This document shows positions 1 through 64,000 of a stretch of 64,000 bases of DNA, one piece after another. The notes under the pieces are model-generated. The model was not told the origin of the DNA. It made no database searches and worked only from the letters and a program-made list of their open reading frames with translations. The position numbers were made by a program, and so were the translations under genes. Each line of letters starts with the position of its first letter. Position 1 is the stretch's first letter. Source of the stretch: Pristiophorus japonicus (lineage: Eukaryota). The stretch is from NCBI RefSeq assembly GCF_044704955.1, contig NC_091977.1, positions 333,312,001 to 333,376,000 on the forward strand, written 5' to 3'.

Positions 1-3000
1 GCAGCTCCATTGGTATACGAATCGGAAGGGTCGGAAAGCAGACCAGAAGACGGTGGGGACAGTACCCGGGACACCGAGGTACAGCGGGTCAACACGATCA
101 ATGGCCACTGCTCTTACAACAAGACGCCTCCAATAATGATGACGGTCCTACTCAATGGGATACCTGTCAACATGGAGCTGGATACGGGAGCGAGTCAATC
201 TCTCATGAGCACTCAACAATTTGAACAGCTGTGGCCACACAAAAGAGACAGACCAAAGCTCACAAGGGTCGACACCAAACTAAGGACCTATACCAAAGAA
301 ATCGTCCCAGTCCTTGGCAGTGCTATGCTCTCAGTCACACACAAAGGGACAGTGAACCGACTTCCCCTGTGGATTGTCCCCGAAGATCTCCCAGCACTGC
401 TGGGGAGAAGCTGGCTGGCTAAACTAAACTGGAAATGGGATGATGTTCACGCCATGTCGTCAGAGGAACGGACCTCCTGCTCAACAGTTCTAAGTCGATT
501 TGAACATCTTTCAGCCAGGTGTGGGCACCTTCAAAGGGGCTAAAATCAAAATCTACATCACACAGGATGCTAGACCGGTCCATCACAAGGCTAGAGCCTA
601 TGTGATGAGGGAAAAGATTGAACATGAACTGGACAGGCTTCTGCGGGAAGGCATTATCTCACCCATGGAATTTAGTGACTGGGAAAGTCCTATCGTCGCA
701 GTCATGAAGCCTGATGGATCCGTACGAATCTGTGGGGACTACAAATCTACCATAAACAGAGTCTCCCTACAGGACCAATACCCGCTGCCCAGAGTGGAGG
801 ACTTATTTGCCACATTGGCTGGAGGAAAACTTTTCTCGAAACCAGATCTCACATCTGCGTATATGACGCAAGAATTGACCGACGAGTCTAAGCTACTCAC
901 CACCATCAACACACATTGAGGCCTTTTTATGTACAATCGATGCCCATTTGGCATCAGGTCGGCAGCTGCTATATTCCAGCGCAACATGGAGAGTCTGCTC
1001 AAGTCCATCCCGGGGACGGTTGTATTTCAAGACGACATACTTATCATCATGGGCAGGGACACCAACTCCCATCTCCACAATTTGGAGGAAGTACTAAAGC
1101 GGTTGGATCGGATAGGCCTAAGAGTTAAGAAATCCAAGTGTCTGTTTCTCGCGCCCGAGGTTGAATTTTTGGTCTGAAGGATTGCCGTTGATGGAATCCG
1201 CCCAACAGAGTCCAAAACCGAAGCAATTCGCCTGGCACCCAGGCCCCGGAATGTCTCAGAACTGCGCGCCTTTCTCGGGCTACTCAATTACTTTGGGAAC
1301 TTTAAGCAGAACTTAAGCACGCTGCTGGAGCCTCTCCACGTGCTACTCAGAAAGGGGTGCGATTGGTTTTGGGGGGACACTCAGGAACGCGCCTTCAATA
1401 AGGCACGCAACCTTCTGTGTTCCAACAGTGTTTTGGCTTTCTTTGATCCAGGTAAAAAGCTAGTTCTTACATGTGATGCGTCAGCGTACGGGGTCAGTTG
1501 CGTTTTACAACATGTCAATAGTGCGGGTAAATTACAGCCTATAGCTTATGCCTCCAGGTCACATTCGCGGGCGGAGCGCGGGTACGTAATGGTGGAGAAG
1601 GATGCGCTCGCGTGCGTGTACGGTGTCAAAAAGATGCATCAATAACTTTTCGGGGCCAAGTTCGCATTAGAAACTGACCACAAGCCCCTCACGTCCCTAC
1701 TATCCAAGAGCAAGACAATAAACGCCAATGCCTCGGCGCGCATTCAACGGTGGGCACTCATGCTGGCCTCTTACAATTACACCATAAGGCACAGACCAGG
1801 CACAGACAACTGTGCCGACGTGCTTAGCAGGCTACCCCTGGCGACCACGGAAGGGTCTGACGAACAGGACTGTGAGATAGTCATGGCAATCAATGCCTTT
1901 GAGTCCACAGGTTCGCCCATGACGGTGCGCCAAATCAGAGCCTGTACGGCCAGCGACCCCACATTATCCCTAGTAAAAAGATGTGTCTTAACCGGTGACT
2001 GGGCAGAGGCTTGCGATGCCTGCCCCGAGGAGATCAAACCTTTCCATAGGCGCATGCATAAGCTGTCACTACAAGCAGACTGCCTGATGTGGGGCAGCCG
2101 AGCAGTTATGCCTCTGCGAGGCAGAGAGGCATTTGACCGGGAGCTCCACCACGAGCACCCAAGGATCGTTCTCATGAAGGCCATAGCCAGATCCCACGTC
2201 TGGTGGCCTGGCATTGCCCCGGACTTGGAGCTCTGCGTCCGACGGTGCACCATTTATGCCCAACTCAGTAATGCCCGCAGGGAGACCCCCTGAGCCCCTG
2301 GCCCTGGCCCACCAAACTGTGGTCGCGGGTGCACGTAGACTATGCGGGCCCATTCATGGGCAAAATGTTCCTTGTAGTTGTAGATGCATTTTCAAAGTGG
2401 ATTGAATGCACCATTTTAAACTCGAGCATCACCTCCACCACTGTGGAGAGCCTTGGAACCATGTTCACAACGCACGGCATTCCTGACATATTGGTCAGTG
2501 ATAATGGTCCGTGCTTCACCAGCGCAGAATTCCAAGATTTTATGAGTGACCACGGCATAAATCACGTTAGGATGGCACCGTTCAAGCCGGCCTCCAATGG
2601 CCAGGCGGAGCGAGCAGTGCAGATCATTAAACAAGGCATGCTCAAAATCCAAGGTCCCACGTTGCAGGGCCGCCTGTCGCAACTGCTGCTGGTATACAGA
2701 TCTCATCCGCATTCATTGACTGGAGTTCCCCCCGCGCAACTATTAATGAAATGGACCTTAAAGACAAGGCTCTCATTAATCCTCCCAGACATGCATGAAA
2801 TCGTTGAGGTGAAGCGCCATAAGCTAACTGAGTACCATGACCGAAATTCAAGGGGGAGATGGAATGAGATAGGGGACAAAGTGTTTGTGCTAAACTATGG
2901 CAGGGGTCCCAAATGGCTTGCAGGGACAGTAACAGGCAAGGAAGGAAACAGGCTACTGGTTGTACAAATGGACAATGGCCAAACCTGCCGGAAGCATGTA

Positions 3001-3591
3001 GAACAAGTAAAAAGTAGATTTACCAACAACACTGCTGAACCAGAAGCAGACTACAATGCGAAACTCACACCACACCTGGTGGACAGACAGAGGGAACAAC
3101 CTGAGGAAAGGGCAATCCCAACAGACAGCACAGGCGAGACACCAACAATCATACTGAACGAAACAGACAGCCCATGCGAGATACCAGCAATCACACCGAA
3201 AGAAAAACAGGCACCAAGGCAAACAACTGAACCACAACTAAGACGCTTCACGCGAGAGCGTAGACCACCTGAGAGACTGAACCTATAAAGACAATAAGAC
3301 CTTGGGGGAGGGTGATGTCATGTATCTCACACTACTATGCATAACTGTATCTTACCATGCTATACATGACTGTAACTAGAGATGACCTGCAACCCTGCAA
3401 CCACTAGCTTACCTTGCCACCAGGGGTGCACTTGCAGGAGACACTGGATACCTGTCCCAGACAGGTATATTAGGACAGGTCTCAGGCAAGTGTGGCATTC
3501 GAGAGCTGTGTAATAAAGGTGCCGGTCCTGAGTGACCTTGACTTCAGAATGTGCCTCGTGTGAATCTGTACTGCAGGGACAGGACTTTACA
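1..3591 (+). mobile_element. Gypsy/Ty3 LTR retrotransposon, decayed, 5' end outside window
   Basis: Fragmented ORFs in order: protease (LDTGAS), RT (YPLP, FQDDI), RNase H (CDAS), integrase (H..H..C, HVDYAGP, SDNGPCF, SNGQAER). Several frameshifts and stops. Polypurine tract GGGGGAGGGTGA precedes the LTR. Confidence 0.93.
3316..3591 (+). repeat. 3' LTR of the Gypsy element
   Basis: Starts TGT immediately after the PPT, ends ACA; internal AATAAA at 3512-3517. Confidence 0.75.
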
Positions 3592-3939
3592 AGAAGGGTA
3601 CTTTTTACGTTTAAGAAATGAATAAACGTGCCGGCTGACAGCCCCGGATACATTAGCCAGGTAGGTAATTAATTATTTCCTTTCGAGTCCAATTCTTGGC
3701 CACCTCGTCGGAATGGATTTATCTGCTCGAAGAGTAATGTTCGACCCTGTAATGGGGGAAATGTAAAGCTGGGCTTGTGATGGAAATGGCCCCTGAAATA
3801 TACCGTGGACAAGTCAAACTAGTGCCACTTGTTGCTGTTTCTGTGACATCGATAAAACAGCTTATCATTTACAGACATGCCTTTAATATTCATACTGCGA
3901 AACGTCAGTGTCCTGGCCCTCTGCAGATGCGATTCACAC

Positions 3940-4046
3940 CACCTCTGATGAAAGGTCATCGACTTGAAACGTTATCGCTGTCTCTCTCTCTCCACAGAGG
4001 CTGCCTGACCTGCTGAATACTTCCAGCATTTTCTCTTTTTATTTCA
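3940..4046 (+). repeat. Short interspersed repeat (Penelope-like terminal repeat) with hammerhead-ribozyme-like core
   Basis: CTGATGA(3945-3951)-a-AGGTC/atc/GACTT-GAAAC-GTT. A related copy lies on the - strand at ~20960-21095 and a more decayed one at ~55030-55090. Confidence 0.5.
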
Positions 4047-4439
4047 TACCTTATAGTTTTGGAACACTTTAAACCCTGCCTGGGCACTTGCGAGTTACCC
4101 GTTCTGTGTGTGAACGTTTTACAGATAGAGTAGAATTTTAAAGGAGGAGAGAGGTGGAGGGTTTGGGGAGGGAGTTTTAGAACATGGGACCTAAACGGCT
4201 GAAGGTACGGCCACTAATGGTGGGGCAAAGGGAGGAGGGACTGGAATATTCAGCAGTCAGCTCAAAATTGCTGTCTACGTGCACCGCATGGTTTGAATCC
4301 GAGCTTTCAGAATTGCCAGCAATATCAGTTAGTTTTGGCAAACACTTCGCAGCTTGGAAATTCTTCCAGTGCTTTTCTGTCACAATTTAATGAAGATGAG
4401 CAGGAGCACAAAGATGTCAGATGGCAGTGGGACGGAGCT

Positions 4440-4620
4440 CCTGGCCCATCAATATGCCACCCTACCGGCCTAAGCTCAGCTCTCTGGCAATGACCGAGGA
4501 GCACGGTCTCCTGAGGTCCGGGCTGAGCAGCGAGGCAGTTACAGAACTTCTGCTGGACAAGTTCTTGCAGCCAACATGGAAAGGACTCTCCGTGCGGTTG
4601 TTCAGATGTCAGGTCTCAAT
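4440..4620 (+). mobile_element. Possible PIF/Harbinger transposase relic
   Basis: Peptide YRPKLSSLAMTEEHGLLRSGLSSEAVTELL resembles the N-terminal region of HARBI1-like transposases as I recall it; no catalytic domain seen. Confidence 0.35.
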
Positions 4621-4704
4621 CTCCTAGCTCACTCAGATAAGCCAAGGACAAATGATTGGCACAACATGTGGATGCTACCTGGGAATCTGGACGACACGGT
4701 CTCA

Positions 4705-4920
4705 GTAATCATTAGCCTTCTTCAACGGCTGCAGTCCGTGTATTGAAGATTTTCCCACAGTGCTGTTAGGGAGGGAGTTCGAGGATTTTGACCAATCGCA
4801 GATAAAGGAGCGGAGATATATGTCCAAATCGGGATGGTGTGTGACTGAGAGGTGGTGGTGTTCCCATGCACATGCTGCCCTTACCCCTCTAGGTGGAGGC
4901 CGCTGATTTGGAATGTGCTG
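4705..4920 (-). mobile_element. LINE 3'-end remnant (same family as 43322-43835)
   Basis: Reverse-complement similarity to 43550-43750 (CAAAATCC..AACTCCCT, TTCAAGAAGG). Confidence 0.6.
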
Positions 4921-5139
4921 TGATTTAATCACGTCGTATCACAATGTTAAACATGCGAGGGCAAGAACGAACCAACTTTCTGTTTTATAAATCTCCTGAA
5001 ATAGTGCTCATGTAATTCTATGGAGATTTCATCTTACGCAATACAAATAATAAATATACGATATAGGTTAAAAGTCTGAGTGAAAGGCGTGGCTTGTATC
5101 AGCCGCTGTAGACAGACAGCAGTCTGCACAGAGCCGCTC

Positions 5140-5248
5140 TGCACACTACCAGGAAGACGAGTCACACACGGAATGTTGCGTTCGAGCCGTTGCTTTTTTT
5201 ATTTGCTATAAATGTTAATAGAAGTGCCTCACACTTCAGACAGACACC
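5140..5248 (+). promoter_or_regulatory. Putative promoter of V gene A
   Basis: ETS-like AGGAAG 5151-5156, AP-1/CRE-like CGAGTCA 5158-5164, and TATAAA 5207-5212 just upstream of the leader ATG. Confidence 0.4.
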
Positions 5249-5288
5249 ATGTGGCCGCGTTCGGTTGTTTTAGTGACAATTTTTCTAC
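5249..5288 (+). CDS. TRGV: TCR gamma V gene A, leader exon (MWPRSVVLVTIFL)
   Basis: ATG, hydrophobic signal peptide, phase-1 GT donor at 5289. An 86-nt intron ends TTTCCCCACAG at 5374 and splices in frame to the V exon. Confidence 0.9.
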
Positions 5289-5374
5289 GTAAATTAATTT
5301 ACTCTTTATTCAAGATTCATTTGTTTTCATCGGATTGTAAAACAAACTGTAATCTGGTATTTCTTTCCCCACAG

Positions 5375-5672
5375 ATGGATGTTTTGCTGAAGATTTGAAA
5401 CAGAATCAACTGTCAGTCACCAAGCGTATGGGGAAACGCACTGCAATTACGTGTGAGCTTGAAGGTGTCGATTCTACTTACATTCACTGGTACAAACAGG
5501 CAGCAGGACAGCAGCCCGTCAGGGTGCTCTATTTCGATGGGAGCATTCGTCGGGATAAAGGATTCGGTGAAAGGTTTGCAGCGGGGATGAGTGGAAACAA
5601 ACAACACTTTCTGAATGTGGACGTCATAAAGGCGGAGGACGCCGCCACCTATTACTGCGCATATTGGAAAGG
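5375..5672 (+). CDS. TRGV: TCR gamma V gene A, V exon (intact)
   Basis: Ig V-set hallmarks: ITC, IHWYKQ, EDAATYYCAYW. IHWY and CAxW are typical of V-gamma. Directly followed by an RSS. Confidence 0.92.
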
Positions 5673-5711
5673 CACAGCGCGAAACAGCAATTCAATGCGC
5701 TTACAAAAACC
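5673..5711 (+). other. 23-spacer recombination signal sequence of V gene A
   Basis: CACAGCG + 23 nt + consensus ACAAAAACC. Confidence 0.95.
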
Positions 5712-5841
5712 TTCAAAACTCAGCAATTCAATCATAAAAACCACATCCGAGTCACAGACAACTCACAGCTGAAAACTGCCGCAATCTTCCTTCAGTTAAA
5801 CGTTTACTCTCTCGAATATCATTGAAAAATGACACAAAGTA

Positions 5842-8800
5842 ATCATCATAGGCAGTCCCTCAGAACGAGGAAGACTTGCTTCCACTGCTAAAGTGAGTCC
5901 TTTGGTGGTTGAACAGTCCAATACGAGAGCCACAGACCCTGCAACAGGTGGGACAGACATTCGTCGGGGGAAGGGGGGGGGATGGGACTGATTTGCCGCA
6001 CGCTCCTTTCCGCTGCCTGCGCTTGACCTCTTCACGCTCGCGGCATTGAGATTCGAAGAGCTCAACGCCCTCCCGGATGCACTTTCTCCACCTAGGGCGG
6101 TCTTTGGCCAGGGACTTCCAGCAGTCAGTGGTGATGTCGCACTTTACCAGGGAGGCTTTGAGGGTGTCCTTGTAACGGTTCCGCTGCCCACCTTTGGCTC
6201 GTTTGCTGTGAAGGAGCTCCGCATAGAGTAATTGAAACATTGAAACATAGAAAATAGGTGCAGGTGTAGGCCATTCGGCCCTTTGGACCTGCACCATCGT
6301 CAATAAGATCATGGCTGATCATTCACCTCAGTACCCCGTTCCTGCATTCTCTCCATACCTCTTGATCCCTTTAGCCGTAAGGGCCATATCTAACTTCCTC
6401 TTGAATATATCCAATGAACTGACATCAACAACTCTCCGTGGTAGGGAATTCCACAGGTTAACAACTCTCTGAGTGAAAAAGGTTTCTCCTCATCTCAGTC
6501 CTAAATGGCTTACCACTTATCCATACAGTGTGTCCCCTGGTTCTGGACTTCCCCAACATCGGGAACATTCTTCCTGCATCTAACCTGTACAGTCCCGTCA
6601 GAATTTTATATGTTTCTATGAGATCCCCTCCCATCCTCCTAAACTCCAGTGAATACAGGCCCAGTCGATCCAGCTCTCCTCATATGTCAGTCCTGCCATC
6701 CCGGAAAACAGACTGGTGAACCTTCGCTGCACTCCCTCAATAGCAAGAACGTCCTTCCTCAGGTTAGACCAAAACTGAACACAATATTCCAGGTGAGGCC
6801 TCACCAAGGTCCTGTACAACTGCAATAAGACCCCTATGAAGGCCAACATACCATTTGCCTTCTTCACCGCCTGCTGTACCTGCATGCCAACGTTCAATGA
6901 CCGATGTACCATGACACCCAGGTCCCGTTGCACCTCCTCTTTTCCTAATCTGCCGTCATTCAGATAATATTCTGCCTTCGTGTTTTTACCACAAAAGTGG
7001 ATAACCTCACATTTATCCACATTATACTGCATCTGCCATGCATTTGCCCACTCACCTAACCTGTCCAAATCACCCGGCAGCCTCTTAGCATCCTCCTCAC
7101 AGCTCACACCACCACCCAGCTTAGTGTCATCTGCAAACTTGGAGATGTTACATTAATTATTTAGATGAAGGAATTGAGTGTATGTTGTAAATAGCTAGGG
7201 TCCCAGCACTGAGCCCTGCGGTACCACACTAGTCACTGCCTGCCATTCCGAAAAGGACCCGTTTATCCGGACTCTCTGCTTCCTGTCTGCCAACCAGTTC
7301 TCTATCCATGTCAGTACATTATCCTCTATACCATGTGCTTTAATTTTGCACACCAATCTCTTGTGTGGGACCTTGTAAAAAGCCTTTTGAAAGTCCAAAT
7401 ACACCACATCCACTGATTCTCCCTTGTCCACTCTACTAGTTACATCCTCAAAAAATTCCAGAAGCTTTGTCAAGCATGATTTCCCTTTCATAAATCCATG
7501 CGGACTTGGACCGATCCTGTCACTGCTTTCCAAATGCACTGCTATTTCATCTTTAATAATTGATTCCAACATTTTCCCCACTACTGATGTCAGGCTACCC
7601 TGTCTATAATTGCCCGTTTTCTCTCTCCCTCCTTTTTTAAAAAGTGGTGTTACATTAGCTACCCTCCAGTCCATAGGAACTGATCCAGAGTCGATAGACT
7701 GTTGGAAAATGATCACCAATGCATCCACTATTTCTAGGGCCACTTCCTTAAGTACTCTGGGATGCAGACTATCAGGCCCCGGGAATTTATCAGCCTTCAA
7801 TCCCATCAATTTCTCTAACACAATTTCCTGACTAATAAGGATTTCCTTCAGTTCCTCCTTCTCACTAGACCCTCTATTCCCTGGTATTTCCGGAAGATTA
7901 TTTGTGTCTTTTTCATGAAGACAGAACCAAAGTATTTGTTCAGTTGGTCTGCCATTTCTTTGTTCCCCATTATAAGTTCACCTGATTCTGACTGCAAGGG
8001 ACCTACGTTTGTCTTCACTAATCTTTTTCTCTTCTCATATCTATAGAAGCTTTTGCAGTCAGTTTTTATGTTCCCAGCAAGCTTCCTCTCATACTTTATT
8101 TTCCCCCTCTGATTTAAACCCTTTGTCCTCCTCTGCTGAATTCTAAATTTCTCCCAGTCCTCAGGTTTGCTGCTTTTTCTGGCCAATTTATATGCCTCTT
8201 CCTTGGATTTAACACTATCCTTAATTTTCCTTGTTAGCCACGGTTGAGCTACCTTCCCCGTTTTATTTTTACTCCAGAAAAGGGTGTACAATTGTTGAAG
8301 TTCATCCATGTGATCTTTAAATGTTTGCCATTGCCTATCCACCGTCAACCTTTTAAGTATCATTCGCCAGTCTATTCTAGCCAATTCACGTCACATACCA
8401 TCGAAGTTACCTTTCCTTAAGTTCAGGATCCTAGTCTCTGAATTAACTGTGTCACTCTCCATCTTAATAAAGAATTCTACGATATTATGGTCACTCTTCC
8501 CCAAGGGGCCTCGCACAACAAGATTGCTAATTAGTCCTTTCTCATTACACGTCACCCAGTCTAGGATGGCCAGCTCTCTAGTTGGTTCCTCGACATATTG
8601 CTCTAGAAAACCTTCCCTAATACACTCCAGGAAATCCTCCTCCACTGTATTGCTACCAGTTTGTTTCGCCCAATCTATATGTAGACTAGAAACATATAAA
8701 ATTCTGACGGGACTGTACAGGTTAGATGCAGGAAGAATGTTCCCGATGTTGGAGAAGTCCAGAACCAGGTGACCAAGGCTGGGAACTCAACATCCAGGGG

Positions 8801-11800
8801 TATTCAACATTCAGAAAGGATAGACAGAAAGGAAAAGGAGGTGGGGTAGCGTTGCTGGTTAAAGAGGAAATTAATGCAATAGTAAGAAAGGACATTAGCT
8901 TGGATGATGTGGAATCTTAATGGTGGAGTTGCGGAATACCAAAGGGCAGAAAACGCTGGGACCCTAGCTATTTACAACATACATTAATTATTTAGATGAA
9001 GGAATTGAGTGTAACATCTCCAAGTTTGCAGATGACACTAAGCTGGGTGGTGGTGTGAGCTGTGAGGAGGACGCTAAGAGGTTGCCGGGTGATTTGGACA
9101 GGTTAGGTGAGTGGGCACCAATCTCTTGTGTGGGACCTTGTCAATCGGCTTTTGAAAGTCCAAATACACCACATCCACTGGTTCTCTCTTGTCCACTTTA
9201 CTAGTTACATCCTCAAAAAATTCCAGAAGCTTTGTCAAGCATGATTTCCCTTTCATAAATCCATGCGGACTTGGACCGATCTTGTCACTGCTTTCCAAAT
9301 GCGCTGCTATTTCATCTTTAATAATTGATTCCAACATTTTCCCCACTACTGATGTCAGGCTACCCTGTCTATAATTACCCGTTTTCTCTCTCCCTCCTTT
9401 TTTAAAAAGTGGTGTTACATTAGCTACCCTCCAGTCCATAGGAACTGATCCAGAGTCGATAGACTGTTGGAAAATGATCACCAATGCATCCACTATTTCT
9501 AGGGCCACAGTACTCTGGGATGCAGACTATCAGGCCCCGGGAATTTATCAGCCTTCAATCCCATCAATTTCTCTAACACAATTTCCTGACTAATAAGGAT
9601 TTCCTTCAGTTCCTCCTTCTCACTAGACCCTCTATTCCCTGGTATTTCCGGAAGATTATTTGTGTCTTTTTCATGAAGACAGAACCAAAGTATTTGTTCA
9701 GTTGGAAGTCCAGAACCAGGGGACACAGTGTATGGATAAGTGGTAAGCCATTTAGGACTGAGATGAGGAGAAACCTTCTTCACTCAGAGAGTTGTTAACC
9801 TGTGGAATTCCCTACCACGGAGAGTTGTTGATGCCAGTTCATTGGATATATTCAAGAGGAAGTCCATGATAACTGCTGTACCTTTTTTGCACGCATCCCT
9901 AATTTCTTGTTTGATGCTGTCCCCAACCTCACTACTGCTGTTTGGTGGTCAGTACAAAACTCGCACTAGCGTTTTCTGCCCTTTGGTATTCCGCAACTCC
10001 ACCATTAAGATTCCACATCATCCAAGCTAATGTCCTTCCTTACTATTGCGTTAATTTCCTCTTTAACCAGCAACGCTACCCCACCTCCTTTTCCTTTCTG
10101 TCTATCCTTTCTGAATGTTGAATACCCCTAGATGTTGAGTTCCCAGCCTTAGTCACCCTGGAGCCATGTCTCCGTGATGCCAATTATATCATATTCATTA
10201 ATTGCTGCCTGTGCAGTTAATTCATCCATCTTATTACAAATACTCGGCGCATTGAGACACAGAGCCTTCAGGCTTGTCTTTTTAACACACTTTGCCCCTT
10301 TAGAATTTTGCTGTAATGTGGCCCTTTTTGATTTTTGCCTTGGGTTTCTCTACCCTCCACTTTTACTTTTCTTCTTTCTATCTTTTGCTTCTGCCCCCAT
10401 TCTACTTCCCTCTGTCTCCCTGCATAGGTTCCCATCTCCCTGCCATATTAGCTTAGGGAGCCTCGTATCTGGCATGCGAACTATGTGGCCTGCCCAGCGA
10501 AACTGATCAACTGTGGTCAGAGCTTCAATGCTGGGGATTTTAGCCTGGACGAGGACACTGATGTTGGTGCGTCTGTCCTCCCAGGGGATTTGCAGGATCT
10601 TGCGGAGACATCGTTGGTGATATATCTCCAGCGACTTGAGGTGTCTTCTGTACATCTTCCATACAGGAGGGTGGGTATTACTACAGCCCTGTAGACCATG
10701 AGCTTGGTGTTAGATTTGAGGGCCTGGTCTTCGAACACTCTTTTTCCTCAGGCAGCCAAAGGCTGCACTAGCGCACTGGAGGCAATATTGAATCTCCGCA
10801 TCAATGTCTGCCTTTGTTGATAAAAGGCTCCCGAGGTATGGGAAGTGGTCCACGTTGTCGAGGGCCGCGCCGTGAATCTTGATGACTGGGGGGGCAGTGC
10901 TGTGCAGCGAGGGCAGGCTGGTGGAGGAGCTTTGTCTTACGGATGTTAAGCGTAAGGCCCATGCTTTCATACGCCTCAGTGAATACATCGACTATATCCT
11001 GGAGTTCAGCCTCAGAATATGCGCAGACGCAGGCTTCGTCTGCGTGCTGCAGCTCAACAACTGAGGTTGGGGTGGTCTTGGACCTGGCCTGGAGGCAGCA
11101 TCGGTTAAACAGCTTCCCACTGGTTCTGTAGTTTAGTTCCACTCCAGCTGGGAGCTTGTTGACTGTGAGATGGAGCATGGCAGCGAGGAAGATTGAGAAG
11201 AGGGTTGGAGCGATGACGCACCCTGTTTGATCCCGGTCTGGACGTGGATTGGGTCTGTAATGGAACCAGTGGTAAGGATCATGGCCTGCATGTCGTCATG
11301 GAGCAGGTGAAGGATGTTGACAAACATTTGGGGGCATTTTGGACTCCCCAAAGTTTGTCAACATCCTTCGCCTGTTCCATAAGCCCTCACGGTTGACGGT
11401 TGTAAGATCAAAAAAGGCCATGTATAAGGGCTGGCGCTGCTCCCTGCATTTTTCCTGCAGCTGTCACACTGAAAAGATCATGTCCGTTGTGCCCCGTAGG
11501 GGACGAAATCCGCACTGTGATTCCGGGAGGAGCTCCTCTGCAACAGGGAGAAGACGGTTGAGGAGAACTCTAGCGACAACCTTCCCAGTGGCTGAAAGCA
11601 GGGAGATTCCCCTGTAGTTGCCGCAGTCGGCCAATCCCCCTTTTTAAAGGTAGTCATGATCACTGCATCTGTGAGATCTCCCGGCATGCTCTCCTCCCTC
11701 CAAATGAGAGAGATGAGGTCATGTATCCGCACCAACAGCGCGTCTCCGCCATAACTTAGCGCCTCAGCAGGAATTCCATCCGCACTCATAGCCTTGTTAG

Positions 11801-13440
11801 TCTTGAGCTGTTTTATGGCTTTGCCTACCTCGTGCAGTGTTGGGGTTTCACTGAGGTGGTGGCGGGTCGCATGCTGCGGGATGGAGTTGAGAACACTCGA
11901 GTGAAAGGCAGAGTCTCGATTAAGGAGATCTTTAAAGTGCTCCTTCCAGTGGGCTCTAACAGCCTCAGTGTCCTTGATGAGTATTTCCCCATTCGTGGCC
12001 AGGGGTAGGGTGGGGCCATGAGAGTTTGGACCTTAGGTGGCTTTGACTGCAATGAAGAATCCTCTCATATCGTGGCTGTCGGCTAGTTGTTGTATCTCCT
12101 GTGCTTTCTCCATCCACCACCTATTTTTTAGGTCCCGGGTTTTTTGTTGGACCTCAGCCTTGAGCCGTCTGTAAAGTTGCTTTGCAGCTCCCGAGTTGGG
12201 TTGTTGCTTGAGGCTCAGAAATGCTCTGTACTTACGATATATTAGTTCTTGGATCTCCTGATCATTTTTATCAAACCAGTCCTGGTGTTTTCTGGTTGAG
12301 TAACCAAGTGTCTCTTCACAGGCACTGGTTATGGAGACCTGGAGGGCTGATCAAGCGCTGTGGGTATTCGGCATTTCAGGGTCATCAAGGCATGCCAGAT
12401 TAGCTGTAAGGAGCTGGCTGTATAGGGCTCTCGTAGCTGGGTCTTTAAGTGCCCCGGCATTAACTTTTTTGCGGCACTGCTTCAACTGTCCCCTCTGCTT
12501 TGGGGCTATGTTTATATTGATGATGGATCGGATTAGGCGATGGTCTGTCCAGCAGTCATCAGCTCCTGTCATGGCGTGGGTGATGCGCACATCCTTGCGA
12601 TCGATGGCTCGGACGATGACGTAGTCGAGCAGGTGCCAGTGTTTGGAGCAAGGGTGTTGCCACAATGCGTTGTATTTGTCCCTCTGTTGGAACAGGGTGT
12701 TACTGATGAGAAGTGCATGTTGTAGACATTTTGTCAGGAGTAGGGTACCACAGGAGTTGGCTTTCCCTACCGACTCTCTGTCAATCACGCCTCCCCAGAC
12801 TGCTATGTCTTTGCCGACCCTGGCATTAAAGTTACCTCGGAGGATCAATTTGTTGCCCGTGGGGACGCGGGACAGGGATGTCTCGATGTTGGAATAAAAA
12901 CCCTCTTTAGCCTCATCTGTTGCATCAAGTGTTGGGGCATACTCACTGATGACTGTGGTGCATTGGTTCCGGGATAGGGTAAGATAAAAAGTCATGAGGC
13001 ATTCATTAACCCTGCAGGAGGAGTCTTTGAGGCGGTCAACCAGTTCATTTTTGACAGCGAAGCCGACTCCATGAAGGCGGCGTTCTTCCTCTGATTTTCC
13101 TTTCCAGAAAAAGGCGTAACCTCCACCATGTTCCTTGAGCTGGCCTTACCCTGCCCACCGGGTCTCGCTTAGGGCAGCGATGTAAATGTCAAAATGTTTA
13201 AGTTCCCAGGCAACTATGGCAGTGAGGCGTTCCAGCCTGTTGCTGTTGAAATTGTCCATGAGGGTTCTGACGTTCCAGGTCCCGAACTTCATATTAGTGA
13301 AGTGGAAGATGCCTGTCCGTGAGTTCTTTTAACGTGGGGTGGCCGCTGCACACCGGCAACCACACGGGCTTAGCTGAACAAGGTCTTGGTCCAGTGGCAA
13401 GGGGGTCCAAGACGACTGGAGACCAGGCACTGCTGTATAA
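5842..13440 (-). mobile_element. Near full-length RTE-clade LINE, decayed, split by a CR1
   Basis: ORF start MKFGTWNVRTL at 13292 (APE endonuclease), RT fragments (ELQHADE), C-terminal CPTC..H...H finger at 5860-5960. Frame RLPK|QLLYAELL resumes across the CR1 at 6235-10451. 5' boundary approximate. Confidence 0.88.
6235..10451 (-). mobile_element. CR1 LINE (5'-truncated) nested in the RTE, internally rearranged
   Basis: ORF2 fragments (YLDFQKAF, VPQGSVLGP, RPHLEYCVQFW) and a (TTTCTATG)-type 3' tail at ~6235. Confidence 0.9.
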
Positions 13441-13811
13441 GCCGAATTGCCTACGGCAAAGTGTTGGCTGCAAGCTCGGCACTGAGTAGCGCCATTGATG
13501 GTAGATGGCCCGAGGCTTGCTTGGGGGGCCAGGCATTGGGAAGTCAGGCTGGGGTTCCGAGGGATGTTTGGAAAGTTTCTTCCAAGGTTAAAAATTTCCC
13601 CAGAGGTTTCCAAGTTGGTGTAAAAGTTTAAGAGTTTAAAAGTATTTCCAAATTATTTTTTATAAAGTTACACAGGATGATTGAAGGTTTAATAAATAGA
13701 TTAAGAGTTGATTAAAAGTTATAGAATAAAAGTTCTCCAAGTTGCTTAACAATTTTAAAGTTTTCCCGAATTGTTTAAGAAGTTTAAAAGTTGATTAAAA
13801 GTTTAAAAATT

Positions 13812-13938
13812 GAGTCCCTTTGGCCGGTTCAGCGCTGGCCCTGGAGTCCCTTCGGCCAGTTCTACGCCAGCCCTGGAGTCCCTTCAGCCTGTTCAGCGCT
13901 GGCCCCGGAGTCCCTTCCACCAGCTCAGCGTCGGCCCC
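13812..13938. repeat. 32-bp GC-rich tandem repeat, 4 copies
   Basis: Unit GAGTCCCTTYGGCCGGTTCAGCGCTGGCCCTG. Confidence 0.8.
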
Positions 13939-14645
13939 AAGCAGAATGTCCCACAGTACTGCCGGAACACTCCACCCCAGCGTTCTCCTAGTGACTGGTG
14001 GGCCATGAAGTGCCAGCGGACCTCGGAAGAGTCGGCAGGACCCCGCAAGCCCCAAAGAGCCGGCAGGCCCCAAAAGAGTCGGTGGACCCTGGTGAGCCTC
14101 GGAAGAGCCGGCGGGCCCCCAGAATAGCCAGCGGGCCCCGGGGTCCTTTCGGCCCGGTGTAGAAGCAGGCCGGTGCAAGGGATCCCCCACCGGTCCGCTT
14201 CTATCCCGGGCCGAAGGGACCCCGCACCGACCAGCTTCCTTTTACGACCTGTTCATTCATTTACCTTCAGATCCCATCTGGAACACCACGAGCAGGAGAA
14301 GCATTAACAGATCGGGTGAAATATCCCATTGATTCTCTCTACGGATGGTAGTCAGATGGTGTCCATCACCGCACTGACCCTGCCTCATAGTTCAGACACA
14401 TCCAGATCGCGCATCGCCGCACTGACCCTGCCTTAGTCCAGCTCACCCATCACCCCATTGTTTTCTAGCCCTGATTGGTTCTCTGCCCCCCCAAAAAATA
14501 GATCTAACTGGAGATCTTCATCCTCATTTCCAAAGCCTCCCCCTACTCTACCTCTGCAACCTACCCACTTTATATCCCAGGCCATCTGTCTCTGTTAACT
14601 CTTCCACTCCCGCTCAGCAGTCATTTGTCCTGTATGTAGCATCGT

Positions 14646-16205
14646 AGTATCTTTAAAAAAGGGGATAAGTCCGACTGCGGCAACTACAGAGGAATCTCCC
14701 TGCTATCAGCCGCTGGGAAAGTTATCGCTACCGTCCTCCTCAACCGTCTTCTCCCTGTGGCCGAGGAGTGACAGTGCAGATTTCGTCCCCTACGGGACAA
14801 CGCACATGATCTTTGCAGCACAACAGCTGCAGGGAGCAGCGCCAGCCCTTATACATGGCATTCTTTGTCCTTACAAAGGCCTTTGACACTGTCAACCTTG
14901 AGGGTCTATGGAGCATCCGCCTCCATTTCGGATGCCCCAAAAAGTTTGTCAACATCCTTCGCTTGCTGCACGACGATGTGCAGGCCGTGATCCTTACCAA
15001 TGGACCCATTACAGACCCAATCCACATCCGGACCGGGGTCAAACAGGTCTACGTCATCGCCCCAACCCTCTTCTCAATCTTCCTTGCTGCCATGCCACAG
15101 TCAGCAAGCTCCCCGCTGGAGTGGAACTAAACTGCAGAACCAGTGGGAAGCTGTTCAACCTTCGCCGTCTCCAGGCCAAGTCCAAGAACACCACAAACTC
15201 TGTCATCGAGCTACAGTACGCAGACGATGCCTGCGTCTGCACACATTCAGAGGCTGAACTCCAGGATACAATCAATGTATTTACTGAGGCGTACGAAAGC
15301 ATGGGCCTTACGCTAAACATCCGTAAGACAAAGGTTCTCCACCAGCCTGTCCTCGCCGCACAGCACTGCCCTCCAGTCATCAAGATCCATGGCGTGGCTC
15401 TGGACAACGTAGACCATTTCCCATTCCTCGGGAGCCTTTTATCAGCAAAAGCAGACATTGATGAGGAGATTCAGCACCGCCTCCAGTATGCCAGCGCAGC
15501 CTTTGGCCGCCTGAGGAAAAGAGTGTTCGAAGACCAGGCCCTCAAATCTACCACCAAGCTAATGGTCTACAGGGCTGTAGTAATACCCGCCCTCCTGTAT
15601 GGCTCAGAGACAAGGACCATGTACAGTAGACACCTCAAGTCGCTGGAGAAATAGCACCAACGATGTCTCCGCAAGATCCTACAAATCCCCTGGGGGGAAA
15701 GATGCACCAACATTAGCGTCCTTGTCCAGGCCAACATCCCCAGCATTGAAGCACTGACCACACTTGATCAGCTCCGCAGGGCAGGCCACATTGTCCACAT
15801 GCCAAACACGAGACTCCCAAAGCAAGAGCTCTACTCGGAACTCCTTCATGGCAAACGAGCCAAAGGTGAACAGAGGAAGCATTACAAGGACACCCTTAAA
15901 GCCTCCATGTTAAAGTGCAACATCCCCACTGACACCTGGGAGTCCCTGGCCAAAGATGGCCCTAATGGAGGAAGTGCATCCTGGAGGGCGCTGAGCACCT
16001 TGAATCTCATCGCCGAGTACATGCAGAAAACAAGTGCAGGCAGCAGAAGGAATGTGCGGCAAACCTGTCCCACCCTCCCTTACCCTCAACAACTGTGGGT
16101 CCCATCAGTGGCAGAGACTGTGGCTCTCGTATTGGACTGTTCAGCCACCTAAGGACTCATTCTAAGAGTGGAAGCAAGTCTTCCTCAATTCCGAGAGACT
16201 ACCTC
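14646..16205 (+). mobile_element. RTE-clade LINE, 5'-truncated, decayed
   Basis: [30 protein letters not shown] motifs; same family as 5842-13440. Confidence 0.88.
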
Positions 16206-16242
16206 GGAGGGGGAGGACCATTGTAGTGCTTTTTTTTACACC

Positions 16243-17520
16243 AAGTCAGCATGGATTTATGTAAGGGAAATCCTGCTTGATAAACCTTCTAGAATTTTTT
16301 GAGGATGTAACTGGTAGAGTGGACAAGGGAGAACCAGTGGATTGTGGTGTATTTGGACTTTCAAAAGGCTTTTGACAAGGTCCCACACAAGAGATTGGTG
16401 TGCAAAATTAAAGCACATGTTATTGGGGGTAATGTACTGACGTGGATCGAGAACTGGTTGGCAGACAGGAAGCAGAGAGTCGGGATAAACGGATCCTTTT
16501 CAGAATGGCAGGCAGTGACTAGTGGGTTGCCGCAGGGCTCAGTGCTGGGATCCCAGCTATTTCCAATATACATTAATGATTTGGATGAGGGAATTGAGTG
16601 TAATATCTCCAAGTTTGTAGCTGACACTAAGCTGAGTGGTGGTGTGAGCTTTGAGGAGGATGCTAAAAGGCTGCAGGGTGACTTGGACAGGTTAGGTGAG
16701 TGGGCAAATGCGTGGCAGATGCAGTATAATGTGGATAAGTGTGAGGTTGTCCACTTTGGTGGCAAAAACAGGAAGGCAGAATATTATCTGAATGGTGGCA
16801 GATTAGGAAAAGGGGAGATGCAACGAGACCTGGGTGTCATGGTACATCAGTCATTGAAAGTTGGCATGCAGGTACAGCAGGCGGCGAAGAAGACAAGGGG
16901 ATTTGTGTATAGGAGCAGGGAGGTCTTACTGCAGTTGTACAGGGCCTTAGTGAAGCCTCACCTGGAATATTGTGTTCAGTTTTGGTCTCCTAATCTGAGG
17001 AAGGACGTTCTTGCTATTGAGAGAGTGGAGCAAAGGTTCACCAGGCTGATTCCTGGGATGGCAGGACTGACATATGAGGAGAGACTGGATCGACTGGGCC
17101 TGTATTCACTGGAGTTTAGAAGGATAAGAGGGGATCTCATAGAAACATATAAAATTCTGACGGGACTGGACAGATTAGATGCAGGAAGAATGTTCCCGAT
17201 GTTGGAGAAGTCCAGGACCAGGGGACATAGTCTAAGGATAAGGGGTAAGCCATTGAAGACTGAGATGAGGAGAAACGTCTTCACTCAGAGAGTTGTTAAC
17301 CTGTGGAATTCCCTACCACAGAGAGTTGTTGATGCCAGCTCATTGGATATATTCAAGAGGGAGTTAGATATGGCCCTTACGGCTAAAGGGATCAAGGGGT
17401 ATGGAGAGAAAGCAGGAAAGGGGTACTGAGGTGAATGATCAGCCATGATCTTATTGAATGGTGGTGTAGGCTCAAAAGGCCGAATGGCCTACTCCTACAC
17501 CTATTTTCTATGTTTCTATG
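16243..17520 (+). mobile_element. CR1 LINE, 5'-truncated
   Basis: 361-aa RT C-terminal ORF (16344-17429) and TTTCTATG tail. Confidence 0.9.
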
Positions 17521-17732
17521 AATAGGAAAATAGGAACAGGGGGAGGCCATTCAGCCCCTTGAGTTTACTCAGCAATTCAATTAGATCATGGCTGATCTGT
17601 ACCTCAACTCAATTCAACCACATTTGCTTTATATCTCTTGATACCCTTATCTAACACAAATCTACCTATCTTGATCTTTGAACATTTCAATTGATCCACA
17701 GCATTCACAACCTTGTGGGGGAGAGAGGACCA

Positions 17733-19811
17733 GACATTTAAAGATCACATGGCTGAACCACAACAACTGTATATCCCTGTCTGGCGTAAAAATAAAACGG
17801 GGAAGATGGCTAACAAGGGAAATTAAGGATAGTGTTAAATCCAAGGAAGAGGCGTATAAATTGGCCAGAAAAAGCAGCAAACCTGAGGACTGGGAGAAAT
17901 TTAGAATTCAGCAGAGGAGGACTAAGGGTTTAATTAGGAGGGGGAAATAGAGTATGAGAGTAAGCTTGCAGGGAACATAAAAACTGATGGCAAAAGCTTC
18001 TATAGATATGTGAAGAGAAAAAGATTAGTGAAGACTAATATAGGTCCCTTGCAGTCAGAATCAAATGAATTCATAATGGGGAACAAGGAAATGGCAGACC
18101 AATTGAACAAATACTTTGGTTCTGTCTTCACTAAGGAAGTCACAAATAACCTCCCCAAAATACTAGGGGACCAAGGGTCTAGCAAGAAGGAGAAACTGAG
18201 GGAACTGAGGGAAATCGTCAGGAAATTATGTTAGGGAATAATGTTGGGATTGAAGGCCGACAAATCCCAGGGCCTGATAGTCTGCATCCCAGAGTACTGA
18301 AGGAAGTGGCCCTTGAAATAGTAGATGCATTGGTGGTCATTCCATGGACTCTGGATCAGTTCCTATGGATTGGAGGAGAACTAATGTAACCCCACTTTGT
18401 AAAAAAGGAGGAAGAGAGAAAACAAGTAATTATAGACAGGGTAGCCTGACATCGGTAATGGGGAAAATGCTGGAATCAATTACTAAAGATGTAATAGCAG
18501 CGCATTTGGAAAGCAGTGACAGGATCGGTCCAAGTCCACATGGATTTATGAAAGGGAAATCATGCTTGACAAATCTTCTAGAATTTTTTGAGGATGTAAC
18601 TAGTAGAGTGGATAAGGGAGAACCAGTGGATGCGGTGTATTTGGACTTTCAAAAGGTTTTTTGACAAAGTCCCACACAAGAGATTGGTGTGCAAAATTAA
18701 GGCACATGGGTTTGGGGGTAATGTATTGATGTGGATAGAGAACTGGTTGTCAGACAGGAAACAAAGAGTGGGAATAAACAGGTCCTTTTCAAAATGGTAG
18801 GCAGTGACTGGTGTGGTACCGCAAGGTTCAGTGCTGGGACCCCAGCTACTTACAAGATATATTAATGATTTAGACGAAGGAATTGAATGTAATATCTCCA
18901 AGTTTGCAGATGACACTAAGCTGGATGGCAGTGTGAGCTGTGAAGAGGACGCTAAGAAGCTGCAGGGTGATTTGAACAGGTTAGATGAGTGGACAAGTGT
19001 ATGGCAAATGCAGTATAATGTGGATAAGTGTGAGGTTATCCACTTTGGTGGCAAAAACAGGAAGCAGATTATTATCTGAATGGTGGCAGATTAGTAAAAG
19101 GCGAGGTGCAACGAGACCTGGGTGTCATGGTGGAGCAGTCATTGAAAGTAGGCATGCAAGTACAGCAGGCAGTTAAGAAAGCAAATGGCATGTTGGCCTT
19201 CATAGCGAGAGGATTTGAGTATAGGAGCAGGGAGGTCTTGTACAGGGCCTTGGTGAGACCACACCTTGAGTATTGTGTGCAGTTTGGGTCTCCTAATCTG
19301 AGGAAGGACACTCTTGCTATTGAGGGAGTGAAGAAAATGTTCACCAGACTGATTCCCGGGATGGCAGGACTGACAGATGCAGAAAGACTGGATCGATTAG
19401 GCTTATATTCACTGGAATTTTGAAGAATGAGAGGGGATCTCATAGAAACATATAAAATTCTGACGGGATTGGACAGGTTAGATGCAGGAAGAATATTCCC
19501 GATGTTGGGGAAGTCCAGAACCAGGGGTAAGGGGTAAGCCATATAGTATCGAGATGAGGAGAAACTTTTTCACTTAGAGAATTGTGAACCTATGGAATAC
19601 TCTACCTCAGAAAGTTGTTGAGTCCAGTTCATTGAATATATTCAAAAGGGAGTTAGATGTGGCCCTTATGGCTAAAGGGATCAGTGGGTATGGAGAGAAG
19701 GCGGGAGTAGGGTACTGAAGTTGCATGATCAGCCATGATCATATTGAATAGTGGTGCTGGCCCGAAGGGCCCAATGGCCTGCTCCTGCACCTATTTTCTA
19801 TGTTTCTATGT
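17733..19811 (+). mobile_element. CR1 LINE, 5'-truncated, decayed
   Basis: Frameshifted ORF2 pieces (KFADDTKL) and TTTCTATG tail. Confidence 0.88.
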
Positions 19812-20195
19812 TTCCACCATCCTTTGTATGAAGAAGTACTACCTGATTTCTCTCCCGAACAGCCTGGCTCGAATTTTAAAATTACGTTGCATCATTCAGG
19901 ATTGCCCCACCAGATGAAATAGTTCCACTGTAGCTACATCATTGAATCCTTTTATTATATTAAATATATTTATTAAATCACTCCTCAATCATCTATACTC
20001 AAGGGTGTACAAGCGAAGTTTATACAATCTGTCCTCATAACTTAGATATGGTTGTGTTGAATCTGCGCTGCACCCAAGGTATCCTTCCTGAGGTACAGTG
20101 CCCAAAACTGAATGTACTCCAGATGGGGTCTGATCAAGGCTGTGTGCAACTGAATCATAACTTCCACACTTTTGTATTCCAACCCTTTGACAGGG

Positions 20196-20495
20196 ATCAG
20201 TGGCAACACTTTCATCTCTGAGTCCGAAGGTTGTGGGATCAAGTCCCACTCCAGAGACTTGAGCACATAATCTAGGCTGACACTTCAGTGTAGTTCTGAG
20301 GGAATGCTGCACTGTTCAGGTGCTGTCTTTCAGATGAGATATTAAACTGAAGCCCTGTCTCCCTGCTCAGATGAATGTAAAAGATCCCATGGCATTATTT
20401 TGAAGATTACCTCATCGCTGTTTGTGGGATCATACTGTGCACAAATTGGCTGCAGCATTTCCTACATTACCACAGTGCCTATACTTCAAAAGTCT
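20196..20495 (+). mobile_element. tRNA-derived SINE, family 1 (Deu-domain/SacSINE1-like)
   Basis: tRNA-like head (B-box-like GGATCAAGTCC) then GTAAAAGATCCCATGGC and CAAATTGGCTGC blocks, shared with copies at 31128-33495 and 56670-56920. Family name from memory. Confidence 0.6.
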
Positions 20496-21659
20496 TTCTT
20501 TCTTCGGTACAAATGCCAACATTTGAATAGCTTTTTTGATTATACTTTTTTCCTGTATCCTAACTTTTAGTCACAAAAACACCAAGATCCCAAGATCACC
20601 AAGCTCAGCCACAGTTCCTAGTTTCTCACCATTAAGAAAATATTCTAGCTTCTCTTTCTCAGATCCAAAGTGATCTCACACTTCCTCACATTGAACTCCA
20701 TTTGCTATAATTTTGCCCACTCACTTAATATGCCTATGTCCATTTGTAATTTGCTGCTCCTATCTACACAAGTTACTGTGTCATCTGCAAACTTGCATAT
20801 ACAGCTCTCTATTTCTGATATATATGATGAAAACCTGAGGCCCCAGTACAGACCCCTAGGTAAACACCACTTGTCAATCCCATCAATCAGAGTATGTTCT
20901 TGTGACAAACTCATCCTGGCTCTCTGTCGCCCATCACCCAACCAATTACCAACCCATTGCAAAAGCAAAATACTGTGGATGCTGGAAATCTGAAATAAAA
21001 GCAGAACATTTTGGAAATACTCACCAGGGAATGCAGCATCTATGGAGAGAGGAACAGAGTAAACATTTCAGGTTGATAACCTTTCATCATTACTCAATTA
21101 CTAACCCATGTTACCTGCAATTCCTTGAGCTTTAATTTTTGCTAATAATCGTGTGTGAAATTTCATCAAATACCCTCTGGAATTCCATTTAGACAACATC
21201 CATAAACACACCCCAGTCCACCATGTTAGTTACCTCTTCAAAAGATCAACTAGATCAATCAGATGTGACCTATCCTTCACAAATCCATGCTGACACTCTT
21301 TGATCAGCGCATATTTGTACAAGTGCTCAGTCACTCTGTCCAGGAAGACAGACTCCAGTAAAAAATGCCCAACTGGATGTCTTTCCATCCTACTGTATCT
21401 CATGGAACTACCTGCTCTTCTGGTATTTGAATTAATTAATCTCCGATGGAGAAACAGTTGGGCTGTTGCAGATTGGTCTCCAGTTACTGTTGTTGGAAGG
21501 TGTGTGTGTGTAGCCTTTGTGGTAGGATCAGGCTCTAATGTGATGTCCCTTGTGGTTGAACAACCTGTTCATACTCTCTGTCTAGGAAGACATCAAGAAT
21601 GGCCACTTGGTGAGGTACAGGAATGATGTCCATGCAAATGAAATTATATCCAATAATAG

Positions 21660-22870
21660 GGAAAGTTTGCTTGACAAACCTCGTTGTATTTTTTGAAGAG
21701 GTAACAGAGAGAGTAGACACGGATAATGCAGTAGGTGTAATTTATCTAAGTTTTCAAAAGGCCTTTGATAAGGTACCACATAATAAACTAATGAATAAGG
21801 TCAGAGAATGTGAAGTCATGGGACAAGTAGCAGATTGGATAGCTAGTTGGCTTCAAGACAGGAAGCAGAGAGTAGGGGTAAAGGGTAGCTATTCACAGTG
21901 GCAGAAGGTAGGTAGTGGTGTTCCACAAGGATCAGTGTTGGCACCACTGCTGTTCACAATTTATATTAATGATTTAGACTTTGGAATCTAAATTTGCAGA
22001 TGACACCAAATTGCTGAGGAGGACTGCAACAAATTACAGGAGGGCATCAATAAACTTGCAGAATGGGCATATAATTGGCAAATGAATTTCAATACAGATA
22101 AATGTGAAGTTTACATTTTGGTAATAAGAATAGGGAGGTCACTTATTACTTGGAGGGCGTGAATCTGGGTAGGGTAGAGGAACAAAGGAAACTACAAATT
22201 GCTAAAAGTAGTAACACAGGTTAACAACGCCATAAAAAAGCAAACCAAACACTATGGTTTAATTTTAGAGGGACTGAATTGAAAAGTAGAGAGGTTATGC
22301 TAAACTTGTATCAAACCTTGGTTAGACCACACTTGGGAGTACTGCGTACAATTCTGGTCGCCATTTTATAGAAATAATATAGAGGCACTGGAGAGGGTGC
22401 AGAGAAGATTTACAAGGATGGTACCAGAAATGCGAGGGTATACCTATCAGGAAAGGATGAACTGGCTGGGTATCCTTTAGCTTAAAAAAATAAGGCTGAG
22501 GGGTGACCTAATAGAGGTCTTTAAAATTATGAAAGTTATTACCAGAGTAGATACAGAGAGAATGTTTCCACTTGTGGGAAAGAGTATAACTAAAGGTCAT
22601 CATTATAAGTTAGGCACCAACAAATCCAATAGGGAATTCAGAAGAAACTTCTTTACCCAGAGAGTAGTGAGAATATGGAACTCCCGACCACATGGACTAG
22701 TTGAGGCAAAAATATAGATGCATTTATGGGGAGGCTAGAAAAGCATATGAGGAAGAAGGTAATGCTGACAGAGTTAAATGAGGAAAGACAGGAGGAGGTT
22801 CGAGTGGAGCATAAAAGCCGGCATGGACTGATTGGGCCAAATGGCCTGTTTCTGTGTCGCAAATCCTATG
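21660..22870 (+). mobile_element. Older CR1 LINE remnant
   Basis: [42 protein letters not shown]. Confidence 0.8.
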
Positions 22871-23451
22871 AAATCCTACATAAACCTCCCCTCAATTCCT
22901 GATTCAGAGCTTTGTGGCATTTCCTCACTCATTTCTTTTAATACTCGAGGTAGAAATCAGCAGGCCCTGGAGATTTATTGATCTCGTTTCAATAATTTCA
23001 TAATTACCATTGTTTTAACCACGCTCCTCCCCTTGACTTATTTTTAGGTTACCTTGTACCCATTCATTCATTTACCTATTTTCTCCTTTACTATTGTGAA
23101 AACGGATACAAAATACTAGTCTCCAATTTCCTTATTATCCCTATAGTCTCACCTGTATCTGCCTTTAATGTGCCCACATTCCGAACTGACTGCTGGCAGT
23201 CTCACTGTCGTGGTCCCCTATCCCAAGGACAATAAAACAAGGGGTAGATTAGAAATGCATGATCAAATCTTACATTACTTGCCCCTCTGGTGCCGGATGT
23301 GTACCGGGGCCCATCATTGAGTGGATAGTACGGGCTTCAGCAAGAGGCAGAGCGCCCCGCTCACATTGGGTGAGAGCGGCCGAGGTCACTTCCCGTTTAA
23401 TGTGACCGGACGCAGGCATTTCTACAGAAACCAGCCCCAGGGCAGGACAGC

Positions 23452-23491
23452 ATGTCGCTTTACTTAGCCCTGGCGATCGCTCTGCTGTCTT
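23452..23491 (+). CDS. TRGV: TCR gamma V gene B, leader exon (MSLYLALAIALLS)
   Basis: ATG, hydrophobic leader, phase-1 GTAAGT donor at 23492. The intron ends in (CT)n-CCAG at 23696 and splices in frame. Confidence 0.9.
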
Positions 23492-23696
23492 GTAAGTTTG
23501 CCACAAGGCAATTAAACTGCATTAAAAAAAACTCTGATCATAGAATCGTATAGCACAGAAGGAAGCCAATAGACCCATCGTGTCTGTGCTGGCTCTGAGA
23601 AAGAGCTCGAGTATCTGCTGCACCATGTGTTGTAGAGACTGTTACCCGCACGGGTCTCTGGTTGTAATCTCTCTCTCTCTCTCTCTCTCTCTCCAG

Positions 23697-24010
23697 CGGA
23701 GTGTCTAGCTCTCGTGTCCTTGAAGCAGGAGGTCTTATCCATCACCAGGGCCGCTGGGAGAACGGCGAGATTCGTGTGCGAGATCGAGGGGTTAAGCAAT
23801 ATAGGGATACACCCCATCCATTGGTACCAACAGAAAGGGACAGCCATCCGCGGGATCCTCTATCACCTGTCCCAGGGTGACACCTGGTTGCACACAGACT
23901 TCGCCTCACGATTCCATGCCGAAAACATGGACAGTTCTGCCATCTGTACTCTTATAATCAGTCAGATTGTGCCGAGCGACACAGCCACGTATTACTGTGC
24001 CGCCAAGTCC
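23697..24010 (+). CDS. TRGV: TCR gamma V gene B, V exon (intact, divergent)
   Basis: V-set motifs FVC, IHWYQQK, SDTATYYCAAKS; followed by an RSS; same orientation as J and C. Confidence 0.88.
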
Positions 24011-24049
24011 CACGGTGGTATTGTTGGATCGACACTTCGTACAAAAACC
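24011..24049 (+). other. 23-spacer RSS of V gene B
   Basis: CACGGTG + 23 nt + ACAAAAACC. Confidence 0.95.
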
Positions 24050-24689
24050 TCCTGCTTTGTAAAGCTATAGAAATACATTCCTGGAGTTTATCGGTCCATC
24101 AGCCCAAACCCGCAGCAACGAGATAGTGACAGCTCTCGAAACTACACTTAGAGTCCCACCCCACTCTCGATTTCTAAACCATGGAGCCACGCGGCGCTCC
24201 CTCCTTCCAGGTGTTGGGACAACCCCTCTTTGCTCATCATTCACTCATCATCCATTGCCCCTAGAGCACTCACCACTCCCCACAGCAAATGGGCCCCTTG
24301 TGCATTAATCCCCGAGCAAAGTGACAACTCCAGGTGCAAGCTGGCTTTCACCAGCTCCGCGGCAACCACTTCTACCTCTTTAGCTGAAGCCCGCTGTAGT
24401 TGTGGACAGGCGCTGGTTCCAACAGCCGAGGGGTTGATAGAACTGCTCAAACTTTCATCCAGTTGAAGCGGTCGAACACGATTGAACCCGACACCTTTCT
24501 ACTCTGCCCAGCTCAGCACGGTTTTCCAATCACTCACTGAACCGCCAGGATATGATTTTTAATACGTTTTAAAAGTACTGATATGTGCAGAACAGTTGAA
24601 CACTAAGAATCTGACGGAATAGAGATATTGTTGATGTAGGAATAGATAGAGCCAAGAGATTGGGTAGTCAGGGGCTGATCTATCCTTGG

Positions 24690-25706
24690 CTCCCTCCTAT
24701 TTCTCATCTACATATTGTCCCTTGGCGACATCATTAGAAAACCCAACGTCAGTCTCCACATGAACTTTGATGACACCCAGCTCTACCTCACTATCACTTC
24801 TCTCGACCCCTCCTCGGTCTCTAAATTATCAGACTGTTTGTCCGACACCCAGTTCTGGATGAGCAAAAATATTCTCCAATTGAATATTGGGTAGAGCGAA
24901 GCCATTGTTTTCAGTCCCTCCCCAAACTCCGTTCCCTAGCCACTGACTCCATCCCTCTCCCCAACTTTTGTCTGAGGCTGAACCAGACTGTTTGCAACCT
25001 TGGTGTCATATCTGACTGTGAAATGATCTTTTGACCACATAACCACAGCATAACTAAGACCACCTATTTCCTCCTCTGTAACCTCGCTCGTCTCCGCCCT
25101 TGCCTCAGCTCATCCGTTGCTGCAGCCCTCATCCATGCCTTTGTTACCTCTAGACTTAACTATTCCAATGCACTTCTGGCTGGCCTCCCACATTCTACCC
25201 TACATAAACTAGAGGTGATCCAAACATGGCTGCCCATGTCCTAACTCGCACCAAGTCCCACTCACCCATCACCCCTGTGCTCGCTGACCTACATTGACTC
25301 CTGGTTAAGGAACACCTCGATTTCAAAAATCCTTGTTTTCAAATCCCTCCATAGCCTCGCTCCTCTCTATCTCTGTAATCTCCTCCAGCCCCACAACCCA
25401 CCAAGATGTTTGTGCTCCTCTAATTCTGCCCTCTTGAGCATCCCTGATTATAATCGCTCAACCACTGGTGGCCATGTTTTCTGTTGCCTCGGCCCTAAGC
25501 TCTGGAAATCCTGTCTAAACCTCTCCTCCTCTCTACCTCTCTTTTCTCCTTCAAACGTTCCTTGAAACCTACCTCTTTCAACTGCCCTAATTTCTCCTTA
25601 TGTGGCTCGGTGTCAATTTTTTTGTCACATAATACTCCTGTGAAGCACCTTGGAATGTTTCACTATGTTAAAGGTGCTATATTAATACACGTTGTTGTTG
25701 TTGTTG
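24690..25706 (+). mobile_element. L2-clade LINE 3' fragment, decayed
   Basis: DDTQLYL, LIHAFVTSRLNYSNALLAGLP and HITPVL motifs; (TTG)n tail. Confidence 0.8.
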
Positions 25707-26104
25707 AGTTGGAAGGGTGATGAACTTCATAAAGGAATTGACTTTGATGTGGGTTGCTGAGAAATGGGGGGAAGCTGCGAACTATAGGTGGAAGGGACTG
25801 GAATTGGAATGTAAGGAGTGGGGAGAGGCAGCATGATAGATGGGCTCAATTTTGGAAAAATGCACAAACTCATTATGCTTAGTATCAGAAGTGAGGGTGG
25901 AGGAAGGTTGAAGGAAATGGTTTGTGATGGGGAAGAAGACTTAGGAGTTCTTAATTTTCAGAATGAGTTTGGATTAATTGGAGGATTTAGCTATAGAGAG
26001 AGTGGAAGTACTGCTTGAGGTGGTCATCCAGATCTGACAGTTTTTTTTAGCCAGGCAAGTTGTATACCATTCATTCTCTAGTCTACAGCCCATGGACATG
26101 AGTA

Positions 26105-26615
26105 ATTGTTGTACAATGCAAGCAAGTGTGAGGGCATCCACTTTGGACCTAAAAAGGATAGAACAGAGTACTTTCTAAATGGTGAAAAGCTAAAAACAGT
26201 GGATGTCCAAAGCGTGTTGGGGATCCAGGTACATAGATTATTAAAATGTCATGAACAGGTACAAAAGGCTAATGGATTGCTGGCCTTAGTATCTGGAAGA
26301 CTAGAATACAAGGAGGTGGAAATTATGCTGCAGCAATACAAAACCCTGGTTAGACCACACCTGGAGCATTGTGAGCAATTCTGGGCACGACACCTTTAGA
26401 AGGATATATTGGCCTTAGAGGGAGTGCAGCGTAGGTTTACCAGAATGATATCCAGATTTCAAGGGCTAAGTTACGAGCAGAGATTACACAAATTAAGGTT
26501 GTATTCCCTAGAATTTAGAAGGTTAATGCGTGAGCTGATCAAAGTTTTTAAGATATTAAGGGGAACAGATAGGGCAGATAGAGAGAAACTATTTCTGCTG
26601 GTTTGGGATTCTAGG
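26105..26615 (+). mobile_element. CR1 remnant
   Basis: LVRPHLEHCEQFW, LEGVQRRFTRMI. Confidence 0.75.
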
Positions 26616-26669
26616 AAGAAAGAAAGAAGAAGGAAAGAAAGTGTTCAATTTATATAGAGCCTTTCACGA

Positions 26670-29600
26670 CTAGTTGGAGGGGGAGGGTGAACAGGCAGTT
26701 ATTGTGGGGCATATAGGTACCAATGATATAGGTAAAAAAATGGGATGAGGTCCTACAAGCTCAATTTAGGGAGCGAGGAGTTAAATGAAAAAGCAGGACC
26801 TCAAAGGTAGTAATCTCAGGATTGCTACCAGTACCATGTGCTAGTCAGAGTAGAAATAGCAGGATAACTCAGATGAATACGTGGCTTGAGGAGTGGTGCA
26901 GGAGGGAGGGATTCAAATTCCTGGGACATTGGAACCGGTTCTGGGGGAGGTGGGATCAGTACAAACCAGACGTTCTGCACCTGGGCAGGACCGGAACCAG
27001 TGTCCTGGGGGAGTGTTTGCTAGTGCTGTTGGGGAGGGGTTAAACTAATATGGCGGGGGATGGGAACCTATGCAGGGAGACAAAGGGAAGTAAAATGGGG
27101 GCAGAAGCAAAAGATAGAAAGAAGAAAAGTAAAAGTGGAGGGCAGAGAAACCTAAGGCAAAAATCAAAAAGGGCCACATTACAGCAAAATTCTAAAGGGA
27201 CAAAGTGTGTTAAAAAGACAAGCCTGAAGGGTCTGTGCCTCAATACGAGGAGTATTCGTAATAAGGTGGATGAATTAACTGCGCAGACAGCTATTAACGA
27301 ATATGATATAATTGGGATTACGGAGACATGGCTCCAGGGTGACCAAGGCTGGGAACTCAACATCCAGGGGTATTCAACATTCAGGAAGGATGGACAGAAA
27401 GGAAAAGGAGGTAGGGTAGCGTTGCTGGTTAAAGAGGAAATTAACGCAATAGTAAGGAAGGACATTAGCTTGGATGATGTGGAACCTGTATGGGTGGAGC
27501 TGTGGAATACCAAAGGGCAGAAAACGCTAGTGGGCGATGTGTACAGACCACCAAACAGTAGTAGTGAGGTTGGAGACAGCATCAAACAAGAAATTAGGGA
27601 TGCGTGCAATAAAGGTACAGCAGTTATCATGGGTGACTTTAATCTACATATAGATTGGGCTAATCAAACTGGTAGCAATACGGTGGAGGAGGATTTCCTG
27701 GAGTGTATTAGGGATGGTTTTCTAGACCAGTATGTCGAGGAACCAACTAGAGGGCTGGCCATCCTAGACTGGGTGATGTGTAACGAGCACTAATTAGCAA
27801 TCTTGTTGTGCGAGGCCCCTTGGGGAAGCGTGACCATAAATATAGTACAATTCTTTATTAAATTGAGAGTGACACAGTTAATTCAGAGACTAGGGTCCTG
27901 AACTTAAGGAAGGGTAACTTCGATGGTATGAGACGTGAATTGGCTAGAATAGACTGGCGAATGATATTTAAAGCGTTGACGGTGGCTAGGCAATGGCAGA
28001 CAATTAAAGATCACATGGATGAAATTCAACAATTGTACATCCTTGTCTGGAGTAAAAATAAAATGGGGAAGGTGGCTCAACTGTGGCTAACAAGGGAAAT
28101 TAGGGATAGTGTTAAATCCAAGGAAGAGGCAGATAAATTGGCCAGAAAAATCAGCAACCCTGAGGACTGGGAGAAATTTAGAATTCAGCAGAGGAAGACA
28201 AAGGGTTTAATTAGGAGGGGGAAAAATAGAGTATGAGAGGAAGCTTGCTAAGAACATAAAAACTGACTGCAAAAGCTTCTATAGACATGTGAAGAGAAAA
28301 AGAATAGTGAAAACAAACGTAGGTCCCTTGCAGTCAGAATCAGGTGAACTTATAATGGGGAACAAAGAAATGGCAGACCAATTGAACAAATACTTTGGTT
28401 CTGTCTTCACGAAGGAAGATACAAATAACCTTCCGGAAATACTAGGGGACCGAGGATCGGGCAAAAAGGAGGAAATGAAAGAAATCCTTATTAGTCAGGA
28501 AATTGTGTTAGGGAAATTGATGGGATTGAAGGCCGATAAATCCCCAGCGCCTGATAGTCTGTATCCCAGAGTACTTAAGGAAGTGGCCCAAGAAATAGTG
28601 GATGCATTGGTGATCATTTTCCAACAGTCTATCGACTCTGGATCAGTTCCTATGGACTGGAGGGTAGCTAATGTAACACCACTTTTTAAAAAAGGAGGGA
28701 GAGAGAAAACGGAGAATTATAGACTGGTTAGCTAGACATCAGTAGTGGAGAAAATGTTGGAATCAATTATTAAAGATGAAATAGAAGCGCATTTGGAAAG
28801 CAGTGACAGGAACGGTCCAAGTCAGCATGGATTTATGAAAGGGAAATCCTGCTTGACAAATTTTCGAGAATTTTTTTGAGGATGTAACTAGTAGAGTGGA
28901 CAAGAGAGAACCAGTGGATGTAGTGTATTTGGACTTTCAAAAAGCATTTGACCAGGTCCCACACAAGAGATTGCTGTGCAAAATCAAAGCATATGGTATT
29001 GGGGGTAATGTATTGACGAGGATAGAGAACTGGTTGGCAAAAAGGAAGAAGAGAATCCGGATAAATGAGTCCTTTTCAGAATGGCAGACAGTGACTAGTG
29101 GAGTGCCGCATAGCTCAGTGCTGGGTCCCCAGCTATTTACAATATACATCAATGATCTAGTTGAAGGTATTGAGTGTAATATTTCCAAGTTTGCAGCTGA
29201 CACTAAGCTGGGTGGCAGTGTGAGCTGTGAGGAGGATGCTAAGAGGCTGCAGGGTGACTTGGACAGGTTAGGTGAGTGGGCAAATGAATGCCAGATGCAG
29301 TATAATGTGGATAAATGTGAGGTTATCCACTTTGCTGGCAAAAACACGAAGGCAGATTATTATCTGACTGTCAACAGATTAGGTGAAGGGCAGGTGCAGT
29401 GAGAGCTGGGAGTCATGGTACATCAGTCATTGAAAGTTGGCATGCAGGTACAGCAGGCGGTGAAGAAGGCAAATGGCATTTTGGCCTTCATTGCTAGGGG
29501 ATTTGAGTATAGGAGCAGGGAGGTCTTACTGCAGTTGTACAGGGCCTTGGTGAGGACTCACCTGGAAAATTGTGTTCAGTTTTGGTCTCCTAATCTGAGG

Positions 29601-31125
29601 AAGGACATTCTTGCTATTGAGGGGGTGCAACAAAGGTTCACCAGACTGATTCCCAGGATGGCAGGACTGACATATGAGGAGAGACTGGATCGACAGTGCC
29701 TGTATTCACTGGAGCTTAGAATGAGAGGGGATCTCATAGAAACATATAACATTCTGACGGGACAGGAGAGGCTAGATGCAGGAAGAATGTTCCCGATGTT
29801 GGGGAAGTCCAGAACCAGGGGTCACAGTCTAAGGATAAGGGGTAAGCCATTTAGGACTGAGATGAGGAGAAACTTCTTCACTCAGGGAGTTGTTAACCTG
29901 TGGAATTCTCTACCACAGAGAGTTGTTGATGTCAGTTCGTTAGATATATTCAAGAGGGAGTTACATAGAAACATAGAAAATAGGTGCAGGAGTAGGCCAT
30001 TTGGCCCTTTGAGCCTGCACCACCATTCAATAAGATCATGGCTGATCATTCACCTCAGTACCCCTTTCCCGCTTTCTCTCCATACCCCTTGTTCCCTTTA
30101 GCCGTAAGGGCCATATCTCACTCCCTCTTGAATATATCCAATGAACTGGCATCAACAACTCTCTGTGGTAGGGAATTCCACAGGTTAACAACTCTCTGAG
30201 AGAAGAAGTTTCTCCTCATCTCAGTGCTAAATGGCTTACCCCTTATCCTTAGATTATGTCCCCTGGTTCTGGACTTCACCAACATCGGGAACATTCTTCC
30301 TGCATCTAACCTGTCCAGTCCCGTCAAAATTTTATATGTTTCTATGAGATCCCCTCTCGTCCTTCTAAACTCCAGTGAATACAGGCCCAGTCAATCCAGT
30401 CTCTCCTCATATGTCAGTCCTGCCATCCCGGGAGTCAGTCTGGTGAACCTTCGCTGCACTTCCTCAATAGCAAGAACGTCCTTCCTCAGATTAGGAGATC
30501 AAAACTGAACACAATATTCCAGGTGAGGCCTCACTAAGATCCTATACATCTGCAGTAAGACCTCCCTGCTCCTATACTCAAATCCCCTAGCTATGAAGGC
30601 CAACATACCATTTGCCTTCTTCACCACCTGCTGTACTTGCATGCCACCTTTCAATGACTGATGAACCATAACACCCAGGTTTCATTGCACCTCCCCTTTT
30701 CCTAATCTGCCGCCATTCAGATAATAGTCTGCCTTCATGTTTTTGTCACTAAAGTGGATAACCTCACATTTATCCACATAATGGTGCATCTGCCACGCAT
30801 TTGCCCACTTACATAACCTGTCCAAGTCACCCTGCAGCCTTTTTTCATCCTCCTCACAGCTCACACTGCCACCCAGCTTAGTGTCATCTGCAAACTTGGA
30901 GATATTACACTCAATTCCCTCATCCAAATCATTAATGTATATTGTAAATATTATTGTAAAAATTAAGTTAGATATGGCCCTTACGGCTAAAGGGATCAAG
31001 GGGTATGGAAAGATAGCAGGAAAGGGGTACTGAGGTGAATGATTAGCCATGATCTTATTGAATGGTGGTGCATGCTCGAAGGACCGAATAGCCTACTCCT
31101 GCACCTATTTTCTATGTTTCTATGT
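26670..31125 (+). mobile_element. Long CR1 LINE (end of ORF1 esterase + ORF2 APE/RT), interrupted near its 3' end
   Basis: SGNH-esterase-like IGTNDI and WCRREGF...LHL; APE (GITETWL, MGDFN); RT. The 3' end resumes at 30966 after the nested insertion. Confidence 0.88.
29964..30965 (-). mobile_element. CR1 LINE nested antisense within the preceding CR1
   Basis: Tail CATAGAAACATAGAAA at 29964; AGTTA duplicated at 29959-29963 and 30966-30970. Confidence 0.85.
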
Positions 31126-31127
31126 TT

Positions 31128-33495
31128 ACTGGACGTCTGAAAGTGCTTTACAGCCAATGAAATAGTTTTTGGAGTGCAGTCACTGTTGTAATGTATGAAA
31201 TGCGGCAGCCAATTTGTGCACAAGTAAGCTTGCAAAAACAGCAATGTGATAATGACCTGATAATCTGTTTTTGTTATGTTGATTGAGGGCTATATATTGG
31301 CCAGGACACCGGCGATAACTCCCCTGCTCTTCTTCGAAATAGTGTCATGAAATCTTTTACTTCCAGTTGAGAGAGCAGACATAAGAACATAAGAACATAA
31401 GAATTAGGAACAGGAGTAGGCCATCTATCCCCTCGAGCCCGCTCCGCCATTCAACAAGATCATGGCTGATCTGGCCGTGGACTCAGCTCCACTTTCCCGC
31501 CCGCTCCCCATAACCCTTAATTCCCTTATTGGTTAAAAATCTATCTATCTGTGATTTGAATACATTTAATGAGCTAGCCTCAACTGCTTCCTTGGGCAGA
31601 GAATTCCACAGATTAACAACCCTCTGGGAGAAGAAATTCCTTCTCAACTCGGTTTTAAATTGGCTCCCCCGTATTTTGAGGCTGTGCCCCCTAGTTTTAG
31701 TCTCCCCGACCGGTGGAAACAACCTCTCTGTCTCTATCTTGTCTATCCCTTTCATTATTTTAAATGTTTCTATAAGATCACCCCTCATCCTTCTGAACTC
31801 CAATGAATAAAGACCCAGATTACTCAATCTATCATCATAAGGTAACCCCCTCATCTCCGGAATCAGCCTAGTGAATCGTCTCTGTACCCCCTCCAAAGCT
31901 AGTATATCCTTCCTTAAGTAAGGTGACCAAAACTGCACGCAGTACTCCAGGTGCGGCCTCACCAATACCCTGTACAGTTGCAGCAGGACCTCCCTGCTTT
32001 TGTACTCCATCCCTCTCGCAATGAAGGCCAACATTCCATTCGCCTTCCTGATTACCTGCTGCACCTGCAAACTAACTTTTTGGGATTCATGCACAAGGAC
32101 CCCCAGGTCCTTCTGCACCGCAGCATGTTGTAATTTCTCCCCATTCAAATAATATTCCCTTTTACTGTTTTTTTTTCCAAGGTGGATGACCTCACATTTT
32201 CCGACATTGTATTCCATCTGCCAAAACTTAGCCCATTCGCTTAACCTATCTAAATCTCTTTGCAGCCTCTCTGTGTCCTCTACACAACCCGCTTTCCTAA
32301 TAATCTTTGTGTCATCTGCAAATTTTGTTACACTACACTCTGTCCCCTCTTTCAGGTCATCTCTGTATATTGCAAGCAGTTGTGGTCCCAGCAACGATCC
32401 CTGTGGCACACCACTAACCACCGATTTCCAACCCGAAAAAGACCCATTTATCCCAACTCTCTGCTTTCTGTTAGCCAGCCAATTCTCTATCCATGCTAAT
32501 ACATTTCCTCTGACTCCGCGTACCTTTATCTTCTGCAGTAACCTTTTGTGTGGCGCCTTATCGAATGCCTTTTGGAAATCTAAATACACCACATCCATCG
32601 GTACAGCTCTATCCACCATGCTCATTATATCCTCAAAGAATTCCAGTAAATTAGTTAAACATGATTTCCCCTTCATGAATCCATGTTGCATCTGCTTGAT
32701 TGCACTATTCCTATCTAGATGTCCCGCTATTTCTTCCTTAATGATAGCTTCAAGCATTTTCCCCACTAGAGATGTTAAACTAACCGGCCTATAGTTACCT
32801 GCCTTTTGTCTGCCCCCTTTTTTAAACAGAGGCGTTACATTAGCTGCTTTCCAATCCGCTGGTACCTCCCCAGAGTCCAGAGAATTTTGGTAGATTATAA
32901 TGAATGCATCTGCTATAACTTCCACCATCTCTTTTAATATCCTGGGATGCATTTAATCAGGACCAGGGGACTTGTCTACCTTGAGTCCCATTAGCCTGTC
33001 CAGCACTCCCCCCTAGTGATAGTGATTGTCTCAAGGTCCTCCCTTCCCACATTCCCGTGACCAGCAATTTTTGGCATGGTTTTTGTGTTTTTTATTGTGA
33101 AGACGGAAGTAAAATATTTGTTTAAGGTCTCAGCCATTCCTACATTTCTCATTATTAAATCCCCCTTCTCATCTTCTAAGGGACCAACATTTACTTTAGT
33201 CACTATTTTCCGTTTTATATATCGGTAAAAGCTTTTACTATCTGTTTTTATGTTTTGCGCAAGTTTACTTTCGTAATCTATCTTTCCTTTCTTTATTGCT
33301 TTCTTAGTCATTCTTTGCCTTGCCTTAGCATCTCATCTGAAAGACGGCACCTCCGACAGTGCAGCACTCCCTCAGCACTTCAGTGGAGTGTCAGCCTAGA
33401 TTTATTGTGCTCAAGTCCCTGGAGTGGGATTTGGAGTGAAGCCACAACCGTCTGACTCAGAGGTGAGAGTGATACCCACTGAGCCACAGCGAACA
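31128..33495 (-). mobile_element. Family-1 SINE split in two by a CR1 (3' part 31128-31380, 5' part ~33317-33495)
   Basis: The two halves join to match the SINE at 20196-20495. Confidence 0.7.
31381..33316 (-). mobile_element. CR1 LINE, second subfamily, with uninterrupted 489-aa RT frame
   Basis: ORF 31483-32952 contains FADD; tail is (TTCTTATG)n rather than (TTTCTATG)n. Confidence 0.9.
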
Positions 33496-33986
33496 CCCGC
33501 ACAGGACTAGGGGGCATAGTCTAAACATTAGAACCAAACCTTTCAGGAGTGAGATTTGGAATCATCCCAACACACAAAGGGTGGTAGAAGTTTGGAACTC
33601 TCTTAGGCAAATGGCAATTGATGCGATATCAATTGTTAATTTTAAATCTGAGATTGATAGCTTTTAATTACCCAAAGGTATTAAGGGATATGGGCCAAAG
33701 ATCAGCTATGATCTCATTGAATGTCACAACAGGCTTGAGGGGCTAATTGGCCTACTCATGTTCCTATGAACAGATGAAGGTAGAGGCCAACTGGAAACTG
33801 TCAAAAATGGACAAGACAATTATGGGCCACATTAACAGAGGCATGGACATTGTGTGGGTGATCAGCCAGAGGAGAGGGAGTTGTGATTTAGACAGGAAAC
33901 CTGTGTTAGAATTAGGGGGTCATTTTCCCGGCAACTTGGAGATGGCTGGCATCTGATGCACAAAGCGAGAAACAATATTGCAGCTA

Positions 33987-35910
33987 ACATAGAAACATAG
34001 AAACATAGAAAATAGGTGCCGGAGTAGGCCATTCGGCCCTTCGAGACTGCACTTCCATTCAATAAGATCATGCCTGATCATTCAACTCAGTATCCCTTTC
34101 CTGCTTCATCTCCATACCCTTTGATCCCTTTAGCCGTAAGGGCCATATCTAACTCCCTCTTGAATATATCCAACGAACTGGCATCAACAATTCTCTGCGT
34201 TAGAGAATTCCACAGGTTAACTACTCTCTGAGAGAAGAAGTTTCTCCTCATCTCAGTGCTAAATGGCTTACCCATTATCCTTAGACTGTGACTCCTGGTT
34301 CTGGACTTCCCCAACATCGGGAACATTCTTCCTGCATCTAACCTGTCCAGTCCCGTCAGAATTCTACATGTTTCTATGAGAACCTCTCTCGTCCTTCTAA
34401 ACTCCAGTGAATACAGGCCCAGTCGATCCAGTCTCTCCTCATATGTCAGTCCTGCCATCCTGGGAATCAGTCTGGTGAACCTTCGCTCCACTCCCTCAAT
34501 AGCAAGAACATCCTTCCTCAGATTAGGAGACCAAAACTGAACACAATATTCCAGGTGAGGCCTCACCAAGGCCCTGTACAACTGCAGTAAGACTTCCCTG
34601 CTCCTATACGCAAATCCGCTAGCAATGAAGGCCAACATACCATTTGCCTTCTTCACCGCCTGCTGTACCTGCATGCCAACGTTCAATGACTGATGTGCCA
34701 TGACACCCAGGTCTCGTTGCACCTCCCCTTTTCCTAATCTGCCACCATTCAGATAATATTCTGCCTTCGTGTTTTTGCCCCCAAAGTGAATCATCTCACA
34801 TTTATCCACATTATACTGCATCTGCCATGCATTTGCCCACTCACCTAACCTGTCCAAGTCACCCTGCAGCCTCTTAACATCCTCCTCACAGCTCACACCT
34901 CCACCCAGCTTAGTGTCATCTGGAAACTTGGAGATATTACGCTGAATTCCTTCATCTAAATCATTGATGTATATTGTAAATAGCTGGGTCCCAGCACTGA
35001 GCCCTGTGGCACCCCACTAGTCACTGCCTGCCATTCTGAAAAGGACCCATTTATCGCGACTCTCTGCTTCCTGTCTGCCAACCAGTTCTCTATCCACGTC
35101 AATACATTACCCCCAATACCATGTGCTTTAATTTTGCACACCAATCTCTTGTGTGGGACCTTGTCAAAAGCTTTTTGAAAGTCCAAATACACCACAATCC
35201 ACTGGTTCTCCCTTGTCCACTCTACCAGTTACATCCTCAAAAAATTCTAGAAGATTTGTCAAGCATGATTTCCCTTTCATAAATCCATGCTGACTTTGAC
35301 CAATCCTGTCACTGCTTTCCAAATGCGCTGCTATTTCATCTTTAATAATTGATTCCAACATTTTCCCCACTACTGATGTCAGGCTAACCGGTCTACAATT
35401 CCCCATTTGCTCTCTCCCTCCTTTTTAAAAAAGTGATATTACATTAGCTACCCTCCAGTCCATAATAACTGATCCAGAGTTGATAGACTGTTGGAAAATG
35501 ATCACCAATGCATCCACCATTTCTAGGGACACTTCCTTAAGTACTCTAGGATGCAGACTATCAGGCACTGGGAAATTATTGGCCTTCAATCCCATCAATT
35601 TTCTTAACACAATTTCCTGACTAATAAGGATTTCCTTCAGTTCCTCCTTCTCACTAGACACTCGGTCCCCTAGTATTTCCGGAAGATTATTTGTGTCTTC
35701 CTTCGTGAAGACAGAACCAAAGTATTTGTTCAATTGGTCTACTATTTCTTTGTTCCCCATTATAAATTCACCTGATTCTGACTGCAAGGGACCTACATTT
35801 GTCTTCACTAATCTTTTTCTCTTCACATATTAAAAAAGCTTTTGCAGTCAGTTTTTATGTTCCAAGCAAACTTCCTCTCATACTCTATTTTCCCTCTCCT
35901 AAGTAAACCC
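33987..35910 (-). mobile_element. CR1 LINE, 5'-truncated
   Basis: ORF2 fragments 34087-35826; CATAGAAA tail repeats at ~33988. Confidence 0.88.
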
Positions 35911-36977
35911 TGTTTTAAAATTAGTGATTGGTCAATAATCACAATTAACCAATGCATTGGTGTCAGAACAAACTGTTAATGAAGAGAATCTTCATTCTAA
36001 GCATTGTTCTGAATTTTCTGCGTCTACTTTGTGTTTTGAAAATATCCTGACACTTTTTTAAAAAATTGTTAAGGGCTAGTTGATGTCACAGGTACCTCCT
36101 TTGCAAGTGAAAGCAGAGCAGCATGAGTTATGAGCTCCAATGATGACAATGTTGTCACTGTCACGGCAACGGAGTATCACAAGGGTAAGCTGGAGAGCGA
36201 TTGATAAATCCATAGCATTGGAAATAATGTTAACAGATGAAATTTGATTGGAGCAGCAGGAAGTGGTAGATAAAGAGTTAATGGTTTGGGAGCACAGAAG
36301 GTGTGGGACTTGTAACAGTGACACCAGGCACTTCCTGAGCAGTAGGTCTATACAATCAAGTATGCTACATTGGGCTGACAGAGCAGCATGGACATCGTCA
36401 GGATGAGACTCAGTAGGAAGGGATGTCACTGAGCTCTGCCATTTGTTAGTGGAAGATTTCAGTTAATGAAATTACAATCAAACTGCTCATTATCCAGCCA
36501 TACCCTAACACTTTCACCCCTGTTATATTAAGGTAATGATTGATTACTCTTTGTAAGACCATCTGCACTCACTGATAAGACATAGTGCCACTGCTAAAGG
36601 GTGGACAGTGTATATTAAAGACCTATCCTTCTGTATTTTCATTGTATTGATGCATCGCTGCACAGTGCAGACCACATGCCACTGGCCTCTCACGTTCACA
36701 TTCTCCTTACTCTTGTTAAGTTTTTCCTCTATTAATGTTGGAATATTGTTATACAACTGAATAAATATGAGATACCCTTATAGAAAGAAAGCAAGAAGAA
36801 GTTGAATTAATACAGCACCTTTCATTACCTCAGGATGTCCCAAAGCCGCTTTAAACCCAATGACGTACTTTTGATGTGTAGTCACTATTGTAAGGTAAGT
36901 GTATGTCTACATCTTGGTAACTCCATGATCTCCTTTATGTACACATCTCCCTTGCTAATGCTGTGACTCTGTACATA

Positions 36978-38196
36978 AAGGGGAACCAGTGGATGTGGTG
37001 TATTTGGACTTCCAGAAGGCATTTGACAAGTTCCACATAAAAGGTTACTGCACAAGATAAAAGTTCACGGAGTTGGCGGTAATATATTAGCATGGACAGA
37101 GGATTGGCTAACTAACAGAGAACAGAGAGTCAGGATAAATGGTTCATTCTCTGGTTGGCAACCAGTAACTAGTGGGGTGCCGCAGGGATCAGTGCCGGGA
37201 CTCCAACTATTTACAATCTATATTAACAACTTGGAAGAAGGGATTTAGTGTAACGTAGCCAAGTTTGCTGATGATACAAAGATGGGAGAAAAAGCAATGT
37301 GTGAGGATGACACAAAAATCTGCAAAAGGACATAGACCAGGCTAAGCGAATGGGCAAAAATTTGGCAGATGGAGTATAATGTTGGAAAGTGAGGTCATGC
37401 ACTTTAGCAGAAAAAATCAAAGAGCAAGTTATTATTTAAATGGAGAAAGATTGCAAACTGCCGCAGTACAGCGGGACCTGGGGGTACTTGTGCATGAAAC
37501 GCAAAAGCATAGTATGCAGGTACAGCAAGTGAACAGGAAGGCCAATGGTATCTTGGCCTTTATTGCAAATGGGATGGAGTATAAAAGTAGGAAAGTCTTG
37601 ATGCAGCTATATACGGTATTGGTGAGGCCACACCTGGAATACTGCCTGCAGTTTTGGTTTCCATATTTACGAAAGGATATACTTGCTTTGGAGGCAGTTC
37701 AGGGAAGGTTCACAAGGTTGATTCCGGGGATGAGAGGGTTGACTTATGAGGAAAGGTTAAGTAGGTTGGGCCTCTACTCATTGAAATTCAGAAGAATGAG
37801 AGGTGATCTTATCGAAACGTATAAGATTATGAGGGGGCTTGACAAGGTGGATGCAGAGAGGATGTTTCCACTGATGGGGGAGTCTAGAACTTGAGGGCAT
37901 GATCTTAGAATAAGGGGCCGCCCATTTAAAACAGAGATGAGAAGAAATTTCTTCTCTCAGAGGGTTGTAAATCTGTGGAATTCACTACCTCAGAGAGCTG
38001 GGAAAGCTGAGACATTGAATAAATTTAAGACAGAAATAGACAGTTTCTTAAATGATAAGGGGATAAGGGGCTATGGGGAGCGGGCAGGGAAGTGGAGCTG
38101 AGTCCATGATCATGTCAGCCATGATCTTATTGAATGGTGGAACAGGCTCGAGGGGCCGTATGGTCTACTCCTGCTCCTATTTCTTATGTTCTTATG
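36978..38196 (+). mobile_element. CR1 LINE (TTCTTATG-tail subfamily), 5'-truncated
   Basis: LVRPHLEYCLQFW ORF and tail at 38181-38196. Confidence 0.85.
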
Positions 38197-38575
38197 AAAA
38201 CTTAATGGGCCCATCATTTCCCAACCCAAGCTCCTTGAGAACACAAACATCAAATCCAACTATCGTGTACATTGAGTTACGATTTTATCCCAGAAAGTTC
38301 AGGCGTTGATGGATGTGAAATTTCCCCCGGGTCAGTTAGTTTAAGTATTACCATTGGATAAAAAGACAAGATGGGGTGAAAATTCTGCAGCTCTTCCAGC
38401 AGGAATGTGTGAGAGAGCCAGAAATGAGGCTGAAACTGGGCCTTTGCCACCAGGTTCCAGGGGACCTTGCCTGGGATAGAGCTTCCACCAGCCTGAGCAC
38501 AGACACCTATATAATGGGGTGAGCATGACCAGCCACAGAAAATCCTTGGCTCCTTGGCCATCAGCAGGTTAATAC

Positions 38576-41500
38576 TGTTGTGTATGGAGAAAGAGTCAGA
38601 CTGAACACTGTGAGCTCAAAGTAAAGTGTGACATTAGTCTTCTATTGCAGGTCTCCAGAGTGCCTCTCCAATCTGTGAAGACTCCTTAAATACCTGTGCT
38701 CCCAAGGGATTATGGGATCCCTTGGAACTCCAGGGGATGAGCCCTCTGGTGGCTGTAGAGAGTAAATAGAAGTCCACATATATAACAACACTCACCACCA
38801 AAGTTAATGGTGTAACTATTTACAATGGGAGTCGATCTGGGGCCCTTCTTGCCCTGTTGATCATCTCGGTGTGAAAGCTGGTGTTGTTGAATCATTTGTT
38901 GGGCCCTTGCTGGGCTGCTGTGCAGCTGGCCTTGCTGGGCTGCCTGGTGTGTTGGGCCCTGCTGGGCTGCTGTGGATGATGGGTTCTGCTTCATGGTGCC
39001 GATTGCCACTGGTGTGTATGTTGGGGAATCAAAAAAGGTAAGGTCCAAGGTGGGTTGCTCAGGATAGTCCGTGAATCTGAGTTTGATTTGGCCCAAGTGT
39101 TTCCGGTGAATGAGTCCATTTGAAAATTTGACCCGAAACACCCTGCTCCCCTCTTTTGCCATGACAGTGCCGGGAAGCCACTTGGAACCTTGTCCATAAT
39201 TTAATACAAATACAGGATCATTGATTTCAATCTCGCGTGACACATTTGTGCTATCATGGTGTGCACTTTGTTGAAGCCACCTGCTCTCTACCTGTTCACG
39301 TAGATCAGGGTAAACTAATGAGAGCCTTGTCTTAAGTACTCTTTTCATGAGCAGTTCAGCAGGTGGGATCCCAGTGAGCGAGTGGGGTCTCGTGCGGTAG
39401 CTAAGCAGGACTCGGGATAGGTGAATCTGCAGTGAGCCTTCAGTTATCCTCTTCAAGCCTTGCTTGATGGTTTTCACTGCTCTCTCTGCCTGACCATTGG
39501 ATGCTGGTTTAAATGGGGCAGATGTGACATGTTTGATCCAGTTACGGGTCATGAATTCTTTGAACTCAGCACTGGTAAAACATGGCCCATTTTCACTCAC
39601 CAGGACATCGGGTAAGCCGTGAGTGGCAAACATGGCGCGCAGGCTTTCAGTAGTGGCAGAGGACATGCTAACCGACATTATCTCACATTCAATCCACTAG
39701 GAGTACACGTCTACAACCACAAGGAACATTTTACCCAAGAACGGGCCTGCAGTGTCAACGTGTACCCTAGACCACGGTTTGGAGGGCCAAGTCCATAAAC
39801 TTAGCGGCGCCTCCCTGCGTGCATTGCTTAACTGCGAGCATGTATTACATCTGTGAACGCAGGACTCTAAGTCCGCATCGATACCACGCCACCACATGTG
39901 GGATCTGGCTATCGCTTTCATCATTACGATGCCTGGGTAGGTACTGTGGAGGTCATTGATGAAGGTGTCTCTGCCCTTCTTGAGGACCACTACTCGATTG
40001 CCCCACAGAAGGCAGTCTGCCTGTATAGATATTTCATTTTTGCGCTGCTGGAACGGCTTTACCTCTTTCTGCATTTCCACTGGGACACTGGACCAGCTCC
40101 CGTGAAGCACTCAGCTTTTGACTAGAGATAATAAGGGGTCCTAGTTTGTCCAGGTTTTGACCTGCCGGACAATGACAAGTGATTGCTCACTCTCAAATGC
40201 TTCCATAACCATGGCTAGATCTGCAGGCAGTGCCATTTCCACCCCCGTGGTGGGTAATTGCAGCCTACGGAGAGCATCGGCGCAGTTTTCTGTGCCTGGC
40301 CTGTGGCGGATGGCGTAGCTGTATGCGGACAACGTGAGCGCCCATCTCTGGATGCGGGACAATGTGATGGTATTTATCCCTTTACTCTCGGAAAACAGGG
40401 ATATAAGTGGCTTATGGTGAGTTTCCAATTCGAATTTTAGCCCAAATAGGTATTGATGCATTTTCTTTACCCCATCGACACACACTAACGCTTCTTTTTC
40501 AATCATGCTGTAGGCTGTATCAGCCTTAGACAGACTCCTGGATGCACAAGCAATTGGTTGCAGTTTCCCAAAATCATTAGCGTGTTGCAATACACACCCA
40601 ATGCCATTTAACGACGCATCACATGCTAGTACGAAACGCTTACATGGATCATACAACACAAGCAATTTTTTTGAGCATAACTATTTTCTCGCTTTTACAA
40701 AGGTATTTTCTTGGCTTTTGCCCCACACCCATTCATCCCCTTTTCGTAGTAGGACATGTAGTGGTTCTAGCAGGGTGCTGAGACCCGGTAAGAAGTTACC
40801 AAAGTAGTTCAGAAGTCCCAGAAACGATCGCGGCTCCGTCACGTTCTGTGGCCTCGGTGCATTCTCGATTGTCTTCGTCTTCGCGTTGGTGGGCCTGATG
40901 CCGTCTGCCGTAATCCTCCTTCCCAAGAACTCCACTTCAGGCGCTAGGTAAACGCGTTCGAGCATTTTAACTTGAGCCCCACGCAGTTGAGTCGACGAAG
41001 AACCTCCTCCAGGTTCTGACCTGTGTTCCGACCTGTGATCAAGATGTCGTCCTGGAAGACGATGGTGTGTGGGACTGACTTCAGTAAACTTTCCATGTTT
41101 CTCTGGAATATCACCCCCACTGATTGGATTCCAAACGGGCATCTGTTATAAACAAAAAGACCTTTGTGCGTGTTGATGCAGGTGAGGGCCTTCGATGATT
41201 CCTCCAGTTCCTGCGTCATGTAGACTGAAGTCAGATCCAGCTTTGTGAACATCTTTCCTCCCGCCAGCGTTGCAAAGAGGTCATCGGCATTTGGTAGTAA
41301 TTATTGTTCCTGCAGGGAGAAACAATTGATAGTTAATTTGTGATCGCCATAGATTCTGGCGGTGCCGTCTCCCTTGAGGACTGGGACAATAGGGCTGGCC
41401 CACTCACTGAACTCGATCGGTGAAATGATGCCCTCTCATTGCAGCCGGTCTAGCTCGATCTCTACCCTTTCTCTCATCATGTACGGTACTGCTCTCGCCT

Positions 41501-43090
41501 TGTGATGGATGGGTTGTGCCCCCGGAATTAGGTGGATCTGCACTTTTGCTCCTTGGAATTTCCTGATGCCTGGTTTGAACAGCGAAGGAAATTTGTTTAA
41601 GACCTGGACACACGAAGTGTCATCAGCGGGCGATAGCGCTCGGACGTCGTCCCAGTTCCAGCGTATCTTTCCCAGCCAGCTCCTGCCGAGCAGCGTGGAA
41701 CCATTGCCCGGTACCACCCAGAGTGGTAGCTTGTGCACCATTCCATCGTAGGAGACCTTTACGGTAGCACTGCCAATTACAGGAATCAGTTCTTTTGTGT
41801 AAGTTCTTAGTTTCGTGTGAACTAGAGTTAAGACTGGCCTTGAGGCCTTGTTGCACCACAACCTTTCGAAAGTCTTTTTGCCCATGATGTGCTGGCTCGT
41901 GCCCGTGTCCAGCTCCATTGACCCTGGGAGTCCATTTAGTTTAATATTCAGCATTATTGGGGGACAATTCATGGTGACTGTGTGCACCCCATGTATCTCT
42001 GCCTCCTCGATCCGAGGCTCTGGTGCGTCGCGATCCTCCGTGGATCTGTCCTCCTCTGCAACATGGTGGTTTGCAGGTTTAGCAGGCTTTTCAGCTCACC
42101 TGCGCACTCGTTGGAGGTGTCCCATTGTTCCACAGCCCTCGCAAATGTACCCTTTGAATCGGCATGAATGGAAACGATGATCACCCCCGCAGTATCAACA
42201 AGGTGTTAATGGCCTTGCATTCATCACCCTTGATGGTGGACTCTGAGTCATCTGCGGACGTGCAGCTGCAGGTATATGTGACCTGCCCTGTACGTTACGA
42301 TTCGAAAATAACATCACTTTGTTCACAGTACTTGTAGCAGCACTTGTGTGCTGAGAGATTTGCTTCATATTGTCACTGGTGGCAATGAACGCCTGGGCTA
42401 TCGCTGTGGCCTTACATAAGGTTGGGGTCTCTACAGTCAAAAGTTTGCGAAGTATGGTTTCGTGGCCAATGCCAAGTACGAAAAAGTCTCTGAGCATGTG
42501 CTCCAAATGTCCTTCAAATTCGCAATATCCTGCAAGGCGTCTTAGCTCAGCGACATAACTTGCCACTTCCTGGCCTTCAGACCTTTTGTAGGTGTAGAAC
42601 CGGTACCTCGCCATCAGAACGCTTTCCTTCGGGTTCAAATGCTCTTGGACCAGTGTGCACAAATCGTCGTACGATTTCTCCGTAGATTTCGCTGGAGTAA
42701 GCAGATTCTTCATGAGGCCATACGTTGGTGCCCCACCGATGGTGAGGAGGATTACCCTTCGTTTGGCAGCGCTCTCTTCCCCATCTAGCTCATTGGCCAC
42801 GAAGTATTGGTAGAGTCGCTCCCAATCATCTCCATCTGAAAATTTCTCCAGGATGCCCACTGTTCTCTGCATCTTTGGGTTCGCTATCTGTATCTCATCA
42901 CCAGTTGTTGTGTATGGAGAAAGAGTCAGACTGAACACTGTGAGCTCAAAGTAAAGTGTGATCTTAGTCTTTTATTGCAGATCTCCAGAGTGCCTCTTCA
43001 ACCTGTGAAGCTTCCTTAAATACCTGTGCTCCCAAGGGATTATTGGATCCCTTGGGACTCCAGGAGAAGAGCAAGTCCACATATATAACA
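38576..43090 (-). mobile_element. Full-length Gypsy LTR retrotransposon, decayed
   Basis: Two LTRs (38576-38787 and 42906-43090, both TGT...ACA), PBS-like TGGTGATGAG, gag with CCHC knuckle, PR, RT, RH and IN fragments. Flanks AATAC/AGTAC fit a 5-bp TSD with one mismatch. Confidence 0.93.
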
Positions 43091-43321
43091 AGTACCTCGA
43101 GTGGAAACAGGTGCATCAACCTGACAACCGGCAAGTGTGAAATTTACCTGGGGTTTTGGGCCTGGGGATCTAGGCCTGGGAATCTGAGGCTGGGGGTCTG
43201 GGGCTGGGAGTCTGCATTTGGGCATGTGACTGGTGGTCTGGGGCTTGGACTGGGACTGGTAGTCTGGGGCTGGGTCCCTGAAGGTTTTTTTTTAAGTTTT
43301 AATTGTTTTAGCCTCTTTATA

Positions 43322-43835
43322 TGGCACAAGTCAGGAGTGTGATGGAATATTCTCCACTTCCCTGGATGAGTGCAGCTCCAACAACTTTCAAGAAACTCAA
43401 AACCATCCAGGACAAAGCAACCCGCTTTATTGGCACCCCATCCACCACCTTCTCACTCCCTCCACCACTAGCGTACCGTGGCTGCAGTGTGTACCATCTA
43501 CAAGGTGCACTGCAGCAACTCATCAAGGCTTCTTCAACACATCTCCCAAACCCGCGACCTCTACCACCTAGCAGGTGCGTAGGAACACCATCACCTCCAA
43601 GTTCCCCTCCAAGTGACACACTGACTTGAAAATATGTTGCCATTCCTTCATTGTCGCTGGGTCAAAATCCTGGAACTCCCTGTCTTACATCACTGTGGGA
43701 GCACCTTCACTACACGAATTGCAGCAGTTCAAGAAGGTGGCTCACCACCACCTTCTCAAGAGCAATTAGGGATGGGCAATAAATGCTGGCCTTGCCAGCG
43801 AAGCCCACATCCCATGAATGAATCCAAAATAAATA
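43322..43835 (+). mobile_element. CR1-like LINE 3' end
   Basis: AQVRSVMEYSPLPW peptide; 3' tail shared with SINE family 2. Confidence 0.7.
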
Positions 43836-44180
43836 AAGGGGTCCAATGGGCATAGTTCTGGGAAGTTTCTGAGGGGAGGGGGATGGCCCCCAAAACAGGC
43901 ACACCTGCTGCATTTTGTATCCCCTCCCTCTAGCAGGTGCAGGACATGGACAGGGACAGGCTCCCAACGCTATGATTTAGATTGGAGTGATGTCTCCCCC
44001 GGAACATAGAAACATAGAAAAATGGAAAATAGGTGCAGGAGTAGGCCATTCGGCCCTTTGAGCCTGCACCACCATTCAATATGATCATGGCTGATCATGC
44101 AACTTCAATACCTCATTCCTGCTTTCTCTCCATACCCCTTGATCCCTTTAGCCATAAGGGTCACATCTAACCCCATGTAC

Positions 44181-44570
44181 GCTGGTAGGTCAGCTTCATA
44201 GGTCACTGGGGATAAGCTCCAGAGGTCACTGGTGGATCAGCTCCAGAGGTCATTGATTGGTTAGCTCGAGAGGTCACTGATGGGTCAGCTCCAGAAGTCA
44301 CTAATGGGTCAACTCCAGAGGTCACTGGCAGGTCAGCTCTAGAGGTCACTGATGGGCAGCTCCCAAGGTCACTAATGGGTCAGCTGTAAAGGTCACTGGC
44401 GGGTCAGCTCCTGGGTCACTGGCGGGTGAGCTCCTGGGTCACTGGCGGGTGAGCTCCTGGGTTACTGGTGGGTGAGCTCCTGGTTTACTGGTGGGTCAGC
44501 TCCTGGGTTGCTGGTGGGTCAACTCCAGAGGTCACTGATGGATCAGCTCCTGTGGTCACTGACAGACAGT
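44181..44570. repeat. 23-24-bp minisatellite, ~16 units, AGCT-rich
   Basis: Consensus GGTCACTGGYGGGTSAGCTCCWGA; 14 AGCT sites counted. Confidence 0.9.
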
Positions 44571-44579
44571 ACCTGACAC

Positions 44580-44970
44580 AGTAGCATAGTGGTTATGTTA
44601 CTGGTGTAGTAATACAAAGGCCTGGATTAATGATTAAAGACAGGAGTTCAAATCCCATTATAGCAGCTGGGAAATTTAAATTCAATTAAGTAAAACTTCT
44701 GATATCAATAATGGTGACTATGGAACTACCAAATTGTCATAAAAACCCATCTGGTACACTATAATGTCCTTTAGGGAAGGAAATCTGCTGTCCTTACCTG
44801 ATCTGGCCTATATGTGACTTCAGATCCACAGCAATGTGGTTGATTCTTAAATGGCCTAGCAAGCCACTTATTTAAAAGGGTGGCTCACCACCATTTTCTT
44901 GAGGACAAATAGGGATGGCCAATAAATCCTGGCCTTACCAGCGATGCCCACATCCTGTGAATAAATAAAA
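44580..44970 (+). mobile_element. tRNA-derived SINE, family 2
   Basis: A-box-like TAGCATAGTGG and B-box GAGTTCAAATCC; homologous copies at ~53520-53760, 56300-56660 and 61020-61415. Confidence 0.7.
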
Positions 44971-45053
44971 TTAAAACTTGTACTGTTATAGTCGGTCAGT
45001 TTCTGATTTCTGTACTGAAGTGTGGCGATCATGTTATTGCTCAGCCCTTTATT

Positions 45054-45238
45054 GAGTAATTTTAACCTAACTCATTGAGGAAGAAATCCACAGGTTCGGG
45101 TGAAATGCCCATTTAAAATCCACTTGATATTGCTCTCCACTGACATCAGTGGAGATTAAAATCGGGCAGGTTTTAAAACCAACATTACTCCTGATCCCAT
45201 AGGTCTCCTGACTGGCAAATTAAGTTAAAATGAACCCC
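45054..45238. mobile_element. MITE-like palindromic element
   Basis: Imperfect terminal inverted repeats (ATTTTAACCTAA / TTAAGTTAAAAT) and a central hairpin TCTCCACTGA-ca-TCAGTGGAGA (45134-45155); related copy at ~59079-59210. Confidence 0.55.
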
Positions 45239-45769
45239 GTGTTCAGCACTGCAACCAGTTGCAGGCTGGTTTTCGGCAATTTTCTGTGAATACGGAGTAA
45301 ACTTGGAGTCACCGAACCTCTCAGGCTCCTTTATGGAACTTAAACGGGCATCAGATCAATGGTGGTAATCCTTTGTTCATTGAAATCAAAGGGGCTTAAA
45401 TGGATAGCTCTTTCATGAGCCGGCACAAGCGTGATGGGCCAAAAGGCCTCCTTCTGTTCTATAAGGTTGTATGATTCTATGATTGGAATCAGAGTGTGTC
45501 CTCTGAATGAATCGCAGATAGTATCAGCTTCAGGAACCCAGATAGCAGCTGCACATGCGACACCACTTCAAGAATTTCCACCTGTGTTCTGGGGCCCAAG
45601 CGGAGACCTGAATCCATGAGGTTAAAGCTGTGAATGATAAGAGGTTGAACTAAACAGTCTAGTTATTGAGAGTTGGTTTAATGCTGTGGTCTGTACGCAG
45701 CGGGGAAGAATATGTTTTCGGCTTTGGAACCAGACTGGTTGTGACAGGTAAATGTACTCCATCCTAACA

Positions 45770-47142
45770 CTATTGGTAATGATAACCCTAACCTTAATGC
45801 TGACCCGATCCCTCAGCCTAACCTTAACCCTAACCCTCACCTTAGCCTTAATCTTAACCCTAAAGCTAATCCAAATGCCAACCCTAATCCTAATGCTAAC
45901 CGTCACCTTATTATAGGCAGTCCCTCAAGACTTGCTTCCACTCTAAAAGTGAGTTCTCAGGTGACTGAACAGTCCAATATGGGAATTACAGTCTCTGTCA
46001 CAGATGGGATAGACAGTCGTTGGAGGAAAGGGTAGGTGGGGATTCTGGTTTGCCGCTCGCTCCTTCCACTGCCTGCGCTCGTTTTCTGCATGCTCTTGGC
46101 GACGAGACTCGTGGTGCTCAGCACTCTCCTGGATGCTCTTTCTCCACTTAGGGTGATCTTTGGCCAGGGACTCCCAGGTGTCGGTGGGCATGTTGCATTT
46201 TATCAAGGAGGCTTTGAGGGTGTCCTTGAAACGTTTCCTCTGCCCACCAGAGACTTGATTGCCATGTAGGAGTTCCAAATAGAGCGCTTGCTTTGGGAGC
46301 CTTGTGTTGGGCATACGAATAATGTGGCCCGCCCAATGGAGCTGGTCGAGTGTGGTCAGTGCTTCCATGTTGGGGATGTTGGCCTGATCGCGAACACTGA
46401 CATTGGTGCATCTGTCCTCCCAGGGGATTTGCAGGAGACAGCGTTGGTGATATTTCTCCAGTGATTTGAGGTGTCCACTGTATATGGTCCACGTCTCTGA
46501 GCCATGCAGGGGGGCGAGTATCACTAAGCTTGGTGCCAGATTTGAGGTCCTGATCTTTGAACACTCCCTTCCTCAGGCGTCCGAAGGCTGCGCTGGCGCA
46601 CTGGAGGCAGTGTTGAACCTCGTTGTCGATGTCTGATAATAAGCTCCCGAGGTATGGAAAGTGGTCTACGTTGTCCAGGGCCACGCCGCAGATCTTGATG
46701 ACTGGGGGGCAGTGCTGTGTGGCGGGATCAGGTTGGTGGAGGACCTTTGTCTTACGGATGTTTAGTGTAAGACCCATGCTTTCGTACACCTTGGTGAAGA
46801 TGTTGACGATGACTTGGAGTTCAGCCTCCGAATGTGCGCAGACGCAAGCATCATCCGCGTACTGTAGTTCAACAATAGAGGATGGGACGGTCTTGGATCT
46901 AGCCTGGAAGCGACGAAGGTTGAACAGGTTCCCACTGGTTCTATAGTTTAGTTACACTTCTTTGACCTTACAAAGGCCTTTGACACCCTCACCTTAACCC
47001 TAACATTTACTCTATCCCTTACCTGAACCCTAACCCTATCACTAACCTTCACCCTCATCCTAACCCTAATCCCCACCCTCACCTTCATCTTATCCCTAAC
47101 ACTAACCCTGTCCCTCACCCGAACCCTCATCCTAACCCTAAC
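45770..47142. repeat. Degenerate (CCCTAA)n telomere-like tract split by an RTE (parts 45770-45910 and 46987-47142)
   Basis: Hexamer periodicity CCCTAA/CCTTAA/CCCTCA on both sides of the insertion. Confidence 0.75.
45911..46986 (-). mobile_element. RTE LINE, 5'-truncated with a short inverted 5' piece
   Basis: RT C-terminal fragments and Zn finger; 46957-46986 matches RTE + strand sequence at 14861-14890. Confidence 0.85.
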
Positions 47143-47471
47143 TGTATGGGCAAAGAGTGAAGCACCAATCAGTCGTTCTGTGTGATATTGGAGTTGGTGT
47201 ACTTGTGAGACTGGGGAGACACAAGCCCTCAGCAGTTTGATATAGAAAGTGTGAAATGCAGGGAGATCACTGGGGTGAAATCAAGGGATGCCTTTGCGTT
47301 AATAGAATGCTGTGAAATGCTTATGCTGGTTATTTTAGCTGTTATTTGAGTGAATCTAGGTTGACCCGGGTCGCAGTGAGTTCAGCCAGACCCGGGCCTG
47401 GGTGAGTCCAGGTCATATCCCGCTTGTAGTAAGTTCAGGCAGACCCGGATCTGGGTGAGTCTGGTCAGGTG

Positions 47472-47557
47472 GGTTATTGTCAGGCGGTGTAACAGGGTGC
47501 TAACTGTTGATTCAGACGTGAAAATCTTCGGCACTGGAACCAAGCTCTTGGTCACAG
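47472..47557 (+). CDS. TRGJ: J segment 1 with 12-RSS (coding 47500-47557, LTVDSDVKIFGTGTKLLVT)
   Basis: GGTTATTGT-12-CAGGGTG; FGxG motif; phase-1 GTGAGG donor. Confidence 0.9.
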
Positions 47558-47661
47558 GTGAGGCTTTGGTGTGAAGAGCGATGTAGGTTACAGTTACTAA
47601 ACTCGGTGTGCTGAGTAACTGGGTTACTGGTGATGGTAGTTCGCTCGTGTAAGGACGGTAA

Positions 47662-47714
47662 CGCTGTGCGAATCTCTGCAGAATTTGACACTGGGACGAA
47701 ACTGGCTGTCCCAG
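47662..47714 (+). pseudogene. Pseudo-J (RISAEFDTGTKLAVP)
   Basis: Heptamer CGCTGTG without a nonamer; FDTG instead of FGxG; GA in place of the GT donor. Confidence 0.6.
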
Positions 47715-47783
47715 GAGCGGGGAGATAGTTTCCGGCCACTGCCGGTTCATTGAACTGATGGGGCCGGACCGGTGCCCCGGGAC

Positions 47784-47868
47784 GGTTATTGTAAAGTGAT
47801 ATAACACAGTGCTACCTCTGGTACTTGGAGAAAAATATTCGGCTCTGGGACTCGGCTTATTGTTTCGG
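47784..47868 (+). CDS. TRGJ: J segment 2 with 12-RSS (coding 47812-47868, TSGTWRKIFGSGTRLIVS)
   Basis: GGTTATTGT-12-CACAGTG; W-x-K-I-F-G-x-G typical of J-gamma; GTAAGT donor. Confidence 0.93.
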
Positions 47869-47981
47869 GTAAGTTTGGTGTGAGCGCGGCGCTGTGTTTA
47901 ACTGGAGGGCTCGCAGAGATCTATTTAAATAAAGATCGCCGGTTGTCTGGGCATTCCGACCAATATTCACTGAGTTCGGGC

Positions 47982-48053
47982 GGTTACTGTAGGAGGTTCT
48001 AATACCGCGTCTACCAGGTGTATACGGCATTGGGACCAAGCTCCTTGTCCACG
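47982..48053 (+). pseudogene. Pseudo-J (LPGVYGIGTKLLVH)
   Basis: GGTTACTGT-12-TACCGCG (defective heptamer); donor mutated to ATAAGT. Confidence 0.7.
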
Positions 48054-48101
48054 ATAAGTGTTTCTGTAAGTAAATGAGACTCAAGACACGGAATGTGGCG
48101 C

Positions 48102-48176
48102 GGTTTTTGTACGGTGCTGTGTAACCGTGGTTTGCGGTAAAGGTCTTCGGGACTGGGACTAAATTGATAGTTACAG
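48102..48176 (+). CDS. TRGJ: J segment 3 with 12-RSS (coding 48130-48176, FAVKVFGTGTKLIVT)
   Basis: Consensus GGTTTTTGT-12-AACCGTG; FGxG; GTGAGC donor. Confidence 0.9.
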
Positions 48177-48217
48177 GTGAGCTTATATTCCGCTTGACAA
48201 AACGCTCCGGGATCGGA

Positions 48218-48340
48218 GGTTTTTGTGGCGTGGTAATGGTTAAGGAGAGATACTGTAACATATTGTAAGACAGAGGGTCTCCAACAGAGCTCATGAGATG
48301 AAGGTCTGCGGGACTGGAACGACACAGGCCGGTTCGTGGT
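48218..48340 (+). pseudogene. Pseudo-J, decayed J3-like copy (MKVCGTGTT)
   Basis: Orphan consensus nonamer at 48218-48226 with no heptamer at 12 nt. AAGGTCTGCGGGACTGGAAC closely matches J3 AAGGTCTTCGGGACTGGGAC. Confidence 0.55.
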
Positions 48341-48751
48341 GTTACTGCTTACAGATGTCTCTCGGGCGGGGAGCTGTTGAGTGGATGATCCCGAGCACCT
48401 AACTGCTTTAATAACACGGGCCGCGTGCAATGTTAAAACCGGGAGATGTATAGTGTGGAATTGTGGCCACAATGTATTGCACAGCAGGGTTTATGTGTGA
48501 GGCGTGGGGTGGGACGATAGCCTGCGAAGGATGTGCATATGCACCGAGCTAATGTGCTTCTGGCACTCACTTCGTTTTACAAAACTTTCAGATTATTATA
48601 GTAATTCTAAAAAATCTGTAGTATTTATTTTGGGAAAAACACCCAAAAGTCAGTTAAAAATGCATAGTTCATAGAGTTCATAGAGGCAGTAATAGTTCAT
48701 GGAGGTAGTATAGTTTATAGAGACAGTATTACTCACCACTGCTTCTCATTG

Positions 48752-48828
48752 AGATATTGAACAGTCCTGCACCACTGTGGTTAATAGAGACATGCAGTTC
48801 GGTGCTGGGACCAAACTCATTGTAACGG
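48752..48828 (+). CDS. TRGJ: J segment 4 with 12-RSS (coding 48780-48828, VNRDMQFGAGTKLIVT)
   Basis: Consensus heptamer CACTGTG, weak nonamer AGATATTGA; FGAG; GTAAGT donor. Confidence 0.82.
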
Positions 48829-48879
48829 GTAAGTCTGATATCATTGCCCATCTCGGGCCGGGTTCTGGTGTCTCCGAGC

Positions 48880-48954
48880 GGCCCTTGCCGGCGGGTTTTG
48901 CACAGTGAGGAACACATTTTGCTTTTGGCGCTTGGACAAGGCTGGTGGTCGCCG
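48880..48954 (+). CDS. TRGJ: J segment 5, non-canonical (coding 48908-48954, GTHFAFGAWTRLVVA)
   Basis: GGCCCTTGC-12-CACAGTG; FGAW instead of FGxG; intact GTGAGT phase-1 donor. Confidence 0.68.
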
Positions 48955-49147
48955 GTGAGTCTTAAAATCCACCACTTAACAACACACGGAGAGGAGTTCA
49001 CACTCTGATTCTGTGTGGCATCAAAAGCAGCGCTTAATATAACGGTTATTATAACGTTGTTGTAATTCATTGGGAATGGCAAGTACAGAAACCAGGAAGT
49101 TGAACCCCGTAACATGAAGATTAATAAGGAAACCGGATTAGGGCTAT

Positions 49148-49508
49148 GAAACACATAAGATAATGAAGGGGCTCGACAAGGTGGATGCAGAAAGGATATC
49201 TCCACTCATAGGGGAAACCAGAATAAGGGGTCACGCATTTAAAACTGAGATGAGGAGGAATTTCTTCACCCAGAGGGTTGTAAATCTATGGAATTCTCTG
49301 CCTCAGAGAGCTGTGGAGGCTGGGTCATTGAATATATTTAAGGTGGAGATAAACAGATTTTTGAGCGATGAGTAAAGGGTTATGGGAGGTAGGGGGGCGC
49401 GAAGTGGAGCTGAGTCCATGATCAGATCAGCCATGATCGTATTGAATGGCGCAGCAGGCTCGATGGGCTAAGTGGCCTACTCCTGCTCCTATTTCTTATG
49501 TTCTTATG
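49148..49508 (+). mobile_element. CR1 3' fragment inserted in the J cluster
   Basis: Matches 37814-38196; TTCTTATG tail; TAT on both flanks. Confidence 0.85.
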
Positions 49509-49569
49509 TATTGCGCTCAATGCCTTCACTGAGAGATTCTCGGCTCTGGGACAAGACTTACAGTCAGCA
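49509..49569 (+). pseudogene. Pseudo-J (ILGSGTRLTVS) with disrupted RSS
   Basis: Half nonamer TATTGC-12-CACTGAG; LGSG motif; GTCAGT donor. Confidence 0.7.
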
Positions 49570-50941
49570 GTCAGTTTTATAGGAGTAAATGAGTAGATCG
49601 TGAATTACTGATAAATCCCTTTCATATCGACTGAAAATACTGAGGATTTTAGGTATTTTGTTACAGCTGTTAGTATAAGAGCTAAGGTCCGAAGTGGTTT
49701 CGAATTTGTCGAAATCTGTGGATTAGGGACTAGTCAATAGTCAATTTCTGTAAAACATCGAGGTGATAGATAGTGTGAAAATAGTCCGAGTGCCAGTAAA
49801 GTGACAGCCCCAGGATACGCGGGGCAGGGAGGCGGACTCTCCGGCTGCCGGTCTTGTCCAAGCCCGGGTGGCCCCGGAGAGGTGACATGCGGCGCCCCAC
49901 GGGCTTGGAGCCTCCGCGACCTGTGGGGACTGTGGGATGTTCATTGCAGAGTCATCAACATAACGGAATTCTGAGATCTAGTTCGTGTTAGGTTTCAATC
50001 AGACCAACTAGATTGTTTCTAAAGGATGTTTGTTCAGTGACAACTTACTGCTTTAATGCTTTAATTAAAACTACTGCTGGTTTCTGAAAAGCCCCCCCCC
50101 CCCCCCCCACACACACACCAAACAACAACTGGCGACTTTGTATTTATCACGCGTGTTTTAGAAAGTATATCCCAAGGAAGCAAAATTGTAAGATAACTCG
50201 AGCGGCGCCTTTACGGTGTGGAATCATAGAATGATACCGCACAGAAGGATGTTGTTCGGCCCATCGTGCCTGTGCTGGCTCTTTGGTAGAGCTATCCAAT
50301 TAATCCCACTCCCTCTTTCCCCATAGCCCTGCAAATGTTTCTACCTTTCAAGTATTTATCCTTGATACTTTTGAAAGTTGCCATTAAATCTGCTTCCACC
50401 ACCCTTTCAGGCAGTGGATCATAACCAATCGCTGCTTAATTTTGTTTTTCATCTCCCCTCTGGTTCTTTCGCCTATCACCTTAAATCTGTGTCCTCTGGT
50501 TACTGACCCTTCAGCCATTGAAAACAGTTTCTCCTTATTTACTCGATCAAAACCCTTGCACAATTTCATCTATACTGCCTCTCCTCATTCTTCCTACCAA
50601 AATGCAACACCTCACACTTCTCGGTGTTAAATTTCCTCTGGCATGTGTCTGCCCACTTTACCAGTCTGTCTATGCCCCCCCCCCCCCAAGCCTGGTACTG
50701 TCCTTCTCATTGCTAACCATGGAAACAGTTTCTCCCTATTTACTCTATCAAAGCCCTTCATGATTTTGAACACCTTTATAAATCTCCTCTTAACCTTCTC
50801 AATCCCAGTTTCCTATTCTCTCCACATAACCGAAGCCCCTAAGAAGTTGTTAATTTGTAAATGGATAGACCTATGGTTTGAGCTCAACTCAATTTAATCT
50901 AATCATGTTAAGCGCCAAACTGTTCACCTTTCCAGTCAGAG

Positions 50942-51585
50942 CTCATCTCTCCCCTCTCCTCTCCCATCCTCTCATCCCTTCTCCTCCCTTCCCATCCTCC
51001 CCCTCTCCCAACCTCTCCTCCACTCTCAACTCTCTGTCTCTCTTCCCTCTCCTCCCTTCCCCTCTCCTCCCCTCTTCTCTCCTCTTCCCTCTCATATCCT
51101 CTCCTCCCCTCTTCTTTCCTCTCAACTCTCCTCCCCTCCTCCATCTTCTCCCCTCTTCTCTCTCCTCATTCCATCTGCGCTTTCCTCCCCTCTTCACACC
51201 TCTTCTCTCTCTTCCCTTCTCGCCTCACCTCTCCTACCCTCCCCTNNNNNNNNNNNNNNNNNNNNNNNNNNNNNNNNNNNNNNNNNNNNNNNNNNNNNNN
51301 NNNNNNNNNNNNNNNNNNNNNNNNNNNNNNNNNNNNNNNNNNNNNNNNNNNNNNNNNNNNNNNNNNNNNNNNNNNNNNNNNNNNNNNNNCCGCTCTCCTC
51401 CCCTCTCCCCTCCCCTCCCCCACCCTCTCCCCTCTCCGCTCTCCTTCCCTCTCCCCTCTCCCCTCCCCTCTCCCACCCTCTCCCCTCTCCTCCCCTCTCC
51501 TCTCTCCTCCCCTCTCCCCTCCTCTCTCCTCCCCTCTCCCATCCTCTCCCCTCTCCCCCTTCTCTCTTTCTCTTTCCTCGCCCCC
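50942..51585. repeat. Polypyrimidine (C/T) low-complexity tract containing an assembly gap (N 51246-51390)
   Basis: Nearly pure CCCCTCT/CCTCT repeats on both sides of 145 N. Confidence 0.95.
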
Positions 51586-51778
51586 GTTTACTTTGAGCGT
51601 TGACAACGAAGCATCAGAGATTGATCGTCTCGATCAGTTAAGTAAACACAAAGATTGAGGGACCATTTCGTTGAGTTTTTTTTATCACATCTGTATCCAA
51701 TTGGAAATATAGATATTGAATTTATATCTGTCCTAACCGGATCGATTTACAGAAATGTCGTTTTTTTTTTGCAATTAG

Positions 51779-52099
51779 AAAACGCACCTAGGGGACCAAC
51801 AATTCGACTTTTCCCTCCGAATACTGCGGAACTGAGCGAGCAGAGCAAAGCCCCAGTGGTCTGTCTCCTGACTGGATTCTTCCCCGAAGTTATCAGGGTT
51901 TCCTGGAAAATCGCGGAATCTCGACAAGGTGACGAGAAAGTGTCCACAGATCCGGTGGAGAAACAGAAGGACGGGAGTTACTCGGTGATCAGCCGCCTAG
52001 AAGTCTCCAAGTTAGATTGGGCGACTAAAACTATCACCTGCGAAGCACAGCACGAGTTAGCCACAGATAAAGCCACGATTGACAAGAACTCCCGAGCCG
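51779..52099 (+). CDS. TRGC: TCR gamma constant exon 1 (Ig C1 domain)
   Basis: Poly-T/AG acceptor; 321 nt, phase 1 at both ends; PTIRLFPP, VCLLTGFFPEVIRVSW, GSYSVISRL, ITCEAQHE. Confidence 0.92.
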
Positions 52100-53321
52100 G
52101 TACAGTCCTCACTAACTCATGTTGTCTCAGCTCACACTAAAATATATTTCGATCAAAAACAGTGACTATTGCACAAGGGTTCAGGAAAACCTAATTTTGC
52201 ATAAATTATTAATTAGCTGTCCCGTAAGTGTTTGATTTTAGACTTCGGCCCTTGCGCTGCTTTCACTTTGCTCTCAAACAGTAATCTTTACTTTTGAAGG
52301 CAGCACTCAGTCTATACCTGTGTTACAGACGGGGATTCTATAAACATATAGCTGTTATTCTAGCTGTCTGTTATAGAAGGGGTTCAAACAGATTAAAGTC
52401 CGCTCGACCCGTCTTCCTGCTCCCGTCCCTTAGATCCGCTTTCTCGCTCCATTACCTAAATCGGTGTTAGTTAAATAAATCAATTGCTGTTATCCAAAAT
52501 GGTTCTTTGTCAGTTTCTGTTACAGAACTGAGCACACGCGCTGTATCCGAAGCCGGTTCATATATACGTAACGGGCTCTGTTGTAACAGCAATATGTTTA
52601 GGACAATTTGTGACATGCATGAATTTCAGTGTTTTAGGTTGTAAAATATGATTTTTGGTCAAATATCGGAACCTGACTTGAGATTAATAACTATCGGTTA
52701 TACATCGTGTAAACTCGATAAACTTGCACCTGAGCGGATAATCTTAATCTTCGGTGTTGCAATTCCGGAGAACAACGGCGTGAACCCATGCAACGCCGAA
52801 AGGCGGGAGCGAGTTGTAACATATAAACGTTGGCTAGTTCCTCCTTCTTTCTGAAGAGGAAGCGAGTCCCTGATTTTCTTTCGGTGAATGAGGTTTGTGT
52901 ACGGAACGTTTTAAAATGCTAGTGGTCAACCCGGGCACTTGGCATGTATTCCAACACCATCACCAAAGCAGTCACTCATTGTACTGAAGGGCAGAGTCGT
53001 ATACAGGTTGACGGACTGGCAACTGAAGCGTTTACTAAGAGTAGCGGGAACGTATTACAGCCAAGGGCTCAACTGCAGACAATTATTATTTTAACACACT
53101 TTAAACTCCGTGAAATAACAAGATCGTGTCGAGCAACGTGGAGCTCAGCTCCACTATCTGAGATTCCGAGCTCCCGCACACATCCTTTATTTAACGGAGG
53201 GACATCGAACGCGTTCTCCAACTGCCTGGTTTGTGTTCTTACTCGCTCTCACGAGCCACCACATTGCCGAATTTTCGGATTGTCTCTAATTTGTGTTCCT
53301 GTCTCTCTTTGCTTGCTTTAG

Positions 53322-53405
53322 CTATTGACAAACGCGATGATTCTCCAGATCCCACGTGTCCGCCCAGCGAGTCGGAGACTTCCGAGAGCACAAGCACGGA
53401 TGAAG
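53322..53405 (+). CDS. TRGC: TRGC exon 2, connecting peptide (AIDKRDDSPDPTCPPSESETSESTSTDE)
   Basis: Pyrimidine-rich TTTAG acceptor, 84 nt, GTAATT donor, frame-preserving; single Cys as expected for the interchain disulfide. Confidence 0.82.
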
Positions 53406-53769
53406 GTAATTCCCCAGTAAAGACAAAATATGCTTCGGGTATGACAACCCGGTCCCCAGCCAAGGACAGCGGCTCTGGTCCTAGATGAACTAATCCTCCA
53501 ATCCCGTCACACCGTGAAACTGAAATCAGTAATCTGTGGGTTGGCACCGGAAAAATGACCAGGAAAAAGTGCCGCATTTTTATAAAACCTCAACTGGTCC
53601 AACAATGTCCTTCAGGGAAGGGAACCTGCTGTCCTTACCCGGCCTGGCCCATACGGGACTGTAGCCCTCTCCGGAGTCACGTATAGGCTTCCAACTGGTT
53701 GACTTTCATTATTGCCCTATGAAGTGGCCTCGAGAGACATTCAGTTATTAAAATAAATAAAGCGATCAA

Positions 53770-54890
53770 AGTAGTAAATTGGGAAAATATGATTTTAAGA
53801 GGATGAGAATGAAATTAGGGAAAATAAACTGGAAAGATTTACTGACAAAGACACAGAACAACAGTGGGAAATATTTAAAACGGTGATTAATAGAGTGCAG
53901 GAGAAATATATCCCACTAAAAAGCAGGAATAAACTAGCCAACGCTGTACAAAGAAATAAGAGTAACATTAAAACTGGAGAAAACGGTATACACTAAGTTT
54001 AGACAACAAAGGAGAAGATGACAAAAGGAATCCGAAAATAATAGGGAAGAAGTAAAAATACAATTAAGAAGGCAAAGAGAAACTACAAAATTAAATTATC
54101 AAAGAATATAAAAGGAAATAGTAAAGTATTCTACAGACACATAAATAACAAAAAGAAAATCAGGACAGGGATACGGCTACAACGGGATACGCACAATAAA
54201 CGCACAGGTAATGACAGAAAAATAGCAGAAATAGTAAATAATTTGTCTCAGTATTTACCAGGAAGACTAACATACTATGCATAAGGTTAGAAGAAGAAAT
54301 CCAAAAAGATATAAAGACATTTGAGATAGAAAGGGGGGAGATAATTGATCAACTAAACAAACTTAGAAAGGATAAGCTCTGGAATTCCCTCCCCAAACCT
54401 CTCTGCCTCTACCTCTTTCCTCCTTTTAGAAGCTCCTTGAAACCGACCTTTACTGCCCTAATATTTCCTTATGTGGCTCAGTATCCATTTGATACCAAAA
54501 CTGAGATGTTATACTTATCAGGAAAGATTGAACAGCAGAAGATTCTCTTCTCTGGAGAAAAGAGAAAACTGAGGAGTAACCTGATAGAGATCTTTAAGAT
54601 TATGAACGGGTTTGTTCGGGTAGACGCAGAGAAGATGTTTCCACTTTCTGGGGAGACCAGAACTAGGGTCATAAATTTAAGACGTTCACTAATAAATCCA
54701 TTAGAAAATTCAGGAGAAATTGTAGAATTCGTCACCACAAGGAGTAGTTGAGGTAACTAGCATAGATACATTTAAAGGGAAGTTAGATGAGCACAGGAAG
54801 GAGAAAGGAATAGAAGGATATGTTGATGAGATTAGATGCAGAAGGCTGGACTTGTTGGGCCGAATGGCTTTTTTCTATGCTGTAAATAAT
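53770..54890 (+). mobile_element. Old CR1/L2 remnants in C intron 2
   Basis: A-rich decayed ORF2-like sequence and LRSNLIEIFKIMNG peptide. Confidence 0.55.
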
Positions 54891-55517
54891 ATGTAAATTT
54901 GGAATAAAACCAATTTCGGGAAGCTCGGAATGGGCAATAAATGCAGCAATGCTTCTACCCATCGCATCTGTAAAGAGTAACGGCAGGTTGATATTTGAGG
55001 TCGAACTGGGCTGCCTCACAAAGATAGATCGGCTTTTCCGCTTTACAAATGCGAATAACCTGCTGTGTAATCCAACATTTTAGGTTTTATTCCTTCTTAT
55101 CTGAGTCCCCACCCCCCTGCCTTGAAGTACACTAGAAAAGCACGAAAGGAGATAGTTTAGGAATTCTAAAGCCACCGGAAGTAGTTTTTCCGCAGTGTTT
55201 CAAATTCGAAATACTCAAGACTGGCAATTATAAACTAATAGTCCATCTTACACATGGGGTTACTAATAATCCGGTGTTAAAGAGAATTACAGACAGTGGG
55301 ATGTTAACATAGTTGCAGAAACTTTGTGAAATCTTCGAGATTCATGCTTTGCACCAGGGTGGTTTAACAAGTGGTGTTACCTGCACCATTGCCCGTTATT
55401 CGTTACTTTTCCAAATGACCTATTTTCACACCCAGCATATCCTCCATTCCTTAGAAGCCGTAATGTGTGTGAATGAATTAGAAACTGATGACTTTTGTGT
55501 TTCTTCATTTTGCACAG

Positions 55518-55651
55518 GACCGCCTTTGAGTTCACTGCAGGTGGCGACCTTTACATACACGCTCCTGTTGATGAAGAGTGTGGTGTATTGCGGGATCATT
55601 TCATTCATCCTTTACAAGGTGGACTACCGTGATGCGAAGAAGCCGCGTTAA
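55518..55651 (+). CDS. TRGC: TRGC exon 3, transmembrane + cytoplasmic tail
   Basis: GPPLSSLQVATFTYTLLLMKSVVYCGIISFILYKVDYRDAKKPR*. Single intramembrane Lys in YxLLLxKSVVY, as in gamma chains. Confidence 0.92.
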
Positions 55652-55659
55652 CTGGTATC

Positions 55660-55665
55660 AATAAA
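55660..55665 (+). terminator. Candidate polyadenylation signal AATAAA
   Basis: 8 nt after the stop, followed by GT/T-rich sequence; an alternative AATAAA lies near 56164. Confidence 0.5.
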
Positions 55666-56299
55666 CCGTGTTTTAAAATTTTGATAACAGACCTCTGTTT
55701 GGTGTAAGCTTTTTGCTTTGTTCTCCTGTTTATCCTGAGAGATTGTACTTTGTTTTGTCGACAGCTTACAGCTGCTGTGTAAACATATCCAAGGAGGGTT
55801 TTATTTCCAGGTTTGTGTGTGAGGCTAATGATCAGAGCTGGGGTGTATCTTCAAGTGATTACACTCTAGTACAAGATAACTGAAAATAACAGCACCTTGT
55901 TAATTAAACCTCTGCTATATTTGTGTAGAGGGACGTGCAGATCTTTAGGTGGGTTTGTTACTGTCCATTCCAGCACCGCCTTTTGTGAATCCTATGCTAC
56001 AGTTAAATTGCTGACTTTGTTATCTGGTATTTCTCTTATTCTATGTTTATCTTCTGTAAATCTGAAAACAATTAAAAAAAATCTTTCAATCTCATTTGAT
56101 ACATTGTTTGTGCTTTTCTCTCTGCGGGACAGTGACCAGAGATTTAAAAACCGCGGCTTAAAAAATAAAATACTAACAGACTCACACTGTTTGAAACAAA
56201 ATACCAACCAACCTTAGATAACTCCTGTGAGGACTCAACTTAAACCAATATATTCTGATGTTAAGAAAATCACATCACAGAATTCATCCGGTATGGGTA

Positions 56300-56920
56300 C
56301 TGTAGCATGTTACTGGCCTGGTAACCCAGAGACCTGGACTAATAATCTAGAGAAGGTGAGTTTAAACCAAAAATTGGCAATAAAATCACTAAAAGTGACC
56401 CTGAAGTTGCGGAGTTGTTGTAAAAACCCACCTGGTTCACTAATGTCCCTTTCGGGAAGGAAGCCTGCCGTCCTTATCTGGTCTATCCCTACATGTGACT
56501 CCAATCCCAGGTCAATGTGGTTGACTCTTAACTGCCCTCTGAAGTGGGTCTAGCGAGCCACTCAGTTGTATCAACCTACTACCAGCGGCTCAAGAAAAAG
56601 GCTCACCACCACCTTCTCAGAGCCAGTAGAGAATAGCCGGCCTTGCCAGTGCCGCCCATTTGAAATGAAGCACACCTTTTATGTAGGCTAAGGGGCAGCC
56701 AATTTGCACACAACTAGCTCCACGTAAGTGACCAGATAATCTGTCTTTGGTGTTTCGGAGAGGAATGTTGGCCAGGATACCTGAAGAACTCCCTGGTCTT
56801 CAAATAGTGCTATAGGATTTTTTACATCCACTTGAGAGGTCTGGCTTAAGTCTCATCGTAAAGACGGCACCTCCGACAGTACAGAACTCCCTCAGCACTG
56901 CACCAAAATGTCAGCCTGTC
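56300..56920. mobile_element. Adjacent SINEs: family 2 (+, 56300-56660) and family 1 (-, 56670-56920)
   Basis: Homology to 44580-44970 and 20196-20495 respectively. Confidence 0.65.
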
Positions 56921-59399
56921 TTAGAGTTGACAAGCACTTGAGCCAGGCTTGACTCTCATTAAAATATCAGGATCATTAATTCCAAATGAACTACTTTTTT
57001 AATACAAATAATGACCAAGTACTCTCTGGGAACTCTCTTTAGCCGAGAGTGTTGGGGGTACAGACTGGGTATAAAATTGCTGGCAAACACTGAGACAGTC
57101 CATTCATTCTGAATTGAGAATGCTTTATTTAAGTTGATTTCTAGTAAGTTTCTTGAAGTGAATAATCACCACACACCCGTTCCAACGCGGCATCAGTCAC
57201 ACCATCCCCGCTACATATCTTATCTTAATTGTATTTAATTTTATTTCGCAGATAATTTCATGATTCAAAGTGTAGTACATATTTTGGAAGTATGTAATGT
57301 TCTCTTATTATCTTGGCAGTTCGTATACCCCAATGGATTTTGCTATGCAGTGAAAATTGTGTTGATAAAATCCTCCTTTAAAACATATATAGAACAATAG
57401 AACAAATCAAAATAATGAAAAACTGAGCAGCGTTTAATCTCAACCTTTCGGAGCCCGTTTTACACAGCGCGCAGATGAAGTGTCCTGAATCACACATCAG
57501 CAGTCGGGCAGTACATCGCACTGTATAAGTACACGCTGTAAACTCAGTCTCCTTTTTATAATGGCAAACTCACAGCACCATGCTCAACAGGTTAGACAGA
57601 TTTGCCATCGGCAGGTTGAGGTTGGACGCCTGCCTCTCTCGGCGGTATTGTCCGAGCCCGGTGGCCCGGGAGAGGGAGCCATTGTCCGCCCCTCAGCCCG
57701 AGGCTTCCCGGGAGCGGCGGCACCAGAGGGACTGCTCTGTGTAGGAGGCACAGGAAATAACAGACGATTTAATTCGCTAAATTTCATCTGTTTATTGTAG
57801 GTGTTTATTCGCCGTGCCCCTGTATACAGGGCTCTGTGTCTTTGCTGACACTGGCAGCCCCAGTGTTGCCTTAATGTTCCATTTATCACATATTGAAACA
57901 CGTGCTTTGTGTTAATTTTGCGAGCATTCAGTTTAATTGAGATTTTAACTGTAGTTACTTTAAACTTTGAACAGTTCGGTTCAGGCAGGTTACTGTTTCA
58001 GTTACAGCCGCTTGTGTTTGTGCGATCGCGCGGTGTCCCGCTCCATACCGGAGTCATGCTGGTTCTTATTGACTGTCAAAGGAGAAAGATATTCTGCACT
58101 CGAGTTTGGCGTGAGCCCGTTATTTCAGTCGAGCCCTCTTTGTAAAGGGCCATTCGTCAGAAACTGTGGGTTATTTTGTGGCCAATGTCACATTGCTATA
58201 ATAATATGCGGCGAGGTATCGTACAGGGAAAGTAATCCGAATGAAGGGTACCCGCCTGGTGCCTTGGACCTGATGTCCTTCGGACCGTTTCTGGCCCGTG
58301 TTCCACAGGGAATTCCTTCCACTGATGGTACCTTAAATACCGACTGTTGCCAACTTGACTCTTGTTCATTTTACAAAACCACACTCCGATTTCCGGATAA
58401 ATATTAATGATTTATTCGAGTTTTGTACGTTGTAATTTTTATATTTCAAAAAAGGTTCAGTTTTGGGCACTGGACTAATGGCGGATATAAAAGGGACGAT
58501 ACACTTTGGTTCCCCTTATTCTTGTCTTAATAAACATTCAAACAATCAGCCAGGTTCAGACAGACCTGGGAATGTTTACATTAGGTTTCATGGTTTTAAG
58601 GATAAATTTAGGGTAAACAAGGGAGGCGCTTTTCTATAACACGGAGCAACAACTCTGGAAATAAAACTCTGTAAAGTTGCACTTTGATTCTAATTTTTTT
58701 AACTTACCCATTTAAAACATGCCAACTCTTAAAATCTTTACTATGTCGCATGTGCACATTAACAGCCGGATTAAAATTAATGTTTCTATTTGTTAATAGT
58801 TTCGGCAAAGTTTGATTTTGTGCAGTGCTGACAACAGACTCGATCCGTTTGAGTTTAATTCTACTTGTGTCGTTATTTTTATGGCCTAATATGCTGCATG
58901 AAAAGTTTGGACATGAGATCAAATTCGTTATTTAACGCAAGTAACTAATTCAGTCTCAATATGTAACAAATGGCCACGGATATTTCAATAAAGTTCATGA
59001 TCAAATTGGTCGACTGTGACCCGATATTAACCCAGACCCGGCTCCGTGTTGTCATGGTGAGATTGCGCTGTGTAATGAGGGTAATTTTAACTTAACTGGC
59101 GAGGGTGTAACGCCGGTTTTACACCCCGCCCAATATTACTCTTTACCGACTGCAGCGTTGTGCCCGGTATCGCCAGTTATCCAAAGGATGGGTTAGGTTA
59201 AATCGTATCCGGTGCCTTTGTAAATAAAGATGTTTAAAAATCACAAATGTCAGAAATGGTGCAGAAAGCGCAGCTCGAACCTTGTCCAACCCTCTCCCCG
59301 AACCTGCCGTTTAGTAACCGACTGACGAGCTGCTTAGTTTAAACTACACAAATAATCTGAAGTTATTTCCCATACAACTCGGGAGCTAACGAGCCGAAT

Positions 59400-59520
59400 C
59401 CTGGTCACACTAACCACATCTGTTTGTGAGGAACACAGATTTCAAAGTTTGGAGCCTCGGCAGTGGTTTCAAACTGGGAAGTTCCCCGAATCCTGCACTA
59501 GAACGCGTGGGTTTCCCACT
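59400..59520. promoter_or_regulatory. Candidate 3' TRG enhancer motif cluster
   Basis: RUNX, E-box, TCF/LEF, NF-kB and STAT motifs within 80 bp of apparently unique CpG-retaining sequence. Confidence 0.45.
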
Positions 59521-60124
59521 TCTCTCAAAATAAGCGAACGGCGATCGTCTCGGTTCGAAGTTGAAAGGTTTTTGGATTCATTTTGTAACGAATTCGTTAG
59601 TATTACAACGAAAACAGAGAACACTGGAAATTGTAACTTGAGGACGGATTACCGCGAGTTTTCATCATGCTCTCCCTGTAGCATGGCCTTTTACTCTCTT
59701 AACCTTTCGCTCTCCAAACTCAGTCACTTGCATTAATCTCAATTTAAACAGAAAATAATCGGATTTACCAACCGGGGCAAATGGGCGAAGTGAAATCATT
59801 TCTGTAATTTGCAAAACCAGTCGTCACACGAAAAACCCCACAAACATAACACACTTTAATAAATGAGTTTTACAGAATTATTGATAGGAATTAAATAACT
59901 TCTTTAATAAACTTCACTGAATACCGAGTTATCCCGCGGTTAAAAGCGACCGTTGAGGTTTTCATTTCTACAACGTCACGGAAAATATGGTTAGTTATTT
60001 ATTGCTGGATGGGCAATAAGCCAGCTGCAGAACTGATGTTAAATGCAGACTGGAGCACGCTCACCGGCTGACGTTACGAGTTACAGCGAGGGGTGTGGGG
60101 TATGTCCCCTTTATAACTAAAAGC

Positions 60125-60620
60125 ATATAGTACAAAAACAAGAAAGTTATGCTATACCTTTATAAAATACTGGTTAGGCCTCAGCTGGAATATTGTGTCC
60201 AATTCTGGGCTTCACACTTTAGAAAGGATGTCAAGGCCTTGAAGAGGGTGCAGAGGAGATTCACCAGAAGGGTACCAGGAACTAGGGACTTGTGGAGAGA
60301 CTGGAGCAACTGGGATTATTCTCCTGAGAGAGAGATTAAGGTTAAGGGGAGATTTTAATAGAGATATTCAAAATTATATGGGGTTTTGAAGGAGTAAATA
60401 AGGACACTGTTCCCAGTGGTAGGAGGGCTGATAACCAGTGGACACCGATTTAAGATAATTGGCAAAAGAGCCAAAGGCGGGCTAAGGAGAGAAGAAAAAT
60501 ATGCAGCACATTGCTATGATCTGGAATGCACTGCCTGAAAGGGTGCGGAAACAGATTCAATAGTAATTTTCAAAAGGGAATTGGATAATTACTTCAAAAG
60601 AAAAAAACTGCAGGGCTGTT
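60125..60620 (+). mobile_element. CR1 remnant
   Basis: LVRPQLEYCVQFW peptide. Confidence 0.75.
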
Positions 60621-61019
60621 GGAACACGTGTGTTTAGGTTCAGGGGTGTTGTAAGCAACACAAGGAGATCTTTAAAATTATTCTATTAAATATTCTACAG
60701 AATGACAAACGGTTACTGTATGCTTTAACTGTTCAGAGCAGTGCTCACTACTTCCGGTGCTCAAACAGCTTTCAGATTAACAGACTTCCTGCAGTTGACA
60801 AAACAGGATATTTACTTGTAATTTAATCAGAATCTTAAATCTCTAGCTTTTAGCCTAGTAACTGGGGTGCATCAGCGAGTAAACTGGTGATATCCTGGTC
60901 ATCTTTGTTCTGTTCAGTTACCTCCAGAATTGTCATCTTTCTCACCTTCAAACCAAGTACAGTAGTCCAGTTCTCCTTTACTACCTCCTACTCTTCACTT
61001 TTCATTCATATTGGGAATG

Positions 61020-61415
61020 GTAGCATGCTGCTTATGTTACTGGACTAGTAATCCAGAGGCCAGGACTAATGATCCAGAAACATGAGTTGAAATCCCACCA
61101 CTAGTATCAGTAATGGTGACCATGAAACTACTGGATTGATGTAAACCCCTTTTTGGTTCACTACTGTCCTTTAGTGAAGGAAGCCTGCCGTTCTTACCTG
61201 GTCTGGCCTATATGTGACTTCAGACCCACAGCAATGTGGTTGACTCTTAACTGCCCTCTGAAATGGCCTAGCAAGCCACTTAGTTGTACCAAATCGCTAC
61301 AAAAAGAACGGCAGTTCAGGAAGGTGGTTCACCACCACCTTCACAAGGGCAATTAGAGATGGGCAATAAATGCTGGCCTTGCTGACGATGCCCACATCCC
61401 ATGAATTAATAAAAA
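61020..61415 (+). mobile_element. SINE family 2
   Basis: Homologous to 44580-44970 including the tail. Confidence 0.7.
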
Positions 61416-61689
61416 CTCTCTCTTAAAAAACTGAAAATACAGGTAGACGTGGTGAAAAATTAAAAGACAAAGTATTAGTAGAACAATATTGAGAAATAGA
61501 ATCAGCCCAAACAGCACCAACTGACCTAAAGACAAGAAGTAGAAAAAACCAAAATTAAAGTGTGAGATCACAGGAAAGAAGGGAAGTGATTGGTTGACGA
61601 GTTTTTCTATCTTTTCTGGGGCATTGATTTGAATTAAGAGCTGGGATTGAAAACAAAACTTGAAAACTTAATTAATTAAATACATTAGA

Positions 61690-62960
61690 GATGGCAGGAC
61701 AGGCAATGTGTTTCTGCAGCTGCATGTGGGAGTTGGTTGACCCCATGGAGGTCCACAGCAACCACATCAGCAGCAAGTGTCTGCAGCTCGAGGAACTTTG
61801 GCTCCACGTTGATGAGCTGGAGTCCGAGTTGCAGCCACTACAACACATCAGGGAGGGGGAGAGTTACCTGGACGCTGTGTTCCAGGAGGCAGTCACACCC
61901 CTTAGATTAATTCATTCAAATTTGGTATGGGGCCCAGGAGATAGTGATGGAGGAGCCTCAGCTTTCGCTCTTGTCCAACACGTTTGAGGCGCTTACTCCC
62001 AGTGTGGACAAGAGCAGGGACTGCAGAGAGGATGAGCAAACTGACCACAGCACCGAGGCACAGGGGCCATTCAAGTGGGGGGAGTAAAAAGAAATGTTGT
62101 AGTGGTAGGGGACAGTATCATTAGGGGGATAGAGAAGGTTCTCTGCAGGCGAGAGCATGAGTCCAGACGACTGTGTTGCCTGCCCGGTGTCAGGGTTAAG
62201 GACATCTCTGCTGGGCTGGAGAGGAACTTGGAGTAGGAGGGGAAAGATCCAGTTGTCATGGTCCATGTAGGTACCAATGACATAGGTAGGACAAATAAAG
62301 AGGTTCTGCTGAGGGAGTAGGAGCAGCTAGGGGCCAAATTAAAAAGCAGAACCACAAAGGTAATAATCTCTGAATTACTACTGAGCCACGAGCAAATTTG
62401 CATAGGGTAAATATGATCAGAGAGTTAAACACGTGGTTCAAAGAGTGGTGTAGGAGAAATGGGTTTTGGTTCATGGGACACTGGCACCAGTACTGGGTAA
62501 GAAGGAGCTGTTCCCTTGTGATGGACTCCGCTTAGATCATGCTGGGACTAGGGTCAAATAACTAGGGCTGTAGAGAGGGCTTTAAACTAAATAGTGGGTG
62601 GGGGGGGGGGGTTCAGCTGAGCAAAAATTTAAAAAGTCAAAGAATAAGAAGAAGGCAATAGAGCAGGGTAGCACTGGGGAAAATGAAAACCAGAGCATGA
62701 TAGGAAGGGACAGAATGCATAAACATAAAAGTGAATCAGAAAGTGGGGTCAAAGCGGGAAAAAAGGGTAAAAAATCAAATTTAAAAGCTCTTTATCTGAA
62801 TGCACACAGCATTCAATAATAAAATAGATGAGTTGACCGCACAAATAGATATGATCTGATAGCCATTACAGAGACATGAATGCAAGACAAAATGAAAAAA
62901 GGTGGGGTAGCTCTGTTAATAAAGGATGAGATCAGTGTGTTAGTGAGAATCACAGAGACA
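61690..62960 (+). mobile_element. CR1 5' region (ORF1 Cys-rich/esterase and start of APE), decayed
   Basis: CSCMWE..H..SKC, VVVGDSII, VHVGTNDI, LYLNAHSI motifs. Confidence 0.75.
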
Positions 62961-62966
62961 TGGACC

Positions 62967-63479
62967 ATAGAAACATAGAAACATAGAAAATAGGTGCAGG
63001 AGTAGGCCATTCGGCCATTCTAGCCTGCACCGCCATTCAATGAGTTCATGGCTGAACATTCAACTTCAGTACCCCATTCCTGCTTTCTCGCCATACCCCT
63101 TGATCCCCCTAGTAGTAAGGACCTCATCTAACTCCTTTTTGAATATATTTAGTGAATTGGCCTCAACAACTTTCTGTGGTAGAGAATTCCACAGGTTCAC
63201 CACTCTCTGGGTGAAGAAGTTCCTCCGCATCTCGGTCCTAAATGGCTTACCCCTTATCCTTAGACTGTGACCTCTGGTTCTGGACTTCCCCAACATTGGG
63301 AACATTCTTCCTGCATCTAACCTGTCTAACCCCGTCACAATTTTAAATGTTTCTATGAGGTCCCCTCTCATTCTTCTGAACTCCAGTGAATACAAGCCCA
63401 GTTGATCCAGTCTTTCTTGATAGGTCAGTCCCGCCATCCCGGGAATCAGTCTGGTGAACCTTCGCTGCACTCCCTCAAT
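62967..63479 (-). mobile_element. CR1 3' fragment
   Basis: IEGVQRRFTRLIPG...GMGY* and CATAGAAA tail. Confidence 0.85.
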
Positions 63480-64000
63480 ATACAGTCGACACCTCAAATC
63501 GCTGGAGAAATACCACCAACGATGTCTCCACAAGATCCTGCAAATCCCTTGGGAGGACAGACGCACCAACGTTAGCTTCCTCGATCAGGCCAACATCCCC
63601 AGCATCGAAGCACTGACCACACTCAACCAGCTCTGTTGGGTGGGCCACATTGTTCGCATGCCTGACACAAGACTCCCAAAGCAAGTGCTCTACTCGGAAC
63701 TCCTACACAGCAAGCGAGCCAAAGGTGGGCAGATGAAATGTTACAAGGATACCCTCAAAGCCTCCTTGATAAAATGCAACATCCCCACCAATACCTGGGA
63801 GTCCTTGGCCAAAGACCGCCCTAAGTGGAGGAAGTGCATCCAGGAGGGCGCTGAGCACCTCGAGTCTCGTCGCCTAGAGCATGCAGAAAACAAGCGCAGG
63901 CAGCGGAAGGAGCATGCGGCAAACCAGTCCCACCCATCCTTTCCTTCAATGACTCTCTGTCCCACCTGTGACAGAGACTGTAATTCCCGTATTGAACTAT
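63480..64000 (+). mobile_element. RTE LINE 3' fragment, runs off the window
   Basis: HLKSLEKYHQRCL and CPTCDRDC motifs. Confidence 0.85.

What the first reader, a model, noticed from the sequence alone, without database searches (positions are those of the whole stretch)
5249..55665. Rearrangement-competent TCR gamma V-J-C locus of a probable cartilaginous fish, buried in transposons
Seen: two intact V genes with 23-RSS, a J cluster with 12-RSS, no D, and one three-exon C with correct splice phases throughout. Known: V23/J12 without D plus a single-Lys YxLLLxKSxxY TM defines TRG, and shark TRG is reported to undergo somatic hypermutation. Inference: the locus is TE-expanded (18 kb between the Vs, 23 kb from the last V to J1) relative to the compact ~32-kb sandbar shark locus I recall from memory. 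More V genes probably lie upstream of the window.
Basis: partly seen in the sequence, partly recalled or inferred. Interest (0 to 1): 0.7.

Follow-up and report, generated by a model that had tools for sequence, protein, structure and literature searches.

The report
Shark T-cell receptor gamma locus
This window holds the 3' half of a shark's single, transcribed and spliced T-cell receptor gamma gene cluster (7 intact V pieces, 6 open J pieces and 1 constant gene over 114 kb), which likely builds receptors by ordinary cut-and-join recombination; it is a known kind of locus, and its one oddity is that the usual upstream neighbour gene lies 16.5 million bases away.

Summary
Observation confirmed; verdict ordinary. 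Both V genes, their 23-RSS, a 12-RSS J cluster, no D (scan with a positive control) and a three-exon C are there. The C groups 99/99 with nurse-shark TCR gamma, apart from TRB and IgL, is single-copy, and STARD3NL- and EPDR1-like genes follow on the opposite strand. A contig of run X1 splices J-C1-C2-C3 and starts 4 nt inside the J with 106 unplaced letters before it, which fits a V-J joint. Five more intact V lie upstream: whole locus 7 V, 6 J ORFs (3 with strong RSS), 1 C, 114 kb. Corrections: a J at 45,689 was missed (gap 21.6 kb); the TM motif does not define TRG, since this genome's TRB chains share it; 114 kb is an ordinary TRG size; the 32-kb sandbar figure and hypermutation were not testable. 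New side result: the 5' neighbour is SUSD5, not AMPH, likely through an inversion. The scan has already noted ordinary shark TRG loci in at least four other genomes.

The parts
5249..5288 (+). V6 leader exon (6th of 7 intact V in the locus)
   Evidence: ATG and phase-1 GT donor
5375..5672 (+). V6 exon, open, V-set domain, ends YYCAYWK; closest to a white-shark V gamma (63%)
5673..5711 (+). 23-RSS of V6 (1 mismatch in heptamer, perfect nonamer)
5720..23400 (.). LINE-type retrotransposon fragments and other repeats between V6 and V7 (67% locally repeated)
23452..23491 (+). V7 leader exon
23697..24010 (+). V7 exon, open, V-set domain, ends YYCAAKS (no Trp, unlike the other six); no close partner among 22 shark gamma chains compared
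24011..24049 (+). 23-RSS of V7
24060..45650 (.). Repeat-filled V-J interval (LINE and LTR-retrotransposon fragments, 76% locally repeated); no D segment found
45661..45747 (+).
47472..47557 (+). Jb: strong 12-RSS and open J (47500-47557)
47669..47716 (+). pseudo-J (FDTGT, no GT donor, decayed nonamer)
47784..47868 (+). Jc: strong 12-RSS and open J (47812-47868); the J found spliced to C in run X1
48010..48052 (+). pseudo-J (broken heptamer, no GT donor)
48102..48176 (+). Jd: strong 12-RSS and open J (48130-48176)
48290..48340 (+). possible J relic (VCGTGT, no RSS, no donor)
   Evidence: picked by eye
48752..48828 (+). Je: perfect heptamer, weak nonamer, open J (48780-48828) with GT donor
48880..48954 (+). 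Jf: heptamer without a usable nonamer; open J (48908-48954) with FGAW for FGxG and GT donor; likely not used
51779..52099 (+). C exon 1, C1-set domain (Cys 29 and 88 of the C region)
53322..53405 (+). C exon 2, connecting peptide with one Cys (predicted interchain bond)
55518..55651 (+). C exon 3 coding part: transmembrane helix with one Lys, short tail, stop
55652..56065 (+). 3' untranslated part of exon 3 (at least to 56065; ATTAAA at 56071)

Best explanation
This is the V-proximal, J and C part of a shark's single T-cell receptor gamma (TRG) locus, transcribed and spliced, in which RAG likely joins one of seven V genes directly to a J by deletion to make a gamma chain predicted to pair with a delta chain and CD3. 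Shown: 7 open V genes with 23-RSS, 6 open J (3 with strong 12-RSS), one three-exon C, all on one strand; no D; a spliced Jc-C1-C2-C3 contig; C in the TRG clade. Inferred: V-J joining by the 12/23 rule with loss of 22-107 kb of mostly transposon DNA; the 106 unplaced letters at the contig's 5' end are a V with a trimmed joint; pairing through the connecting-peptide Cys and the TM Lys. Carried over from other sharks and untested here: AID hypermutation of the rearranged V. The transposons likely lengthened the spacers without touching the coding segments or the J cluster (0% repeated).
For: RSS above chance. D scan empty between V7 and C while the same scan finds a 12/23-flanked D in this genome's TRB-type loci (strict setting: 1 of 5 stretches, L062:7860; relaxed: 2 of 5, also L064:3038). 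Tree of 27 C domains: window C in a 10-row clade, 99/99, with nurse-shark 'T-cell receptor gamma chain' ADW95914; TRB-type and IgL/IgH-type rows outside. Exon 1 is 50-64% identical to the 9 shark gamma-type chains and 29-36% to the 7 TRB-type chains; exon 3 is 76% identical to nurse-shark TRG; all 11 PDB matches of exon 3 at E up to 10 are TCR-complex chains, 9 named gamma (weak singly, E 0.12-2.3). C has no second copy: best other place 34%. MENTAL-family (STARD3NL-like) exons 54-60 kb past the C on the opposite strand and an ependymin-family (EPDR1-like) gene behind them, as described for Xenopus and human TRG (PMC12529555, passage). Spliced contig in run X1, entering Jc 4 nt inside its coding end where no AG acceptor lies. 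Five of the 7 V families have counterparts at 51-74% in other sharks.
Against: The V end of the contig was never displayed, so a V-J joint, its frame and the absence of a D-like core in a transcript are inferred. One contig from one run whose kind is not on record; X2 gave only an unspliced piece of exon 1. No labelled TRA or TRD constant region was in the tree. Three of the six open J have poor RSS and showed no cover. AMPH, the customary 5' marker, is not adjacent. NCBI labels 8 of 8 automatically annotated shark orthologues as IgL or TRB, and the PDB search with exon 1 ranks multi-domain Ig heavy chains first; both reflect generic C1-set likeness.
Confidence: 0.95

Rival explanations
1. It is a TCR beta locus whose D was overlooked or lost.
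For: TM motif is shared with TRB; the best non-self C in the genome is TRB-type (34%); NCBI calls the catshark orthologue 'T cell receptor beta chain-like'.
Against: No D at settings that find the TRB D; the genome's TRB-type loci lie on C11 and C1166 and fall in other branches; TRG-type 3' synteny.
Confidence: 0.01
2. It is an immunoglobulin light-chain V-J-C unit, as the automatic labels say.
For: V-J without D; 7 orthologues labelled lambda- or kappa-like.
Against: A spliced connecting-peptide and transmembrane exon; this genome's light-chain C exons stop right after the domain and group apart; single copy and many V to one C.
Confidence: 0.005
3. It is TRG but partly decayed: the two window V genes, cut off by 18-35 kb of transposons, or the weak-RSS J segments are rarely or never used.
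For: V7 lacks the terminal Trp and has no close counterpart; V6 lacks the TCAYTTCC promoter motif; only Jc was seen in a contig.
Against: Both V are open with canonical splice sites and near-perfect RSS; V6 has a white-shark counterpart in a V-J-C gene model (63%). Contigs cannot show absence.
Confidence: 0.2
4. The contig is a sterile or chimeric J-C transcript and rearrangement is not shown in this animal.
For: The 106 5' letters were not placed on any V (V genes lay outside the two stretches laid).
Against: They do not continue on the germline DNA upstream of Jc, which was within the stretch, and there is no AG at the entry point.
Confidence: 0.07

Closest known systems
Sandbar shark (Carcharhinus plumbeus) TRG translocon, Chen et al. 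2009 (paper not held; seen only through PMC7349638 section 6, and PMC5931798 passages)
   Same: One V-J-C translocon, one C, each V its own family; three J with strong RSS here match the three J reported.
   Different: 7 intact V plus a stub instead of 5; three further open J with weak RSS and three relics; 114 kb long. The sandbar length could not be checked.
Nurse shark (Ginglymostoma cirratum) TCR gamma chains ADW95910-ADW95915
   Same: C exon 1 50% and exon 3 76% identical; V1 and V3 match nurse-shark V at 63-66%; same J types.
   Different: cDNA only; 9 V genes inferred there from clones, with hypermutation (PMC5931798, passage); no mutation data here.
Tetrapod TRG neighbourhood AMPH-TRG-STARD3NL-EPDR1 (PMC7349638, PMC12529555, PMC8456604; passages)
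   Same: [quoted passage not shown]
   Different: 5' neighbour is SUSD5 (head to head, about 135 kb from V1), then a CRTAP-like gene; the AMPH-like gene is 16.5 Mb downstream.

Membership tests
TRG locus | V with 3' 23-RSS and J with 5' 12-RSS in joining orientation | tested here: met
TRG locus | No D segment in the germline | tested here: met
   0 pairs at two thresholds; TRB D recovered as control
TRG locus | C domain orthologous to known TCR gamma | tested here: met
   99/99 clade with nurse-shark ADW95914; TRA and TRD references absent from the tree
TRG locus | Three-exon C with connecting-peptide Cys and a single TM Lys, spliced to J | tested here: met
   the TM pattern alone does not separate TRG from TRB
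TRG locus | V-J joints in transcripts | tested here: inconclusive
   contig enters Jc 4 nt inside with 106 unplaced letters; V not displayed
TRG locus | Chain pairs with TCR delta and CD3 on T cells | not testable with these tools
   inferred from orthology
Hypermutating shark TRG | Somatic point and tandem mutations in rearranged V | not testable with these tools
   only contigs available; reported for sandbar and nurse shark (PMC5931798 passages)
Tetrapod AMPH-TRG-STARD3NL neighbourhood (customary marker, not a definition of TRG) | STARD3NL 3' and inverted | tested here: met
   MENTAL exons C1:333421744-333427419 (-); named STARD3NL from family and position next to EPDR1-like, not from a tree
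Tetrapod AMPH-TRG-STARD3NL neighbourhood (customary marker, not a definition of TRG) | AMPH immediately 5' | tested here: not met
   only amphiphysin-family match on C1 is at 349.85 Mb; SUSD5 is 5'
TRB locus | D segment between V and J | tested here: not met
TRB locus | C groups with TRB | tested here: not met
Ig light chain | C ends after one domain, no TM exon | tested here: not met
TRA/TRD locus | TM with an Arg and a Lys (recalled, from no call) | tested here: not met
   one Lys only in the helix
TRA/TRD locus | C groups with TRA or TRD | not tested
   no labelled reference obtained

The most novel reading that the evidence does not exclude
The order CRTAP-SUSD5-TRG-STARD3NL seen here is the ancestral cartilaginous-fish arrangement, so the AMPH border used to delimit TRG in tetrapods is a bony-vertebrate acquisition; TRG then sits at a reused chromosomal breakpoint and needs nothing from its 5' neighbour, with V transcription driven by a short shared promoter element (TCAYTTCC, 63-70 bases before the start in 5 of 7 V).
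Probability: 0.2. Interest if true: 0.4.

Novelty: new member of a known kind. Interest (0 to 1): 0.2.

Why it matters
It gives a complete germline map (7 V, 6 J ORFs, 1 C) for a shark TRG, which is what a test of T-cell receptor hypermutation in this lineage needs, and it corrects a recurring annotation error (orthologues in 8 shark genomes are labelled light chain or TCR beta). It shows that a transcribed TRG can lack the AMPH border. It does not change what is known about how the locus works.

Tried and rejected
PDB search with C exon 1: top hits are multi-domain Ig heavy chains, uninformative. The look-up of sequencing runs: no RNA holder listed; two runs of unrecorded kind. No cover on Ja, Jb, Jd, Je, Jf in X1 or X2: contigs do not show absence. 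Germline AID-hotspot density in roughly drawn CDRs against frameworks of the 7 V: 0.071 against 0.082 per base, no enrichment, and no test of hypermutation. Idea that the V stub at -97.5 kb was cut by the inversion, its 5' half lying elsewhere on C1: no such half among 150 scored candidates. PRKDC, once reported 5' of chicken TRG, is 95 Mb away here. CLASP_N search gave nothing on C1; SH3 search showed nothing near the locus among 150 scored of 403. CTCF-like motifs just behind V RSS, a lead from other loci of this genome: a crude consensus scan found none within 80 bases of the 7 RSS; the nearest is about 0.5 kb behind V5 and most matches are one repeated sequence. Two self-BLAST runs timed out and were replaced by a 16-mer count, which is a lower bound on repeat content. 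D scan on 9 C-side stretches of the TRB-type loci found none; the controls came from 5 further stretches.
Full report
Setting. The window is G000:C1:333312001-333376000 in a 5.9-Gb genome. A TRB-type exon of G000 is 100% identical to a UniRef protein labelled Pristiophorus japonicus, so the animal is probably that sawshark; all close relatives of the C region are shark proteins. One N run (51246-51389) lies in a CT-rich tract of the J-C intron.

Observation. Both V genes are open from leader to RSS with phase-1 introns, and match the V-set family. Strong RSS number 2 (23 spacer, + strand) and 3 (12 spacer, - strand) against shuffle means of 0.03 and 0.01. Three relics lie among them. The C has three exons and gives 179 residues with the two domain cysteines, one connecting-peptide cysteine, a helix with a single lysine and no N-glycosylation site. 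No D-like pair of RSS was found between V7 and C at two thresholds, and at the loosest the count (6 rows, 3 sites) is at shuffle level (mean 4.7). The same scan finds a 12/23-flanked D in the TRB-type loci (strict in 1 of 5 stretches, relaxed in 2 of 5).

The whole locus. Fetching 440 kb upstream and 100 kb downstream showed five more intact V with 23-RSS at window positions -57.6, -41.6, -40.2, -37.5 and -29.9 kb, and a 3' stub of a V behind a LINE end at -97.5 kb with a broken heptamer. Two genome-wide V searches (150 candidates scored each) gave no other V on C1. The seven V are 32-49% identical to each other; five have counterparts at 51-74% among 22 gamma-type chains of other sharks, V5 and V7 do not (a small comparison set). 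The C has one place in the genome; the next best is 34% identical. From V1 to the transcript end the locus spans 114 kb.

Identity. In a tree of 27 constant domains the window's C falls in a 10-row clade (99/99) with nurse-shark ADW95914, named T-cell receptor gamma; TRB-type rows (tuatara, skink, sharks, G000) and this genome's IgL- and IgH-type rows (my labels) are outside. The sister accession ADW95913 is the TCR gamma reference in PMC12227049 (passage). TRA and TRD were not in the tree. Exon 3 is 76% identical to nurse-shark TRG and its 11 weak PDB matches are 9 chains named gamma and 2 named TCR or CD3. The 8 automatically annotated shark orthologues are labelled light chain (7) or TCR beta (1).

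Expression. Run X1 (kind not on record) holds a 1112-nt contig that covers C exons 1-3 with both GT..AG joints and runs to 56065. A record of the same length and depth lies on Jc from 47816 to 47868 at record positions 954-1006, abutting exon 1. Jc starts at 47812, so 4 bases are missing, no AG lies at the entry point, and the remaining 106 letters do not continue on the germline upstream. This fits a trimmed V-J coding joint; the V was not displayed. X2 gave a 178-nt piece of exon 1 only.

Mechanism. Shown: segments, signals, splicing. Inferred from V(D)J rules (own knowledge; V-J for gamma chains also in PMC12227049, passage): RAG pairs a V 23-RSS with a J 12-RSS, deletes the DNA between, and the joint is spliced to C; the chain would pair with TCR delta and CD3. 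Hypermutation of TRG V is reported for sandbar and nurse shark (PMC5931798, passages; PMC7349638, section 6) and was not tested here.

Transposons. 15 of 33 long non-Ig ORFs scanned (of 45 listed) match RT, RNase H, integrase or endonuclease families, several below the curated cut-off. By a 16-mer count 67% of the V6-V7 gap, 76% of the V7-J gap, 0% of the J cluster and 61% of the whole locus are locally repeated, against 49% and 42% of the flanks; 45 kb is left. So the locus is repeat-filled somewhat above its surroundings, in a very large genome, yet its length is ordinary: alligator 115 kb, rhesus monkey 120 kb, human 160 kb (PMC8456604, passage).

Neighbourhood. 3' side as in Xenopus and human (PMC12529555, passage): STARD3NL-like exons on the opposite strand 54-60 kb past C, an EPDR1-like gene 150 kb further. 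5' side differs. The only amphiphysin-family match on C1 is at 349.85 Mb, + strand, 16.5 Mb downstream; its exon scores best with amphiphysin (46.6 bits against 41.5 for BIN1). Upstream lie a link-domain exon 135 kb before V1 and a sushi exon 95% identical to bamboo-shark SUSD5, both on the - strand, then a leprecan-family (CRTAP-like) exon; there is no N between them and the locus. An LSF-type CP2 gene, probably UBP1 (85% to the bichir protein), is at 344.65 Mb on the + strand; in bichir a gene model fuses UBP1 to SUSD5 (P0190), so they are neighbours on one strand there, as I recall for human. LRRFIP lies between, at 339.6-339.8 Mb. An inversion of about 11.5 Mb with one break between SUSD5 and UBP1 and the other between AMPH and TRG, plus a second flip of the AMPH block, would explain this (inference). 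Which order is ancestral cannot be told from one genome; a private inversion is more likely than an ancestral state, and a scaffolding error cannot be excluded for the distant genes. Searches for this in print found no paper on shark TRG flanks; subscription journals and supplements of shark genome papers were not searched and may hold it.

Papers seen: PMC7349638 (passages and section 6), PMC5931798, PMC12227049, PMC12529555, PMC8456604, PMC6795676, PMC11754216 (passages only); Chen 2009 and 2012, Criscitiello 2010 (not seen; cited through those).

Verdict. A real, intact, transcribed shark TRG locus; a new member of a known kind. Earlier notes of this scan describe the same kind of locus in at least four other cartilaginous-fish genomes (unchecked). 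Interest 0.2, carried by the complete germline map and the displaced AMPH.

Noticed in passing
G000:C1:332.87-333.25 Mb and 339-350 Mb (L027, L077, L080, L039, L040, L081): 5' neighbour of TRG is SUSD5 then a CRTAP-like gene; AMPH-like, UBP1-like and LRRFIP genes lie 6-16.5 Mb downstream, suggesting an inversion relative to bony vertebrates.
   Followed up: partly
window positions -366.8 kb to -194.4 kb (e.g. L032): A 172-kb array of a 22-base satellite fills the SUSD5 intron between the link and sushi exons.
   Followed up: partly
63-70 bases upstream of the ATG of V1, V3, V4, V5 and V7 (V7 at window 23386): Shared motif TCAYTTCC in 5 of 7 V promoters, background 0.007 per 150 bases; resembles an AP-1/CRE half-site joined to an ETS site (recalled). 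Found by eye, so the contrast is inflated.
   Followed up: partly
G000:C11:26.19 and 26.24 Mb; C1166:0.40 and 0.44 Mb (L041-L044): Two divergent TRB-type constant genes (35% identical) face each other, each with its own J and TM exon, and the pair recurs in a diverged form on C1166; one type has a cloudy-catshark counterpart at 67%. Could be a two-isotype TRB in sharks.
   Followed up: partly
G000:C22:9725001-9735000 (L048:928 and 2398-2682): A J-like segment with a heptamer 1.4 kb before a C1-set exon whose best PDB match is the multi-domain UrIg2; it groups with none of the TCR or Ig rows (long branch).
   Followed up: no
L013 (window positions about -130 kb to -123 kb): Endogenous-retrovirus-like relic with gag-, pol- and env-like pieces 65 kb upstream of V1; described only.
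   Followed up: no
L010 (window positions -97580 to -97470): 3' stub of a V5-like gene directly behind a LINE end, heptamer broken; its 5' part was not found.
   Followed up: yes
window 1178-3288 and 38710-41145: Fragments of LTR retrotransposons (RNase H, integrase) on opposite strands, one before V6 and one between V7 and the J cluster.
   Followed up: no
G000:C3:27956516-27956728: A MENTAL-domain match spanning profile positions 30-100 in one frame, where the C1 and C21 genes have introns: possibly a retrocopy or third paralogue.
   Followed up: no
window 55905: One T>C difference between the window and the X1 contig in the 3' untranslated part: allele or error.
   Followed up: no
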